Part shown: one piece after another, positions 1 to 64,000 of the stretch
How positions within the stretch are numbered: the first letter of the stretch is position 1
How the letters are laid out: every line of letters starts with the position of its first letter
NCBI GenBank assembly: GCA_965178125.1
Contig: OZ237775.1
Span: 124,001 to 188,000 of the forward strand
Direction of reading: 5' to 3'
Length of the DNA: 64,000 nucleotides
Source of the DNA: Bilabrum cf. latius
Taxonomy: Eukaryota
The notes under the pieces: generated by a model
Database searches by the model: none
The model's input: the letters and a program-made list of their open reading frames with translations, nothing else
Told to the model about the DNA's origin: nothing
Position numbers and translations under genes: made by a program

Positions 1-3000
1 CAGCCGTGTCTGTTGCATAAAGGGTAGCCCGCTGCGGTGGTGCTGTTTGGGCTACTGGATGCGGATCAACTGCTCGAGCTCGAGTAGCTAAAAGCTATTG
101 TTTTGCGCGGTCTCGCTGTTCAAACTCCTGTGGATGATGGATCGGGCCGACTAGATCTAGATACAAGGGGTGGTGAAGCTTCAGCCGATGCAAAAACTGC
201 CGATGTGGGAGCTGCTGATGCGACAGCTGCCGATGTGGGAGCTGCTGATGCAACAGCTGCCGATGTGGGAGCTGCCGATGTGGGAGCTGCTGATGCAACA
301 GCTGCCGATGTGGGAGCTGCCGATGTGGGAGCTGCTGATGCGACAACTGCCGATGTGGGAGCTGCCGATGTGAAAACTGCTGATGTGACAGCTGCCGATG
401 TGGGAGCTTCCGATGTGGGAGCTTCCGATGTGGGAGCTTCCGATGTGAAAGCCGCCGATGGCAGTGAGGGCACTGGTGATGGTGGGACTGCAGTCGGATG
501 CTCGTCTGTAGACCAGGCTTTGGCTTTGCCACTGCAGGATGTGCTTGCATCGGTGGTCTCTAATCGCGATTCGAATGTGACCAGAGTCGCGCTTTCGTGG
601 ATTGCAGAGTCTGAGGCTGATGCGGCCGCGTCAAGAGTTGACTTGCCCGCTCTGATCAAAGTAGCAATAACTCATGGGCGCTGCATGAATGCAGCCATGT
701 TGCTTGCAGCAGCGTGTCGGTCGTTCCCTGAAGGTAGGTGGCTGGACGCATGCTCCTGTCTGGTTGACGCAGCTACCTCAACAAGCAATGCATTTGCCCT
801 ACAATCAATCGCGCTTTCTGTGGCGGATCCGGATGTTTGGAAGGCTCTGTGCAGCACCCCGTTCGCTCTGGTGCTCCTCGGCCGCTGCGTCCAGAGGGGC
901 GATAACGACCGCGGTGGTGACTCGCACGAAGAGAACGAAGCTGCGCGGGGTCGCATTGCAGAAGCACTCATGCAGCAGAGGATCCATCCTGACATGGTAC
1001 CATGGAGACTTACGGACAAAACGCTACGGACCGTAATCGTCCGTCAATCAATTCTGAATACCTGTGGAGTCCTGACTCGTGATGATGAGTCCGCTGTGTC
1101 TGATGGGGATGTGCAGTTGGCCTCTAAAATTGTTGCCTGGACTGCAGTGGCCAGCGAGACAAAGATCTAGCCCGATACCGATGCACCGCTTCAGCGGAAA
1201 CTTCTAGCCGATGCACTGACAAGCCAGGGACCAGTAGAGATCCATCGCGGCCTCATTAGCACTGGATTATTGCTGCACGGGGCAGACGATATGACCTGGC
1301 GATGGCTAGCTGAAGGAATTGTCCGCAAGCAGCGCTCTTGTTCGTGCCTCCTAGAGAAAAGTGCTCCGCCTGTCTGGCAGTTGCAAGCGTACCCTCAGCT
1401 TGCGGCTCGTGCCCTTAAGGCTGCTTTGCAATGGATGCAAAATCGCGACAACGATAGAGCCGCGGCACCGCGGAGCATCGGATGGCTCGATTTTACCACC
1501 ATTAGTACAGTGAGCCGGGGCGGCGGTGGCACAGCACTCAAGGCGAGCGAGGATGCAACAGGGAGTCTGCGTGAATCCGACTCTTCTTTGAACAAAGTTC
1601 CGCCTCGACCAAAACAAGTGTCGCGCGAGCCTCCCGTGCTCGAGCTCAATATGGCCAATAGTGACCTTGGATCGGGTGGACTTGCACCCGTTGTAGCTAC
1701 CCTTAGGAAGCTATCGTAGCTGGAGACTCTGAACCTGCCCTCCTGCAACCTTCATGACAAGGAGGCGACTGCCTTAGTGGATTGCATGGAGGCCATGACT
1801 AAACTGCTTCGCCTAGATTTGTCAGGTAACTTTATCACAGGGAAGGGCAGTCGTGCAATTGCCGGAGTTTTGTCTAGAATGCCAAACCTGCAACGACTGG
1901 ACCTGTGTGGCATTCAGATAGACTCAGAAGGCGCCTGGGCTCTAGCGTAGTCCTTGACCGTCCATACAAGTCTGAAATACCTTAATGTGTCCTCTACAGG
2001 GCTAGGTACCGAGGGCGCCTTAGTAGTTGCCCTATCAATTCGGCATCTGCCTTGCATTGAAGTTTTATGCATGAATGGCTGTCAGCTAGATCCCGAGGGC
2101 GGGCGCGTGCTTGCCAGCAGTCTAAGTCGGACTGCAACGTTATCAAGTCGCGGAAGCTAGCTGAAAATCATCAAACTTAAGAATACACGCCTTGGTCCTA
2201 CGGGGTGTTCCGCGCTTGCGGAGTCATTGCACTCCATGACAAGGCTGCAGCATCTTGACGTGAGCAACAGCGGGATCGGGCCGGGTGGTAGTCGTGCCCT
2301 TGCCGAGTCACTGAGGTCCATGACGGGGCTGCTGTACCTTGATGTGAGCGGGAACTACCTTGGCAAGGATGCCGCGGTGGCGCTAGCTGAGTCCTTGAGG
2401 TTTGTTGCGGGGCTACAGCACCTGAATGTGAGCGATAATAACATTGGTAAGGATGCCGGGTGCGCATTGGCTGAGTCCTTGAGGTTTGTTGCGGGGCTGC
2501 AGCACCTGAATGTGAGCGGGAACAACCTTGGCAAGGATGGCTTATGCGCACTGGCTGAGTCCTTGAGGTTTGTTGCGGGGCTGCAGCACCTGGATGTGCG
2601 CGATAATAACATTGGTAAGGATGCCGGATGCGCATTGGCTGAGTCCTTGAGGTTTGTTGCGGGTTTGCAGCACCTGAATGTGAGCGGGAACAACCTTGGC
2701 AAGGATGGCTTATGCGCACTGGCTGAGTCCTTGAGGTTTGTTGCGGGGCTGCAGCACCTGAATGTGAGCGGGAACAACCTTGGCAAGGATGGCTTATGCG
2801 CACTGGCTGAGTCCTTGAGGTTTGTTGCGGGGCTGCAGCACCTGGATGTGCGCGATAATAACATTGGTAAGGATGCCGGATGCGCATTGGCTGAGTCCTT
2901 GAGGTTTGTTGCGGGGCTGCAGCACCTGAATGTGAGCGGGAACAACCTTGGCAAGGATGGCGGAGCTACGCTGGCTGAGTCCTTGAGGTTTGTTGCGGGG

Positions 3001-5307
3001 CTGCAGCACCTGAATGTGAGCGGGAACAACCTTGGCAAGGATGGCGGATGCGCACTGGCTGAGTCCTTGAAGTGTGTTGCGGGTTTGCAGCACCTGAATG
3101 TGAGCGGGAACAACCTTGGCAAGGATGGCGGGGCTGCGCTGGCTGAGTCCTTGAGGTTTGTTGCGGGGCTGCAGCACCTGAATGTGAGCGGGAACAACCT
3201 TGGCAAGGATGGCGGGGTTGCGCTTGCTGAGTCCTTGAGGTTTGTTGCGGGGCTGCAGCACCTGAATGTGAGCGGGAACAACCTTGGCAAGGATGGCGGG
3301 TGCGCACTGGCTGAGTCCTTGAAGTGTGTTGCGGGGCTGCAGCACCTGAAAGTGAGCGGGAACAACCTTGGCAAGGATGGCGGGGCTGCGCTGGCTGAGT
3401 CCTTGAGGTTTGTTGCTGGACTGCAGCACCTGAATGTGAGCAGGAACAACCTTGGCAAGGATGGCGGGGTTGCGCTGGCTGAGTCCTTGAGGTTTGTTGC
3501 GGGGCTGCAGCACCTGAATGTGAGCGGGAACAACCTTGGCAAGGATGCCGGGCGCGCACTGGCTGAGTCCTTGAGGTTTGTTGCGGGGCTGCAGCACCTG
3601 AATGTGAGCGGGAACAACCTTGGCAAGGATGGCGTATGCGCATTGGCTGAGTCCTTGAGGTTTGGTTTGGGGCTGCAGCACCTGAATGTGAGCAGGAACA
3701 ACCTTGGCAAGGATGGCGGGTGCGCACTGGCTGAGTCCTTGAGGTTTGTTCCGGGGCTGCAGCACCTGAATGTGAGCGGGAACAACCTTGGCAAGGATGC
3801 CGGGTGCGCATTGGCTGAGTCCTTGAGGTGTGTTGCGGGGCTGCAGCACCTGAATGTGAGCGGGAACAACCTTGGCAAGGATGGCGGGGTTGCGCTTGCT
3901 GAGTCCTTGAAGTCCGTTGCGGGGCTGATGATGCTTGATGTGAGCGGGAACAATCTCGGCAAGGATGGCGGGGCTGCGCTGGCTGAGTCCTTGAGGTTTG
4001 TTGCGGGTTTGCAGCACATGAAAGTGAGCGGGAACAATCTCGGGCCGGATGCCGGGGCTGCGCTGGCTGAGTCCTTGAGGTTTGTTCCGGGGCTGAGAGT
4101 TCTTGATGTGAGCGGGAACAACCTTGGCAAGGACGGTGGGGTTGCGATTGCTGAGTCCTTGAAGTCCGTTGCGGGGCTGATGATGCTTGGTGTGAGCAGG
4201 AACAACCTTGGCAAGGATGCCGGGTGCGCACTGGCTGAGTCCTTGAAGTCCGTTGCGGGCCTGATGATGCTTGGTGTGAGCGGGAACAATCTCGGCAAGG
4301 ATGGCGGGGTTGCGCTTGCTGAGTCCTTGAAGTCCGTTGCGGGCCTGATGGTGCTTGGTGTGAGCGGGAACAATCTCGGCAAGGATGGCGGGGCTGCGCT
4401 GGCTGAGTCCTTGAGGTTTGTTCCGGGGCTGAAAGTTCTTGAAGTGAGCGGGAACAATCTCGGCAAGGATGGCGGGGTTGCGCTTGCTGAGTCCTTGAAG
4501 TCCGTTGCGGGCCTGATGGTGCTTGGTGTGAGCGGGAACAATCTCGGCAAGGATGGCGGGGTTGCGCTTGCTGAGTCCTTGAAGTCCGTTGCGGGCCTGA
4601 TGGTGCTTGGTGTGAGCGGGAACAATCTCGGCAAGGATGGCGGGGCTGCGCTGGCTGAGTCCTTGAGGTTTGTTCCGGGGCTGAAAGTTCTTGAAGTGAG
4701 CGGGAACAATCTAGGCAAGGATGGCGGGGTTGCGCTTGCTGAGTCCTTGAAGTCCGTTGCGGGGCTGGTGGTGCTTGATGTGAGCGGGAACAATCTCGGC
4801 AAGGATGGTGGGGTTGCGCTGGCTGAGTCCTTGAAGTCCGTTGCGGGGCTGATGATGCTTGGTGTGAGCGGGAACAATCTCGGCAAGGATGGTGGGGTTG
4901 CGCTGGCTGAGTCCTTGAAGACCGTTGCGGGGCTGATGATGCTTGATGTGAGCGGGAACAATCTCGGGCCGGATGCAGGGGGTGTGCTGGTTGAGTCCTT
5001 GAAGACCGTTGCGGGGCTGATGGTGCTTGATGTAAGCAGGAACAATCTCGGGCCGGGTGCAGGAAGTGCGCTAGCTGAGTCCTTGAAGACCGTTGCAGGG
5101 CTGATGGTGCTTGATGTGAGCGGGAACAATCTCGCGCCGGATGCAGGGGATGTGCTGGCCGCGTCCTTGCGATTTGGATCGGGGCTGCAGCATCTGAATG
5201 TGAGCGGGAAATAGCTCGGGTCGGACACCGTTGAAGTCATTGGAGAGCTCCTGCAGTACATGGTGATACTGGACCCCTTTGCCCATTTGCTTAAATTATC
5301 TAGCTGA
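1..5307 (+). CDS. Large protein with C-terminal ribonuclease-inhibitor-type (28-aa) leucine-rich repeat array; 5'-truncated by window edge
   Basis: Frame +1 is open from base 1 to TGA 5305-5307 once TAGs (25, 85, 1168, 1717, 1948, 2158, 5212) are read through, joining ORFs 103-1170, 1270-1719, 1954-2160 and 2227-5214. LxxLxVSGNNLGxDGxxALAESL repeats; degenerate LRRs (LETLNL, LLRLDLSGN) begin about 1650. Confidence 0.85.
196..460 (+). repeat. Coding minisatellite, 15-bp units (GCTGCCGATGTGGGA; AADVG / AADAT)
   Basis: Directly visible tandem 15-bp units with variants, encoding AADVG/AADAT/ASDVG. Confidence 0.9.
2227..5214 (+). repeat. 84-bp tandem LRR-coding array, about 35 units, high DNA identity between units
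   Basis: Unit such as GCTGAGTCCTTGAGGTTTGTTGCGGGGCTGCAGCACCTGAATGTGAGCGGGAACAACCTTGGCAAGGATGGC recurs every 84 nt. Confidence 0.95.
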
Positions 5308-7173
5308 AAGGTTGCGGTGATCGGATCCAGAGTGGGTCCCGTTATGTTATACTTCGAAGGTGTTACTTATCTTTGTCCAATCTGACGTTTGGTTGTACTG
5401 CCCCGCGAAGTCAGCCTTAGAGGTGCAGGCCCTCGAGTCTAATTGTGACCTGTCAACTTCCACATCCGCATGTGGTCGGGTAATCCGATCCCCCCCATCC
5501 GAGTCACTCGTCACACACATGCCCAAACCCCCACCCGGCCTGTGCCTCCCCCTTCCAATCCGCCGCATCAACCCGATGAACCCACCAATCATCTTCTCTT
5601 CCACTACTTCCCCCCCTTTCCGGTGAACCGTCGCCCCTCTCCCTCTGCTCTGTCCTCCCCCCCAAACCCAACGTGGAGGTTGCTAATGACACCTTGGGTG
5701 AATGAAGCAATCGGAATTTAATTCGGTGGAGTCAGGTCCGATTTTGGTCTGGCTGCACTGATTGCATCCTTCGAGGCATGAGTTGCCTGGAGGATCAACG
5801 GTGCATCAGCGGCTGCTGTGGTTGGATGCGAGGGCTTGTCCCGCAACAACCCGTCTGTTTTGGTCATCGCTACGCCTGTGTTAGGTGTTCTACCGCACGG
5901 GTACGGCGTTGATCTGGATTTTCGAATTGTGTGCTCTTTCACTGTCGTGGATGGCATCTTAAACCAAGATTCCTATCCTATCCTATCCCTCCATTCGCCC
6001 ACCCCACCCACCCCCCCCTCTGTACTTCCCTTCCTAGCCGCTCTCCCTCTCTCACTCCTCCGCATCGCTACGTCGCATCGGAGCCTGCACCTTGAGCGGG
6101 TCCTGCGCCCACGGAGTGACCTCAATCTCAGAGACCTTGCTGGCCTCACCAACAAAGGGTCACGACCCCTTGTTGCTTGGGTGCGGCGGCTACAGCAGTA
6201 CGCAGGGAGGGATTTTGGTCAAAACTCCTAGTATCGCATATAAACTTAAGTATCTATTAAATAGGAGATTCTGTAGATTATTTTTGCTTGGCGTCGTGCA
6301 GCCTGAGACCACGTCAACGGCGGCAGTGCTTCCCGAGACCCGGGCAGCCCCCGGATACCACTGAGTCCGGACAGCCATTTCTGGACACCTCGCCCAAGGA
6401 TCAAATTCTTAGCTAGTCTAGTACTTGGAATATACACAAAATGAAACCAAATCCACGGATTTGGGCTTCTCGCGGCAAGTTGAGGTCGATGAACTTGGTC
6501 GCTCAACTCTGCATTCAAATAAATTCGTTCTGAACCACCGAAACCGCGGTAGGTTCACGGATATAGTTGCGTGGATACTAAAAACCCGAAAAAGTTCGTA
6601 GTAGAGGGAGGTAGGGAAGGGGGTCAGGCTTCGTTTTTATGCCAGACCAGCCTGAAGAGCATAGTGTTGCAACATACCTGCCCAACACGACACGACCGCA
6701 TCAAATAACGTAGAAAACACATTTTGGCCCACAAAATAGTGCAGTACAGCGCCCATTCCTCGGAAGAATGCTCAAATTATAGAATTCGGCTCTGCCAGCG
6801 AGCACTCAGGACTGGCCAGCACGCCATGCCGCTCGACATTAAACTCAACTTTGCCAATCAAAAGGGCACATAAATCTATTCTCCATAAAACGGTATCAGA
6901 GATAATGCCTCAATCTAGGCGAGAATCGCATCACCTTGTCGAGCGGGCCATTGGAGCGATTTGCGGGATCCAGAACCTCAGATCCAGCGACTCAATCTCA
7001 GTGAATAATCAATTTGATGGAATCTGCAGAGTCTCGAAAGAATTCATCGGGTGGGAGCCGAAAAAAGTGGCTGGAAAAATACCGGCCCCTTTCCCGTCGC
7101 AACTGTGGGCGCCGCCGCGCCGACCAGCTCCGGTAACTTTTTTTCGAGCGCGGGTTATTGAGACTAGATCTAG

Positions 7174-9363
7174 TCACTGCGTTCTTCTTTTTTTGGCAGC
7201 GGGCTCGTCCACCTGCATGTCATCATCATCGTCATCCTAATCATCCCCGGGCGGGGGCTCGTCAGGCGACCGAGGCGCAAACCCACCCACACCGTTGTCC
7301 CCGGGCGGGGGCTCGTCCGGCGACCGAGGCGCAAACCCACCCACACCGCTGTCCCCGGGCGGGGGCTCGTCCGGCGACCGAGGCGCAAACCCACCCACAC
7401 CGTTGTCCCCGGGCGGGGGCTCGTCAGGCGACCGAGGCGCAAACCCACCCACACCGCTGTCCCCGGGCGGGGGCTCGTCCGGCGACCGAGGCGCAAACCC
7501 ACCCACACCGCTGTCCCCGGGCGGGGGCTCGTCCGGCGACCGAGGCGCAAACCCGCCAACACCGCTGTCCCCGGGCGGGGGCTCGTCCGGCGACCGAGGC
7601 GCAAACCCATTCGCCCCAGTCCCAGCCTCCTACACTACCGCACTCGTCACACGCACCGACGCCATGAGCATCTTGCCCCTCTGCACCTCTTCCACCTTTG
7701 TGATCTCCCCCACGCCCGCGAGTGCTCCCCTGAGTCCCTACACGTCGTAGTTCCTCGGCAGCTTGAGTAGAACCCACCTGCACTTGCCCCGCTCGCACAG
7801 GGTTCTCACGACCCCCTTGAGGGGCTGTTCCCCGAGGTACAGCTCCAGTGCCTGCACCTTGAGGTACTCTGGCCCTCCCCACGGGGGGTCGAAGAACACC
7901 AGGTCCTGCTGCAGCTGCAGGGGCACTACGGCTCCGTCACCGCAGTGCACGGTCACCCTGTCGGCGACCCCCGTGACCCGCAGGTTGTGCTGCAGCAGCT
8001 CGGATCTCTGCCTGGAGATCTCCACCGCGTGAACCTTCGCGAACCTTCGCCCGAAACTGATGGTGTTTCCCCCCACGCAGGCCGTGGCGTCCGTTACTGT
8101 TGCTCCCGCCCCTACGAGCGAGACCGCCTCACTCGTCATCCTCTCCGCAAGATCGGATCGAGTCACGGAGAACAGGCTCAGGCTGTCCAGCTTCAGCCGC
8201 TCCACCACTTCCGGTTTCTCTCCAGAGAACAGCTGCTTCCGCTTGAACCTGGGCCTCTCCGGGAGCCCGCTGGAGGGCCCCTGGTAGACCTCCGCCTGCA
8301 CGTCACTCGCGGCCGCCCTGGAGGCCTGCAGGCCCAGGCTGGCACCATGCACCGCCGCGCTGGGGGCGTGGGTCAGACCAGAGGATGCTAGGGAGGAGGA
8401 TGGCTACATCGCACTCGTCTGCACCTCCTTCCCCGCCAGCGCCCACTCGTCATCATCCTCCTCCATGTCGCTGCCCTCGTCCTCGTCCTGGTACCCCCCC
8501 TACCCCTGACCCCCCATGCCCATCGCCCCCCGAGCAGCCGCACCCGATCCACCCGAGAAGCTGTACTGGGCACTCGAAGCTGCAGCAGAAGATGAAGATG
8601 AAGAGCTAGCGGCAGGCGCTGACAAGGCCCCGGCCCCATTGGATTCGGAGTCGAAAAGCGGCTTGAAGGCCTTCATCGCCGCCCCGGCACCGTCCTCATC
8701 CTCCTCGTCCTCCTCCGGCCCCTACCCCTGCCCCTGCACCGTGCCAGGACCCGCCCCGACGGCCCCGCTGCGTCCTGCATCCCCGCCACCGAGACTCAGA
8801 CCGTCCAACTCGTCACCCCCTTGGGATGCACTCGTCACACCAGCCCCGCCCGCCCCCGTCTTCGCAGGCGCCCAACCGTCCACCACCACCAGCAGCTCCA
8901 GCTGTGGCGAGCCCAGCAACCTCCCGTCGTGCGGCGGGAGCACCACGAGTCTAGCCCCTGCTGGCGGCTGCTGGGCCCCTCCCTGCAGCGGGGCGAGCAC
9001 AGCCGCTTTGGGGGCCGAGGTGCCTGCCAGCCCGTGGAGCAGGTACTTGGCGAACCCGGTGAACTGCGCAGGGAGATCGTCAGGTCAGTGGGCTGGGAGA
9101 ACGCAGCGATGCTCATGTTTTTCTGCAAGGTTCTCATGGAAGCGAAGCAAAGCGTCGCTTACTTTGTGGGCGCGGTCCGGCTAGCTGCACCTGAGCTTCA
9201 CGAGCCGAGTCGAAGGGGGAGGCAGCTTGCCACGCAGGTACTCTTTGACTACAAATCGCTTCGGCCTGCAGTGTATCAACAAGTAGTTGCGCAAGCAACT
9301 GCCTATTTCCGTTGCGTGGAGCTGGGGTAATGTGGATCTGTGAGCTACGTGTAGCTTACCCAT
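7174..9363 (-). CDS. Trimethylguanosine synthase-like RNA cap guanine-N2 methyltransferase with C-terminal SP/PPP repeats; start uncertain
   Basis: SLFSVT..VTDATACVGGNTISF..VHAVEI..LQHNLRV..DLVFFDPPWGGPEY..LKLPRNYD matches TGS-family motifs. The frame stays open through TAGs (9181, 8722, 8500, 8404, 7738, about 7631, 7237) to TGA at 7174-7176. Probable intron 9064-9162 (GTAAGC..CACTGAC..GCAG). Confidence 0.8.
7245..7609 (-). repeat. 54-bp coding tandem repeat, about 6.7 copies (GGFAPRSPDEPPPGD[S/N]GV)
   Basis: Near-perfect units visible at 54-nt spacing. Confidence 0.95.
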
Positions 9364-9733
9364 TGAACCAAGGCTTGGCCTCTGCTGGAATCGCGCTTGA
9401 GTTCGTCGCCATGCACATGCTAACCGGCGCAGACCGACCATTCTCAAGGACGCAAAGTTGGACTGGGCGGCTCGACATTTTGGACGCTTTGTGCGCACCC
9501 TGGCGCTGCTCTGCACCTGCTCGTCAACCTGACTCCGTGCAGAGGAGTAAGATTTGCCCACACCGGGGTCACTACAATTATTTCGTGAATCGTACCAATC
9601 AAATAGAAAAAGGTGCAGTGATTCCCTGGGACAAGCCCCACAATGGAAGTTCAAGCTGACAATGGAAAGTGCACGTTACCATAACGAAGAGTCGTTGGAG
9701 GGAAAGGAAACTAGGCAGCAGTACAGCCTATCT

Positions 9734-12700
9734 ATGGCAGCTAGAGGCGGTGCGCTCGCACCTAAAGCTAGTGCTGCCGCAGCGGCACGTCGACGGGACG
9801 TAGCGAAGGGAAAATCGAATATTTTAGTGGCTGTCCGGGTCCGACCGCTAAGTGGAAAGGAAGCTGGCAGAACGAAGTCGGTAGTCAAGGTAGTAGATGA
9901 GAAGCTTGTCGTTTGCATGGACCCTGGTAGAGCTAAAGACGATGTACTCCGTGCAAAGCGGTCTAGGGAGCGACGGTTCGCGTTTGATCATGCCTTCGGA
10001 CCAGATTCCGAGCAGGCGGCAGTATTCGAGAACACGACCGCTTTCCTCTTGGATGGGGTGCTACAGGGCTACAACGCAACCGTATTTGCGTACGGAGCTA
10101 CTGGGGCCGGAAAGACTTACACCATGCTCGGAAAGGAGGGCGAGGCGCGCGGCATCATGGTGCGCACGCTGGAGCGGCTCTGGTCTGGGCTGCAGAAGCG
10201 AGCAGAGGAAGAGAGGACGGAATTTTCCGTAACTATGTCGTACATTGAGCTGTACAACGAGCAGATCCGTGACCTGCTCACTCCCTCCTCCGAGGCCCTC
10301 GATCTGAGGGAGGACCCCATCAGGGGGCCCGTGGTGGCGGGCGTCACAGAGGTCGAGGCAAGCGGGGCGCAGGAAGTCATGAGCATGCTGCAGCAGGGAA
10401 ACGCGCGTAGGACGCAGGAGAGCACCGCCGCAAACGCCGAGAGCAGCCGGTCCCACGCCGTGCTGCAGGTGCTGGTGGAGCAGCGGAGCGCCAGCCAGGA
10501 CGAGGCCCAGGTCAGCAAGCTCTGCCTCATTGACCTGGCGGGATCCGAGCGGGCCTCCAACACGAAGAACAAGGGGATCCGGTTGAGGGAAGGCGCCAAC
10601 ATCAACAGGAGCCTCCTCGCCCTCGGCAACGTGATCAACGCCCTGGCCAGCGGGCAGCGGGGCACCTTCGTGTCCTACCGTGACAGCAAGCTCACGAGGC
10701 TGCTAAAGGACTCGCTGGGCGGCAACGCAAGGACCGTCATGATCGCGGCAGTGAGTCCGTCTTCGGGCAGTTTCGAAGAGACGCTCAACACTCTCAAGTA
10801 TGCCAACAGGGCAAAGAACATCAAGACAAGGGCCACAAGGAACGTTGTATCGGTGGCTCATCACGTGTCAGAGTACGAACAGCTGATCAAGGCACTCAGG
10901 GGGGAAATCTCGCAGCTGAAAACTCGGCTAGAGGGGGCTGAGGCCGAGGCAGATGGAGACGGAGGGGTGGGAGGGGAGGGTGCAGGCGGGCCGGGGTTCG
11001 CAGTAGAGGTGGGAGCTGGGGCGGGGTCGGGCGCAAGCAGCGGCGCGGGCGGTGCTGGGGTCACATCCCCTGGACTGGGCGGGGGCAAGGGCCGCTCCCC
11101 CCGGGCCAGCATGACGGGGGGTGCTCGGGCCCGCATGCGCGCCCTCCGCCAGGCCCTGGTGGAGTCCTTTAGGGATAGGACCCAGCTGCGGCAGTCCCTC
11201 AGCGAGCTGGATGCCACGGATGCCAGGAACAGGGCAGAGGTGAGCAGGAGACAGCTCCTCGTGGCGAGGATCGAGCACGCCCTCAAGCAGAGCCAGCCGG
11301 GTGCGGCACCTCTAGACATGACCATGACGGTCAATGACCGGGCCGCGGTTCTCCAGCTCAAGGCGACCGCGGCGCGGGCTGCCGCCGCCTCCCACGAGAT
11401 TCAGGGCCACCGGCACGTCCTGCAGGAGCTCCGATCCTCCCTGGGGACGAACGACCAGAAGCGCGAAGAGCTCAAGGGGGAGCTCAAGGACTCGGAATCG
11501 CAAACGCAGCGCATTCTGCGGGAACTGGAGGCGGTTGGCGGTGCCTCGGAGGAGGGGAGGGAGGTGGTCCTGCTGCAGTACCAGCTGGGGCTAGCCGAGC
11601 TCGAGAAGATGGAGGGGGAGAGGAGAGTGGAGATGCACGGGGCCATCCTGAGGGAGAGAGAGCTGGAGCTGAGGAAGATGAGGACGCAGCTGAGGGCGAG
11701 GGACCGGCTGATCCAGCAGTGTTCCCAGTTGATCGTGGACAGGGGGCTGGCTCATCTGGTAGACCTGGAGGCTCTGGAGGCAGTGGACAGGGAGCTTGCG
11801 GGGGAGGACGGCGAGCTGGGGGAGGACACGGACGATGGAGACGTGGGAGATGACGATGAGGAGGAGGAGGAGGAGGAGGAGGAGGATGCGGCCAGCGGTG
11901 CCTCCAGTGTCGGGGGCGGGCAGTCGTCCGTGTCTCCTGCGGCCCATGCGGCAGGTGTGGGTGCTGGGGCGGGTGCGTCGTCCAAGCGCACCCCTGCCCC
12001 TCGGGGCGCTGCTGTCTCCATCGCGCTGGAGGCAAACAGTGGGGCGACGGATCGATCGGGGGTCGGAGCTGGGAGCTCATCGGTGGCGCATGGCAGCAGC
12101 GGCAGTGGCAGCGGCGCGGGCGCGGGTGTTGGCGTGTTCGAGGGAAGGCATCCGCTGAAGGTTGAGGTGGACAGCAGCGAGGAGAACTCCCCCGTGGGTG
12201 CATCGCACGGCGTTGCACAGGGGAACACAAGAGGCACCCCACCCAAGGGCAAGGCAGGTGCACTGCACGGTGGTGCGGCTGGCCGGGACCTGACCCCTCT
12301 GTCGAAGGCCATGGTGGAGAGCAGCGGCAGGGGCGGCAGGCGTGCTGGTGCTGGTGCTGGCGAGAGAACAAGGAAGCAGCCCGGGGGGATGCGTGCTATT
12401 GGGCATGAATCAACGGAGCTGGACTCGGCGCACTCCCGACCGCAACGAGCCGGCAACATGGGTGCAGCGTGGGGCGGCAAGGGGCCCGGGCAGGGGTAGG
12501 GGCAGGAGCGTGGGTAGGGGTAGGGTGGGTAGGGGTAGGGGTAGGGTGGGTATGCCGGTCTGGACCGCGCGCGCCAGGCCAGACACCGCCTCGCTGTGGA
12601 GGCACCCGCCACGCAGCACCTGCCCTCTGCTCTGCTAGGCGCGGGGAGGCGGGTGGTGAGTGGGCCCGTGAGGACGGGTGCAGGGCACGGTGGTGCGGAT

Positions 12701-15004
12701 CTGGGGGGCAGGGCTGGGGGCCTTGACCGTCCGATGGTCCCGCCGGTGCTGCCCATGCACGCCGACTTGGGCCCATCGCAAGGGCAAGGGCAAGGGCAAG
12801 AGACGCGTGGGTATGCCCAGGGACACGGCCGCAGCCTGAGCGAGCGCAAGCCGGGGCTGCCGGGCCGGGGCCGTGGAGGGGGCGGGGGCGGGCGAGGGCG
12901 GCGAGGGAACAAGACGAAGCGGCCGCTGCACCGAGGCAGAGATGCTGCCGCGAGGGACCGTGCCGGAAGCGGTGTGACGAGTGCAGCGGCGAGCCAGGGC
13001 GATGGCGTCCGGTCCTCCTACGATCCGGCCCCGTACAGGTGGACGCCCCGTGTGGACGGGCCGGGCGCCTCCTCCTCCACGGGTGCCTCAGGGAACAACA
13101 AGCAGAAGAGGAGGCGTCCTCGCGGGGCGGATCCCTCCCCCATCCAGCTGGATCGGGTGAGGGGGTCCATCGAGCAGGCGCAGCGGGCGGCGCAGAGGGC
13201 GGGTGCTGCATCTGCCATGGAGGACGAGGCGGGATCCAGGGAACAAGGGGGTGGTGGAAGGGGAGGGGCAAGGGATGCGGGTGTCTCGCCCAGGGGACTG
13301 CACAAGAGAGGCGGCAGCGGCGGGCGGGGCTTGCATTCGCAGTCGCACCCAAACCTCTCGCCCAGACCCCTCCTGGGTGGTGCGGGGCTTCAGCGGGGCG
13401 GGCTGGCCGGGGCTGATGTGGGCAAGGGGCAGGGGAGGAGAAAGGGGGCGGCGGAGGCAGGGCTCCAGGACGGGGTGTGGGGGGGCCAGAAGAGGCCCAG
13501 CGGGACTGGCTCAACGGCTAGTGGGGCACATGGTGGGAACTCCCGGCCAGGGAAAGCGTGGCTGGGGGACTCTGGTGAGGAGGAGGAGGAGGAGGAGGAG
13601 GTGGTGGAGGGCAGGCGAGGCGGTGCAAGAGGAGGAGGGGATGGGGGGGAGCTGAAGCCGCTGTTTGGGAGACGGAAAGCGGGGGGTGCAGGGGGCGCAG
13701 GGGGGGCAGGGGGGGCAAGGAGACAGGTCGACAGCACGTCGTCTGAGGACACAAAATTGGCGGTGGTGGAGGAACTTGGACAGGAGGGTGCGGGTGCATC
13801 GCATGGGGGTGCAGTTGCAGCTCGAGTCAGAGGTCCCTCTCCGCCCGTGGGAGACGACGCTTCCTCAGGGACTGGGACAGGGACTGGGAGGGGGCGGGGC
13901 CGGGGGCATCAGAGGGGCCGCGTGGCTCCGCACCGGCGGAAGCTGCTGGGCCAGGCACAGGAGTAGGGCGTGGCTGTGGGTCAGGGCAGGAGCAAGGGCC
14001 AGGGCCAGGGGCAGGGCAAGGAGCAGAAGGCGAGGCTCAGGCAGCAGGCGGCCATCTACGGGGCGCAGGTGCACCCAGCCGGTGCGCGGCGCCGCGGCGG
14101 AACCAATCAGAGGTCTGGGTCACACAAGCGAAGCGGGGATGGGGATGGTGGCGCCGCGCGTGCGGATCCACTTCAGCCGGTTCCGCACGTGGCCAAGCCT
14201 CGGCCTCAGCTGTCACCTCTGCCTGGTGCTGTTCCCAGGGGCGTGTCACCCGAGGGAACAAGCCAGGGAACAAGCGATCGGATGCAGACTGGACAGGGGC
14301 ACGAATCATGGGACGCAGGTGAGGAAGACCCAGACCCCTACGAGGCTATCGGTCTGTCGGGGCTCGGCGCAGGCTCAGGCATGGGCATGGGCATGGGCAG
14401 TCCGACCGGTGGGCTGGGCTCCCTGGCTTCCCCGTTCCCGCCCCCACCTCCACCAGAGAGCAGCAGGACAACTGGGACCGGTGCGCCGGTTGCAACCGAT
14501 GCTGGATTCCGGGGCGGGGATGCCAGAGGGATGGATGGGGGCAGTGGCAGCGGCAGTGGCAGCGGGAGCCGTCGAGGGTCAGCGGAGTCGCCCAGCGAGC
14601 TTGACAAGCCCAAGACTACTCCGAGGAGGGGAGAGAAAGAGGGCGAGGAGAAGCAAGGGGGCGAGGGTGCATCGCATGGCGGTGTGCACGCTCGACCGAT
14701 CGGTGCGTTGATGTCACCGCCGAGGTCTGAAGGCATGGGTGCATCGCACGGTGGCGTCTCCGGGGAGAGCGGGCTGTGGAATCGGAAGAAATCACCGCTG
14801 CTTGGGGCGCGAGCTGGTGCAGCGAACGAAGGTGCGGGGGAAGGGAAGGACGAGGACGATGACTTTGGGGACGATCTGGATGCGAGCAGGGAGGGGGGCA
14901 TAGGTAGAGGAGGCGAGCACAAGGCGGGCGGGGCAGAGGAAGAGGCAGGAGCCAGTAGCAGCGGCAGTGGGCCTGACCTTGCCCCAGGGCAGGACATGAT
15001 CTGA
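9734..15004 (+). CDS. Kinesin-8 family (KIF18/KIF19-like) motor with coiled coil and long Gly-rich low-complexity tail
   Basis: NILVAVRVRP, P-loop YGATGAGKT, SSRSH, DLAGSE, EGANINRSLLALGNVINAL, YRDSKLTRLLKDSLGGN, ETLNTLKYANRAKNIK. ORFs 9554-12499, 12596-13966 and 13970-15004 join via 7 TAGs and end at TGA. Alternative start at ATG 9662. Confidence 0.9.
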
Positions 15005-15247
15005 GATTGATGCAGGGGAGTGGGTACGGCATAGATGGCACAGTTGGAATGAGTCTGTATCGTATGTGAAATTCTAATTGGGCATAGCTTGCATACATCT
15101 AGTCACGAAGATGGGTTGTTCTTGGAATGGCGAGTTCAACGTTCGGTTTCTCGCGGACCAGTCCGCGCGACCGTAGACCGGAACAAGGCCTCGTAACGGC
15201 TCGAGCCAAGCTCGCGCTAATGATACAATCGTGTTGCCGCTGGCGAT

Positions 15248-17788
15248 ATGTCGAACCCTATGCATTTCCCAAACAATCGTGTACTGCATTGTGTATCGGA
15301 TGACGGGCGAAACAGCTTGAAGAACCTTGCCCGTGGGACCATTGTGGTGAGCACCACAGCGGCCAACCTGTCGATTCTGTTGCAGCATGCCTTGTGTCTT
15401 GATCATTTTCTCGCACAACTCGTCTGAAGCACTCTATCATAGTATACCCTTGATTGATAAGCTGCTAGGATTCTGCGATCGGATCGTACTGGTTTTGCTA
15501 CCGCGGTGCTCGGGTCATGGGCAGCAGTCGTCATTCACTTTGTACACCAGCGCGCCACGCAAACTGTATCTTCACGAACGTTTTATTGCATTCACTATAT
15601 TTCTTATCATGTACAGGTACTCATGTACTACGGCTCGACGTGCCGCGCGTGCCGCCGACTTGCACCAGCTCTGCTCCGTCTGGCGCAGGAACCGGGCGTG
15701 CTCTGCGCCGATGCTGAGGTGACTGCGCGCGAGGGAATGGTCAAGAGCGCAAAGGCCGAGGAGTTCCCATTCATTGAGATATTTCGCAACAGCTCCAGCA
15801 ACCCCGAGCAGCTCACGGCCCCGAACGAGGAATAGCTCCTCGAGGCCGTCTCTAAGGCGCTGGGCAGGCCACTCGTCACAGGGGGCGTGGGCGGTAAGGG
15901 AGCGCGTCAGCCACGCCCACAAGAATAGTTGCAAGCCGCGGGCACCGCTGCCCCTGGCTCTGCTCCTGGATTCGCCGGTGGTGCCACGAACCCGGCGGCT
16001 GTGGTCCCCAAGGCGAGCGGCGGCAGCAGCGGGGCCGCAGGATCAGGGACAGGGAACAGCGGCGGGGGCAAGGGCCAGGGCTAGGGCCAGGCACCTGCTG
16101 ACCTCTACCCTCAGGGACCGCTGCCAGCATCGGATGCGGTGAACATGGATCCAAAGTACCCTGGGCTCCTCGGGTTGGTGACGGTGGTGGTTTCACTGGC
16201 CCTGTCACTGTACGACATATACGCGGACATTCTGGTGATCGACCGGATCAGGAGGGTGAACGGTTGGTGCAAGAGAGGGGAGGACGCGGGGGCCATCGGG
16301 CTGCCCATGCCCACTGGGCCCGGCTGGGATCAAGAGACCATCGTCGACATTGGCTCCTTCTTGCCGTGCTCCAGCAACGAGGTGGGGGCCTGCAACGTGA
16401 TCCGCGAGTGGCAGCAGGACCCTTCCTCCATCGGGGGCAACCAGCTGCCCAACCCCAATGCAATCATATACGCCGCAATGAAGTGCACCCAGGAGGACCA
16501 GGATGACGCGCTCTGCTACCCCGTCCAGACGGCGGACTTCTCCCCGGGCCGCAACGAGAGCTCCAAATTCCACTCTCCCAATGCCACCCGGGGGTTCGAG
16601 GCCGGGAGTGCGCAGTGGGACATGCTGTGCGACGATTGGATTTGCAATGCGGTGCAGCCTGGCGTGCTGAGCCAGGTGCAGGCGGCTCGTGCCGGCGGTC
16701 TGGAAGGGGTGCTGACCCCTCAGTGCGAGGTCTGTGGCAAGGCGTGGAGGCAGGCCAACATGGCGGGCGAGAGCACGAACAACGATCCAGCCACGTACAT
16801 GCTCCGATCAGATGACTGGTGCCGGATCGATGCCTCAGCGGGGGAAGAGGACGGCAACGGTGGCTTCGGTGACCTGCCGGCGGTCGGTGGCCAGGACAAG
16901 TTCGGGTGTCCCTCCTCTGTGTGGAGAGGAGAGTACGTTCTAGGGGGGGCTGTGCTGATCCTGCTGCTCTCGCTCTGGATGCAGGCGGGGCAGTGCGTGA
17001 CGAGCATAAACGAGCTCAGGTGGTCGCTCTGCTGCTACCCCGTTGCGAAGTCCTCCACGATGCCCGAGCTCATGCCCAATGGGAGTGACGTGCGACCACT
17101 ATGCGCGGCCGCCTGCCAGCCGTGGGCCACCCCTCGCGTGGACGTGCCCTAGTACAAGTGCTTCCAGGCACTGTTCACCACCTTCGTGGTCATTGTGGAA
17201 GACGTGCCGCAGATCTCGCTGGCCATCTATGTCTTCAACGCCCCGCTGCCCTGTTTCACCAACGCGCTCGAGCCCATCCCGGGGACTGTCCTCGCCAACA
17301 AGCTGATCGCCGCCGGGCTGGCTGCTTTCTTCACGTGCTTAAAGGCGGCGGTTATGCTCTATTGGACGCTCAGGCAGCACCGGATAGCGCGCGAGGAGGC
17401 CGAGAAGAAAGCAGCCGAGGTGGCCAAGCGGTGCAGCGGCAACACTGGTCGTCAGCTGCTGGTGGATCCCAAGGAGAACACCTTCGGGTTCGATGAGCAC
17501 ACGAGCAAGGACGTGGAGCTGGATTTCCTCACCAACTACGTGAGCGCTTTGGGGTCTTTCTCCCTCCTTGGGTCCTGCGTGGCCATTCTAATCCTGGCTC
17601 CGCCTGGGGATACCATGCCCGGGGATTCAACCAACACCGTGTACGTGATCGTGGTGGCGGTGTATCTCACGATGGTGGTGGCGCTGGGGTCGGCCAAGAA
17701 CGTGCTGAAGTGCTGCGCCAGCTGCACGGGCGTGGACCACATCGACGACAAGAAGCTCGAGGGTATCGATGGCTCGGGGCTCGTGTGA
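15248..17788 (+). CDS. N-terminal thioredoxin-like domain (CRAC) fused to multi-pass membrane domain with XK-like motifs
   Basis: Exon 1 15248-15346, predicted intron 15347-15616 (GTGAGC..TACAG), giving ..LARGTIV|VLMYYGSTCRACRRLAP..FPFIEIFRN. TAGs at 15833, 15926, 16082, 17150. TM1 SLYDIYADILV, Cys-rich loop, then VEDVPQISLAIY and further TMs; ends TGA. Confidence 0.65.
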
Positions 17789-18111
17789 CCTGGCTATCTG
17801 GGCCGCACGGCGGTCAGTTTGTCCTGCGTGTGGAAGGTGCAGTGAATTGTAGTGCCAGCTTTTCGCTGTTCCGCTGGGATAGCGTCTGTCAGTCGGAATG
17901 AGCGCACCTGTGCAATGCACACATAATAATAGCTTCGGCTTTCCAACATTGCATCCTCATTCCACGACGCAGCTGTTACGGGAACATCAATCGCGACCTT
18001 GTCTGATACCAAATTGGTCGCAATGTTCTACTCGTCATCGCTTCGATTGGGAGCTGATGGCAGCTGATTTGGAAGTGATTGGTTAGAGTTGGCCGCACTA
18101 ACGTGTCCAAA

Positions 18112-20580
18112 ATGAGCGGATGCTGGGAGTGGATCATGTCATTAGGAACAGGCGTCCACATGACAATAACCTGTCTAATCGGTGCGGGTGCAGGCATCCT
18201 CCTCTCGATGGCAGACCCGTCGGAAGATGCTGCTTCCTGGATTGGGCTGCCGGGATACATTTTCTTGCGCATTCTGCAGGCGATTGTAGTACCACTAATC
18301 GCCTGTGCAATGATATTAGGTGTACAACAGCTCATGCAGATCAAGGAGGGCTACATCGCGGGGAGGGCAGCGGCTTACTACGCCATCACGACAATTATTG
18401 CAGCAACCGAGGGATTGCTTGTGTTCAGCGCATTTCGGTCAACCTTTGAGGCCGAGAGTGCCGATACAGATACCCCTCAGGAAACTCTCGAGATAAAGTG
18501 CCCGCCAGGAGCTGGCAGGGTCGAGCGATTCCTGGCTCCAGTGACACTCGCGTCCCCGCAGATGGACGAGGGCGGGCTAACAGTGTCTGCGTGCCTTACC
18601 GAAGAGCAGGCCAACCGCATGGCAATTGATATGATCAGTGGAAGCAGCACCGTGAATTCCACCGAGTTCCCCCCGCAATGGGCGGTGGATCCCAGCGGCG
18701 ATGTGCTCGCACTCCAAGAGGTGCCCGAATCGCAGACCATCACGCAGACGCTCGTCGGAGTGTTCGAGCAAGTGTTCCCGTCCAACATTGTGGAGGTCTT
18801 TGCCCTTCCCTCGATCCTGGGGGTGATCGCGGTGGGCCTGGCCGTGGGTTCGCTGGCAGTGGCTCTCAAGATCAGGCAGGAAGCGGGAGCCAAGGCGAGG
18901 GCAGTGAGGCGGTTGCTCGTACAAGAGGAGCAAGTACTCCGCAGCCAGCTGCTCCACTCGAGCGAGGGCGGGCCAGCACAGAAGCCAGATGCAGTATTTG
19001 CGAGGGACGCAGACGGCAAGGAGGACGCACCCGGCACAGCCCCTGGCGGAGCAGCGCTGACACGCCCGTCAACTGCAGCAGGCCACGGCAAAGGAAAGCC
19101 TGAGCCAGGCACCGTTGGTCACACACATGGGGGGCACTGCAAGCCCCGTCTGACCGGCACCGCCATCGTTCCCTCTAACGTGATCCTAGACATTGCCACC
19201 CAGCTGAACGCCATGCTCACCAACATGCTGGCCCCCATGATCCAAGGAGCGCCGCTGGCCGTGGCCTTCCTGGTCTGCAGCGCCCTGCTGGATGTGGAGG
19301 ACATCGGAGAGCTGTTCAAGGGCCTGGGGCTGCTCATCGCCGCGAATGTGTGCGGGCTTGCTCTGCACGCCCTGGTGGTGCTCCCATTCGTGTACTGGCT
19401 GGTCACGGGAGAGGTCCCCTATCAGTACATGCGGCAAAATGCACCCGCGCTCACGTTTGCCTTTGGGAGCGCATCCAGCGGGGCCACCCTTCCGCTCACT
19501 GTGCGCTGCATCGAGGCCAGCGGAGTTCCAACCGGGGTTGCTCGATCTGTGGCTGCATGGGGTGCCACGATTTCGATGGACGGGGCAGCGATTTACTACA
19601 GCATTTCGGTGCTGTGGATGGCCCAAGTGAGCGGCATGAGCGGCGACATCGACGCGGGCTCTTTCCTGCGGGTGGCACTCATGGCCACCGTGGGGTCGGT
19701 GGGGTCTTCTCCCATCCCGAATGCCGGGCTGATCCTGCTGCTGACCGTGTGGCAAGGCGTGTTCCGCGGCGTGCCTCTGCCGTCACAGGTGGCATATTTG
19801 TACAGCCTCGATTGGCTGCTGGATCGCTGCATCACAGTGTCGAATGTGCTCGGTGATACCTTGGTGTGCCGCGCCATCGCCATCCAGGCTGGTCTGGTGG
19901 AGCCCGGTGTGCTGCTGGAGCCCACGACCAGAGAGAACCTGGCAGGGGGCTTGTCATCGTCGAAAGGCCACACCACGTCTAGCCATCGAACTAGCGACGG
20001 ACGCTCTTCTCATGCCCATGCTGACCCGGCCAGGGTGAGGAGATAGTCAAAGCTGGAGGAAAGTCGCGGCAATGCCGAAGGGCTGGCCTCGTCTGACTCC
20101 CTTGGTTCTTTGCCTTCCAGCCAGCTGAGCAGCACCACATCTGGGCGGGACGGGGATGGGGCCGGTCTGCACGACGATTTGAGCGTGCTCGGCCTCCCAC
20201 TGATAGCTGTGGCAAAGCGGAAGCCGAGGACGGGCAGCGTTCGGTCCAGGATCGAGGTGAGCATCGAGGTGATGGACAGGGGGGAAGACCAGGTTATGGG
20301 GCTCCTGGACTCGCAGGACTCTGGGTTGCTGCAGGAACTCGAGAGGGAGGCCCTGGGCATGCCCCCGGAGGAACCAGCGAGCAAGATGGGCTCGATGACG
20401 TCCGGTGGGCAGAGCGGGGCAGAGGCAGACGAGGGCCCCAACCTCGGGCCGGGGGCTGCAGCCATGGAGACTCGTAGCGGAGAGGCCCCTTCTTCCGTCC
20501 AAGTCGAGCTGACTACTCGGACATCTGCGCCAGTGGAGCTGGCATCAGGCCGAGAGGGCGACATTGAGTCGGGCCGGTGA
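18112..20580 (+). CDS. SLC1/DAACS (sodium:dicarboxylate/amino acid symporter) family transporter, copy 1
   Basis: PGYIFLRILQAIVVPLI, FPSNIV, AFGSASSGATLP, GATISMDG, SVGSSPIPNAG, DWLLDRCITVSNVLGD. TAG 20044 read through to TGA 20578-20580. Confidence 0.9.
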
Positions 20581-20583
20581 CCG

Positions 20584-20680
20584 CGCCAATCCGAACGAGC
20601 CGACACGTTTGACCAGGTAACAAGTATGGATCGCCAATCCGGACGAGCCGACACGTTTGACCAAGTAAACAAGCATGGAT
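20584..20680. repeat. Direct repeat of about 48 bp, two copies, in the convergent intergenic gap
   Basis: CGCCAATCCG[A/G]ACGAGCCGACACGTTTGACCA..ACAAG[T/C]ATGGAT occurs twice in tandem. Confidence 0.85.
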
Positions 20681-20755
20681 GTAGCTAGATACAACACGCA
20701 AATAAGCACGGTGTCGACTCCTGAATTGCGATACACCATCCTGGATATCCCAGGA

Positions 20756-23215
20756 TCACACCTGCTCCTCTATGGACCCAGAGGGCGAGGACTGGATCGA
20801 ATCAGCCTGCTGTTCGCTGGCTGCTGCTGCCGCCAGCAGCGGGTTTGGAGAGGCGTGGTTGGATCCTGGTGTTGCGGGCGACCCGCGACCAATCACCACG
20901 CCTCCCCTTGCACTTGCGATCCGCGCAGCCCGTGGATTCGGGCCGTTCCCACCAACTTCGGCCGAGGACGATGATTTCTGATCTGCCCCCCCATCCCGCT
21001 CCACCGGTGGACTCAGCGGAGCCCAGCCCGCTACACGGGGCCCCTGCCTCACCGGGGACCCACTGGCATCCTTCCCACCCTCCTCCCTTTCGCTCTCTTC
21101 CCACTACTCACCACCCACTGCCTGCCCCTGGCTCAAGGCCCGCAAAATGCCCACAGCTCTGTCAGAATCATGGCCCAAGTCCTCATGATCCGCTGCATGT
21201 GACCCATCGATCGTCTCCAGATGCACCTGTATTGTCCCTCTCGCAGACCGAGTGGCCACTGCCACTTGCGGCATCCCGATCAGGCTCATGTCATCGTCCA
21301 AGGAGTCAGGAGGGGGCGCGCCTGTCCCTGTACATGCACCTGCGCCTGTTCTTGACTTTGAGGCAGACCCGGTGTCAGGTCTCGAGGAGACACCGCTTGC
21401 TGCATCGCTGCCTGCCATGCAAGTGCCAGTGCCACCAGCATACTGCTCGCTGGTGCTTTCTCGCCCGAGCACCCCGCTCTCGCCTTTGACCACCCCGCCT
21501 GCCTTGATCGGATCAACTCCACTCCCGCTCCCATGGTTGACGCTGTCCCTGTCGCCGAAATCCCCAGGCTTGACGAGCCCAGCCCCGATGGCCACGGCTC
21601 TGGCAACCATGGCATCGCCAGAGACATTCACGACGGTGATGAACCGATCCAGCAGCCAATCGAGGCTGTACAGGTACGCCACCTCAGCTGGTAGGGCAAA
21701 CCCGCGGAACACGCCCTGCCACACGGTCAGCAGCAGGATCAGCCCGGCATTCGGGATGGGAGAAGACCCCACCGACCCCACAGTGGCCATGAGTGCAGCT
21801 CGCAGGTAGGCACCGGGCCCAATCTCAGAGCCAAGCCCGCTCACCTGTGCCATCCAGAGCACCGATATACTGAAGTACATCCCCGATCCGTCCATGTTGG
21901 ACACGGCCCCGATCGAGGCGACTGACCGCGCCACTCCCGGCGGTACACCGCTCGACTCGATGCACTTGATGGTCACCGGTAGGGTGGCGCCGCTGGAGGC
22001 GCATCCGAACGCGAACGTCATGGCAGGCACGTTCCCCTTCATGTATTCGAACGGGTTCTCTCCCGTGACCAGCCAGTAGGCCAGGGGCACTACCACCAGG
22101 GCGTGCAGTAGGTATGCAGTCAGGTTGGCAGCCACCAGCAGACCCAGGCTCTCAAACAGCGCTCCGATGTCCTCCACATCCAGCAGGGCGCTGCAGACCA
22201 GGAAGCCCACGGCAATGGGGGCCAGTGTGATGATCCGTGTGACGAGTCCCATGAGCATGGAGTTGAGCTGCCCCGCCAGGTCGAGGATGGCGTTGGGTGG
22301 GACGTGTGCCCGGCCCTCAGCAGCCGGCTGCTGCTGCCGCTGCATGTTGCGAGTATCCGGGTCAGTGGCCCGAACCCGAGGAAAAGGAAGAGGACCTGCG
22401 GCGGCCGATGCTGCTTTCTCTGCCTGCTCTGCAGATGCTTCATGGCAGCGGCTGGTGTGCGCCGACTCCGCGGAGAGCAGGCCCTGTACGGCTCTCGCCT
22501 TGGCTCCCGCTTCCTGCCTGATCTTGAGAGCCACTGCCAGTGAACCCACGGCCAGGCCCACTGCGATCACCCCCAGGATCGAGGGAAGGGCAAACACCTC
22601 CATAATGTTGGACGGGAACACTTGCTCAAACACTCCGACGAGCGTCTACGTGATGGTCTGCGACTGAGGCGGCTGCTTGAGCAGGATTTCATTCCCGCTG
22701 GGCATGACTGGCCACCTGAACTGAGTGTCCTGATCTTCATCGAAAACCTGGCATGTTGGAGCAGCATTGACAGCCGAATTCGATTGGGCCAAGTATAGCT
22801 CATTATCTTCGCTACTCCTAGGACACTGGATCAGCATGACTTCTTGTTCGTCGATTGGGTCGGGGCGGTCCGCCCTAAAAGTGGACTGGAACGCCGCAAA
22901 AAGAAGGAGCCCTTCCATGGTTGAAGCTATGGTAGTAAATCCGTAGAACAGTGCAGCCCTGCTTGCTATTTGCCCCTCCTTGATCCTCATTAGTTGTCGA
23001 ACCCCCATTATCATAGCGCAAGCGATCAAAGGAACCACGATAGCCTGCAAGACACGGAGGAAAATGTTCCCGGGCAAACCGATCCAGGCCGCCGCATCGT
23101 CAGATGGTTTGGCCAGCGACAACAGCAGGCCAGCGGTTGTTCCAAGCACGCAAGTGATCGCCATATGGACGCCTGTCCCGAGGCCAATGAACTGCCTCCA
23201 GCACTCCATCGCCAT
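20756..23215 (-). CDS. SLC1/DAACS family transporter, copy 2 (inverted paralog)
   Basis: Same motifs (AFGCASSGATLP, GAVSNMDGS, DWLLDRFITVVNVSGD). ORFs 22646-23215, 21104-22633 and 20756-21052 join via TAGs 22646 and 21104; ends TGA 20756-20758. Confidence 0.9.
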
Positions 23216-23409
23216 CGATTACAAGATGTGCGCTACCGGGTCAAATTCAGATAATAGAAACAGAGCACAGCACCCCCTCTGTGGCGTATTTGCGGGCCCT
23301 AATGATTCGATCCCAGGATCCAGCCACCAAGATGGGTGCAGCCCACGATACTTCCTGGAGAATGCACCCACCGTTCTTTGCAGCTGTAAATTACCCATCT
23401 CGTTGTCAT

Positions 23410-26400
23410 ATGAACGTGGTAGTACTCATTTTTGCATTCGTAGGTGCTGGCACGCTTGCTGCGCAGCCCGCTCCTTCGGAAGGAGATGGAATCTAGCTGT
23501 TTGTCTGTCTGCCTGGGTCAAGTGCACAGTCGTGGCATTTGGAAAGCGGACCGTGAGAATTATGAACAAGCACGGATATTCCTACGCTCTTCCAGCCTAC
23601 AACTTGGCCGCATGAACGGTACTGCCCGATGAAGACTGTGTCTTCGGTGGAACAGTAGCTGATTTGTTGATCGGGAATGTCTGCCAGGACAACGTGTTGT
23701 GCTTCAAGTTGCCGATCTATTTTGTTCTCGCAGGTATCCGAATTCTCGTTTTCTCTTGGCGGGCTCGACACCACAGCTGACCCTTGATATCACCAACTGG
23801 TCGAATGCAACCGGTGCTAACTTGCACCTGTTTACGCTTACCAACACCGCCTGGAACCAGCAGTGGAACTACAGCGCATCGACACAGAATATCGTGTCCA
23901 AGATGAACGGCCACTGCTTGGACATTTCTGGAGTTGTAGCTGCCGGGACTCCAGTGGTCTTGAACCCGTGCAACGGGAAGGATACACAGAAATGGAACTA
24001 CGACGCGTCCTCTGGCAAGGTTACAACCGCATCTAATTCCTCCATCTGCATGGACGGCGGGTCATCTTTCAACTGCAGCAATTTCCCGGACCGCCCGTAT
24101 TGCAACCCGGACTTGCCGACCGAGCAGCGGCTGGACGATCTGGTGCCCAGGGTCACCCCGCTGCAGGCCGCAGGGATGCTGCAGGGGTATCATTCAACTG
24201 GAGATGTTCTGCTAGGTGTGCCGGTTATGAAGTTCGCAGAGGCGCTTCACGGCCCGCTGTGTCTGTGCGGCGCGGCCTCTGGTCCCGATTCCACCGGGTG
24301 CCCCACCTCCTTCCCGCACGCACTCGTCACAGGGGCCACGTTCAACCGCACCCTGTGGAGGTCCATGGCGACTGCCATCTCGTACGAAGCCCGATCGCTG
24401 GGCAACCAGGGGAAGTGGGGCACTGGGCTGGCCTGGGCTCCCGATATCAACCTGTTCCGTGACCCGCGCTGGGGCAGGGGACAGGAGGTGCCCGGGGAGG
24501 ACCCAGTGCTCAACTCGGAGTATGCTTTTGAGTACGTCACCGGGCTGCAGGGGATTGATGACGAGGACTACATCCGGGTGGTGGCAACACCCAAGCACTT
24601 CTCCGCCTACGATCTCGAGAACTGGAACGGCACCCAGAGGTACGACTTCAACGCCATCGTGACATACGGCGAGCTGGTGGAGTATTTCTGGCCCGCGTTC
24701 CGGTCTGCATTCGAGCGCGGGCAGGCGCAGAGCACCATGTGCAGCTACAACGCAGTGACGGTGCGCAACCAGACCCACGCGACCACCGGCATCCCTTCGT
24801 GCGCGAACGGGTTCTTCAACAACGGCATCATCCGAGGGGAGTGGGGTTTCAATGGATTCATCACGTCCGAGTGAGTCTACCTGCAGTCGTGTACTCTCGC
24901 CGTTTGCTTTGGTGAATCTAATTGCAGTCATGTACTCTCGCCGTTTGCTTTGGTGAATCTTGCGCCACTGATCCAGCTGAAGCCCGGCACACCCTCTTGC
25001 ACTTTGCTCCTGTCTGCCCTTCCCTTACTGTCGCAGCTGCAGCGCCATCAGCAATATCTTGTACAATCACCACTACACGAATACGACAAGTGGGACTGTG
25101 CGAGCCGCCATGCAGCAGGGTGGCACTGATGTTGATTGCGGGAGCTTCTATCGCGATCACCTTGCGCCTGTAAGTAGAGTGCGCCCGTCCCGTTCGCGAC
25201 GGTGCGATCATGCTCCAGTGATACGCATTGAGGGCAGGGCTACCCAATCAATACACATACTATGATGCGTTCTAAAGCCTATTGCACGCGCACTCATTGT
25301 AGTTCTCTCTTGGTCCTCCGCAGGCTGTCGAAGACGGCAATGTGACCACCCCCGCGCTGCAGACAGCCATCCGCAATTTCCTCCGGCAGGTGATCCGACT
25401 GGGTGCGATGGATCCGCCCGAGAGAAACCCCTACCTGCAGCTGGGGCCAGAGGTAGTGGACACGCCCGCCCATCGAGAACTGGCCCTGGACGCGGCACGG
25501 CAGGGCATCATCCTGCTCCAGAACCAGGGTGGGGTGCTGCCACTGGACGCGTCCAAGCTGTCCTCTATTGCCATGATCGGCCCCCATGCAAACGCATCGC
25601 AGGACATGCTATCCAATTACCACGGACTGAACTTTTTGGTTAATTCTCACACCCCTCTGCTTGCTATGCAGGCCGCGTTGCCCCAAGCATCAATCCAGTA
25701 CGCGCAGGGCTGCGATGTCGCATGCAACTCTACAGGTGGTTTTGACCAGGCAGTATCAGCCGCAAAATCAGCGGATGCCATCGTCGTGTTCCTTGGAATA
25801 TGCGATGACCAGGAGAATGAAGGTCACGACAGGACGTCCATCGACCTGCCGGGTCACCAGCTGGAGCTGCTGCAGCAGGTGGCGCAGACGGCGGGGGCCA
25901 AGCCGCTTGTTGTGGTCTACATCCACGGCGGGGTGCTGGGGGATTCATGGGTCAAAGCCAATGTGCCCGCCATCGTGGACGCGCACTACCCCGGGGAGCT
26001 CGGAGGGGACGCCATCGCTGAGGTGCTGCTGGGGCAGACCAACCCGAGCGGGCGAGTGACCACCACCTGGTACGCGAGCGACATCACCAGCAAGCGATCC
26101 ATGTTCGACATGAGCATCAAGCCGCACGATGACGTGCCCGGGCTGACGTACATGTTCTACGGGCCCGAAGACGGGGCCATGTGGGAATTCGGGGACGGCC
26201 TGTCCTACACCACCTTCGACGTGCAATGGGCCTCCGGGGTTGGGGCTACACCTATGGCTGTGGCGGGGACCGATGTGGCCAGCGGTGTGTAGGACATGTC
26301 GTACACGGTAACTGTGACCAACACTGGCTCTGTGGCGGGGGCGTGGAGCGTGCTCGGCTTCGTGACCCCAACAGGGGGTGAGGGGCTGCGGGTGTCCGGT

Positions 26401-26655
26401 GCCCGCAAAGAGCTATTCGACTTCGATCGCACGGTCGTGCTGGCCCCTGGCAAGTCGCAGGTGCTGCACCTGACCATCCCCGCCTCTGTGCTGGCCAGTG
26501 CGGACGAGGATGGCGAGCTGGTGGTGCGCGAGGGCTCGTACGAGGTGCAGATCGAGGGGCTGCGGGCCGAGGTCGAGGTGGGCAGGGGCACGGGGGCGAC
26601 CGTGTTCTCGGTGGCGGAGGCGAGGCGCAGGTACGAAGCGGGGCTGGGGGAGTGA
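23410..26655 (+). CDS. Secreted ricin-B lectin + GH3 beta-xylosidase-like glycosidase with Fn3-like C-terminus, copy 1
   Basis: Signal peptide MNVVVLIFAF; exons 23410-23552, 23734-24870, 25037-25169, 25324-26655. QxW ricin motifs (NQQW, TQKW), EALHG, [35 protein letters not shown], ITSDC (nucleophile codon split by intron 2), ENEGHDR, YPGELGG, FGDGLSYTTF. TAGs at 23494 and 26290. Confidence 0.9.
24882..24960. repeat. Tandem duplication of about 41 bp inside GH3 copy 1 intron 2
   Basis: TGCAGTC[G/A]TGTACTCTCGCCGTTTGCTTTGGTGAATCT occurs twice; the homologous intron of copy 2 has one copy. Confidence 0.85.
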
Positions 26656-26876
26656 TGCTAGCTGGTAATGATGGGGTGTTATGAGGTACTGCTGTGCATG
26701 TAGGATGCCTCGGAAGCCCCCCGAAGGCGCAAGCAAACAGCCTGAGGCCAGCCAAGATCCTTTGCCGGAACACTCGTCTGCTACCCGCTCCGGCACATCA
26801 CTTGCCCATCAACATCATTCGTTGCTCGGGCGGTTTACCATTCATCTGGCACTAAATTTGTGTATTGCATTATCCA

Positions 26877-29800
26877 ATGCGTACAGCTGGCCTGCACATA
26901 ATCTCTTCAAGCATTGCCGTTCTTGTATTCGCAATGAGAGTTGCATGCGCAGTCTCGCAAAGCAGCACTTGGGAGTTCGCCCTGACTTCAGGAAATCGCC
27001 CGAGTAACGACTAGCATGAAACGTTCGGCGGGAACGTGTACTGTCGAAAAAGAGGCTCAGCGGGTGGGTGGTATCCTGTTTGTGGGTCTGGGTTCTCCAA
27101 GCAAGCGGCTTCAGTGGTGTGCTCTTCTTGGGCATTGTCCTCACCACAGATTCTTGAGGCTCCACAGCGTGATGCATTTGATTCAAACATCGCATCGGTT
27201 CCGGTCCAGCCATTTCTCTCGATGCATTGCCGCCATTCAGCCAGGTCGGAGTGCGTGCTTGCACGAAGTACATGCCGCGACAATACATTGGCCTATTTGA
27301 GATGCGAGCGAGGAGTACCAGGCGATGCTAGGGCTATAAGACAACTATAGTGGCAATTCGCCCAGCCGAGACACACTGGTAGTGGTACATGGGCAGCATC
27401 CAGGCAGCTCGACAGCACGGCAACTGCGGCTGTCCGTCTTGGCCTGGCAAGCACAGCCGCATTGCGGTCAGGAAATCCAGTCCCCACGGGGAGTAGAGTA
27501 GGCATGCTGATTTCTACACCAGCCGGAGCCTCCAGTAGTACCCCTTATTTGGCCGTGTGTGCAGATGGGTTCCAGCTTTCCACTGCTGTGGGCGTGTGCA
27601 CCTCGCTCGGGTTCGTCGTGACCCCGTCCGATGTACTGTGGTGGGCGATTGAATAGGAAGACATAGCCAGCACGAGTGCTCGTAGTGGCGATCCCAGCGC
27701 CGAGTTTGGAATCCGCCGGCTGCAGTGTCCCTCCAACGCGACCTCTGGTGCCCTGTGCACGTACACCCAGGATGGGATATGCACCAGCGAAAGCATGCTA
27801 TACATCAGGTGCGGTGCGCCCACGCTTCCAAGTACCGGGTGGCAATTCGCGCTGGGATCCGTTGACAGCATCAGCCCCGATCCCGTGGATGGCACGGCAG
27901 TCGGCAGAGTGCTCGTGCGCAACGCAGGCTCGTCATCAGCCGGCGATTGGACCCACCTGTGCCTCGCATAGGGCTCTGAAATAGACGCCAGTACCGGAAA
28001 GTTCCTGTGTGAGCAGATGGGCTTCGGGCGCGACCCACCCTTTGACATTTGGCGGTACGGCTCGTGCTGCCATCGCTTGGAATCCAACATGGGCTCGCTC
28101 TCGTGCCCCGCTGGAACCACGAGCCTGTCCAGCTGCACCTACGATGCCCCAGCAACCTGCCAGATCATCGCATAGCTAAACTGCGAAGGCTCGTCGAATT
28201 CCCAGTCACCCATTCCCTGGGGCCTCGATTATGAGGCTAACCTCGAGTTCGCACTGATGCCGTCCCTGCAGCAATACATCGGACCCCCAGCCCAAGGCGG
28301 CAGGACATTCGGGATCCTCGGGGTTCGGGTGCAGCCGGGCCAGCCATTCTTGCCCTATCGCTCCATTGGCGCTTCGATCAGAGTATCCGATATGTTCCCA
28401 TATATGTGCGAGTGGATGGGCCTCCAAACGCCGGGGCAGTCCGCCCCCGAGGTCTGGGCCCCGGTGCCCGTGACCCAGGGTGTGCGCCTGTCTCCGATCA
28501 CAGTGGATGACTGCCCCTCGGGGTCGACCAGCTTCGACGACTGCACCTTTCAAAATGAATCGGCATCAGTATCAGTCGGCGGCACCGTGTACATGAGCTG
28601 CAGCGGGGGATCGGAACCCCTATCGATCGGTGACATGGGTCCCCTCCAGGTGGCGCTACAAGAGGGCAGGGACGGGCAGATCGGGACTGGTCTGGCGGCT
28701 GGGGTGCTGAGAACTCGACGAAACGAGGGTGACGAGTGGGGCTACGTATGCCCCACTACCTTCAATTTCGGGGCGGCGCAGCGGGTCTGTCGCGCTCTCG
28801 GGTTTGGTGGCGGCACACGGGAGACGGTCCGATTTGGAGGGTACAAGATGTACGGAGGCACGGCCTATGGCACGCCCGTCCTGGCGTGTGGAGAGCTGGA
28901 GGGAAGCGCACCGGATGTGGACGACAGCGATTGCGTGTATGAATTGCAGGAGCCTTACATCGATCGTTGTGCAGGAGATGAACGGACTTGGCTGGACTGC
29001 GGCCGTCTGTGGTACAGGAGCCAGCAGCTAGAGCCGAGGCAGCAGGACTACGACCCACCGCTGGACGCGGCTGCTGATCCCCGGTTCTCGGATATCGAGT
29101 TCAGGTTTGGGGCGGTGCACCAGTCCATCCGGCCGTACCTGAGCGACGAGTTCGTCTTCAGGGAGCTTGAGGCCTCGGTGGCGGGGCAGGAATTCGGTGC
29201 TGTCTGCGGGGGTTTCGATTCCGAGGTGGGAGAGGCCATCTGTGAGGGGATGGGCCGGAGCGGATTCTTCTTGGAGGAAATCGAGGTGGAGGACACTGTC
29301 GATAATCCTGCGATCGCCTCGGTGCAGTGTCCCAGCGGCGTGTCCAGGAGCAGCTCACAGGGCATGGACGTCTGCTCGATTCGACAGTCGCTGGGCGAGA
29401 CCCCTCCATCGCAGCAGTGCCAGCCCGCTGTTGCAGCGTGCCGCTCGTTGACCTTTACCTTCGGCTACCAGCCAGCCGCGGGTCCTTCCTACGTCGTGAT
29501 CCCGAGGCGGGGACATGGCGCGGCCAGGGCTGGCGTGATTCTCACCAGCATCGGAGCGGCGCTCGGGGTGCTCGCCAGCATGTCCTCTCTGCAGGAGGGT
29601 ACGCCTGAAGCAATACGAGTGGCATGCGGGCACCTAGCCCCCTTTCAGGCCCTCGGCTCTGCCGTCGCTCTGGCTGGCGTGCTGGCCGAGCTGACCGCTG
29701 CTTTCTCTCGCGAGATCTACGACGATGAGTACAGGTCTGCCATCGTACTGGGGCCCGTGGGCATGGCTTTGTTCGGGCTGGGCGTTCTAGCGAGCACACT

Positions 29801-31166
29801 CACAGTGTTTACCGCAACCGTTCAGGACGATCAGTTCGTGTGCGGCTGGCGCATTCGGCCCGGGGAGCTGGACCGTGGAGAGGGCGAGGATCAGGACGGC
29901 GATGGGGCCAGCCCGGGAGAGGCAGAGAACAGGAGGCAGAGGAGGGCAGAGCACGGGGAGGAGCCAGACTGCTGCCTCTACTAGATGATGTGCCTATGCG
30001 TCATACCGGCCTCTCTGCCTGCAGCCGAGGCGTGCGCCTGTCTGGCCACCCCCAACATATTCGCCCACTGCTGCCGCGGGCCGCAGATCCCAGTGGAGGC
30101 CACGCAGAGCCGTGACGCGTTCTTGTCTTTCTTGTTCCGGGTTGGGGCCATCCGGGCTATTATATTCGAGCTCCCTGTCCTCCTCATCCTGACCAGGATC
30201 CTCGCCTCTGTCGGCGGGTGGTACGGGCTGCACGCGGCTCTTGGACTCGGGTGGACTCAGGTGGCCTGCACAGTTGCGCGAGTTGCCATGTGGTGGCGGC
30301 ATTCGTACCCAGGCAGCAAGGTGGGACGCTCGGTCGCTTTTGCTTGCGATGATTAGGATGATTCGGACGGGGCTGCGCAAGCTGGCGCCATCCCCTGCTG
30401 CGCGAGTGCGAGTGGAACTGTGCCGGCCAGGCGGAACGCGCCGCGCAATGCGGTGGATGTCTTGGTTTAGCGATCCGCGGAGGCAAACGACGGGGGGGTG
30501 CTGCCCGGCACACGCAGGAGTGGCATGCCAGGACAAGCAGAAGGGCAACGGAGACAGGCTGGTGTTGGTCAGCGGCACAGCAGGACAGGGGCCTCGGCTG
30601 CGCGAATGCCCACGGCCCCACCGGCGCCCATCGTCGCAGCGACTGCTCCTCCCGCTATTCCGGCAGGAGTGCCCTCGTACCCCGGTGGGGGGCAGTCTCC
30701 CGGGGGATCCACCATGGTCGCAAACCCGATGGGGAACCGACGACTGGGAGGGAGGGGCCAACCTGGAGATCTACAGACGCAAGAAGATGGCTTGGTCGCA
30801 TAGAAGAAGAAGGCGGCTGCTTCGGCTGGTGCAAGTATCTCGATGGATGGGGTGGCTGCCTACCCAGGCCCTCTGCAGGTCACGGCTCCCACTCCATACG
30901 GGTCACCATCAGCTGGAAGCTCGAACCCATACGGAGCCTCGGTGCAGCAATCCTCCCCCTACGGCCCCGTGGGTCCAGCTGGGGTGTCGCCTTACGGGCC
31001 TGGGGGAACAGCCCCTGATGCCACAGCGGGCGCGTGGAATGCAGGGCGAGGGTACTACGGAGAAGCCGGGTACGGGGGCGCCTCCGCTGGCGGTGGCAGT
31101 GGGGCACGAGACGATCGCGGTGGGAGTGATGGCGATGGTGATGGGAAATCAGGCTTGCTTGTATGA
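26877..31166 (+). CDS. Membrane receptor-like protein A: multiple divergent SRCR-like domains + multi-TM region + Gly/Pro/Tyr tail
   Basis: One frame open from MRTAGLHIISSSIAVLVF to TGA 31164-31166 via 9 TAGs. Repeated G-x-L/V...W(G/Y)xVCxxxF...AxxVCxxLG...C signature; several hydrophobic helices from about 29530 to 30300. Confidence 0.75.
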
Positions 31167-31398
31167 GCATGTACGGTTTAGGGCGAAAGTATAAATTTGA
31201 ATGGATTTTCGCGCCCCATGAGACCAATACATGTGCAAGCAGCGTTTGTGCACGGCGTTTGGCATCGGCACCATAGGATCTTACAAGACCGGAACAACTA
31301 ATACAAGTCTATGGTGCAATCGACTGTTCGTCCACTCTCACATCCTATTCAGCGATATTTGTATAAGTTCGGTCAAGTAAAACGACATACTGTGTTGA

Positions 31399-34300
31399 AT
31401 GCATGTTTGGTATAGCTTATTGTTGGTATTCAACCTAGCAGCAGGCCAGTATCTAGACCTCGCATTGGGTAGCTGGTCGGGAAACATTCTGCCTACGACC
31501 TCCAAACGCGGATTTTTGCTATCAAGGAATTCCAACGGATTGTTTGGATTGGTGTGCAGTGATACATTCTCCTGGCCCTGTGCTCGAGCTGCTTGTAAAC
31601 AGCTTGGGCGATCGCCTGGCAGCGTGAACATTACTCTGCACCAAAGCCGGCCTTTGAGCTCAGCCTACAGAGAATTTGCTGTTACGCACTTTTCGGGGTG
31701 CTATTTATATCCTGAATTGCTGCGAACAAGTCGGGCGCGATCAGCGGGCTCATGTCCGAGTGGAAATGCAGTTGAGCTCGACTGTGGGACTGCACTAGAT
31801 GCCTAGCAAGTCTGGGAGGCGGCTCTGACCACCGAGAGAGGCGAGCAAGTAGCCAGCGGTGTCGATCGCGGTATTGTGGCACTCCGCCCTGCCGGGTCAT
31901 CATAGGCCTGGACGCCGGTGTGCGAAATGGGATTCAGCAGCTCAGCCGCCAGTACTTTGTGCTCTGCGCTCGGATATCCGTCCGAAATTTACCGGCATTT
32001 CCACGGTACGTCGCCTCAAATCGATTCTTTGATATATGGCAGCCTCCCCAAGTATTTCGACATGCAGTGCCTGCCAGGGGGCGCAGGGGACGGTCGCAAC
32101 TCAACAGCGTCTGCAACTCAAAATGGCACCGTGCTGCTGGGTGACGAGTGCAGCTGGTCCACAGGGATTATTGGCGGGTCTGAATAGTCCATATGCGATA
32201 GGGGCACTGCTGCGTACCTCAGGTGCGACGACTCAAACCACAGCCCGCTCCGCTTCCAGCTGTCGGACCAGGACGGCAGCACCCCTGGATCGGGGGCTGC
32301 CGGTGTGACGAGTGGTTTCCTGACTGCGAGCAGGGGAGGGGCGCGGGGCTTCGCGTGTGACTATGGGTTTGGCTAGTACGAGGCATCTGTAGCCTGCAGA
32401 CAGATGTTCGGGTATGCAGGCGGCCATGTTGGTGCAGTCCAAGTTGACGTGCCGCTCGTCATGAACGCGACAAACCAGACCCCGCTCCCAGGCATCGACA
32501 ACGGTACTTCCAATGGTACAGCCCCGGGCACCAATGGCACCTCCAATGGGACAGCCCCGGGCACCGACGGTACTTCCAATGGGACAGCCCGACTTCTGTC
32601 ATCCCAGTCTCAAAATATCGACACACTCAGCAGCAGCGGCCCCCTCGATTCCTTCTCCCTCTCTTGGTTCACCTGCACGTCCACGGCGAAGGGCCTCAGC
32701 GGGTGCAGCTGGGACTCGGCGAGATCATCATGCAGCGCGCGCTCGGATGGTGTGTTCCTCGAGTGTATGGCCCAGCCCGGGGACCAACAGGTGCAGGTGG
32801 GGCTGCAACCCCGCGAGATTGCCTCTTTTGGCATGAGACCGTATGGGTCCGTGTTCGAGGGGGTGCTCATGGCCGGTTGGCTGCCTTTTCCAGAATCGCA
32901 GGCCGCTTTGTCGCCGATGGTGGAATGGAGGCCCGTCTGTGCCAGTGCAGCCATCGCAGCGATGACCCCAGCCACCGCGAGGGATGCGTGCGCTGCCCTT
33001 GGGTTGGTGCGGGACGGTGCTTCGTGGCTTCCACCGGTGCGACTTGGAGGCATGGCCGGTCAGCACAGGCACGCTCTGCAGGGGTGCAGTGGGGGCCCAG
33101 TTGGCTCGGGCTCGAGCACTTCGTACTGCCAGGCGGGCCCCATCGATGAGTGCCCCGGGGAGATGAGCGCAGTACTCAGGTGCCTCCCCGAGGAGCCCGT
33201 CAGGCCGGTCCTGGCTGCGATCTCCTCCCCAGTGACTGCATCCAGTCTGCAGGACCTCAGTGAGTAGAGGGTAGGGGTATTGGTGGCGGCCATTCCCAGC
33301 ACGGTGGACCTGGTGCCTGTGTGTGCGGACGGATTCGGCATGGAGTCAGCCCTTGGGGTGTGCAGCATGCTTGGATTCGGAGATGCTGACGTGATGGAGA
33401 TCCTGTGGACGACACACGAGGCCCCCCAGGGACTGGAACTGCCGATCCGCCGGCTGAAGTGTCCCTCCAACGCGACCTCTGGTGCCCTGTGCACGTACAC
33501 CCAGGACGGAATATGCACCAGCGAAAGCCTGCTCTATCTCAGGTGCGGCGCGCCTATTGTGACAGATGGGTGGCAATTTGCGCATGCCAATCGGTTCTCA
33601 GGGTCAGATGCAGTCCCAGCAGCTGGCACATCAAGCGGGAAGGCTATTGCGAGGTACGTGACCAACGGGACTGCCAGCGAGTGGGGCACTGTGTGCTCCA
33701 GCTCTATCATGCAAAACTCGGAGAAGAACCTGCTGTGTGGGCTCATGGGCTTCGGGTACGACGTACCATGGGGACACGGCGTGAGCTACTCGTGCTGCTA
33801 CGACTTTTTCTCGCCCATCGGCAACCTGAGGTGTCCTTGGTGGGCCCGCGAGCTGGGCGACTGCAGCTACGACGTGCCGGGCGGTTGCCGGGCCATCGAC
33901 ACGGTGTCCTGCGGCAGCTTCAATTAGGTTCCGGTGGAGCGAGGCGCTGATGTGCCGCGGGATGTAGAGATGGCGCTGCTGTCGTCCACGGAGCCTTCGT
34001 GGAACGGAACCGTGGGCAGGCAAGGGATCCTGGGGGCACGGCTGCAACCCGATGAGCCCTTCAAACCATATTGCGTGAGTTCGACCGAGTTTCGGACTAG
34101 CAGCATTCGAGACAGGGTGTGCACGTGGGCGGTACCCGATGAGTCGCGCTCTGTTGAGCCTGCGTGGATGGAGGTACACGTGGGCGCTGGCGTGCAAACC
34201 GCTCCACTAAGGGTGCAAGACTGCCCTGCTACCGGTGATTTGCAGGATCCATCGAGCTGTGAGTACCTGCAGCGGTCCAGTGGATACTGCGGGTCTCGAA

Positions 34301-36885
34301 GTGGCATTTTGTTGGTGTGTGAGCAAGACGACGATGCGACCCATTCGGTGGGCGGAGTGCAAGTAGGGCTGGCAGGGGAGAGGAGCTCTGCTGACGGGCC
34401 AACCGACGGGTATTCGGCGGGTGTCTTGCGGGTGCGGCTGGAGTCGGACGACGATGACGACGAATGGGGATACGTGTGCCCGAACGGGTTTAGTTCAGCA
34501 TCGGCGCAGCGCGTGTGCGAGGCATTGGGCTTCGGCACCAACAGCAGCACGGTCTCCTTTGGCAACTATACGAGCGACGAGGAAACCGAGTACCCTGTGG
34601 AAGTGTTTTCGTGTCTTCACGATGGACCGTGCGCGTTCAATCTTGCAGACATCACCGATGGAGATGTACTCCCGTGCAGCGAGCAGGAGAGGGTCTGGGT
34701 GGACTGCGGGCGGTACCACCGGGGATCGATGGGCCCGCTGCCGAGATCCTTCGCTCCACCCACGGATTAGACAGGGCCAGGGCTGTCTGCCCTCCTGGGA
34801 ATTTCGGGTTTGAACTTCCGATTCACCGCCATCGGCAAAGCTCCCAGGCCGTATTTGAAACCAGAGTACAGGTTCCAGGTGTTCGAGGTGCAAGCGAGCA
34901 GCGGGTCCTGGCGCGCGGCGTGCGGATACTGGGACGATCACGAAGCCGAGCACATCTGCACCGCCATGGGGGAGCCTGGCAAGGAGCTGTACCTGGAATC
35001 ACTGACCAAATCCAGGTGGCAAGACCTGGATCCAGTGCGGCTGTCCGTCGATTGCGAGCAGGGTTTCACTCGCGGTGACGACGATGAAAATTCCAATCCA
35101 GCCAGAGCTTGCACTGCGAGCGTGGGTAGTTCCGCCTCCTGTTCTCCGCAGACGGGCGCCTGTGTAGAGCGGCAGTGGTCCGACGACGAGTACATATGGG
35201 AGAATAGCGTGAAGGCGGCGAGGCGGCTTGCGATCTAGTGCGACGCGTCGGCCATCGTGGCGATTTGCTTCAGTGGACTCGGGGTGGTGCTTGGTTCGAT
35301 CGCTGCCGTGTCACTGGAGGCGGAAGAGAAGGCACGAGCCGGGTGCGGCTATTTCGCCCCGTTGCAGGCTTTGGGTACGCTGATGTCCATCATCGTGATT
35401 AGTGCTGAGCTCGTGTCAGCAAAGCGCTTCACAGACGAGGACGACTACGACTCGATTCAGATGCTCGGCATTATTTGCCTGGCGGGGCTGGCTGCCAGCG
35501 TGTTCATCAACGTGGCCTCCTCCTGTATCGTGTGCTGCTCCGAGCCCGTGATCAACACCGTGCTCAACATGCAGGGCGGCTGGGCGAGTGCGACAAGGCC
35601 GGACCAAGAGGGAGCTGGTTAGCCTCGGGCTTCCACTGCCAGGTAGGACGATGCTGCATCCATGGGCACCATGCTGACCCCATGTTGCATATGCTGCGTG
35701 GAGAACCGGGTCTGTCTCGCTACTCCGCGCATTTCTGACGACTGTGACTGGTGCGGGCCGCCGATTGTGCCGGCTTCTGACGGAGACAGCCGAGACGCGC
35801 TGCATGCCTTCGTGTACAGGGCAGCGACACTGCGTCTGTGCCTGTTCGAGGGGCCTGTGCTGGCGATGCTGATTCGGGTGCGAACCACGCTCGGCGGGTG
35901 GCTGTGCCTAGATGCAGCCATCGTTCTGCTCTGCATTCACGCGGTGTGCACGCTGGCTCGGCTGGGTCTCTGGTGGAACTTGACCCACCCCGAGAGTAGG
36001 CTGGGATACCAACTCTCGGCGGATGTGGCGGGGTGTCTGGGGCGGCGAAAACCGCCGCGACCGCCCGCGTTGGAGCTGCATCGGAGATCAGGGCGTGGGG
36101 CTGGGGCCAGGGCGCAAGGCGGTGAGGAGCGGCTGGGCCGCAGGAACGGGAACAGCTCGGGTGGATCGCAGGATGGATCGGTTTATCCCGGCCTGATGCA
36201 GGCCGCCCCTGTTGCCAGCGCGCCACCGATTGCCAGCAGCAGCATGGGCGCACCTGTGGCTCCTTACCCTTCAAGCACTAGTGGCATGCTTGGCTTCGGG
36301 CATCAGGTCCGGGTCACGAACCCCATGAGTCAGGCACGCATGCGCGGGTAGGCAGCCGGGTCAGCGCATGGTGACTCGCCGGGCAAGCAAGAAGAGGACA
36401 TCTCTGTTGCGAAGAAGATGGCAGCAGCAGCAGCGGGGGTGGGGGCAGGCAAAGGTCTAGACAGCAAGGGCACGTCTGCAGGCGGAGTGGCAGCGTACCC
36501 GGTACAGGGTGCATCTCACGATGGTGACAAGAGCGCTGCTGCTGCTGGAGGCGTGGCTCCGTACCCCGGGGGCGCATCCAGCTCCAACCCATACGGCTCA
36601 ATGAACCCCGCCCTTACCCCCGCTCCTGCCGCCGCACCCAGCGCCCCCGCCTGGTCTCCGCATGGAGGCATGGGCCCGGTACCAGATGCACAGGCGGGGG
36701 CTTGGAATGCGGGATACGGTGAGACGTACGGGAGGGCGCCGGGAGTGGCTAGCGGGGCAGGGGCGGGGCCCGCGGGGGGCTACTATGGGGGGGGTGTAGG
36801 TGCTGCACCCAGCTTTGGCGGGGGTGGGAGTGGAGGGAGTGGGGGCACCGCGGGATACCCGTCGTCGACGGGCACGATTGTTTGA
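31399..36885 (+). CDS. Membrane receptor-like protein B (tandem paralog of A with additional SRCR-like domains)
   Basis: Signal peptide MHVWYSLLLVFNLAAG; frame open via 11 TAGs to TGA 36883-36885. GLVCSDTFSWPCARAACKQLG, EWGTVCSS, EWGYVCPNGFSSASAQRVCEALGF; TM block and tail homologous to protein A. Confidence 0.75.
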
Positions 36886-37021
36886 ATGACTGCACTGCTA
36901 CCAGAAAAAAAAGATATTCTGCTAATTGAAATCCAGTGGCATATCAAGAATGGCAAACCGGAACCGAAAGTGGTTCTCTTCCTTGCTTCAATTTGCTTTC
37001 ACCGCCGCTACTTGGACGGTC

Positions 37022-38149
37022 ATGAAGACAACATATGCTTTATTTGGCATAGTAGGTGCACATCTTGCGTTGACTAACGCGACCGGTCCGCCTTTTTACC
37101 CCACGGGCCCGTTCACGTTCCCGAACGGCACCCGCAACAAATGGATGTGGCCCTTCACGCCCGATTCGATTTGGAACACGCCAATCGGATCAGAAGCAAA
37201 GTATGTAGACAGCGGGTTTACGTCAACAGCGCACGTTTCGGCAGATCCTAGCTGGCTGGTAGCGACTGCGCCATCCGATCCAAAGGTTCCGTGGCACAAA
37301 ATTGGCTCCTGGACGCACCGTTGCAATTTGTCGGCCGAATACTTCGGAATGATCTCATTTCCTCAGTCTGTAGTGATACCAGATGCGTCTGCGCACAACA
37401 CTCCCAACAACCAGGCTGCGGTGGTGCAACCGGACGGCCACACGATGATCTAGACGAATCCCATCGCACGCTGCCAGTCGGGCGGGCCGGTCTTCGGGTA
37501 CCTTACCCCTGGTGAGCACAAGTGGAACGGATCGTCCTTCGGAAATTTGTCCAGCCTGTACGGGCCCGGGCTGCACGGCGGCTGCGGCGCGACTGGCCTC
37601 TCCTCGCTGGGAGGCGCTCTGCGACTGGGCGAGCTGGACGAGCTGGGGACAGCGACGGGCCCGATCAACCACACCTTGCGGCTTGAGGTGTGGGCGCACC
37701 AGTGGCTGGACCCGGTCCCCTGCTTCCGGTGGCCCGCTCTCCGGTGCGACGGGTACGCCAAGGACCCCAGCAGCAAGAACGCCTACAACGGGAGCAACCC
37801 CGCGCTGGTGATGGGGTCACTGCTGGCCGTACCCCCTGGTGATTTGGGGTCACTCATGGGGCGGCTTCAGACGCACCCAGCGAGGAAGATGGCCCAGGCC
37901 CTCGCCGATTATGGCGGGCTGATCACCGATGACACTGCCTGGGACGACTTCCAGTTCGGCGTGGAGGCCGGCATGCCTGAGGCGTTCCAGGCCAGGTACA
38001 ACATGAGCATGAGCGGGCACGATGGGCCGTGGTATGATGACCTGCAGTCGATCTTTTCCAGCCTTAAGGTGGTGGACAACAACAGGCAGCAATCCCCCAG
38101 TGGAGGGGGCGAGCCACGCAGGCCCCGTGCGCCGCCGATCGGGAACTGA
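37022..38149 (+). CDS. Secreted hypothetical protein (intronless)
   Basis: Signal-like MKTTYALFGIVGAHLALT; ORFs 36926-37453 and 37547-38149 joined by TAG 37451; globular-looking sequence (WPFTPDSIWNTPIG, GLSSLGGALRLGEL, ALADYGGLITDDT); ends TGA. Confidence 0.75.
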
Positions 38150-38993
38150 TTCATTGCGAGGGAGGTAGTATGGTGTGGGAATGTGTATGTTATCTAGTCC
38201 TATACGCTTGGGGTTGCGTCCTCGTTGCTATCTCCGTAGTGGGTCCAACTACCGCGATCACTTCTAGATATGTCTCATTCTAGTCCTTCCAGCCAGTGTT
38301 TTGCATGCCGCCGCGCTTGGCGGCGTGACTTGCACGCCTTTACGAAGGCGGCTTCAATGATGCTGTTCGCGACTGGCATTGAAGCCCTTGGGTTGTCTTC
38401 TGACCCCATGTGAAGTGGCTCAACAAGGGCGGGCACGGCCAGCGGGGCATTATCCCGCTGTTTTCGTCTTTAGCATACATTACTGGCTGTTATTGATGTC
38501 CTGTGCCGTTGTGTGGTACAGCGAACGATCGAACGAACGAATCTTGATTTTCGAGCAATGATCTAAACAAACTGCTGCGACCAACGACATCGCTAGCGCC
38601 GGCTGCGACCCCCGGCATGCGACAACAGCTCTCCATTCCCGCTACCCAGCCGCCACCCACGCCCATCTTTAGACTTTTGGGTGGCGGGCTTATGACGTTT
38701 CCCTCTTGTTCCAACCAATATCAGATGATGAGACATTCCCTTTGGCCATGCCCACCCACAAGGCAACAAAACAAGATAATCCTTCCAGGTTCAAGAGAGT
38801 TTGAAAGAAGGGTTGAGGTCCTCCACGGAACCTCCGATCAGAGCCTAAGTTTCGGCAGCAACAGCAAGGCAGCGGCTTCGTTGCTATTGGCTCCAGCGGC
38901 AGGTACAGTCCGAGGTGACGAGTGGCCTTGACAAGCAGATTGACTGACCCTCGGTGTCTAACGTATCGGGCAAGTTTGTCCGAAGGAGTGTGC

Positions 38994-41129
38994 ATGTCAC
39001 GTAGTCGAGCAGGGAATGGCGGGTCCCTTGGGTGGCTTTCTCTTGCGATTCTTGCGGCGGTCTCCTTTGGAATCACACTGTTCGTTGCAACGCATAGCTT
39101 CAGTAGACCGAATGCATCCGGTCCAATCTTCACAAAACAAAATTCGGTGATATCTTACGTTGCTGGCAGTGCTGCTACGGACGCAGAGCTCGAAAAAGCG
39201 CACGAAGAAATCGAGAGGTTGAAACACTAGCTGGCCTCGGCCCGGCAAACTGCCGCTGAAGCCGCTGGCCTGCTCCGAGCCAGACAGAAGAAAGATAAGG
39301 CCGATCCGCAAGTTGAGCTTCCAGATATCCCAGCAGAGAGCAAGGTACCGGCGCTGCCTATGAAGCCTAGCAAAGTGGGATCCGAAGCACCAGCCGAGCG
39401 GAGCCAATCCATTGAGTCGCCCCAGGTGGCTTAGAGAGCCCAAGAGACCTAGGCTGCACCAACACAGGATAGCACGCAAATGCCTTTACCTGTTGCATCC
39501 AGCGCAGTGCCGCTCGCCTTGATGGATCCGCGGCTGCCTCCGGTGGGAGGGCCCCCCTAGCCAGGCATCTGCTGGAAGGGCTTCGATTTTGGTTTCATCA
39601 GGGAGTGGACGGGCCCGCAGCATACCAAGCACATGTGCAACACTCGGCCGCAGGGAGACGCACGCCTCACGTGCTACTCGGCAAGGCATGCTCACCTCTC
39701 GCAGCCCGCAGCTCCCCACGCCATGTGTACCTTAGACGGCGGCGGATGGCTCGACTTCACGAAGATGGCCCCGGCACAGTGCCCCGCCAGCAGACCCGGC
39801 TGGAAATGTGACGGGTAGCCCGTGTACCACCGCTTCACCAAAGGCTTCATCAGCAGCCGATGCGAGCCCACGCCAGAGAACAACCCCGTGCAGCACCTGT
39901 CCCAGGATCACCTCAGGGACATGTTCAAGGCCTTCCAGCCACTGGGTGCGACACAAGGCGAGGCGCCCCCGAGCGATGCATGGGGCCTGCCCTCTGGCCC
40001 CTTGGCTTTGTCTCCATATGGTACAGGGGACTAGAGCCCAACCGCTGCCTCTGGCGATGGCAATGGCAATGGCAGTGGCAATGGCAATGGCCCGCCGATC
40101 GTGCTCGCAGTCACCAGGGAGCGCGGGGAACACGCGAACCTGTTCCATGCCACGACGGATTTCATCAATGCGTTCATCGCACTGCATGGCATGGGTGTCA
40201 TGGACGGGGAGCAGGGCAGGATTGCGGAACAGCGAGAGGCAGTCACCGGCAAGGTGGGCGTGCTGCTCCTAGACGAGCAGGCGGAGGGCCCATTCGACGT
40301 GGTATGGGAGAGAGTGTTCGCACCTCGTTGGGGGGTCAGGAGGCCCTCAGTGTTCAAGCCGGCGGGGGAGGCGGGTGGCCTGCCGCAGTCCGGGGTGGGC
40401 CAGCACGAGAAAGTGCCGGAGGCGGCAAAGCCAATGCGCGGTCCTTAGTTGTCTGCCGATCGTGTCCTGTTTGTGGCACCGGGCTATGCCTCCGCGTTCT
40501 TTCACTAGAACAAGGGGAATGCTCTGTGCCGCGAGCCGGTGAGGATGTACAGGGCATACAGGTCCTTCTTCCTGGCCGGGTTGGGCGTGCAGGAGCCCAG
40601 GCCTGATCCTAGTGCGCCTTTGAAGGTGCTGTTCGTGTCCCGTAGGCCGTACAACAAGTTTGTGGAGCATTCGTCCGTGGGTCGGCAGATATCTAACGAG
40701 GACGAGGTGCTGGCCAAGCTGGGTCACGATGGTGGAAGGACGGTGTTCGGGACGAGCGGGGCGGTCGTGGAGAGAGTGGATTTCGTGCATTTTACGTACG
40801 AGCAGCAGGTGCAAAAGGTGGCTGAGACGGACGTGCTGGTGGGCATGCACGGTGCGGCTCTCACTCACTCTTTGCTGCTGCCTCCATGGGGCGGTGTGCT
40901 CGAGTTCTGGCCCAAGCAGAAGGACATGTGGCGATGCTTCGAGCACATGACCGAGCTGGCCTCTGGCAACTACGCAAGGTGGGCCAACTCAGACCCCCGC
41001 AAGTTCCGCAGTGACTACTAGGGTGACTACACGGAAGTAGATGTGGTAGGGATGGCGTTGGAGGCCTCAAGGCTGGCCGAAAGGGTCGTCGGATCCAGAC
41101 AGACCTTCGCAGAACTGGACGGCGACTGA
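38994..41129 (+). CDS. Type II membrane glycosyltransferase family 61 (EOGT/xylosyltransferase-like)
   Basis: N-terminal TM, stem, then RGEHANLFHATTDF, VLFVSRR, RQISNEDEV, QVQKVAETDVLVGMHGAALTHSLLLP. Nine TAGs read through; TGA 41127-41129. Confidence 0.85.
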
Positions 41130-41499
41130 TATGGATAGCACTGCAATACGAATTCATAGCCTTCCAAGGTATTACCCGCAAAGGTGTACTTACAAGAAGT
41201 TCATGAATAATCCCGAAAAGAATCGATCCGGATATAGCCTAGGCCTAGGCCTACCCGGTATTCGGATTCCGGATCACTGACGCAGAGAGATAGATACCAT
41301 TTTAATCCACGGATTCATCAAAGGCAAGTCTTCGAATTGAATAGTACCGGGGTACGTCACTTTGGTGACTGCCGAAAACAAATCAAAGCAGCGCTGCCCC
41401 GCACACAAGACATGGCGACAGCGGTTGACCGGCGGCCAACCCCCGCTACTCAGATTTCGGATCGCATACTCGTGGCGTTGGCGTCCGGCACGACCACAC

Positions 41500-44400
41500 T
41501 TACAGCCCTGCTTCGTACCTACGCCTCGCCTCCGCCACCGAGAACACGGTCGCCCCCGTGCCCTTGCCCACCTCGATCCCGGCCCGCAGCCCCTCGATCT
41601 GCACCTCGTACGAGCCCTCGCGCACCGCCAGCTCGCCATCCTCGTCTGCACTGGCCAACACAGAGGCGGGGATGGTCAGGTGCAGCACTTGCGACTTGCC
41701 AGGGGCCAGCACGACCGTGCGATCGAAGTCGAATAGCTCTTTGCGGGCACCGGACACCCGCAGCCCCTCCCCCCCTGTTGGGGTCACGAAACCAAGCACG
41801 CTCCACGCCCCCGCCACAGAGCCAGTGTTGGTCACAGTCACCGTGTACGACATGTCCTACACACCGCTGGCCACACCGGTCCCCGCCACAGCCATAGGTG
41901 TAGCCCCAACCCCGGAGGCCCATTGCACGTCGAAGGTGGTGTAGGACAGGCCGTCCCCGAATTCCCACATGGCCCCGTCTTCGGGCCCGTAGAACATGTA
42001 CGTCAGCCCGGGCACGTCATCGTGCGGCTTGATGCTCATGTCGAACATGGATCGCTTGCTGGTGATGTCGCTCGCGTACCAGGTGGTGGTCACTCGCCCG
42101 CTCGGGTTGGTCTGCCCCAGCAGCACCTCAGCGATGGCGTCCCCTCCGAGCTCCCCGGGGTAGTGCGCGTCCACGATAGCAGGCACATTGGCTTTGACCC
42201 ATGAATCCCCCAGCACCCCGCCGTGGATGTAGACCACCACCAGCGGCTTGGACCCCGCCGCCTGCGACACCTGCTGCAGTAGCTCCAGCTGGTGACCCGG
42301 CAGGTCGATGGACGTCCTGTCATGACCCTCTCTCTCCTGGCCCTGGTCCAGCCCGAGGAACACAATTACGGCATCAGCGGACTTTGCAGCTGATACTGCC
42401 TGGCTGAAACCGTCAGTACTACCGCACCCGACATCGCAGCCCTGCGCGTACTGGATCGATGCTTGGGGCAGCGCACCCTGCATAGCAAGCAGAGGGGTAT
42501 GCGAGTTCACGAGCACGTTGGTGCCGTGGTAGTTGGATAGCATGTCCTGGGATGCGTTTGCATGCGGGCCGATCATGGCAATAGAGGACAGCTTGGTCGC
42601 GTCCAGTGGCAGCACCCCGCCCTGGTTCTGGAGCAGGATGATGCCCTGCCGCGCCGCGTCAAGGGCCAGCTCTCGGTGGGCGGGCGTGTCCACGACCTCT
42701 GGCCCCAGCTGCCGGTAGGGGTTTCTCTCGGGCGGGTCCATCGCACCCAGTCGGATCACCTGCCGGAGGAAATTGCGGATGGCCGTCTGCAGCGCGGGAG
42801 TGGTCACATTGCCGTCTTCGACAGCCTGCGGAGGACGGCAAGGATAGTTCGAGATTAGCGGAAAATACATTATGGAGCGATTCTATGTATTCCAGTACTG
42901 CAGATGGGTGGTCAATATGCACTGTTATTGACAAACCAGCCTGACCTCACATTGACTAGGTTATCCAGGTAATATTTCCCGCAATCCACATCAGTGCCAC
43001 CCTCCTCGATGCCTGCCTTGACCGTGGCGCTGGGGGTGTCCGTGTAGTGGTGATTGTCAATGATGTTGCTGATGGCGCCGCAGCTGCGACAGTAAGGGAA
43101 GGGCAGACAGGAGCAAAGTGCAAGAAGGTGTGCCGGGCTTCAGCTGGATCAGTGGCACAAGATTCACCAAGGCAAACGGCGAAAGCACATAGCTGCAGGT
43201 AGACTCACTCGGACGTGATGAATCCGTTGAAGCCCCACTCTCCTCGGATGATGCCGTTGTTGAAGAACCCGTTCGCGCACGAAGGGATGCCGGTGGTCGC
43301 GTGGGTCTGGTTGCGCACCGTCACTGCGTTGTAGCTGCACATGGTGCTCTGCGCCTGCCCACGCTCGAATGCAGACCGGAACGCGGGCCAGAAATACTCC
43401 ACCAGTTCGCCGTATGTCACGATGGCGTTGAAGTCGTGTCTTGTACTGCCGTTCCAATTCTCGAGATCGTAGGCGGAGAAGTGCTTGGGTGTTGCCACCA
43501 CCCGGATGTAGTCCTCGTCATCAATCCCCTGCAGCCCGGTGACGTACTCAAAAGCATACTCCGAGTTGAGCACTGGGTCCTCCCCGGGCACCTCCTGTCC
43601 CCTGCCCCAGCGCGGGTCACGGAACAGGTTGATATCGGGAGCCCAGGCCAGCCCAGTGCCCCAAGGGCCCTGGTTGCCCAGCGATCGGGCTTCGTACGAG
43701 ATGGCAGTCGCCATGGACCTCCACAGGGTGCGGTTGAACGTGGCCCCTGTGACGAGTGCGTGCGGGAAGGAGGTGGGGCACCCGGTGGAATCGGGACCAG
43801 AGGCCGCGCCACAGCCGCACAGCGGGCCGTGAAGCGCCTCTGCAAACTTCATATCAGGCACGCCCAGCAGCGCAGCTCCGCTTGAGTGATACCCCTGCAG
43901 CATCCCTGCGGCCTGCTGCGGGGTGACCCTGGGCACGAGATCGTCCAGCCGCTGCTCGGTCGGCAAGTCCGGGTTGCAGTACGGGCGGTCCGGGAAATTG
44001 CTGCAGTTGAAGTTTGAGCCGCCATCCATGCAGATGGAGGAATTAGATGCGGTTGCAACCTTACCAGTGGACGCTTCATAGTTCCATTTCTGTGTATCCT
44101 TCCCGTTGCACGGGTTCAAGACGACTGGAGTCCCGGCAGCCACAACTCCAGAAATGTCCAAGCAGTGGCCGTTCATCTTGGACACGATATTCTGCGTCGA
44201 TGCGCTGTAGTTCCACTGCTGGTTCCAGGCGGTGTTGGTAAGAGTGTACAGGTGGACCTCTGCGCCGGTATCGTTAGACCACTCGTTGACGTCCAGTGTG
44301 AGTTGCGGATCGGTGCCTTCCAAGAGAAAACGAGAATTCGGGTACCTGCGGGCATGAAAAGGGGTCAGCACTAGACAGAGTCAATCTATTATTGTATTTC

Positions 44401-44590
44401 TTGTCATGTATCTGAACCGTATCAGGTATTGCCTGAGGCGTCATCCTAACGCGTCCTGTTGCAGTTGCCATTGCTGAGAAGGCGACGACGATAAGCACTC
44501 AAACAGCTGGACGATATTTCCCTTTGCTGGCGCGGGCTGTTTTGCAAACGTGATTGTACCCAAAGCAATGATGGCCACCAAACATTGCAT
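41500..44590 (-). CDS. Secreted ricin-B lectin + GH3 beta-xylosidase-like glycosidase, copy 2 (inverted paralog)
   Basis: Exons 44590-44451, 44345-43209, 43083-42951, 42825-41500, with the same intron positions as copy 1. TAG 41857 is shared with copy 1. Apparent stop TAA 41500-41502 overlaps a GTAAGT donor-like hexamer, so the end is uncertain. Confidence 0.9.
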
Positions 44591-45262
44591 GATGCAAGGA
44601 TGTGCGATGGTTTTGCGTAAGATCGGCGGCGTATTCTGGTTTTCGTTTCAACGTAAGGTGCTATTCGAAACAGTCGCTCGACGGAGCCTCGACCCGACCA
44701 GCGACGCTGGTCGTGACGATCAGGTCGTCGTACGGTCTGTACCACGCATAGTGCCGCAGCGGGGGTTTCTTAGTAGCACCACGCAGACGACAATTCCACA
44801 CTTTGCCAGTTTTCGATCGGAAGGAAGGGGTGCTTTGCAGGCACTACAGGGTGACCACGCCCTTTGCGGACAGACACAAGGTATACATATAAAGTGTCGA
44901 CTTGTTGAAGAGTGGAGAAAAATAATCGGACACTGCCCGCGTGGCCGCCAACGGCCCGGGCCGCCCGGCAAACCACGGCACTGCAATGGGATGATTCCAG
45001 TCCACCGACGGGTCAGTCTTCTGAATTCGCATAGGCTCTTGCGTAGTTGACAATATAGTAGTAGCTGAGTACGACTATTAAATTTAAGATATCAAACAAA
45101 TTGTTGGGCTGTGATGCAGTTCATCGAAGCGGTGTATAGCCTGATTGGCTGCTCCCTGATAGTGGACCGCCATTGACGGCGCATCTCTCCACGAAAGCCA
45201 GATATAGGAGCGTGGAAGAGCACCAACGCATTCCTATTCACTGAACTACTTTGGTATCTGCA

Positions 45263-48200
45263 ATGGGCCAGCCCAATTCGAAGCCAACTGACGGTAAAGG
45301 GGATAAGAGCACCAGCACGACAGGAAGTGGGACAAGTCAAGTCGCCGCCCAGGCGCAACACCCGAGGCCGAACTCAACTACATTGAAATCTAATGCAAGT
45401 ATAGGCAGTGATGCTGGCACGGGGGAGCAGCCAGGAGACAGCCTGCAACTTATCAGCTTGCGTGAATCGCACCCTAGCGGCAGCACTAGGTCTCACAACG
45501 GACCAGCGCCTCGGAAGCATGATTCGAACGAGTCTCCGAATGGCGCAGCATAGCGTTCTCTACTCCCCGCACCGACAGTCTTGCCCTCTCGGGTCGTCCC
45601 GTTGGCATCTCTTCATCCAGCGAGCGGCCAGCGCCCCTCGAAGGCAATGGGCAGGGTTCCATGGAAGCGGGGCGCGCTGCTCGGCTCGGGCGCGTTTGGC
45701 AGGGTCTTTTACGCTCTGAACCAGGACGATGGACGGACCATGGCAGCCAAGCAGGTGCCTCTCTACCGCAGGAACACGGAGTCCAGGAGGAGAGCCAGGC
45801 GGCGTCCTACCATGGGCGGCGCCGCGCGCGGAGGTTCCGCACTGGAGGAGTCCTTGTTGGAGGGTCTGGACGAGAAGACGAGGGAGCTCGTGTGCGCCCT
45901 GCAGCAAGAGATCAAGCTGCTCATGGACCTGGACCACCCGAACATCGTCAAGTACCTCGGTGCTCAGAGGGATCCTGTGGGCGGGGGCAGCGGCAGGCTG
46001 GTGGAGCTCACTGAGGTGGTGGAGGAGGAGGAGGGGGAGGGGGAGGGCTCGCATGAAGGTGAGGCGGGAGTCGCTGGGTCCACCACAGGGTCCAGCGGGA
46101 CGGGCACCGGCACGGGCAGTAGCAGCAGCGGAAGTGGACAGGCCAGGGTTAGGGCCGGCACTGGATCGGGATTCAGGGAGGCTGATGTGACTGGGATCTC
46201 AGACCCGAGCACCGGCTCCACGAGCGGAACCATTGGTGGCGCCGCGCAGGGGTCAAGGTTGCGACGAACGGGTCCTCGGCGTCCGTAGGGTGCATCACAT
46301 GGTGGTACAGGTCACACACACGCCACCGGCGACCCGGACCAGGGCAGCTCGTCTCGCCCCCGTGAGTCGGGGCAGGGTCAGGGGCAGGGGCAGGGGCAGC
46401 CGGCATTCCTGGTGCCCCGGATCGATCTGGGAGTCTCCGGTGCTCAGAAGAGTCGCAGTGGGGGAACGTTCGGCCAAGGATCCTCCGAAACCACCGAGGG
46501 CGCCTGGCAGGACCGTGACCAGGACCCTGATCATGACCGATCCTCCTCGATCGCTTCGTCCAGACAGAGGCGCCTGGGCCTGAGAGAGGACGTGCTCAAG
46601 ACGCCCGACTCGGAGCCGTTATCCCACGTGGAGGGTTTCGCGAGGGCCAACCGCAGGGATGCAGAGGTGCTGAGGCACCTGCCCTCTTCCGGCTCCGAGT
46701 CCTCTCGCCCCAGCGGGCTGGCATTCGAGCCAGGGTCAGCCTCCGGGTCAGGGTCAGTGCGGAGGTTCAATTCCGCCGAGACGCCCGAGTCGAGGCGGGA
46801 TTCTAGCCGCGGCAGTGACGTCATAGTGCAACGCAAAGCGCGGGGACAGGGGCGAGGTCGTCCCCGTGATGGGGTGCTTGCGTTGGAACGGGGCCGGCAT
46901 GCCACGGGGAGGCACAAGAGCTCGAGGGGTCTCGGCCGGAAATCCATGGAGCTCGCTGCATCAGGCAGCTTCTCAGATAGCTCCGGCGAGGAAGCCGAGG
47001 AGGAGCGAAGGCATCAGCGTGGTCGTAAGGGGAACAAGGGTGGGGGGAGGCAGGGAGGTTACGTCAGTCACGAGGTGACGAGCGGATCCCGGCTGCTGCG
47101 GGTGCAGTACTCGTCCAAGGAGAGCAGCACGAGCAGCAGGCGGGGGCAAGGGAGCAGTATGGCTGCGATTAGCGCCCGAGGCTAGAAAGAGAATGGTGAT
47201 GGTGGTGGTCAAAGTGGCGGAGGCAATGGGGGAAATGCGAGCCCTGGTAACCACAGGGACACAGGTGACGGGTGGAGCGAGCTAGACATGGTGCCTCCCA
47301 GCCTGCCAGTGGGGCCGCAATCGGGGGAGAGGAACAGCGGGGGCGACGAAGCAGTACATGGGATGCATGGCATTGAATCGCGGTCGAGCCCTGGGTGGGC
47401 GCCAGCTCCCATCGCCGCCACTGCTGCTGCGCCTGGGTCTGGTCCTAGTCGCCATGGCTTGCGAGCAGGCAGCAACAGCCAGGACTCTGGCGATTTGCAG
47501 CGGGTGCACCGCGGCGGTGGCACGCGGGACAGCAAAACGACTCAGGGCGCGAATGACGAGTCCGATGGCGGTCGCGGGGATGCATCCGGCAGCAAAGGTT
47601 CCCTCCGTGGTGTGAGCGAGAGCAAGCATAACCTATCGCAGCTCGATGCCTCGTCACTCGGCAGCGAGATGCAGGGCAGTGCGTTGCTTCCTAGTCGGTC
47701 CTCATCCAGCTCCGAACCGCGTGCCCTCCGACGCGTCAGGACACGCCACAGACTGATGCCTGACGGCAAGCCCGAGGACTGGGAGCAAGGCGCTGTGTGC
47801 AACCTGACCATTCTGATGCAATACGCCTCGGGGGGGTCACTGGCTCAGCAGCTGCAAGACTACAGCCCCTTGCAGGAGAAGATCGCTGCAAAGAGGACAG
47901 GGGACATTCTGGCAGGGCTTATGTACCTGCACTCCAGGAGCATCATCCACCGAGACGTGAAGCCCGCGAACGTGCTGCTGGACGCCGCGGATGGGCGAGC
48001 AATGCTGGCGGATTTCGGGGCCTCTGTGCGGGTCAAGTCGATCGCTGCGATGGAGAAGCGAATCCTGAGGAGAGCTTCGTCGTCAGGATTCGATCCAGAG
48101 CTGGGAAGCGACAAGGCGGATGACAGGGAGGGGGCGGGGCATCGGTAGGGGTATGGATCTAGCGCAGCAGCCGCTAGGCCTGCTTCTGCTGTGGGTGACA

Positions 48201-51200
48201 CAGGCAGGGGTGGTGCTAGTGGCCGCCCCAAGCCTATACAGCTCGCGAGACTCTAGACAACCGGCGGCACTGAACTCAATGATGGCGCCAGACCTGGCAA
48301 CACAGAGAGCGGACACCTGACGCCATTCACAGATGCAGATGGAGGCGCCGGCTCCACAAAATCTGGGAGCGAAACTGTTGGAGCAGCAACGGCCGATGCG
48401 GCCACAGCCGCTGCTTTATGCGCACTAGGCAATCCATAGGGGGGCACCTTGGTGCAGGACCTCATCGATCTGGAGGGTGGACAGGGCAACCACAAGCACG
48501 GTCGTGTTCGTTTGCACCGCCACGGACCCAAGCACGGCCATGGTGGCAGCAAGGCGGGTGCCAGCACAGACCTCTAGGACTAGGGCGTGCAGGTGCAGCA
48601 ACTAGGCAGCGATTCGGATTCTGATTCCGGGTCCGGATCAGACAGCGCGCGCTCCCTGAAGGGGACTCCCCTGTACATGGCGCCGGAGGTTGTGAGACAG
48701 GCCAACTATGACGGGAAGGTGGACATATTCTCGCTCGGGTGCACCGTGGTGGCGATGATCCAAGGAAACCCGCCGCTTGCGCACAAGTTTGACAACCCGA
48801 ACGCCCTCATGTTCTACCTCGCCTCGGGTGGATCCATCCCAAAGCCAACGAATGGCTCGCCTGAGTACCGGCACTTCGTCCGCATGTGTCTGCAGCGCGA
48901 GCCCGACATGCGACCGACCGCAGAGCACCTCTTGCGACACCCATGGATCTTGCGCATGCCAATGGAGGACCCAGCCGCAGACCCGGAGATCGTCTAGTGG
49001 GAATTCGAACCAGAGGAGCAGGACGAGGAGGGCCCGAGTATAGAGGCAGGATCGGACTCGTCCTTTGGAACCACGCCGATGCATGGCACCGGCACTGGCA
49101 CTGGTACTGGCACTGGCGGACATCGCACACCTCGTGCCGACACGCCGCTGTTTAGAGAGGATGGGCGTCAGAGTCCCGGCGCAGCTGGTGGTGGTGCAGC
49201 AGCAGATGGTCCCGGTTCAGCGCCCCCCCACTCTCGGACAGCAACCGGCAGTGACTGGCAGGGTCACTCGTCACGCGAAGTGCCGGTGGAGCCACAAGCA
49301 TTAGACAAGCGAAAAGGAGAGAAGGGCATGGTTCTTGAATTGGGAAATGCTGCCAGGCGGGGTCCCGGGCCGGCCCTGACACGCACCGGGAGAGTGGATT
49401 TGGCCGCAGCGGGAAGTTCCGCAGCAGCGGGTCGTGGCCGAGTAGGTGTAGAAATGGATTCAAATTCCGACTCTTCGCGAGAGGGTGACAGTGACGGGCA
49501 GGGGGAAACTCGTCGAAGCCCACGACGGGCTAGGGAGGGCGGCAGGGAAGGCGGCACGGGCAGGGGATCTGCCCTGGGCGGTGCCTTGGATGAGAAAGAC
49601 AAAGCTGAGGCCAGGCGCTTGTTCTACGGGCCCGGTCCCGGGGTGCCTCTGGATTCAGGAAGCAGATCCAGAGGGATGACTGGCAGCAGCAGCCGCGACA
49701 CTGCGGATCTAGCGAGGGTGGGTGGGAGGGCAACGGGGGTGTCACCTTACGGGGGTCGGGCGGGCAAATCCGGAGGGACGGGCGACAGCGCCAGCGCCGT
49801 GCTGCGTGCCATGGAACACAGCGAGCATGGGCGCGGGCTGCCTCAATCCACCTCTGTAAGCTCTGCGGATGGGTACAGAGACAGTGAGGCGGACGATGCT
49901 GGTGGCAGGGAGCTGGATCTGGATGGGGATGTGGAGGGTACAGGCACAGGGGGGGGCGAGGCAAGCGCGATGGGAATGCGGCTCGCCAGCTCAAGAGAGG
50001 CATCCGGCTCCGAATCCGATTCGGACCCGGAGCCTATACCCGGCTCTGAGAAGCATGTGGATGGGCCCACAGCGGGACCATGGTCAAGGTCTGCCAGGCG
50101 CCGTGGGTCTGCAAGTGACGCAGCCGGTCCCAGCGACGGGACAAGCGGTGCAGCGAGACTAAGAGGCACGGGAGGTTCTGTGCAGCCCAGTCACGCGATG
50201 CAGTTTGTGAGAACAGTAGATTCTTCGAGCGCTAGTCCTGGCACTGATATCAGTGGGCCTGTGGACGACTCTCGGTGGGGAGGGATCGGGGGCGGGCTGG
50301 GTGGTCACAGCTCCAGCTCCTTCGAGCCATATGTGTCTGAGGGATCGACAGGCAGGCCCGTCGTGTCGGATGGCTCCAGGGGATTTCGAGCTGTGACAGG
50401 AAGCTCTGAATCTCATGCGCATGGGCATAGGCATTAGCATGGGCATGAGCATGGGCATGGGCAGGGTGATGTCACGGAGGCTGGCAGCACGCCGCGGCGC
50501 AGCCGATTGCCGGCAGCTGGAGTTGTAGACGGGGTGCATGGCATGCGCGTACACTCAAATTCAGGTGTGGGGACAGGCAGCCTGCATAGAAGTCACGGTG
50601 GCATGCGCTTGCATCTGCCCGGTGGTGGTGGTGGTGGTAGTGGTGGTGGTAGCGGTAACACCGGCATTCGTGTCGATGCTGGTCAAGACACCACATCGGC
50701 ACAGAATCACGACCATGTGTACAGAGGGGTATCGCCCAGTGGACAAGCACCGCACGGTGGCTGGCCATTGCCGGCAGGGGCTCAGCCTGACGACACGACA
50801 AGGAGGAGGAGGGGCCTCGAGTCGGCCGGATCCAGCGGGTCACGATCCGGGGCCACGCCCGGCCTTCACCCTAGGACGCCCGGGTCCCAGCTAGCGGCAA
50901 ACAGCTTTGGCGCGCAAGGCTCACATGGTGGAAGAGGGGGGGGAGGGGAAGGGGGAGGAGGAGGAGGCAGCCGCAGGGCAGGCAGGGAGAGGGGCAGCGG
51001 GTCCATGGACTCGGCACACTCCCAAATCCCCGGCCTGCTGGGGCAGGGTCAGTTCCGCCGGGACCGCGTGGACCCCACTGCTCCGATCGATGCCTCACAC
51101 GGGTCCTCCTCCGAGTCCTCTCGAGGCATCGGGATCGAGTCGATGGCGACAAGCCCCTGGATCGGCGGAGGAAGCTCCCAGAGAACAACGCCGGGCAGCG

Positions 51201-54034
51201 GCCGCAGCCAGGGAACAACAGACCCCCGGCATGCTGCAGTCGGGCCAGGGAATAGCAGCAACACCAGCGGCACCAGGCACTCCCCTCGGTCCTCCACACG
51301 GACCCGGACACCCCTTGGCATGGCAGCCAGGACACTGGTGCACGACCCCGCGGCCGCGACCGGGACGGGATACGATTAGACAGCACTGTCAGGGGCTGGG
51401 GGGCACAATCACTCGTCACACGCTCGGCAAGGCGGATCGGACGGCAGCAGTCGCAGCAGAGGGGGCGACGCGCTGGACGCACTCGTCACATAGCAACCGG
51501 GCCGATTCGGCTCGCACAGCCGCGGGCCGAGCCTCGACAGCGTACGGTCGGCTACCGGTGGTGGTGTGACGAGTGTGGGCAGCCGGGGCCGCGGGGGCCT
51601 GCCCTCCGTGCTCCTGGACCCTATGCAGCGCCCTTCTTCCGTGATGAGTCTGCACAGTCGGGGCGGGCACAGCGGGAGCGGGAGCGGGTCTGGGTCTGGG
51701 TCTGGGTCTGGGTCTGGCGCCGCGCTGACGCAGCCCTCTGGTTCCGCTTCGGGCAGCAGCATGACCGGTGATTCCTAGTCCAGGAGGAGGAGGAGGGGGC
51801 GAGTGGGCGCCGGCGGCGGTGGGGATGGGGATGGGGATGGCATAGGGGATGGCGGCGGCTCATCTTCCTCCTCGGGGACGGGGCGCCTGCTGCTCGCAGG
51901 GAACAGTTAGGGGGATGGCAGGGGAGGGGGGAGGAGGAAGAGGACGACGAGCCGGGCACACAGGCAAGAGGCCGGACTGCGGTACATGGGCGAGGACAGC
52001 AGCAGCAGCAGGAACAGGAGCAGGAACAGGAACAGGGTCGAAGCTATGGGCAGCGGTGTTGAGGAAACTAGCCGCAGCGGGGTCCAGCTGCTGCATGGAG
52101 AACATGTACCGAGTCACGGGAGGAGGCGCGGGATGGAGGCAGGCACGGCGAGGGATGCAAGAGTGCCAGGGATGGAGGCAGGCACTGCGAGGGATGCAAG
52201 GGGGCCAGGGGAAGAGGCTGTCCCAGCTGCGGATCCGCTGGCCCTCGGTAGCATGCTGCATGCAGTGGAGAGACGAAGGGGGGGCGATGTGCCACCGAGC
52301 TCGCTGCTCTCTCCTTCGGGACGAAACAGTGGAAGTGGCATGCCCGGTAAGATGCCCTCGGATAATGTGACGAGTGATGGTGTGACGAGTGCGAGCGGGC
52401 TGGGCACGAGGATGAGACCCAGCCAGGCCACGCGGCGAGGGGTCGGCTCCCCGACGTCTCGGATCGGATCACCCACCTCCATGTATCCTGCAGGTGCAGG
52501 TGCAGGTGCAGGTGCAGGTGCAGGTGCAGGTGCAGGTGCAGGGTACGGTAGTGCCAGGCGGTACGATTCTTCCGAGAGTTCTCTGTCGTATCCCCGCTCG
52601 TACCGCAGGGGCATCGGGCCGGCGGATGGGAGCGGGAGCCAGAGCCAGGCCCAGCGGCAGGTGACCTCCACCACGATGCGGAGCATTGGCGGCGCAACAG
52701 TCGACATGATGGTGGAGCCTGTATCTGGGAGTGTGATGAGTGAAGCGGGTGCGCCCCATGGTTCACTGCAAGGAGTGGGCGGGCTTGGCGCTCACAGTGT
52801 GGCGAGTGGAAGCAGGGGGCAGCGGGTACCGACGGACGACGGTTGGACGAGCGCGAGGATGGATGGCCTCGGGTATGACGTGCATGAGAGGGATGGGGAG
52901 GGGGAGGGGGAGGACGACGATGGAGAGCGGTCTGTGGTGGATGATCTTGGTGTGACGAGTGCGAGAGAGGGTCACGAGATCGAGGTATCGGGGGGCACTG
53001 CCTCAACGGGCGGGGTACCCAGCACCAGCGGGAGCGGGGTCGGGGTCGGGATGGGGCGAAGGAGTGCTAGAATGGGGCGGCGCAGGGTGGTGCAAGGGCT
53101 CGATAGGGGGTCACGGCTATCCCCGAATCGCAGTGTAGAGAGCAGTACTGGGTCTTTTCCTGGAGAGCTTGCCACTGGCACTGGCACTGGCACTGGCACT
53201 GGGTCAAGTTCTGGGATGAGGCTTGCGAGTGCACTGCATGGCGGTGCACCGCATGGAGGAGACTCAGCCGGCCCCCGCTCACAGGTGGGAGCTGACGTGC
53301 CCCGACTCGGAGCCGGAATGACCCGCGGGGTGTCCATGGGCAGTCTCCTCCCCTAGTCCCCGTCCCGCTTGTCCCCCACGCGCCATAGGGGGACTGCAGC
53401 CGGGTCTACCGGTGTGGGTGCAGGGCATGCAGGTGCAGGGCATGCAGGTGCAGGGCATTCAAGTGCAGGTGGTCCAGCTCCATCCATCCGCAGAGGTGCA
53501 AGCGAGGCCGATGCCAGCCAGGCAGCCCCGGTCATGTTCGGCAGGAGGAGGGGCCAGTCTCGTTCTGGCCCGCTGGATCTGACGGGCCCTGCATTGCATG
53601 ATGGTGCAAGTGGAAATCAGGGGAGGCTCACATCCATGGACTCAGGGCTAGGGGCAGAGGCAGGGGCAAGGATAGGGGCAGGGGCAGGGACATGGGCAGC
53701 GGGTGTAGGTGGAGGAAGGCGGTCAGCTGAGCATCAGCAGCCCACCGTGCGGCCAGGGGTGCACAAGAGCCTGAGCCAGAGCGTGGGATCCAGGCTGGGG
53801 GCGCAGGTGAGGCAGGCAGTGCGTGTGACGAGTGCGAGCGGCGGCCCGACGGAGGTGTCTGCCTAGCAGCAGGGCGCGAGGCAGCGGCAGCGGGGCAGCA
53901 GCGATGCTGTGCCTAGGGCGAGGGGCGGGGGTAGCGGCGCCGCGCTTCGGTCGGTTCCGCTGCTTGCGACCCCTTCTGGCGGGATGGATCCGCGGTCGTG
54001 GTCAGGGCGGCGGCACGGGGATGGGTACAGGTGA
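45263..54034 (+). CDS. STE11/MEKK-type MAP kinase kinase kinase, about 2920 aa, kinase domain interrupted by large low-complexity inserts
   Basis: MGQPNS (possible myristoylation); WKRGALLGSGAFGRV, MAAKQV, EIKLLMDLDHPNIVKYLG, ILMQYASGGSL, IIHRDVKPANVLL, LADFGAS, LKGTPLYMAPEV, DIFSLGCTV, RPTAEHLLRHPWI. Single frame, 16 TAGs, no TAA/TGA until TGA 54032-54034. Confidence 0.85.
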
Positions 54035-54296
54035 TGCACTGCCGACTAGGTTGTCTCATCTGCAGGTGTGTAGTTGATGATGTTCGTGGCCCATGCAAGT
54101 GGCCGCAAGGTTGGGAATACACATGCGCGCGAGACCATTCCGAAGATTCTAATCAAGTATAAACCAATTTTCATTGCGATAAATAGACTGGTCGTCATAG
54201 CCCGGTGTTCAAGCGGCGGTGTTCCTGGGACTACCGGTAGCGTGTACTTCTGATTACGGTGGGCGTAAATGCCCACTTTGCTCCTGTAAACTCAAC

Positions 54297-56387
54297 ATGG
54301 CAAGCGCTGGACCTCCAGAGAAGAAGGCTCGCATTGAAGTATCATCTTCCTCATCTGCTGCGAGCGCTGCTGGAGGCGCAGCCACTGGAGGAGCTTCCGT
54401 GGCTACCTCTTGGGTTGAGGTGTCTGAGGCCCACGGCTTCCCTATCCAGAACATCCCATTCGGGGTCTACAAGCCGAAGGAAGAGAAGTCAGATGACAAG
54501 GCGGTATGCGCTAGCCGAATCGGTGATTTCGTGAGTATCGTTTTTTCGCGTGTACTATCGCGTTGTGACATGGCCGCGTGGACGAATCATGCCCAAATTC
54601 CTGTGCATTCCGGTTTCAAACAACTGCTTCAAAGCATTCTGTATTTAATGGTTATTTTTATTACAAGTGCGGCTCTATTGAGCTCCTTTGTCACGGACAA
54701 TCAATGCTGATGTGCCTGCGATCTTCCCCACTGTTCGGGGAACGGACGACTCGCAAATTGGTGACCGATTCAATCCTCCACAAGCGTACGCCACACAATT
54801 TATATCGTAGGCCATTAACCTGCGAGCCCTAGTGGAAGCTGGACTTCTCTCTGGCGATTGGGCCAAGTCACTGACCGAGGAGACGCTCAACTCGTTCATG
54901 GGGCAGGGCCGGGCATCGTGGAGGGACTGCCGAGGGCAGCTGCAGGCCCTGCTGGCAAAGGGCGGAGACGGGGAGGCCAAGGTGCGCGGCGCTGGTGCCC
55001 TGGTTCCGCTGTCGGAGGTGCGCATGGTGCTGCCGGCCCGCATCGGCGACTACACGGACTTCTACTCCTCCCGGGAGCACGCCACAAACGTGAGACTAAG
55101 AAGAAAAACGGAGCGCCTCATGTTTTGATGATGATGCGTGCATATAAAAGGGTCTATCAAAGCACAGCTTGCGAGGGTACCTCACCGATGGGAGGCTGGG
55201 AGGCTGCCGGCACACAAAACCACAAAACCGCCGCGTTACGCCTCGACCCCCTGCCCCCTTCTTTGTTCTGTCCCTTTCTCCCCCCCCCCAACCCTGCCCC
55301 CCTGTATGCTTGCTTTCCATTCCTATGCCTATCATCGCATCTCATCGCAGGTGGGCACCATGTTCCGCGGCAAGGAGAACGCCCTGCAGCCCAACTGGCT
55401 CCACCTCCCCGTGGGCTACCACGGCCGGTCTTCCTCTGTCGTGCTGTCGGGCACGCCCATCCGGCGCCCCATGGGACAGCTGCAGAAGGACGCGACGGAC
55501 CCCAAGCAAGGCTCCGTCTTCGGCCCTTGCCGCCTCATGGACTTCGAGATGGAGGTGGCCGCGTTCGTTGGCCCAGGGAACAAGCTCGGCGAGTCGATCA
55601 AGATCGAGGAGGCGGAGGAGCACATCTTCGGGCTGGTGCTCATGAACGACTGGAGCGCGAGGGACATTTAGAAGTGGGAGTACGTCCCCCTGGGGCCGTT
55701 CACCGCCAAGAACGTCATGACCTCCATCTCGCCCTGGATCGTGACTCTGGATGCCCTTGAGCCGTTCAAGTGCAAGACATCGGCGGGGGAGCAGACGGAC
55801 CCCAAGCCCCTGCCCTACCTCCAGGACCCCGACTACAGGTCCTACGACATCGACCTAACAGTGAGCAGAGCTGAGCTTGGGTGTCTAGTGTGCGGTTGCA
55901 CTGCATTGCTGCATATGCCCTATACTGCTCGCAACTCAGAACTCAAGCGGGGACTCATATGTGTGCCCCCTCCCTATGTTCCCCCGCTCCCACTTGTTCC
56001 CTCACTTGTTCCCTAAATCAGGTTGCCATCAAGAACAAGAGCCTTCCAGCAGGCCACGTCGTGTCCAGGACCAACTTCAAGTACCTCTACTGGAATGTGA
56101 AGCAGCAGCTCGTGCACCACACTGTGACTGGGTGCAACATGCAGCCGGGCGACCTCCTGGGCTCGGGAACCATCAGCGGCCCTGACCCGGGCATGTTCGG
56201 AAGCATGCTGGAGCTCTGTTGGAAGGGCACCAAGCCCATGGACATGCCCGACGGGTCCACCCGAAAGTTCCTCGCAGACGGCGACAGCGTGGTGATGACG
56301 GGGGCATGCACGGGCGAGGGCTACTCGATCGGGTTCGGGGCCGTGGAGGGTGAGGTGACGCCTGCGGCTGGTGCCCCTGCCTCATGA
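54297..56387 (+). CDS. FAH: Fumarylacetoacetase
   Basis: Exons 54297-54530, 54811-55089, 55351-55860, 56022-56387. [63 protein letters not shown] (TAG 55669-55671), [32 protein letters not shown]. Confidence 0.97.
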
Positions 56388-56527
56388 GCGGAAAGCGACA
56401 AGAAGGGGGTGCCGGGCCGAGGGCAGCTTAATTGAGCAAGGTGTGGCAGTTGGGGGTAGTGTGGATTTGAAAGCCGGGTAGCACAGTTGTAGCAAGGGGG
56501 CAAAGATAGAATTTCCGTATTTGTTAG

Positions 56528-57394
56528 TTAGTCGCAACACTGGGCCACCAACTTTCCCCCGCTGTAGAAAGGGTCCAGCAAAGACAGTCCCATCGAAGAG
56601 TTCTCCGACTTGAACAGCCCAATGGAGACCTAGGAAAAGTGCACATGGAATCCGAAGCAAATCTGCCCACCCGTGTGCCCAAAAGTTGCCGTGCCCTGCC
56701 CCCAGGCGCCCGCCAGGCCGACCGCGGCTTGTCCAATCGTAAAGATCCCTATGGCCACCTGCCCCACGGCCACGATTCCCCACGTGATCTGCCCTACGCT
56801 AAAGAAGCAAATGTTGTCCCTCGCGTCTGGAATCGTCGCGCACACCGCCTTGTACCCAATTTTGTCGGTAAACAAAAGCTAAAACGTGAATATAGTTGCG
56901 GTAATCAGGGCTCCGCACCAAATTACCATCCCGAATCCCCAGCAGATGTAGGTTGATGTGTCCCAGTCGCTGGGGGCAGCACACCGCCAGGTAGAACAGT
57001 CCAGGAACGATCGCTTATCCTTCGGCGTGTCTCCCGTGCCAGCGGCGGCGCTGCCCGATGCCGCCTGCCCATCTATCTCAAGCTTAGCAGGATTGCTCAA
57101 CTCTGCAACGCAGTGGTCGACCAGCAGCCAGCAGTTCTCGTCCCAGGCAGCCGGGTCTTGCACTTTCTGGAACCGGTTGTAAAATGCCACTAAACCGCGG
57201 TCCATATTGACTGCTTTTTGCAGCTCTTTGGACTATCTTATCGTACCAAGCGTGTCTGTTAGATACTGCTTAATCTGACTGTCCGGACATGCCATCATTC
57301 TGTCCACGATATCATCCCAGACCTGCTGTGGTGTCTGCGGCGGTGTGCTGGCGGGCTAATCAGCCTGTTGTAGCAGCTGGCTGTCGCGAATCAT
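56528..57394 (-). CDS. Hypothetical membrane protein with periodic xxGQxxxG repeats
   Basis: ATG 57394 (MIRDSQLLQQ); 4 TAGs join ORFs 56879-57205 and 56630-56875. TM ICWGFGMVIWCGALITATIF, then SVGQITWG/AVGQVAIG/TIGQAAVG/AWGQ/TGGQICFG; ends at TAA 56528-56530. Confidence 0.7.
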
Positions 57395-57585
57395 TCATCC
57401 AAGTAAAGAAGCACAATTTAATTGAAGATTGTTAGATACTACCTCTATAACCAAGTGGATATGGCCCCGCTTGCAGCTGCAGGCCAACTTGTCGAATTAA
57501 TGTGACGTGCACTTTTGGCAAAATTGCAGAGGCACAAAAGCACCCGGGACCAATCGCACCCCGCTTCGACCTTGCGTACTGAAAC
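57395..57585. promoter_or_regulatory. Probable short bidirectional promoter region
   Basis: 191-bp AT-richer gap between divergent ATGs at 57394 (-) and 57586 (+). Inferred from geometry only. Confidence 0.4.
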
Positions 57586-58818
57586 ATGCAGGCATCGCTC
57601 GAAAGGTTTAGTGATAGCTTATCAAGGGCGGTTCGACGGGCTAAAGAGCCGCAATATTTGCCCTACACGATCGTGGCGGGAACAGCTACTGCAGTTGTAG
57701 TTGGCGTTGCAGCATACAGATGGATTACTGCCCCTGCTGAGGGCAAACTGTCTGATGATTAGTAGGTATTTGAGGATGGCGTGACTGTCAAGACATCAGC
57801 TGGCTAGTCTGTCGTGACCCGAGTCCCACGGACGACGGCTGGTTTCACAGAGGCTGGTGCAATCCTAGCGTCATCGTACGCTAATAATCCAATGATGAAG
57901 GCATCTGTTGCCAAGGTGAGATCACACATCACAAAATCGTGCGTTATTTCGCTGTATTTCCGCTGTATTGCTTGATGTTGTATGCAATGCGGAGAATTGG
58001 ATTGGATCCTAATCTTGATTAGTCAGTGGTATCAACCCGGTGATAAATAGTCTTGTGTCACTTGTATAGTACCGCAGGATGTTAGCGACGACAAGCGAGA
58101 GGCTGCGGCCCGCTGGCTGTTCGAGCGTCTTGCTCGCTCCGCGGGCTACTCGTCCACGGGCGCCCTCGTGCTCCGCAGTGCTCCCTCAAAGTAGGCCACG
58201 GCGGGCGCGGTGGCCGTGGTGTTTCCCCCCGGCGTGTCCTCCGCCAGCGCGCGGCTGCAGTCGGAGATGTTCTGGCAGGGCACCTGGGGCTACCTCACGG
58301 TGTTTGGCTCGCTGCAGGGGCTCGGCCGCCTGCTCAGCCTCGGGGAGGTGACGGAGTTGGCGAGGGAGAGGCTGACGAGTGCGGTGGCCAAGGAGTCGGG
58401 GTACGTGTACGTCATGTCGCTTGGCGGCACAGACGCGGGCAGCAGGGCGGGTCTGCTCTCGGCCGTGGGCCAGATGGCTGACAGGAAAGGGGTCGTCTGC
58501 TTCTCGGAGACCTACGGGGAGGACTAGGACTCGGAGCTGAAATCCGCTGGGTTCGAGGTGGTGGACGAGCGGCCGCAGCTGTTCGGACTCACGGTCCGCT
58601 ACTGGATGCGAGCGGCGAGGGATGCCTCTGGCAGGTCGGTGCAGGACATCAACAGGTACGCGCTGAGCAATGTGGACACGGGCGGGTATGCCCCGGACGA
58701 GCTTGAGGCTGGTTTCAGGGCACACGAAGAGGAAGAGGCGCGGAAGGCCAGGGAACAGGAGGACGCGAAGAAGGCCAAGGCGGAGGAGGCCAAGGACGAC
58801 GAGGCGGGAGACATGTGA
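57586..58818 (+). CDS. GNAT-fold N-acetyltransferase-like protein with N-terminal membrane anchor
   Basis: Exons 57586-57915 and 58078-58818 (intron GTGAGA..CGCAG). AGAILASSYANNPMM, GAVAVVFPPG, YVYVMSLG, ADRKGVVCFSET..GFEVV; 5 TAGs; ends TGA. Confidence 0.65.
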
Positions 58819-59275
58819 TCGGATCAATGATCGGATCATTCGAGGGTCCAGCGACGTGGGTGGGGCGAGGCTAGGGGAGTGCTAAGCCACTGAATGCACA
58901 GCACAGCACGGCACTGCAGTGCAGTGCAGTGGGCGGCCTACCCGAGCCTGGAAAGTGTCGGGAGGGTAAGCGTCAGTAGATGCTAGCATCGATGCTAGTC
59001 TACTTCGATGGCTGCTGTATTCTTGGGTCCTAGCACGCCCGTTGCAGCGGCAGGTGCGGCAACTGCAAGCCAGATGCAGCGGTAAATATTCGAGAGCCAG
59101 GCCTATAATTGGCCTTGCTGCTCGAAACTGCTGCGCTGTGCTGCATAGCACATGTCGCCGGCATCCCACTTGCTGGCCCCTTTTTTGGCATAACTCAGAC
59201 TTTGTAGTGTGTTATTTTGGATATCCGTTTGGGGCGTTTCAAGGCGATGCAGTACGCTGCTCAGAACAGTATCCG

Positions 59276-60178
59276 ATGTCAAAGGCATACAAAAGCTCTG
59301 TATTGGAAGGTAATTGGCAGGAGGACCGCGCGCCGCCGCTCAAGTTTGGTATCTATGGCGACTTTGGCTGGCGTGAGACCGCTACATCTGCCAAAACGGA
59401 TTTCTCCCACCCAGATAGGCGCGAGAAGCGAGTGCAGCGGCCTGAGCGGTTTGGAATGGTGTGCGAAGAAACAATAACGGAAGCTAGATATGCATATGGG
59501 TCTGGGCTCGGCGCAGGCGCCACAGGCAGTGGATTCGGCGCGCTCATCAAGGCAAAGGACCCGATCGACGAGATGCGGCTGTTTGAGACAACAAGTGGAG
59601 ACTATGGGGCCAAGAAGAAGGCATCCGCCGGAGGTAAGGATGGCGGGAAGTTTGGCTTGACGATGACGGGACCCGGGACGATGGGATCCAGCGGCCGTGC
59701 TGGTGAGGCAGCATCCGCCGCGGAGCAGGGCGCGCCCGGGGCCACGATCCGAGGGTCCCATTTCGATCAGATGGCGAAGCGAAGCGCGCGCATGGAGGTG
59801 GCCGGCGGGCCCGGCAGCCGTCGCCCGGAGCGCGGCATGCTCACGAGCGGCATGATCGGGGAGCGGCCGGTGCTGTCGGGGGCAGTCAACGGAAGCCGAA
59901 CGGACGTGCAGAGAGCATGGATGCCGCAGAAAGATCCTGGATTGGCAGCGTACGAGCGCCGCGCACGCGGTGAGGTGGACGTGCCCCCTGACACGAGCTA
60001 CATGTCGGTTCAGGTGAAGGGGGGGGGGCCTTAGGCCGGGGTGGTGAGGGCGGCGGGGGCAGGGCAGAGGGCGCGGAGCCAGACGGCGGCCTGGCAGGCA
60101 CCGCCCAGGACCGTGACGATTTCGGCGACCCAGTCGGATATCAACCGTAGGAGGGGGGTGAGGGTGTTTTCGGATTGA
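59276..60178 (+). CDS. Putative ciliary microtubule-inner-protein with N-terminal NWE-like motif
   Basis: MSKAYKSSVLEGNWQEDR resembles the Y-x-x-x-V-L-x-G-N-W-x-E-x-R motif of CFAP107/CFAP68/CFAP95-type proteins; TSAKTDF and FETTSGDY-type motifs; TAG 60032 read through to TGA 60176-60178. Confidence 0.55.
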
Positions 60179-60440
60179 TGCGGGTGGGCGGATGGGTGGA
60201 TGTGTGGGGGGCCGTGCTTGCTGGTACGATAGAGTGTCCTCTATTTTGTCTTAGTATGCCGCGCTGTGAGTGTACACATGAGTGCCAACGATGATCTATG
60301 GGTGTGGATGAAACACCACGGTCTGGGCAGTGCTGCAGCTGCCGACAGCCCAGGCCCGGGGCTGCTCAGCGAGCTTGTTGCGGTTTTGCTCGCACGGGCA
60401 ACGCACGGAGCTTTCTGTGCAGTCTTGGCCAAGGCAGGCC

Positions 60441-62114
60441 ATGGGATGGCATGTCTTAGGCATGATTGCTTTAGTAATGAGCAGTCCAATAAATTCCCAG
60501 CGTTTGGAAAGGAAATTGGTCGCCGGCACAGCATCGCTGCGAAGGCTTGGAAAATGCCCAGCTGATTCAGAACAAGGATTTTACTTCCAGCAGCAGTTTG
60601 AGGCAGCAAATGCAGCCTGTACTGCATCATTTGACAACTGCATGCGCAATTCGACTGCTGGAATGTGTTCTGGCATGTGCGATCGGGGTATCAGTGAGTG
60701 ACCGCCAGCGTCCACGTTGGTGTCGCGCTTTCCTGTGCATACTTGTGGGTGTCCCCTTTTCAACTGATTTTTTATCGCAGGTGCATTTGCGCACGATTGT
60801 GTCGTGGCGAACGGCGTTTTCTGCCATGCAAGACTGCATGGGACATTTCCTGGTACGTACAGCAGTCGAGCGCTCGTAGGTTCGAGCAGCGTAGGCCAGC
60901 TGGTAGCAAATGCCAATAGATTTATCCGTTAGGTTGCTGAGATATTTATGCCAAGTGCTATTTTGGCCGATAATGGCATGGAGCCGCGTACAGATCGAAT
61001 TGACCAAGCAACCCGGCCGGGGTCGACCGTGTCGGACTCGATCGCATCTGCCGCATCCCAGCAACTTGGGGGAAAGGACAACCAGTCAACGCGAAGAACC
61101 TAGCACAATACCAGAGAGCTCGCGGCTAGGACATTTTCGATGACAACGGGCACTTGCCTGCCGGATACGTGCCACAAGCGCGACATCACGGGGCCATTCG
61201 AAATCGCAGTCGCCAGGAAGTACTGCCAAGCCCACGGAATTCCGGCAATCAAATGCAAGAATGCCGCGATGTCCCTGCAGTGCGATTTTGGCCTGCGGCC
61301 GTCCGTCATGTGGACTGTGGTCGGATGCGTGCTCGGCGCCATGGCTCTCGGCCTCGTGGCCCTCTGCATTTGCTGCGGTGCCAACGGGGCATGCCCCGGG
61401 GGGGGACGGTACGGCCGCAGGGGATTTGCGACCAAAGGGTCTCTGCTGGTGGAGCTGGAGCTGCTCCGTTAGAGACGAAGGAACAGCGATGGTCCGTTGC
61501 TGATGGGCCTCGTGGACAGCGACGGCGAGTTTATTGAGGATGACGGCGAGGGGGGCGGGGGCGAGCATGGCGACAGTGGGTGCGAGCTGGACGCATTCGA
61601 TGGCGGGTCTGGTCCCCGGGGGGGCCAGGGGCGGGGCCGGGCCCAGCGGGGGATGTTCAGCTAGTTCGAGTTGGGCGGTGGTGATGAATAGGGGGGGGAT
61701 GGGCACCAGGCGGGGGGTGAGGGGCTCGAGGGCCCGGGATCGGGGCGCAGTGTGACGAGTGCGAGGGTGACAATGGGGTCCAGGGAACTGTCGCCCACAG
61801 ACGTGCTCGTGCAGCAGTCTGGCGGGCGGGTGCGATCCCGGGGCTCGTCGCACGATCGTAGGAACGTCCGTGAACGCCGCGAGCTTGCCGAGGAGCTGGC
61901 ACACGCAGGGGCTGGAGTAGACGCTGTGAGCGCGCCGGGGGCGATGACCACTCGATTTGGGGGGAGTGTCCAGGGGATGGACATTGGGTCTGTCTCCAAG
62001 GCGGGGGCGATGCTGGGGAGCGAGGCACCGAGGACGCAGCAGCTGCTCGCCTCTCCCCGGCCGCTGTCGGAGCAGCGAGATTCCAGGGAGCGATAGAGTC
62101 TTCTAGAGACCTGA
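60441..62114 (+). CDS. Type I membrane protein: signal peptide, Cys-rich ectodomain, TM, low-complexity tail
   Basis: Exon 1 60441-60693 (MGWHVLGMIALVMS), intron 60694-60780 (GTGAGT..ACTGAT..CGCAG); TM VMWTVVGCVLGAMALGLVALCICC; 6 TAGs; TGA 62112-62114. Confidence 0.65.
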
Positions 62115-62379
62115 TCGCTATGATAGGCTCCGAGTCGGGAGGCTGTTTATTGCAATGCAAGCCTGTGGACGTTGCAACGGAGGAGCGGAGCACTGTGGTG
62201 TTGGCCATGGCACGGCTTCCACTGGCTCGATGCAGCTCGATGGAGTGCATGCGGTCGGATTGATCGGCGGTAAATGCTGCCTGGATCAATCTCATTGTAT
62301 CCATGCATTGAATCGAGCGGGAAGTATTTTGCTTGTCTGATCCGAGTTGCCTCTTGACACATTTGAACATTATTCGAAG

Positions 62380-64000
62380 ATGCGAGCGGCATGTGTAGCC
62401 GTACTGGCTGCATGTGTGTCATGTATATGGTCCTTACTCGGCTTATAGTCTGCGAGCTTGTCCACAGGCGAGCTTAAGGTACGGGGGACGTTTGCGGCTG
62501 AGACTGCGCTGTTCACAGCAGAAGACCCCAACTACAGCTTCAAAGCGCAGGATGTGAGCCGAGTCTCAACCAAATACATACTGATTGCAGCGACACAATC
62601 GCCAATTTTTGCTATGTTGCCCGCTGTGGGTTGAACTGCTCGCAGGTATCGGCAGCCCATGGGTACTCTGAGGCATACGCTACAAAGCTGTGGAAAGCGG
62701 CGTCTAGTAGTGATATCGGCCAAGCGTGGGAAGGCATAGTTGACACTTGGACAGCGGGTGTACTGCGCGGCATGGGCTTCCAGACAGCGGTGCAGCCTCG
62801 CGGCGGGGTCGTGGCTCTGCTGCGTGGCCCAGGGGGTGGCGCAGACACGGACTCTATCGTACTGAGCGCATTCGAGCCTCGTGCGTGCTGGTCTCTTGGA
62901 CGAGGCAGCAACAGCACGCACCACGGTGGGCCGGCTGCATCCCTCGTGGACTACGCGTGGAGCGGCAACGGCAGGACTGTCTGCTCGCTGCGGCATTAGT
63001 ACGGTTCAAGCACAGCCGCTGCTGGCGGCGATGCTTCTCACCCGCCAATCATCCGCTGCACGCAAAATACGGCGGGACTCTTCGTCCTGCTCGCCTCCCT
63101 GCAGCGCATTGCAGCGTCCCCATGGCGGGCCAAAGACGTTGTGGTGGCTATCCTGCCGCCCCCAGGTCACTCGTCACACCTCGCGCCGCGGTGCGGGGCT
63201 GCCGGCAGAGGCGTACGCGGCGAGAGCAGACGCGCGCATCTACCCCTCACTCGTCACACCGCTGACCCGTCGCTTCTCCTTCGTCGTCGCGCCCGACAGC
63301 TCGCCTCGCTGCTGTCGGTCTCCGCACCCCCCCCTGCTGCTGCTGCTGCTGCATCGCGCGGGGGCGATAACCGGAACAAGCCCGGGCCGCACCTGCCTCC
63401 CTCGATGAGGCTATCCGCGGCACCCACGTCCGGGGTGGCGCTCGCTTGGCCTTGGGGCGGCGCCGCGCGCGGCATGGCGGTGGTTCCGCAGGGCCTGGGC
63501 AGCGGATCGGCCTCGGCCGACATGGACCTGTTGCACAAGCTGGTGCAGGACATCGCCGAGCCTGCTGTGCCCAGGGCCAGGGCAGTCGGTGCGGGGAGGG
63601 GCGTGGGCGGTGGACTGGCGGGGGTGGGAGGTGGGGCTGGTCGCGGGAGTGATTTCGCCAAGAAGGGCAAGGGTAAGGGCAAGGGAGGCCGCGCGCGGAT
63701 TGGGTACGGGCGCGGGGCCACGCCTGCCCCGGGCACGGTGGTCGCTGGATCGGATCATGGATCGGATCATGGGTAGGGGGCTGCTCGGTCAATGATGACG
63801 AGTGCGGGCGCCCTTGTGCTGGACTGCGGCAGGTGCCAGGTGCCTGCAGGTCGAGCAGGCGAGAGAGGAGGGAAGGAGGGGTCGGGTGAAGACAGCGTCC
63901 AGAGACAGTGGAGGCAGGGCATGGTGGTGTCAGTCGGTGACCTGAGTACCGCAGGGGGTGGTCAAAGCGGGGATGGGACTGCGCTACAGGCTTGGATGGA
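62380..64000 (+). CDS. GAA1: GPI transamidase subunit GAA1/GPAA1-like; 3'-truncated by window edge
   Basis: N-terminal TM, RGTFAAETALF (cf. TYxSENAL), intron 62554-62645, VALLRGPGGGADTDSIVLSA (cf. ILRAPR..TEAIVL), WRAKDVVV (cf. WAKDI), ADMDLL (cf. PNLDL). TAGs at 62446, 62997, 63774; frame open to the end. Confidence 0.65.

Follow-up and report, generated by a model that had tools for sequence, protein, structure and literature searches.

Locus and genetic code

The stretch of DNA analysed here (64 kb, hereinafter the window) contains genes for a TGS1-like methyltransferase, a kinesin-8 with a long tail, a thioredoxin-domain protein, GH3 proteins and an SRCR protein (Table 1). The kinesin, LRR and SRCR genes, together with GT..AG introns that are bridged by spliced contigs, support the assignment of the host to eukaryotes made in the preliminary description. 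The genome is GC-rich and contains many microsatellites.

The main new result of the analysis concerns TAG, which in this genome appears to be translated, probably as glutamine. When TAG is taken as sense, long ORFs cover 81.5% of the window (see, e.g., the TAG-containing ORF in Table 1), and 17 of the 18 exact copies of the dispersed word TGTGACGAGTG become coding. The gene models of the preliminary description, outside which copies were also placed, took TAG as a stop; under the revised reading, a single copy lies outside an ORF.

Table 1. Copies of TGTGACGAGTG, near-matches and associated features of the window
Feature	Coordinates	Strand	Context
ORF, 2929 codons, TGA-to-TGA	45245–54034	+	16 in-frame TAG, no internal TGA/TAA; 7 exact and 2 near copies
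Gap between diverging ORFs	5308–7173		
Gap between diverging ORFs	9085–9550		
Gap between diverging ORFs	23219–23662		
Gap between diverging ORFs	42925–43204		
Gap between diverging ORFs	44381–45244		
Word copy	5505–5515	-	Sole copy outside long ORFs; ~200 nt 3' of the TGA ending ORF 1–5307
Word copy	7641–7651	-	Sense, V-T-S; ORF 7174–9084 (-), TGS1-like methyltransferase; right after Pfam domain
Word copy	8829–8839	-	Sense, V-T-S; ORF 7174–9084 (-), N-terminal low-complexity part
Degenerate copy GGTGACGAGTT			22 nt downstream of the 8829–8839 copy
Word copy	12973–12983	+	Sense, V-T-S; ORF 9551–15004 (+), kinesin-8, long tail
Word copy	15870–15880	-	Antisense, L-V-T; ORF 15461–17788 (+), thioredoxin-domain protein; right after domain
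Word copy	24321–24331	-	Antisense, L-V-T; ricin-B/GH3 exon 23663–24874 (+), within GH3 Pfam match
Word copy	32304–32314	+	Sense, V-T-S; ORF 31399–36885 (+), SRCR protein; aligns without indel to L-A-A of paralogue (weak alignment)
Word copy	43748–43758	+	Antisense, L-V-T; GH3 exon 43205–44380 (-); paralogue of the 24321 copy
Word copy	51410–51420	-	Antisense, H-S-S; ORF 45245–54034 (+)
Word copy	51480–51490	-	Antisense, L-V-T directly followed by in-frame TAG; ORF 45245–54034 (+)
Word copy	51565–51575	+	Sense, V-T-S; ORF 45245–54034 (+)
Tandem pair (52366, 52381)	52366–52391	+	15-nt period; both sense, NVTSDGVTSA; ORF 45245–54034
Word copy	52951–52961	+	Sense, V-T-S; ORF 45245–54034 (+)
Word copy	53824–53834	+	Sense, V-T-S; ORF 45245–54034 (+); in frame only with TAG 53354–53356 translated
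Word copy	61751–61761	+	Sense, V-T-S; ORF 60768–62114 (+); poorly conserved stretch relative to L051
Word copy	63168–63178	-	Antisense, H-S-S-H; ORF 62502–63998 (+); non-conserved linker between L051-conserved blocks
Word copy	63248–63258	-	Antisense, T-R-H; ORF 62502–63998 (+); segment missing from L051 homologue
Near-matches, 1 mismatch	22238, 28728, 32140, 38914		
Near-matches, 2 mismatches	58371, 63794		
1-mismatch copy	49265	-	
Two 1-mismatch copies	52732–52808	+	52732 (C>T at CpG) and 52798; frame as sense copies

Over-representation and clustering of the word

The 18 exact copies of TGTGACGAGTG, nine on each strand, amount to about 1 per 3.6 kb, and every position and strand previously reported for them was borne out. 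Dinucleotide shuffling yields a mean of 0.01 copies, with 18 reached in none of 100 shuffles; Markov models of orders 1–5 predict 0.03–0.33 copies, and codon-order shuffling gives a mean of 0.009. The excess also survives a null that is aware of both codons and amino acids: when synonymous codons are shuffled in the 19 long ORFs with the proteins kept, the mean is 0.118 and the maximum is 2 in 1000 shuffles, compared to the 17 copies observed. Among the dispersed words of the window, TGTGACGAGTG ranks top for k = 9–11. Thus, the over-representation claimed in the preliminary description is confirmed.

The excess could be suspected to stem from base composition, codon bias, paralogy or errors of assembly in such a GC-rich, microsatellite-rich genome, in which two copies form a tandem pair and two others (24321 and 43748) are paralogous, as recognized previously, being located in the inverted repeat I2 (1200 nt, 93%). 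However, no null predicts more than 0.33 copies; 16 independent copies are left when the paralogue and the tandem pair are collapsed; four runs contain 97–98% of the sampled words from the 10-kb stretch 48000–57999; and related contigs, which were assembled independently, contain the word as well. This explanation was tested and is not supported, and we assign it a next to negligible probability.

The copies are clustered, with seven found inside 51410–53834. With the tandem pair and the paralogue collapsed, 6 of the 16 copies fall within 2.5 kb (P = 0.0026, 200,000 simulations).

Anatomy of the word and near-matches

The sequence information is limited to ~12–13 bp, from position -1 to position +1, and can be written as G-TGTGACGAGTG-(C/A). 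The extension of the 11-mer described previously is real but partial, given that G occupies position -1 in 13 of the 17 distinct copies and C occupies position +1 in nine. The flanks of the copies are unrelated, without detectable homology, and therefore the word is not a transposon, nor does it trace to one repeat family.

With up to one mismatch allowed, 25 matches to TGTGACGAGTG are found, compared to 1.19 expected, so that exact copies outnumber one-mismatch copies 18 to 7. The near-matches in the preliminary description do exist, but the coordinates were one base off, two of them (58371 and 63794) contain two mismatches, and three one-mismatch copies (49265, 52732 and 52798) were missing. 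Three near-matches have the form GGTGACGAGTG: those at 28728 and 32140 encode in-frame G-D-E-W/C, the former within a DEWGYVC stretch that recurs in a paralogue, and the one at 38914 is outside long ORFs; all three may be unrelated to the word.

The word in related contigs

In a related organism that shares the TAG-sense signature, nine metagenome contigs contain 31 copies in 45,488 nt, a density that is biased upward because these loci were chosen for carrying a pair of copies; the copies form 19 clusters, 10 of which lie beyond the locus-selecting pair. Weighing against the interpretation given below, a further 109 loci from that scan contain 46 extra clusters in 515 kb; L007, L077 and L103 are among the loci with 19 to 29 copies each, and short tandem arrays are present in 4 of the 5 other loci whose context was inspected. 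As the related contigs show, the word is not confined to this organism; from counts in the window and the selected contigs, we infer genome-wide enrichment.

Positional comparison of copies is possible in one related contig, L051, which is colinear with 56.6–64 kb of the window. None of the three window sites in this segment is shared with L051, and the doubled site of L051 is absent from the window. The two organisms are ~29% diverged at aligned coding DNA and nevertheless have the exact word in common, which implies continuing maintenance.

This requirement bears on the possibility that the copies are neutral relics of mobile or templated insertion, that is, transposon footprints, mini-insertions of ~15 nt, or minisatellite seeds with a common core. 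Tandem duplicates that share the core but vary in period (14, 15, 18, 22 and 24 nt), found in the window and the related contigs, are compatible with such an origin, as is the window copy located in a segment missing from the L051 homologue. Nevertheless, most copies are single, the flanks show neither homology nor terminal inverted repeats or target duplication, and in alignable paralogues, the word appears through substitutions, with the length unchanged. Together with the persistence of the exact word in two diverged organisms, these observations make an insertion origin quite improbable.

Site turnover between related species with the word itself unchanged, homotypic clusters with local tandem duplicates, and a short, non-palindromic sequence with a TGACG half-site would all be expected of an ordinary gene-regulatory transcription factor site, e.g., an enhancer within a gene or an alternative promoter to which a bZIP-type or zinc-finger factor binds. 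We consider this explanation unlikely, given that long ORFs contain 17 of the 18 copies, in some cases over 7 kb away from where the ORF begins. With a single copy, the remaining 18.5% of the window shows no enrichment, and the five gaps between diverging ORFs contain none, except for the 3' flank copy at 5505. Furthermore, regulators as a rule bind degenerate sites, yet here exact copies prevail over one-mismatch copies.

Reading frames, codon usage and conservation

In the window, each of the 10 sense copies encodes V-T-S, and the seven antisense coding copies are read as LVT, HSS or TRH. Both orientations occur inside one ORF, and antisense copies are present in ORFs with Pfam-supported GH3 and thioredoxin domains. 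The serine codon of the word, AGT, is rare, accounting for 11 of the 276 serine codons of conserved genes and for 171 of 1664 over the full set of long ORFs, and the valine codon is preceded by T, compared to a GC3 of ~0.75. The tripeptides encoded by the word are 1.7- to 4-fold above expectation: HSS occurs 8 times vs 3.4 expected, LVT 8 vs 4.7, TRH 5 vs 1.2, and VTS 14 vs 5.4, but 10 of these 14 come from an identical 9-mer, without which VTS is at the expected level. Sense copies are limited to the V-T-S frame because, of the other two sense frames, one is interrupted by TGA and one would give C-D-E-C; the word occurs solely in frames with tolerable peptides. The copies occupy poorly conserved positions, namely linkers and one insertion relative to L051, and in an SRCR-like domain, one copy falls on a variable position with no indel involved.

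The enrichment over the synonymous-codon null, the rare serine codon, the occurrence on either strand of verified genes, and the four different readings show that the word is kept at the nucleotide level rather than at the peptide level, as the preliminary description maintained. A signal acting in the transcript or the peptide, such as an element of the mRNA or a G-V-T-S-(A/D) peptide under selection (e.g., a modification site in low-complexity proteins), is accordingly highly improbable. Such a signal would be consistent with the V-T-S frame, which is used by each of the 10 sense copies of the window and by 16 of 17 sense copies from the related loci. However, the antisense orientation is found, in verified genes, for 7 of the 17 coding copies of the window and 12 of the 31 related copies, which encode three other peptides; a peptide signal would fix neither all synonymous positions nor a rare codon; and the stop codon and the C-D-E-C reading explain the frame restriction more simply. 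Because sense copies are somewhat more common than antisense ones (10:7 in the window, ~17–18:12 in the related loci), a weak transcript-level component is possible.

Comparison with known systems

The preliminary analogy with HIP1 and uptake sequences holds as far as behaviour is concerned, namely in the tripeptide excess and the poorly conserved positions; the preliminary interpretation as a whole is partly supported. According to the published account (PMC2817400), the USS of Pasteurellaceae and the DUS of Neisseriaceae are short, non-palindromic, hugely over-represented in both orientations and often intragenic, with more exact than near copies, an excess of the encoded tripeptides and a location at poorly conserved residues, all of which is also seen here, the tripeptides being at roughly doubled frequency. 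The word differs in its eukaryotic host, where DNA uptake is not known, in its lack of enrichment outside genes, and in a favoured frame that includes a rare rather than a preferred codon.

The highly iterated palindrome of cyanobacteria (HIP1), an 8-mer with a possible link to methylation or repair, is spread genome-wide over coding and non-coding DNA in several frames. The word is similarly short, iterated and present in coding and non-coding DNA in several frames, but it is an asymmetric 12–13-mer, and HIP1 is denser than ~1 per 3.6 kb. Chi-type words are asymmetric, mostly intragenic, as is the word, and are recognized in DNA by a repair/recombination machine; they are oriented with replication, and no strand switch point is evident within the 64 kb, a span too short for replication orientation. 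Nematode 12-mers, i.e., the meiotic pairing-centre motifs bound by zinc-finger proteins and the recruitment motifs of X-chromosome dosage compensation, share with the word a eukaryotic host, an asymmetric sequence of ~12 bp, strong enrichment and occurrence in either orientation. These clustered motifs function at the level of the chromosome rather than the gene; they are mostly non-coding and enriched on one chromosome or region, in contrast to the 17 coding copies among the 18 in the window. Finally, CRE/M26-type bZIP sites, which are recombination hotspots in fission yeast, resemble the word in the TGACG half-site and the ability to function inside an ORF. The "TGACG core" of the preliminary description amounts to no more than this half-site; the second, palindromic half of the CRE is missing, and the conserved length of the word is twice as great. 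Hotspot motifs are expected to erode, not to accumulate.

Interpretation

Splice-site, promoter, stop-context, peptide, RNA and mobile-element readings of the word were tested, and none fits. The best reading of G-TGTGACGAGTG-(C/A) is that it is a non-palindromic word of ~12–13 bp and not a coding, splicing or promoter signal. We give roughly an even chance to the possibility that the word is recognized in double-stranded DNA throughout the lineage and behaves dynamically like bacterial uptake or Chi sequences, a mechanism suggested by sequence statistics. The recognition would be due to a factor acting in trans, which might be a protein that binds this DNA sequence specifically or an activity in repair or recombination; new copies would arise mainly through substitution and would persist where coding constraint permits. 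Retention might be explained by conversion or repair bias favouring the word, which would fit what is described for bacterial uptake sequences, a mutation-drive-selection balance; no DNA-uptake bias is known in eukaryotes, so that drive is hypothetical. Alternatively, the density of sites might be useful to the chromosome, providing platforms for pairing, cohesion, recombination or replication. We consider a functional site of the chromosome and pure drive about equally likely.

Number and unit of the word

The word TGTGACGAGTG is present in 18 exact copies in the 64-kb window, nine per strand, at precisely the positions that the preliminary description had listed. Dinucleotide shuffles predict 0.01 copies (none of 100 shuffles reaches 18), and Markov models of orders 1 to 5 predict 0.03–0.33. 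With up to one mismatch, the window contains 25 matches vs 1.19 expected, so that exact and near copies stand at 18 to 7. For k = 9–11, no k-mer in the window is more widely dispersed than the word; its 10-mer, 9-mer and 8-mer cores are found 22, 26 and 30 times, respectively. An artefact of composition or assembly is excluded by all the nulls applied as well as by independent contigs and runs.

The flanks of the copies are unrelated, except for the pair 24321/43748, which lies within a 1200-nt inverted duplication. In a comparison of 17 distinct copies from the window with 30 from related metagenome contigs, information outside the word is limited to positions −1 and +1, with G at −1 in 13 of 17 window copies and 27 of 30 related-contig copies, and C or A at +1. 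Thus, the unit is a 12–13-mer and not part of a longer repeat. The lack of homology between flanks, together with the logo of these 17 + 30 copies, which is informative only at the two adjacent positions, also eliminates a transposon, a MITE or an introner as the source. No palindromy is detected, the word being distinct from its own reverse complement (the two orientations are counted separately). The TGACG core that had been suggested as a protein site is present as a half-site, but the complementary second half is missing, the next conserved bases being AGTG, and a CRE/ATF bZIP site is accordingly rejected.

Seven copies fall within 51410–53834, the low-complexity C-terminal third of a 2929-codon ORF, and this clustering has P = 0.0026 after the tandem pair and the paralogue are collapsed. 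Between 51650 and 53700, the same ORF contains in-frame hexanucleotide microsatellites that yield dipeptide repeats (Gly-Ser, Gly-Ala, Thr-Gly and others). A minisatellite family built on this core would show tandem arrays of differing unit length; short arrays of two to four units with periods of 14–24 nt are found at 52366 and in some of the related contigs, but 14 of the 16 independent window sites are single. In two runs (X5 and X7), contigs carry three adjacent substitutions at 52363–52365, directly 5' of copy 52366, that bring the flank into line with the consensus, ...GG ahead of the word; either a conversion of several bases or variation in the copy number of the 15-nt unit could explain this change. 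Short joints or loose ends in run contigs at 52365/52366, 52394/52395 and 61767 hint at similar word-bearing stretches elsewhere in the same runs, but their sides of 20–24 letters, at a likeness threshold of 93, are too short to count as evidence. TG replaces the CpG in two near copies, one at window position 52732 and the other in L051 (a metagenome contig partly colinear with the window); this is compatible with methylation-linked decay, although two cases are few.

Genome context

Pfam searches of the window identify a kinesin motor, RNI-type leucine-rich repeats, SRCR domains, GH3 with ricin-B, and SDF transporters, i.e., eukaryotic genes. A search with the kinesin-8 motor yields matches of at most 64% identity, the best named ones being from stramenopiles (57–61%). 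Five GT..AG intervals are skipped by contigs of three presumed-RNA runs and not by a DNA run; these introns are listed in the table. Such contigs are silent on ends, strand and expression level, and parts of the window that they do not cover carry no weight here. None of the five bridged junctions is located at a copy of the word, all start with GTGAG, the reading frame runs on through the copies, and seven copies are antisense, which disposes of a 5' splice site or another splicing signal. All five introns belong to a lower-GC stretch of about 7 kb (54285–61600) and are AT-richer than the exons. This stretch lacks a copy of the word; an empty interval of 7.9 kb is not significant given 18 copies per 64 kb (P ~0.1).

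Several duplications are apparent in the window. Inverted arms at 23720–26646 and 41503–44359, 93–94% identical, each contain a ricin-B/GH3 gene and a second ORF, and the intervening ~15 kb encode two SRCR genes and a GT61 gene. Two paralogues of the sodium:dicarboxylate symporter family (SDF), 18079–20580 (+) and 20756–23218 (−), are convergent, tail-to-tail, with arms 71–87% identical. The region 2134–5100 consists of about 35 tandem 84-nt units that correspond to 28-residue RNI-type leucine-rich repeats with mutual identity of up to 97%, and the opposite strand of this array is open over most of its length. Seven 54-nt tandem units at 7190–7675 encode the 18-residue repeat GFAPRSPDEPPPGDSGVG at the C-terminus of a TGS1-like methyltransferase ORF, in which a copy of the word is located where the domain gives way to these repeats.

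TAG as a probable sense codon

Many standard-code ORFs in the window stop at TAG and then stay open in the same frame. If TGA and TAA alone are taken as stops, very long ORFs emerge, each in a single frame (see the table); a control with TGA as Trp gives no comparable single-frame ORFs. In the coding frames of the 14 long ORFs checked, internal TGA and TAA are absent, vs up to 124 TGA in the other frames, and TAG is found 1–16 times per ORF, about the level of the other frames. All 13 complete long ORFs end in TGA. TAA never appears in frame in the long ORFs and, therefore, is probably still a stop. Translation with TAG as Gln yields ordinary domains, namely a TGS1-like cap methyltransferase, thioredoxin, SRCR and GT61.

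The gene 59276–60178 contains a TAG at 60032–60034, past which its homology to L051 runs on: of the 52 codons aligned next to this TAG and beyond it, 5 of which precede it, 17 match exactly, 22 differ synonymously and 13 non-synonymously, and both genes end at the same TGA. Of the five in-frame TAGs that the two aligned genes contain, two belong to the window and three to L051; they face E twice and Q, T and a gap once each. TAG also recurs within Gly-Gln runs (GQGxGQ). Judged from these alignments and reading frames, TAG behaves as a sense codon in this genome, most likely for Gln, with Glu being possible. A tRNA scan of the window detects no tRNA. Right after the first TAG of the kinesin, at 12497–12545, the run GxGQERGxGxGGxGxGxGG with Gly-TAG repeats resembles a Gly-Gln microsatellite that uses TAG and the normal Gln codon by turns; the kinesin frame is open from this run to 15004.

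Nuclear codes in which UAG is read as sense while UGA is a stop are already described in PMC5304391; reassignment of UAG alone is rare, with two non-ciliate cases as of 2017. A literature search finds no lineage that matches the code variant. For annotation of this genome, TAG has to be taken as sense, since calling under the standard code fragments proteins at every TAG. A scan of GC3 and codon log-odds under the standard code gives ambiguous coding calls until TAG is so read.

Copies of the word, long ORFs read with TAG as sense, and introns of the window
Feature	Position	Strand	Reading or remark
Copy	5505		outside ORFs, ~200 nt 3' of ORF end
Copy	7641		sense, V-T-S
Copy	8829		sense, V-T-S
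Copy	12973		sense, V-T-S
Copy	15870		antisense, L-V-T
Copy	24321		antisense, L-V-T
Copy	32304		sense, V-T-S
Copy	43748		antisense, L-V-T
Copy	51410		antisense, H-S-S
Copy	51480		antisense, L-V-T
Copy	51565		sense, V-T-S
Copy	52366		sense, V-T-S
Copy	52381		sense, V-T-S
Copy	52951		sense, V-T-S
Copy	53824		sense, V-T-S
Copy	61751		sense, V-T-S
Copy	63168		antisense, H-S-S
Copy	63248		antisense, T-R-H
Long ORF	1–5307	+	TAG sense
Long ORF	7174–9084	−	TAG sense
Long ORF	9551–15004	+	TAG sense
Long ORF	15461–17788	+	TAG sense
Long ORF	26856–31166	+	TAG sense
Long ORF	31399–36885	+	TAG sense
Long ORF	38919–41129	+	TAG sense
Long ORF	45245–54034	+	TAG sense, 2929 codons
Long ORF	60768–62114	+	TAG sense
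Long ORF	62502–63998	+	TAG sense
Intron	54531–54810	+	starts GTGAG
Intron	55090–55350	+	starts GTGAG
Intron	55861–56021	+	starts GTGAG
Intron	57916–58077	+	starts GTGAG
Intron	60694–60780	+	starts GTGAG

Position of the copies in genes

Nineteen long ORFs span 52,176 of the 64,000 bases (81.5%) and contain 17 of the 18 copies, without enrichment of the word outside ORFs. The claim that the word also occurs outside gene models thus holds for a single copy (5505); the other 17 turn out to be coding once TAG is read as sense, and the earlier placement of copies outside gene models is explained by standard-code calling, which cuts at TAG. Being internal to long ORFs in 17 cases of 18, the word does not qualify as a core promoter or a 5'-UTR element. 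Nor is copy 61751 a start or a leader, despite a contig that begins at 61741: this copy is internal to ORF 60768–62114, where homology to L051 extends in both directions.

Sense copies, somewhat commoner than antisense ones, are all read as V-T-S, and they are confined to this frame because the two remaining sense frames would supply a TGA or C-D-E-C. The antisense copies are genuine, given that the strand of the respective ORFs is set by Pfam domains (GH3, thioredoxin) or by homology to L051. The ORF 45245–54034 alone combines five sense and two antisense copies. A peptide or an RNA element is unlikely, given the antisense orientation of 7 of the 17 coding window copies and of 12 among the 31 that the related contigs contain.

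None of the 19 listed window ORF ends lies inside a copy, even if four of them finish with ...TGTGA or ...GTGTGA, and a role as stop-codon context, for which L051 offers a single instance, is rejected. There (L051:9861–9885), a doubled word contains the TGA at which the orthologue of a window gene, with its stop at 58816–58818, terminates; the window has another tandem duplication after this stop, and that one provides a second in-frame TGA.

Compared with the L051 homologue, copies 63168 and 63248 are located in an indel-rich, non-conserved linker between conserved blocks, the segment with 63248 being absent from L051, and 61751 is in a poorly conserved stretch. Copy 32304 aligns without an indel to L-A-A of a paralogous SRCR-like domain (a weak alignment, score 78). 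In one SDF paralogue, a copy with one mismatch sits in a patch of about 35 nt with clustered substitutions, no indel and well-conserved flanks. Given the indel-free alignments and the weak constraint on these sites, the copies seem to originate mostly by substitution at weakly constrained positions.

Retention at the nucleotide level

When synonymous codons are shuffled within each ORF, so that the proteins and the codon usage of the ORF are kept, the mean number of copies is 0.118 (sd 0.35, maximum 2 in 1000 shuffles) vs the 17 observed; shuffling of codon order gives a mean of 0.009. The DNA-level signal proposed in the preliminary description is therefore borne out against a codon-aware null. 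The encoded tripeptides are in excess as well: in the long ORFs, VTS is found 14 times vs 5.4 expected from composition, and HSS (8 vs 3.4), LVT (8 vs 4.7) and TRH (5 vs 1.2) follow suit. The identical GTGACGAGT encodes 10 of the 14 VTS, with AGT for Ser, a little-used codon that accounts for 11 of 276 Ser codons in conserved genes and for 171 of 1664 across the long ORFs.

Related metagenome contigs

A metagenome scan for two copies of the word within 30 nt matched at least 118 loci, with GC contents of all kinds; many of the loci listed carry several to 29 copies. Among the matches listed, nine loci are set apart (L003, L006, L025, L035, L043, L047, L051, L071 and L074), with the same −1/+1 preferences and unrelated flanks. 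In seven of these nine, reading TAG as sense lengthens the longest ORF 1.5- to 4.7-fold, and the same signature is found in L104; the contigs with this signature are L003, L025, L035, L043, L051, L071, L074 and L104. The nine loci, among the matches listed, total 45,488 nt and contain 31 copies, which form 19 clusters; 10 clusters are additional to the selecting pairs, and the density is biased upward by this selection. Relative to the longest covering ORF, 16 of the 31 copies are sense V-T-S and 12 are antisense; of the rest, one is sense C-D-E-C at a contig edge, one supplies a stop, and one lies just past that stop.

L051 is colinear with the window at 56.6–64 kb, with ~71% nucleotide identity in two coding blocks. 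In the shared region, none of the three window sites is present in L051, and the doubled site of L051 has no counterpart in the window. Thus, the word is kept across both organisms, which are ~29% diverged in aligned coding DNA, and the comparable sites are not shared. The other loci, at least 109, lack the TAG-sense and flank signature and are set aside; the 109 listed contain 46 extra clusters in 515 kb, and four of the five inspected for context show short tandem arrays unrelated to the window case. A scan of viral contigs for paired copies yields eight loci; each is an unrelated repeat that lacks the TAG-sense signature.

Likeness to known systems and possible mechanism

Taken together, the observations describe an asymmetric 12–13-bp word, maintained as a nucleotide sequence in either orientation, in frames that are cheap for the protein and regardless of gene features. 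Gene-internal, over-represented recognition words that distort the proteome are textbook knowledge for some bacteria, and the present word would belong to this type, the genome-wide recognition word. The proposed analogy with HIP1 and uptake sequences holds in kind but does not extend to palindromy: HIP1 is palindromic, whereas the word is asymmetric. Like the bacterial DNA uptake sequences (USS/DUS), the word is strongly over-represented in both orientations, and its tripeptides are in excess while its sites are poorly conserved; unlike these, its favoured frame uses a rare codon. For the uptake sequences, PMC2817400 reports encoded tripeptides that are approximately doubled and residues that are poorly conserved. 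A literature search finds no such iterated word for eukaryotic coding DNA and nothing relevant on dispersed 11-mers; searches with the word and its complement return only chance substrings of primers, and an Rfam scan of the window gives no match.

A trans-acting factor that reads the word in double-stranded DNA would account for these features in either of two ways. The copies might be useful chromosomal sites, such as platforms for pairing, cohesion, recombination or replication, a version that fits the clustering and the local duplicates. Alternatively, a conversion or repair bias could accumulate copies, as the uptake bias does for uptake sequences, a version that fits the proteome footprint, the excess of exact over near copies and the apparent disregard for gene features. 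The surplus of sense copies, the lack of enrichment outside ORFs and the rare codon of the favoured frame speak against the reading as a recognition word. What sets the case apart is its eukaryotic host and the location of the copies in coding DNA. A more far-reaching proposal, that the word is a genome-wide "self" word spread and kept by a sequence-biased DNA transaction (e.g., gene conversion or repair favouring the word allele) that reshapes the proteome, as uptake sequences do in competent bacteria, is a speculative one that we regard as unlikely. If true, this would be the first uptake-sequence-like molecular drive in eukaryotic coding DNA, in a lineage with reassigned UAG; and if a chromosome-level factor binds the word or conversion bias favours it, the word would give direct, sequence-based access to that process in a protist lineage that is so far unsampled.

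Follow-up and report, generated by a model that had tools for sequence, protein, structure and literature searches.

In-frame UAG as a probable glutamine codon in a GC-rich, intron-poor protist

The fumarylacetoacetase gene and other TAG-bearing genes

A gene for fumarylacetoacetase (FAH) occupies positions 54297-56387 of the forward strand in the window, by which we mean the whole 64-kb stretch of DNA that was analysed. As defined by its translation and intron ends, it comprises four exons (54297-54530, 54811-55089, 55351-55860, and 56022-56384) separated by three phase-0 GT..AG introns of 280, 261, and 161 nt, and its 462 codons are closed by a TGA (56385-56387, forward). They include a single in-frame TAG at 55669-55671 (forward) in exon 3, where the segment 55642-55704 includes GAC TGG AGC GCG AGG GAC ATT TAG AAG TGG GAG TAC GTC CCC CTG GGG CCG TTC and the protein context upstream of the TAG is NDWSARDI. 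FAH homology continues across this codon without any frameshift. All 150 of the 150 cluster representatives of FAH have Q in the aligned column, as do the three solved-structure alignments shown, which bears out the claim of the original prediction that this TAG stands at a conserved Q. On the basis of the alignment and of spliced contigs, the codon is read as Gln. FAH itself is too conserved for lineage placement, its named matches including a chrysophyte (68% identity) and vertebrates (64-67%).

Several other forward-strand genes of the window harbor in-frame TAGs. The protein kinase gene (45263-54034, about 2,923 codons) has 16, with neither TAA nor TGA in frame, and ends with TGA. Similarly, the GT61 (EOGT-like) glycosyltransferase gene (38994-41129) carries 9 and the two SRCR-domain membrane protein genes (26877-31166 and 31399-36885) carry 9 and 11, respectively, all three ending with TGA. 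The last exon of one unnamed gene (58076-58818, following an intron at 57914-58075) contains TAGs at 58192 and 58525, both present on spliced contigs. An exon of another (60781-62114, intron 60694-60780) contains six, at 60930, 61101, 61470, 61662, 61689, and 62094, of which the first three are found on spliced contigs. The ORF at 36926-38146 had no Pfam match. With a GC content of 61%, the window is best explained as nuclear DNA of a GC-rich, intron-poor protist.

TAG in reading frames and in spliced sequence

The coding sequences of the window with homology or transcript support amount to 15,002 codons, in which TAG occurs in frame 69 times and TAA and TGA never. The two other frames of the same sequences hold 88 and 83 TAG, 27 and 49 TAA, and 345 and 273 TGA, and in-frame TAG without in-frame TAA or TGA is thus far beyond chance. 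A wider set of 19 long ORFs, which includes some UTR and intron, yields 84 in-frame TAGs in 17,016 codons, and the sum over gene models plus four unsupported ORFs gives about 92. The figure of about 95 originally put forward is therefore plausible, although it was not exactly reproduced. That every gene model has an in-frame TAG held true for the gene models defined here, with at least one in each of the 15; the density is 4.6 per 1,000 codons, spread over all 15 genes. Annotation under the standard code would consequently truncate nearly every gene. The longest stop-to-stop ORF extends from 1,017 to 2,929 amino acids when TAG is taken as sense, versus 1,027 when TAA is.

Along the genes, the TAGs range from 0.03 to 0.98 of the length and do not thin out toward the ends. 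They are followed by G (25), C (19), T (13), or A (12), and the two bases most frequent after CAG are likewise G (191) and C (143), in the same order, with the order of A and T reversed. As the next-base distribution after TAG is much like that after CAG, no readthrough context is evident. Programmed readthrough and the recoding of stops as selenocysteine or pyrrolysine are infrequent, confined to particular genes, and marked by a signal nearby; the occurrence of TAG in all 15 genes, with no such signal evident, does not fit them. No Rfam elements were found in the 64-kb window.

Apparent in-frame stops may also arise under an unchanged code, through assembly errors, pseudogene lesions, mRNA editing to CAG, or unrecognised introns. 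Five GT..AG joints are present in contigs of three runs (X5, X6, and X7, from two studies) and absent from the DNA run X4; the FAH joints 54530>54811, 55089>55351, and 55860>56022 occur in three runs and none of them in X4. Judging from these joints, the X5-X7 contigs appear to be transcript-derived, an automated library guess having labelled X5 as "probably DNA". The exon pieces containing the TAGs at 55669, 58192, 58525, 60930, 61101, and 61470 show no other letter at these sites in X5-X7, and, beyond the window sequence itself, the same TAGs stand in contigs of four runs in all, spliced ones included, with 0 differences. Since spliced contigs from three runs keep the TAG, they argue against both assembly error and editing. 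Moreover, the frames that contain TAG lack TAA and TGA, paralogs at 94% identity have a TAG in common, the TAGs of a relative fall at Gln sites other than those of the window, and FAH homology is unbroken across the codon. Partial editing is possible in principle, because contigs drop rare variants, but nothing else was found in favour of an unchanged code, whose probability we regard as negligible.

The residue at TAG and the remaining stop codons

Paralogs within the window provide direct TAG/CAG comparisons. In copy 2 of an SLC1 gene (SDF family, with a Pfam SDF match), the TAG at 22646-22648 (reverse strand) lies opposite a CAG in copy 1 (18745-18747), inside the identical block SQTIT_TLVGVFEQ. 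In exon 1 of copy 1 of a GH3/ricin-B gene, the TAG at 23494-23496 (forward) lies opposite a CAG of copy 2 (44507-44509, reverse), the contexts being GDGI_LFVCL and GNIVQLFECL. The two GH3 copies, 93.75% identical in protein, also have one TAG in common (26290-26292, forward, in copy 1; 41857-41859, reverse, in copy 2). In the kinesin-8 tail, a GQ repeat (12497-12544, forward) has six TAGs in Q slots, interleaved with CAG. Further examples are GKGQG_GQ in a thioredoxin/TM protein (16082-16084, forward), GGQG_GGY in a minus-strand ORF (8500-8502, reverse), and HFS_VSIG at 56630 (reverse). The SLC1 pair, the GH3 pair, and the TAGs in Q slots, eight of them in GQ repeats plus the HFS_VSIG site, had all been advanced in support of glutamine and were recovered here.

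A relative offers an additional comparison through a 3.7-kb metagenome contig (L001), whose kinesin-8 motor is 92% identical to that of the window. Its kinesin (990 codons) contains seven in-frame TAGs and no TAA or TGA; the window's own kinesin motor is free of TAG. Opposite the seven TAGs, the window has CAG four times and CGG, AAA, and CAC once each, so that at three sites the partner is R, K, or H and not Q. Given 4.1% Q, the binomial probability of at least four of seven falling at Q is 9e-5. At two of these sites, kinesin-8 homologs likewise have Q more often than any other residue (64/107 and 72/120). By these alignments, the relative shares the code of the window organism. With GT61 as query, no relative was recovered from the metagenomes scanned. 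The window kinesin-8 groups with stramenopiles, which weakly suggests a stramenopile lineage.

Most TAG sites lie in variable or low-complexity regions that are uninformative on the residue. In the SRCR pair (32% identical), the checked TAG sites are never opposite Q, their partners being A, S, T, R, K, G, or gaps, and in diverged LRR repeats, read against the repeat unit, TAG takes the place of an E, N, or G of the unit. The GT61 homolog search returned only 2 proteins (37-38% identity), in which, at 38% identity, the TAG columns align to G/P, H/D, and N/K. In solved-structure alignments of GT61, the C-terminal part of GH3, and SLC1 copy 2, the TAG positions were unaligned or variable. An alternative is a sense codon for a residue other than Gln; codons for Glu, Lys, Leu, Tyr, Ser, and Trp are all one substitution away from TAG. 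Weak alignments do pair some TAGs with E, K, R, H, or N, and codes with UAG as Leu, Ser, or Glu are known (PMC11687900). However, Q is commonly exchanged for K, R, H, or E, the FAH column is invariant, six TAG/CAG pairs lie in closely similar contexts, and TAG alternates with CAG in the GQ repeats, which makes another residue most improbable. In all informative comparisons Gln or CAG is opposite TAG, and UAG is accordingly read as Gln; the original assignment of TAG as a sense codon for Gln thereby stands, on the FAH column, two paralog and four ortholog TAG/CAG sites, and the GQ repeats.

Termination relies mainly on UGA, since the 15 gene models end with TGA in 14 cases, TAA in one, and TAG in none. 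GH3 copy 2 has the single TAA (41500-41502, reverse) as its stop, whereas copy 1 runs two codons further to a TGA (26653-26655), and the similarity of the copies ends at this point; from this one gene, UAA probably still terminates. TAA is not a sense codon. From the CAA/CAG ratio of 0.266, 18.4 in-frame TAA would be expected in the 15,002 codons and none was seen (P about 1e-8), and even the lowest A/G ratio, that of TTA/TTG, predicts 7.8 (P up to 4e-4). No coding frame continuing through TAA was found in the window.

A code in which both UAG and UAA mean Gln (UAR=Gln, NCBI table 6), TAA being merely rare through high GC, would be the more familiar solution, as this is the commonest nuclear variant code (PMC11687900), and TAA is indeed the rarest stop triplet in the window (177 and 194 on the two strands). 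Against it, TAA does appear in the off-frames of the very genes that lack it in frame, and GH3 copy 2 ends with it where copy 1 ends with TGA, so that we consider such a code highly unlikely. Alternatively, UAG might be ambiguous, i.e. sense within genes and, given a suitable context, also a stop, as happens in Condylostoma, karyorelicts, Blastocrithidia, and Amoebophrya sp. ex Karlodinium veneficum. Ambiguous codes do exist (PMC12005148, PMC4967479), and only 15 gene ends were sampled. Yet none of them is a TAG, TAGs approach the very ends of genes without becoming scarcer, TGA, a real stop, is never in frame, and no other stop is reassigned, unlike in the known ambiguous codes; an ambiguous UAG is therefore improbable, if marginally less so than UAR=Gln.

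We conclude that UAG very probably encodes Gln, with UGA as the usual stop and UAA not a sense codon and probably a stop, i.e. the code of NCBI table 15. This is a UAG-only code, rarer than the common UAR=Gln; the original prediction was silent on TAA. Of the Gln codons, 10.9% are TAG, and its ratio to CAG (0.154) amounts to half that of TTG to CTG (0.307). This share, together with a code common to the relative, indicates that the change is established rather than incipient. From a small sample, 64 kb and one 3.7-kb contig of the relative, we infer that the reassignment is genome-wide.

By analogy with the mechanism described in PMC5304391, decoding would require a tRNA-Gln with anticodon CUA, pairing with UAG and not UAA. 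Such a tRNA would most simply derive from a duplicated tRNA-Gln(CUG) and would have to be accepted by glutaminyl-tRNA synthetase, and eRF1 would have lost recognition of UAG while keeping that of UGA and UAA. In I. spirale, the eRF1 change T32G affects a position in contact with the third-base G. No tRNA gene was found in the 64-kb window or in L001, and no eRF1 gene in the window.

Comparison with known codes

Few nuclear codes split UAG from UAA. They include those of Iotanema spirale, Protocruzia tuzeti, two phyllopharyngean lineages, one rhizarian (UAG=Leu), and Scotinosphaera (UAG=Ser). The closest is that of I. spirale (Fornicata), in which UAG alone has become Gln and UAA and UGA are stops, according to Panek et al. 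(2017, PMC5304391). The codon table is thus the same, as is the predicted mechanism (a tRNA-Gln(CUA) and an eRF1 with weakened UAG recognition). In contrast to the window, where UGA predominates, UAA is its primary terminator, and what is known of this anaerobic metamonad comes from a transcriptome, whereas the window belongs to a 61% GC genome with FAH, SRCR, and GH3 genes. Similarly, P. tuzeti and the two phyllopharyngean lineages are ciliates in which only UAG means Gln, UAA being kept as a stop, with several independent origins (McGowan et al., 2024, PMC11687900). In these ciliates, as reported in the same study, UAA represents 86.9-98.3% of stops and GC is 27-54%. The window, with UGA stops, 61% GC, and a contig of at least 64 kb, shows nothing ciliate-like.

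UAR=Gln codes, described in many ciliates, Ulvophyceae, hexamitin diplomonads, Streblomastix, and Amoeboaphelidium (PMC11687900), resemble the present one in the conversion of a stop to Gln via a one-base anticodon change of tRNA-Gln. They differ in reassigning UAA too, whereas TAA is never in frame here (0 versus about 18 expected). Amoebophrya sp. ex K. veneficum is also a protist with in-frame UAG, probably Gln, and a UGA stop (PMC12005148, PMC6394959). However, it is described there as AT-rich, with all three stops in frame and contextual translation, whereas the window is GC-rich with TAG only; its AT-richness and three in-frame stops also led to its rejection as the source of the window. 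Code-15 bacteriophages (crAss-like, PMC9523058) share TAG=Gln, but theirs are phage genomes relying on bacterial release factors 1/2, as opposed to a eukaryotic nucleus with spliceosomal introns.

In the openly accessible article texts searched, we found neither a nuclear UAG=Gln code in a GC-rich genome or a stramenopile nor any nuclear code change in stramenopiles. We tentatively propose, as a reading nearly as likely to be right as wrong, an independent and previously unreported origin of the UAG-only Gln code in a lineage with two or more species, GC-rich and poor in introns and leaning toward bicosoecid-like stramenopiles, whose stops are almost only UGA, unlike every described UAG-only lineage. 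A GC-rich, UGA-terminating case with an assembly and public transcript data would be tractable for studying how eRF1 separates UAG from UAA. It would serve equally to ask whether UAG becomes open to capture through AT pressure or, instead, through having seldom served as a stop beforehand. If the proposal is true, UAG was presumably a little-used stop under GC pressure before its capture, and such capture is possible under GC pressure and not only in AT-rich, UAA-terminating genomes.

Frame, stops and gene content

The TAG triplet at 55669-55671 lies in the frame of the fumarylacetoacetase (FAH) gene exactly as originally predicted, and the claim that every gene carries such triplets also holds, since at least one in-frame TAG was found in 15 of 15 definable gene models. 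In a coding set of 17 segments from 13 genes (15,002 codons), defined by homology or by spliced contigs, TAG occurs 69 times in frame, at a frequency similar to that of the other two frames (88 and 83 times). TAA (0 in frame, 27 and 49 in the other frames) and TGA (0, 345 and 273) are fully excluded from the same coding frames. With TAG read as sense, the longest stop-to-stop ORF grows from 1,017 to 2,929 aa, and ORFs of at least 300 aa hold twice as many residues (29,320 instead of 14,197), while reading TAA as sense leaves both nearly unchanged (1,027 aa and 15,249 residues). The inflation to 46,175 residues with TGA as sense is without evidential value, since TGA far outnumbers the other two triplets and all frames are affected alike. 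The relative positions of in-frame TAGs along their genes range from 0.03 to 0.98. A readthrough context is not evident, as the two most frequent following bases are the same, and in the same order, after TAG (G 25, C 19, T 13, A 12) and after CAG (G 191, C 143, A 69, T 44).

The gene models end in TGA in 14 of 15 cases, in TAA once and never in TAG. If TAA also encoded glutamine, 18.4 in-frame occurrences would be expected from the CAA/CAG ratio of 0.266 (P about 1e-8 for the observed zero), and 7.8 even from the TTA/TTG ratio of 0.114, the lowest A/G value observed. Inspection of same-frame TAA next to coding ORFs revealed no coding frame continuing through it; these triplets were upstream of the start Met, intronic, or past the homologous C-terminus. 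GH3 copy 2 ends in RRRYEAGL-TAA and copy 1 in RRRYEAGLGE-TGA, and the similarity between the copies ceases there. Given the lack of in-frame TAA and the end of GH3 copy 2, TAA is not a sense codon and probably terminates, a role seen in this one gene. The common code in which both UAG and UAA are read as Gln (table 6) is rejected for the window by the absence of in-frame TAA.

At 61% GC, the window is crowded with long eukaryotic genes, mostly on the + strand. Pfam searches of the 64 kb recognized an RNI-type leucine-rich repeat (LRR) protein, a kinesin-8, a thioredoxin/TM protein, two SLC1 (SDF) transporters at 18079-20580 (+) and 20756-23218 (-), two GH3 + ricin-B glycosidases at 23400-26800 (+) and 41400-44600 (-), two SRCR membrane proteins, a GT61 (EOGT-like) transferase, a protein kinase of 2,900 aa and FAH. 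The SLC1 genes lie tail to tail, share 52% identity and each bear a long low-complexity C-terminal extension. The multi-exon GH3 + ricin-B gene forms an inverted duplication (89-94% nucleotide identity) whose copies flank the SRCR genes, GT61 and a 407-aa ORF (36926-38149) with a signal-like N-terminus and one TAG, to which no Pfam family was assigned. The LRR protein (more than 1,768 aa) extends past the start of the window, and at 2324-5210 an 84-nt unit in 34.4 tandem copies (85% matches) encodes 28-residue RNI-type repeats. A 54-nt tandem repeat at 7244-7609 (6.8 copies, 97% matches) falls within ORFs overlapping on both strands, 7162-8595 (+) and 7174-9084 (-). Finally, word depth in contigs of the DNA run climbs to 1,600-5,900 at 46002-46668 and 52672-53338, from about 55-120 elsewhere, and loose ends and long-range joints are numerous there; both stretches resemble low-complexity coding repeats, within the kinase gene, that recur across the genome.

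Identity of the encoded amino acid

The FAH exon, with its TAG masked as X, matches solved FAH sequences with E = 1.5e-71, and the X falls opposite the first Q of a 15-residue stretch in all three printed alignments. Searched with HMMER, 1.84 billion cluster representatives gave 4,502 matches, and the column is Q in all of the best 150; the query had Q at this site, which may slightly bias the ranking but could not create an invariant column. The conserved Q that had been proposed here is thus found in both comparisons. This glutamine is part of the FAH active site.

Paralogs and repeats point to the same residue. The TAG of SLC1 copy 2 faces a CAG of copy 1 within an otherwise identical 14-residue block, and a TAG in exon 1 of GH3 copy 1 faces a CAG of copy 2; one further TAG is common to both GH3 copies as TAG (93.75% identity). 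The GQ repeat of the kinesin tail has six TAGs alternating with CAG, and single TAGs occupy the Q slot of GQG_GQ at 16082 and of GQG_GG at 8500 (-). Elsewhere, none of the checked TAG sites of the SRCR pair (32% identity) faces Q, the partners being A, S, T, R, K, G and gaps. Diverged LRR units, read against the repeat unit, have TAG where the consensus is E, N or G, and the GT61 TAG columns face G/P, H/D and N/K in the only two homologs found (37-38% identity). These SRCR, LRR and GT61 sites are variable positions and provide no positive evidence for Gln. The usual exchange partners of Q are K, R, H and E.

Spliced contigs and a related contig

One search of public sequencing runs returned 10 containing the stretch, and four runs were compared with the window over 44001-64000. 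Contigs of X5, X6 and X7, from two studies, present five GT..AG joints (54530>54811, 55089>55351, 55860>56022, 57913>58076 and 60693>60781). All five are absent from X4, a deep DNA run whose coverage of 53429-64000 is colinear and without differences. We infer from the joints that the contigs of X5, X6 and X7 are transcript-derived, although X5 was machine-guessed as maybe DNA. The three FAH joints are in phase 0 and give a 462-codon FAH with a TGA stop; that between exons 2 and 3 restores a 13-residue stretch as in solved FAH sequences. Retention of TAG in mRNA, proposed as a check on the original prediction, is seen in the spliced contigs of all three runs: the exon piece 55351-55860 has no other letters in any of them, so TAG 55669 is present in spliced molecules, and TAGs at 58192 and 58525 in one spliced gene and at 60930, 61101 and 61470 in another are likewise kept, in a comparison of contigs that partial editing could escape. 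At 45054-46600, contigs of runs coded for other organisms differ from the window at many sites in the 5' portion of the kinase gene (a 681-nt piece of X6, for instance, has 26 differences), whereas the FAH region is identical, which points to variation between strains or alleles.

When metagenomes were scanned with the kinesin motor, 80 loci were returned, the best being L001, a contig of a relative (3,683 bp, 59% GC) whose kinesin-8 motor is 92% identical, versus 64% for the next locus. Its kinesin frame stays open up to the contig end, and these 990 codons include seven TAGs and no TAA or TGA. Opposite these TAGs the window has CAG four times and CGG, AAA and CAC once each; as Q accounts for 4.1% of residues, the binomial P for four or more of seven at Q is 9e-5. 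Kinesin-8 homologs most often have Q (64/107) at the site facing the K of the window, and at the RRT_EST site Q is found in 72/120. As a control, 26 of the other 29 among the first 30 loci lack in-frame stops in the matched segment, and the three exceptions have mixed stops within over-long matches that look like introns. Because L001 has its own TAGs at different Gln sites, the reassignment predates the split of the two and is fixed; the shared code makes it a trait of a clade and not of a single strain. In the window, TAG makes up 10.9% of Gln codons (4.6 per 1,000 codons), and with TAG/CAG at 0.154 versus 0.307 for the synonymous pair TTG/CTG, its use is roughly half of what would be expected if a synonym differing by T versus C at the first position were used freely.

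Lineage, decoding and known codes

The window's own proteins are absent from a collection of 5.8 billion proteins. The best kinesin-8 match has 64% identity and the best named one, Cafeteria roenbergensis, 61%. In a maximum-likelihood tree built on the motor domain (32 sequences: the window and, from 120 listed matches, all 20 readably named ones and 11 nameless ones from the top 12, the twelfth being Cafeteria), the window is sister to Cafeteria (94/89), within a group that unites every named stramenopile (90/85); alveolates, metazoans and others fall outside it. The sequences thus lean towards a stramenopile, a lean and not a placement since this is a single gene with moderate support. FAH, whose named matches include a chrysophyte (68% identity) and vertebrates (64-67%), is too conserved to place the lineage.

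Since UAG is read and UAA is not, the decoding tRNA would be expected to carry the anticodon CUA, one base from tRNA-Gln(CUG). The glutaminyl-tRNA synthetase, which normally reads the anticodon, would have to accept it, and eRF1 would have lost recognition of UAG while keeping that of UAA and UGA. The same reasoning appears in Panek et al. 2017 (PMC5304391), where T32G in the eRF1 GTS motif of Iotanema is pointed to. None of these tRNA, synthetase and eRF1 genes is encoded within the 64-kb window, where no tRNA genes at all and no Rfam families were detected.

The original reading of TAG as glutamine, supported by the FAH column, the paralogs, the GQ repeats and L001, can be sharpened: very probably this is a UAG-only code with UGA as the working stop and with the codon table of NCBI table 15. 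Searches of openly accessible main texts yielded no report of such a code from a nuclear genome that is GC-rich or belongs to a stramenopile; as the sequencing runs date from 2024-2025, a description may already exist or be imminent. The contextual all-stops code described for the AT-rich Amoebophrya sp. Kv (PMC12005148) is not that of the window. UAG-only reassignment to Gln is reported for Protocruzia tuzeti and two phyllopharyngean ciliate lineages (McGowan et al. 2024, PMC11687900) and for Iotanema spirale (PMC5304391; PMC11687900), so that the code here is of a rare type already known elsewhere. In these lineages UAA is described as the main or favoured stop, the ciliates using it for 86.9-98.3% of stops (PMC11687900), whereas the window differs from Iotanema, Protocruzia and the phyllopharyngeans, as these sources portray them, in its 61% GC, its TGA stops (14/15) and its lineage.

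What the first reader, a model, noticed from the sequence alone, without database searches (positions are those of the whole stretch)
56528..56632. UAG and UAA appear uncoupled: TAG is sense while TAA never occurs in frame and seems to remain a stop
Seen: no in-frame TAA in my gene models, including the 8.8-kb MAP3K frame with 16 TAGs, although CAA Gln codons are used. Sixteen genes end in TGA and two in TAA (56528 and 41500). Reading through TAA 56528 would run antisense into FAH; TAA 41500 lies two codons from the paralog's stop but overlaps a donor-like GTAAGT. Established: most nuclear reassignments change UAA and UAG together (table 6). UAG-only changes are rare; I recall Iotanema spirale (Gln), a rhizarian (Leu) and some phyllopharyngean ciliates. 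Inference: a table-15-like code in a GC-rich genome with 87-280-nt introns, unlike typical AT-rich ciliates, possibly an undescribed independent origin.
Basis: partly seen in the sequence, partly recalled or inferred. Interest (0 to 1): 0.85.

Follow-up and report, generated by a model that had tools for sequence, protein, structure and literature searches.

The report
UAG codes glutamine; UAA still stops
In this GC-rich protist genome the stop codon TAG is read as glutamine while TAA and TGA still end genes, a rare uncoupling of TAG and TAA that seems to sit in a lineage (probably a stramenopile) where I found no report of it.

Summary
With TAG read through, the longest frames grow from 1018 to 2930 codons. 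In 20 coding segments (16,061 codons) there are 81 in-frame TAG, 0 TAA and 0 TGA. TAA occurs 30 and 53 times in the other two frames, and about 21 in-frame TAA would be expected if it were a glutamine codon used like CAA versus CAG.

TAG is glutamine. It falls on Gln240 of fumarylacetoacetase (Q in 17 of 17 homologs), on a column with Q in 13 of 16 relatives of the membrane protein, and opposite Q in a transporter paralog.

TAA ends two genes. The membrane protein stops where 15 relatives stop (1 residue before to 36 after), whereas read-through adds 170 codons. The GH3 paralog stops two codons before its twin's TGA.

This is a table-15-like code with TGA as the main terminator (16 of 18 gene ends). 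A kinesin-8 tree places the organism among stramenopiles, next to Cafeteria, and rejects ciliates. Ten literature searches found no stramenopile case. The tRNA and eRF1 basis could not be tested.

The parts
56528..56530 (-). TAA terminator of the membrane-protein gene
   Evidence: It is codon 289 of the frame from ATG 57394. 15 homologs that cover the C-terminal block end between 1 residue before and 36 after this point, median +7. The next in-frame TGA is 170 codons further on.
56531..57394 (-). Coding sequence of a 288-residue membrane protein of no Pfam family, with 4 in-frame TAG
   Evidence: 83 relatives with E <= 1e-3 among 1.84 billion representatives. Contigs of runs X5 (56492-57442) and X7 (56501-57439) cover it, with no differing letters.
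56630..56632 (-). In-frame TAG (codon 255) at a glutamine-conserved column
   Evidence: The alignment column holds Q in 13 and M in 3 of the 16 relatives that cover it.
55669..55671 (+). In-frame TAG in FAH exon 3, at the position of Gln240 of mouse fumarylacetoacetase
   Evidence: The PDB alignments show Q opposite it (1qqj_A residue 240). Q in 17 of 17 homologs. Spliced contigs of three runs carry this exon with no differing letters.
54285..56387 (+). Fumarylacetoacetase gene ending in TGA 56385-56387. Exons reach to 54530, then 54811-55089, 55351-55860 and 56022-56387.
   Evidence: GT..AG joints 54530/54811, 55089/55351 and 55860/56022 appear in contigs of X5, X6 and X7. Pfam PF09298 and PF01557.
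41500..41502 (-). TAA terminator of GH3 paralog b
   Evidence: Likeness to paralog a ends at the preceding CTG. Paralog a has two more codons and then TGA 26653-26655. The best solved homolog, 7vc6_A, has 10 residues left after the aligned part against 15 in the query. The next in-frame TGA is 39 codons on.
41503..42824 (-). Last exon of GH3 paralog b (GH3 C-terminal and Fn3-like domains), with one TAG at 41857-41859 shared with paralog a
   Evidence: Intron joints CT..AC at 42824/42950, 43083/43209 and 44343/44449.
22646..22648 (-). In-frame TAG of transporter paralog SDF2, opposite CAG/CAA-encoded Q of paralog SDF1
   Evidence: SQTITXTLVGVFEQ against SQTITQTLVGVFEQ.
45263..54034 (+). Protein kinase gene with long low-complexity inserts: 16 in-frame TAG, 0 TAA, ends in TGA
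9662..15004 (+). Kinesin-8 gene: 7 in-frame TAG in the tail, several inside Gly-Gln repeats, ends in TGA. Its motor domain was used to place the organism.

Best explanation
This is nuclear DNA of a GC-rich, intron-poor protist, probably a stramenopile near the bicosoecids. Its code reads UAG as glutamine and keeps UAA and UGA as terminators, the assignments of NCBI table 15. UGA does most of the terminating and UAA a minority. Shown here: UAG is translated as Gln, UAA is never translated in about 16,000 codons, and UAA sits where two proteins should end. Inferred from the accounts of other UAG-only codes (passages of PMC5304391): a tRNA-Gln with anticodon CUA pairs with UAG but not UAA, and the single release factor eRF1 has lost its grip on UAG while still recognising UAA and UGA.
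For: TAG is sense. The longest frames rise from 1018 to 2930 codons when TAG is read through, and reading TAA through as well adds almost nothing. There are 81 in-frame TAG in 16,061 codons. Spliced contigs carry the FAH TAG unchanged.

TAG is Gln. It falls on FAH Gln240, with Q in 17 of 17 homologs and in the three PDB alignments printed. In the membrane-protein column, Q occurs in 13 of 16 relatives. The SDF paralog has Q in a conserved context. TAG also occurs inside Gly-Gln repeats (GQGXGQ).

TAA is not sense. There are 0 in-frame TAA against about 21 expected (P about 6e-10), while TAA occurs 30 and 53 times in the other frames.

TAA is a stop. The membrane protein ends within the range of 15 relatives, 1 residue before to 36 after. 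GH3 paralog b ends two codons before its twin's TGA, and 15 residues past the aligned part where the best solved homolog has 10. As a weak hint, contigs of two runs from one study end 27-36 bases past TAA 56528 with no in-frame TGA in between.

TGA is a stop. It ends 16 of 18 genes.
Against: Only two genes end in TAA, and only 64 kb could be read. No genome is held. The window has no tRNA gene and no Rfam match, so neither tRNA-Gln(CUA) nor eRF1 was seen. TAA 41500 overlaps a GTAAGT that could be a splice donor. One search printed only 15 of 32 joints, so splicing there is not excluded.

Two observations lean towards Glu-like positions for TAG. A 94%-identical relative (P0268) has E where the window has TAG at codon 54. 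One TAG also lies where most LRR repeats have E. Both are variable sites, and Q for E is a conservative change. A TAG that also ended some genes would be invisible to frame-based models. The placement rests on one gene.
Confidence: 0.85

Rival explanations
1. Both UAA and UAG code for glutamine (table 6), and TAA is merely rare because the genome is GC-rich.
For: TAA is the rarest of the three triplets in the window: 177/194 against TAG 424/428. Third positions are G/C in 61-80% of codons in the long frames.
Against: The A-ending partners CAA, GAA and AAA are used at 0.26 of the G-ending ones. At that ratio 21 in-frame TAA are expected and none is seen, while TAA occurs 83 times in the other two frames of the same segments. 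The two TAA that follow coding sequence sit at the expected protein ends.
Confidence: 0.04
2. UAA is unassigned or avoided rather than a working terminator. Only UGA ends translation, and the two TAA-ended models are wrong because of a missed intron or a longer protein.
For: Only 2 of 18 gene ends are TAA. TAA 41500 overlaps a donor-like GTAAGT.
Against: Read-through of TAA 56528 adds 170 codons that none of 15 relatives has. Contigs of X5 and X7 stop 27-36 bases past it (a weak hint). The GH3 twin ends two codons later in TGA, and the solved homolog ends at the same place.
Confidence: 0.06
3. UAG is ambiguous: sense inside genes, but still a terminator near some mRNA ends, as in Condylostoma or karyorelict ciliates.
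For: This cannot be excluded from frames alone, because a gene ending in TAG would be modelled as running on to the next TGA. At gene 58970-60178, contigs of three runs end at 59987-60019, just before an in-frame TAG at 60032-60034.
Against: 0 of 18 modelled gene ends is TAG. TGA or TAA follows each conserved C-terminus tested, namely FAH, GH3 and the membrane protein. At 60014-60028 there is also a donor-like CAG|GTGAAG and a run of ten G, either of which could stop a contig.
Confidence: 0.04
4. UAG codes for an amino acid other than glutamine, for example glutamate as in peritrich ciliates.
For: E stands opposite TAG codon 54 in the 94%-identical relative P0268. One TAG lies at the E position of the LRR repeat consensus ALAESL.
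Against: The conserved columns give Q in 17 of 17 (FAH), Q in 13 of 16 with no E (membrane protein), and Q in the SDF paralog.
Confidence: 0.01

Closest known systems
Iotanema spirale (Fornicata): UAG = Gln, UAA kept as stop (PMC5304391, passages read)
   Same: The same assignment of UAG and the same uncoupling from UAA. The predicted mechanism is also the same: tRNA-Gln(CUA) plus an altered eRF1.
   Different: Iotanema is an unrelated lineage. UAA is its dominant stop (passage), whereas here TGA ends 16 of 18 genes. Iotanema was known from transcripts only, whereas here there is genomic DNA with introns. The eRF1 of this organism was not seen.
Phyllopharyngean ciliates and Protocruzia tuzeti: UAG (not UAA) = Gln (PMC11687900, passages read)
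   Same: The same code variant, which arose more than once.
   Different: The kinesin-8 tree puts the window among stramenopiles, and an AU test rejects a clade with ciliates. The window is 61% G+C with long single-exon genes.
NCBI translation table 15 ('Blepharisma nuclear code'; the name is recalled, not from a call)
   Same: TAG = Gln, with TAA and TGA as stops.
   Different: The table describes a code, not a lineage. Membership here means only the three assignments, which were tested.
Rhizarian exLh (UAG = Leu) and Scotinosphaera (UAG = Ser), with UAA kept as stop (passages)
   Same: UAG alone is reassigned.
   Different: The amino acid is different.
Table 6 codes (UAR = Gln): many ciliates, ulvophytes, hexamitin diplomonads, Streblomastix. 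Amoeboaphelidium protococcarum is cited as UAR = Gln.
   Same: Glutamine is the new meaning of UAG.
   Different: UAA is sense there and not here. I recall the original aphelid paper speaking of UAG only. I could not read it, and the named relatives of the window's proteins are stramenopiles, not fungi-related.

Membership tests
Table-15-type nuclear code (UAG = Gln; UAA and UGA stop) | UAG is translated, and as glutamine | tested here: met
   81 in-frame TAG in 16,061 codons. Q in 17 of 17 homologs at the FAH position. Q in 13 of 16 relatives in the membrane-protein column. Q in the SDF paralog.
Table-15-type nuclear code (UAG = Gln; UAA and UGA stop) | UAA is not translated | tested here: met
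   0 in-frame TAA against about 21 expected, with 30 and 53 in the other frames. TGA-only frames do not merge coding parts across a TAA.
Table-15-type nuclear code (UAG = Gln; UAA and UGA stop) | UAA terminates genes | tested here: met
   Two genes. For one, 15 relatives end between 1 residue before and 36 after the same point. For the other, the paralog and a solved homolog end at the same place. The sample is small.
Table-15-type nuclear code (UAG = Gln; UAA and UGA stop) | UGA terminates genes | tested here: met
   16 of 18 gene ends, with 0 in-frame TGA in 16,061 codons against 365 and 285 in the other frames.
Table-15-type nuclear code (UAG = Gln; UAA and UGA stop) | A tRNA-Gln with anticodon CUA, and none with UUA | not testable with these tools
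   No tRNA gene in the window, no Rfam match, and no genome held.
Table-15-type nuclear code (UAG = Gln; UAA and UGA stop) | eRF1 N-domain changed so that UAG is no longer recognised | not testable with these tools
   eRF1 is not in the window, and no genome is held.
Table 6 code (UAA and UAG = Gln) | In-frame UAA at glutamine positions | tested here: not met
   0 of 16,061 codons.
Context-dependent stop/sense codes (Condylostoma, karyorelicts, Blastocrithidia) | The reassigned codon also ends genes | tested here: inconclusive
   0 of 18 modelled ends is TAG, but frame-based models cannot see a TAG end. One unclear case lies at 60032-60034.
Ciliophora (lineages already known to read UAG as Gln) | Groups with ciliates in a gene tree | tested here: not met
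   An AU test of window plus 4 ciliate rows as one clade gives a log-likelihood 49.9 lower, p = 0.0057. One gene only.
Stramenopiles | Groups with named stramenopiles in gene trees | tested here: met
   For kinesin-8 (48 rows, 425 columns), the window lies in a clade of 30 rows (SH-aLRT 98) whose named members are all stramenopiles, and is sister to Cafeteria roenbergensis at 94. The best named FAH hits are also stramenopiles: Hondaea 71%, Mayamaea 71%, and oomycetes about 70%. This rests on a single-gene tree. 18S and phylogenomics could not be run.

The most novel reading that the evidence does not exclude
This is the first nuclear genetic-code change seen in stramenopiles. It would be an independent origin of UAG = Gln with UAA kept as a stop, in a GC-rich genome where UGA is the main terminator. 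The organism's single eRF1 would then have an RF2-like specificity (UAA and UGA but not UAG). A 94%-identical relative shares at least one in-frame standard-code stop at the same codon, so the code may mark a small clade rather than one strain.
Probability: 0.5. Interest if true: 0.7.

Novelty: new member of a known kind. Interest (0 to 1): 0.62.

Why it matters
UAA and UAG nearly always change meaning together, and cases where they part are few (passages of PMC5304391 and PMC11687900). Each one is a natural experiment on how eRF1 tells A from G at the third stop-codon position. A case with genomic DNA, in a GC-rich genome that terminates mostly at UGA and lies outside ciliates and metamonads, would widen the conditions under which this change is known to arise. 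It would also offer a new eRF1 variant and a new tRNA-Gln(CUA) to study.

There is a practical side. Gene callers using the standard code or table 6 will break or misread the genes of this genome. Predicted proteins in public collections are already cut at TAG: P0268 stops exactly at codon 172.

Tried and rejected
- **Whole genome:** none is held, so no genome-wide tally, tRNA search or eRF1 search was possible.
- **Sequencing runs:** no RNA holder is listed. Runs X5, X6 and X7 nevertheless hold spliced contigs.
- **Depth near TAA 41500:** depth is low in the bin 40801-41467 next to TAA 41500. This is a part without cover and I do not use it as evidence. Only 15 of 32 joints and 24 of 319 loose ends were printed, so splicing at GTAAGT 41500 could not be checked.
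- **ESM Atlas:** The call on the kinesin motor returned kinesin clusters from animals, plants and nematodes, which does not help placement.
- **Cluster look-up:** the look-up of 10 FAH hits gave no organism names.
- **Metagenome scan:** the scan with the FAH alignment gave 80 loci, the best 72% identical and many probably bacterial. No close relative turned up whose code could be read.
- **First kinesin tree:** A FastTree version left the window unresolved at the base of the stramenopile clade.
- **Paralog comparison:** 12 of 15 TAG-bearing aligned positions lie in poorly conserved stretches and say nothing.
- **Aphelid idea:** I first thought of an aphelid (Amoeboaphelidium) from memory. I dropped it because the named relatives are stramenopiles.
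- **Supplements:** the supplements of the papers were closed. They may hold eRF1 alignments and codon tables that bear on the comparison.

Full report
**What is there.** The window is 61% G+C. It carries long genes, mostly of one exon, on both strands:
- an RNI-type LRR protein (1-5307);
- a cap guanine-N2 methyltransferase-like gene (7174-9084, minus);
- a kinesin-8 (9662-15004);
- a thioredoxin-domain membrane protein;
- two dicarboxylate/amino-acid symporter paralogs;
- two GH3 glycosidase paralogs with ricin-type lectin domains;
- two SRCR-domain proteins;
- a GT61 glycosyltransferase;
- an 8.8-kb protein kinase gene;
- fumarylacetoacetase (FAH);
- several genes without a Pfam family.

Contigs of three public runs (X5, X6, X7) skip GT..AG or CT..AC stretches of 105-280 bases in the FAH gene, the GH3 gene and one further gene. 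They therefore derive from spliced RNA, and the organism is a eukaryote with short introns.

**TAG is a sense codon.** With all three standard stops the longest frame is 1018 codons. With TAG read through, the longest frames are 2930, 1829, 1818, 1769 and 1437 codons. The kinase frame 45245-54034 has 16 in-frame TAG. Over 20 coding segments (16,061 codons) there are 81 in-frame TAG. The FAH exon 55351-55860 is carried by spliced contigs of three runs with no differing letters. The TAG at 55669-55671 is therefore in the mRNA, neither spliced out nor edited.

**TAG means glutamine.** Four observations point the same way.
- The FAH TAG lies opposite Q in the three PDB alignments printed (residue 240 of chain 1qqj_A). 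It lies opposite Q in 17 of 17 homologs aligned. From memory, not from a call, Gln240 belongs to the FAH active site.
- In the membrane protein encoded at 56531-57394 (minus), TAG codon 255 (56630-56632) falls in a column with Q in 13 and M in 3 of the 16 relatives that cover it.
- In the symporter pair, TAG 22646-22648 stands opposite Q within SQTIT-TLVGVFEQ.
- Several TAG lie inside Gly-Gln repeats (GQGXGQ).

Against this, the other TAG columns are variable. At codon 54 of the membrane protein a 94%-identical relative (P0268) has E. One TAG in the LRR array lies where most repeats have E. Of the 15 TAG-bearing positions in the three paralog alignments, 12 lie in poorly conserved stretches and are uninformative. 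No conserved column points to any residue but Q.

**TAA is not a sense codon.** The same 16,061 codons hold 0 in-frame TAA and 0 in-frame TGA. In frames +1 and +2, TAA occurs 30 and 53 times and TGA 365 and 285 times. CAA:CAG is 126:479, and the pooled A:G ratio for Gln, Glu and Lys codons is 0.26. If TAA were used like TAG in that proportion, 21 would be expected, and the Poisson chance of none is about 6e-10.

The segments were first found as frames closed by TAA or TGA, so I checked for circularity. Frames closed by TGA alone run past a TAA only upstream of start codons or in introns, except at two gene ends. TAA is not excluded by mutation either: the 15.8 kb outside the segments holds 94 and 89 on the two strands.

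**TAA ends two genes.**

The first is the membrane-protein gene.
- The frame from ATG 57394 reaches TAA at 56528-56530. The next in-frame TGA is 170 codons further on (56018-56020), antisense to the last FAH exon.
- A search of 1.84 billion representatives gave 83 relatives, and I aligned 18 of them. The 15 that cover the C-terminal block end between 1 residue before and 36 residues after the window protein's last residue, median +7.
- Contigs of X5 and X7 cover the gene from about 57440 down to 56492 and 56501. That is 27-36 bases past the TAA, and no in-frame TGA lies in between. Both runs belong to one study, and contig ends are imprecise, so this is only a weak hint.

The second is the GH3 paralog on the minus strand.
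- The two paralogs are 94% identical in the last exon, and they are alike up to the codon CTG. Copy a goes on GGG GAG TGA, while copy b goes on TAA GTG TGG.
- The best solved homolog (7vc6_A, 743 residues) aligns to query residues 6-425 of 440 and to its own residues 317-733. The two proteins therefore end within a few residues of each other. Read-through would add 39 codons.
- The TAA overlaps GTAAGT. I could not exclude a splice there, because the read-laying run printed only part of its joints.

In all, 16 modelled genes end in TGA, 2 in TAA and none in TAG. One of the TGA models is weak.

**How it most likely works.** Shown here: the three assignments. Inferred: the machinery. Passages of PMC5304391 argue that a tRNA that reads UAG while ignoring UAA can only have anticodon CUA. 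They add that eRF1 must lose UAG recognition. In Iotanema the eRF1 carries T32G in the GTS motif, and in the rhizarian exLh it carries an L69A-like change. The same logic applies here, but the window has no tRNA gene and no Rfam match, and no genome is held.

One difference from those two cases is that UAA is their dominant stop, whereas here TGA dominates, as expected at 61% G+C.

**Whose genome.**
- No protein of a named organism is closer than 71% (FAH) or 54% over 93% of the query (kinesin). The named best hits are stramenopiles:
  - for FAH, Hondaea, Mayamaea, Pythium and Aphanomyces;
  - for kinesin-8, Cafeteria roenbergensis, a Tara 'chrysophyte H2', Pelagophyceae sp., Ectocarpus and oomycetes.
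- In an IQ-TREE tree of 48 kinesin-8 rows (425 columns, LG+G4), the window lies in a clade of 30 rows with SH-aLRT 98. All 15 named members of that clade are stramenopiles. Within a subclade at 93 the window is sister to Cafeteria at 94.
- The 47 other rows were my own pick from the 240 listed hits. They comprise 29 named rows and 18 unnamed ones that scored high.
- Holding the window with the four ciliate rows costs 49.9 log-likelihood units, with AU p = 0.0057.
- This is one gene. I take 'stramenopile, perhaps near bicosoecids' as probable, not settled.

**Is it known.** The code itself is known.
- UAG = Gln with UAA kept is reported for Iotanema spirale, for two phyllopharyngean ciliate lineages and for Protocruzia tuzeti.
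- UAG alone is also reassigned to Leu in the rhizarian exLh and in a ciliate, and to Ser in Scotinosphaera (passages of PMC11687900 and PMC5304391).
- Ten full-text searches found no nuclear stop-codon reassignment in a stramenopile.
- For the candidate papers I read only passages (PMC11412368, PMC6723347, PMC13768787, PMC12574857). These concern mitochondrial or organellar codes, or other taxa.
- The library lacks most subscription journals, and supplements were closed, so 'not in print' is not proven.

**Verdict.** This is a table-15-like nuclear code in a GC-rich protist that is not a ciliate and probably is a stramenopile. I rate it a new member of a known kind. [quoted passage not shown]

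Noticed in passing
window 58970-60178 (+), especially 60010-60035: Contigs of three runs cover 59264-60019 and stop at a donor-like CAG|GTGAAG (60014) and a run of ten G. This is 13 bases before an in-frame TAG (60032-60034), while the frame runs on to TGA 60176-60178. The contigs might stop because of an intron, an assembly break or a real mRNA end, and I could not tell which.
   Followed up: partly
window 56477-56501: The FAH gene (+) and the membrane-protein gene (-) converge. The FAH contig of X6 should end near 56477, a figure inferred from its length. The contigs of the other gene end at 56492 and 56501, so the two mRNAs would end 15-24 bases apart. The 3' untranslated part after TAA 56528 would be only about 30 bases.
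   Followed up: partly
window 23663-26655 (+) and 41500-44450 (-): Two GH3 glycosidase genes with N-terminal ricin-type lectin domains lie as an inverted pair about 15 kb apart. They are 94% identical in the last exon and share an in-frame TAG. They flank the two SRCR genes, the gene at 36926-38149 (no Pfam family) and the GT61 gene. Their likeness stops exactly at the end of the coding sequence.
   Followed up: partly
window 45263-54034 (+): The protein kinase domain is split by in-frame low-complexity inserts. The Pfam matches lie at residues 847-926 and 1127-1229, and the N-lobe motif lies near residue 140. The whole sits in a 2923-residue protein rich in Gly/Ser/Thr dipeptide repeats.
   Followed up: no
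window 45054-47013: Contigs of X5 and X6 differ from the window at about 4% of positions here (26 letters and 2 gaps in 681; also a 15-base gap and a 12-base insert). Elsewhere contigs of the same runs are identical to the window. This could reflect a second allele, a paralog or a second strain.
   Followed up: no
protein P0268 against window 56879-57298 (-): A 139-residue predicted protein in the public collection is 94% identical to residues 33-171 of the membrane protein. It stops exactly before TAG codon 172. A close relative therefore has a standard-code stop at the same place, and its gene was cut by the gene caller. It has E where the window has TAG codon 54.
   Followed up: partly
window 7174-7600 (-) and 1-5307 (+): There are tandem coding repeats in two genes. 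The C-terminal part of the methyltransferase-like gene has seven copies of an 18-residue unit (GFAPRSPDEPPPGDSGVG). The LRR gene has dozens of nearly identical 28-residue RNI-type units.
   Followed up: no
window 18079-20580 (+) and 20756-23218 (-): Two sodium:dicarboxylate symporter family paralogs, 54% identical, lie tail to tail with 175 bases between their TGA stops.
   Followed up: no
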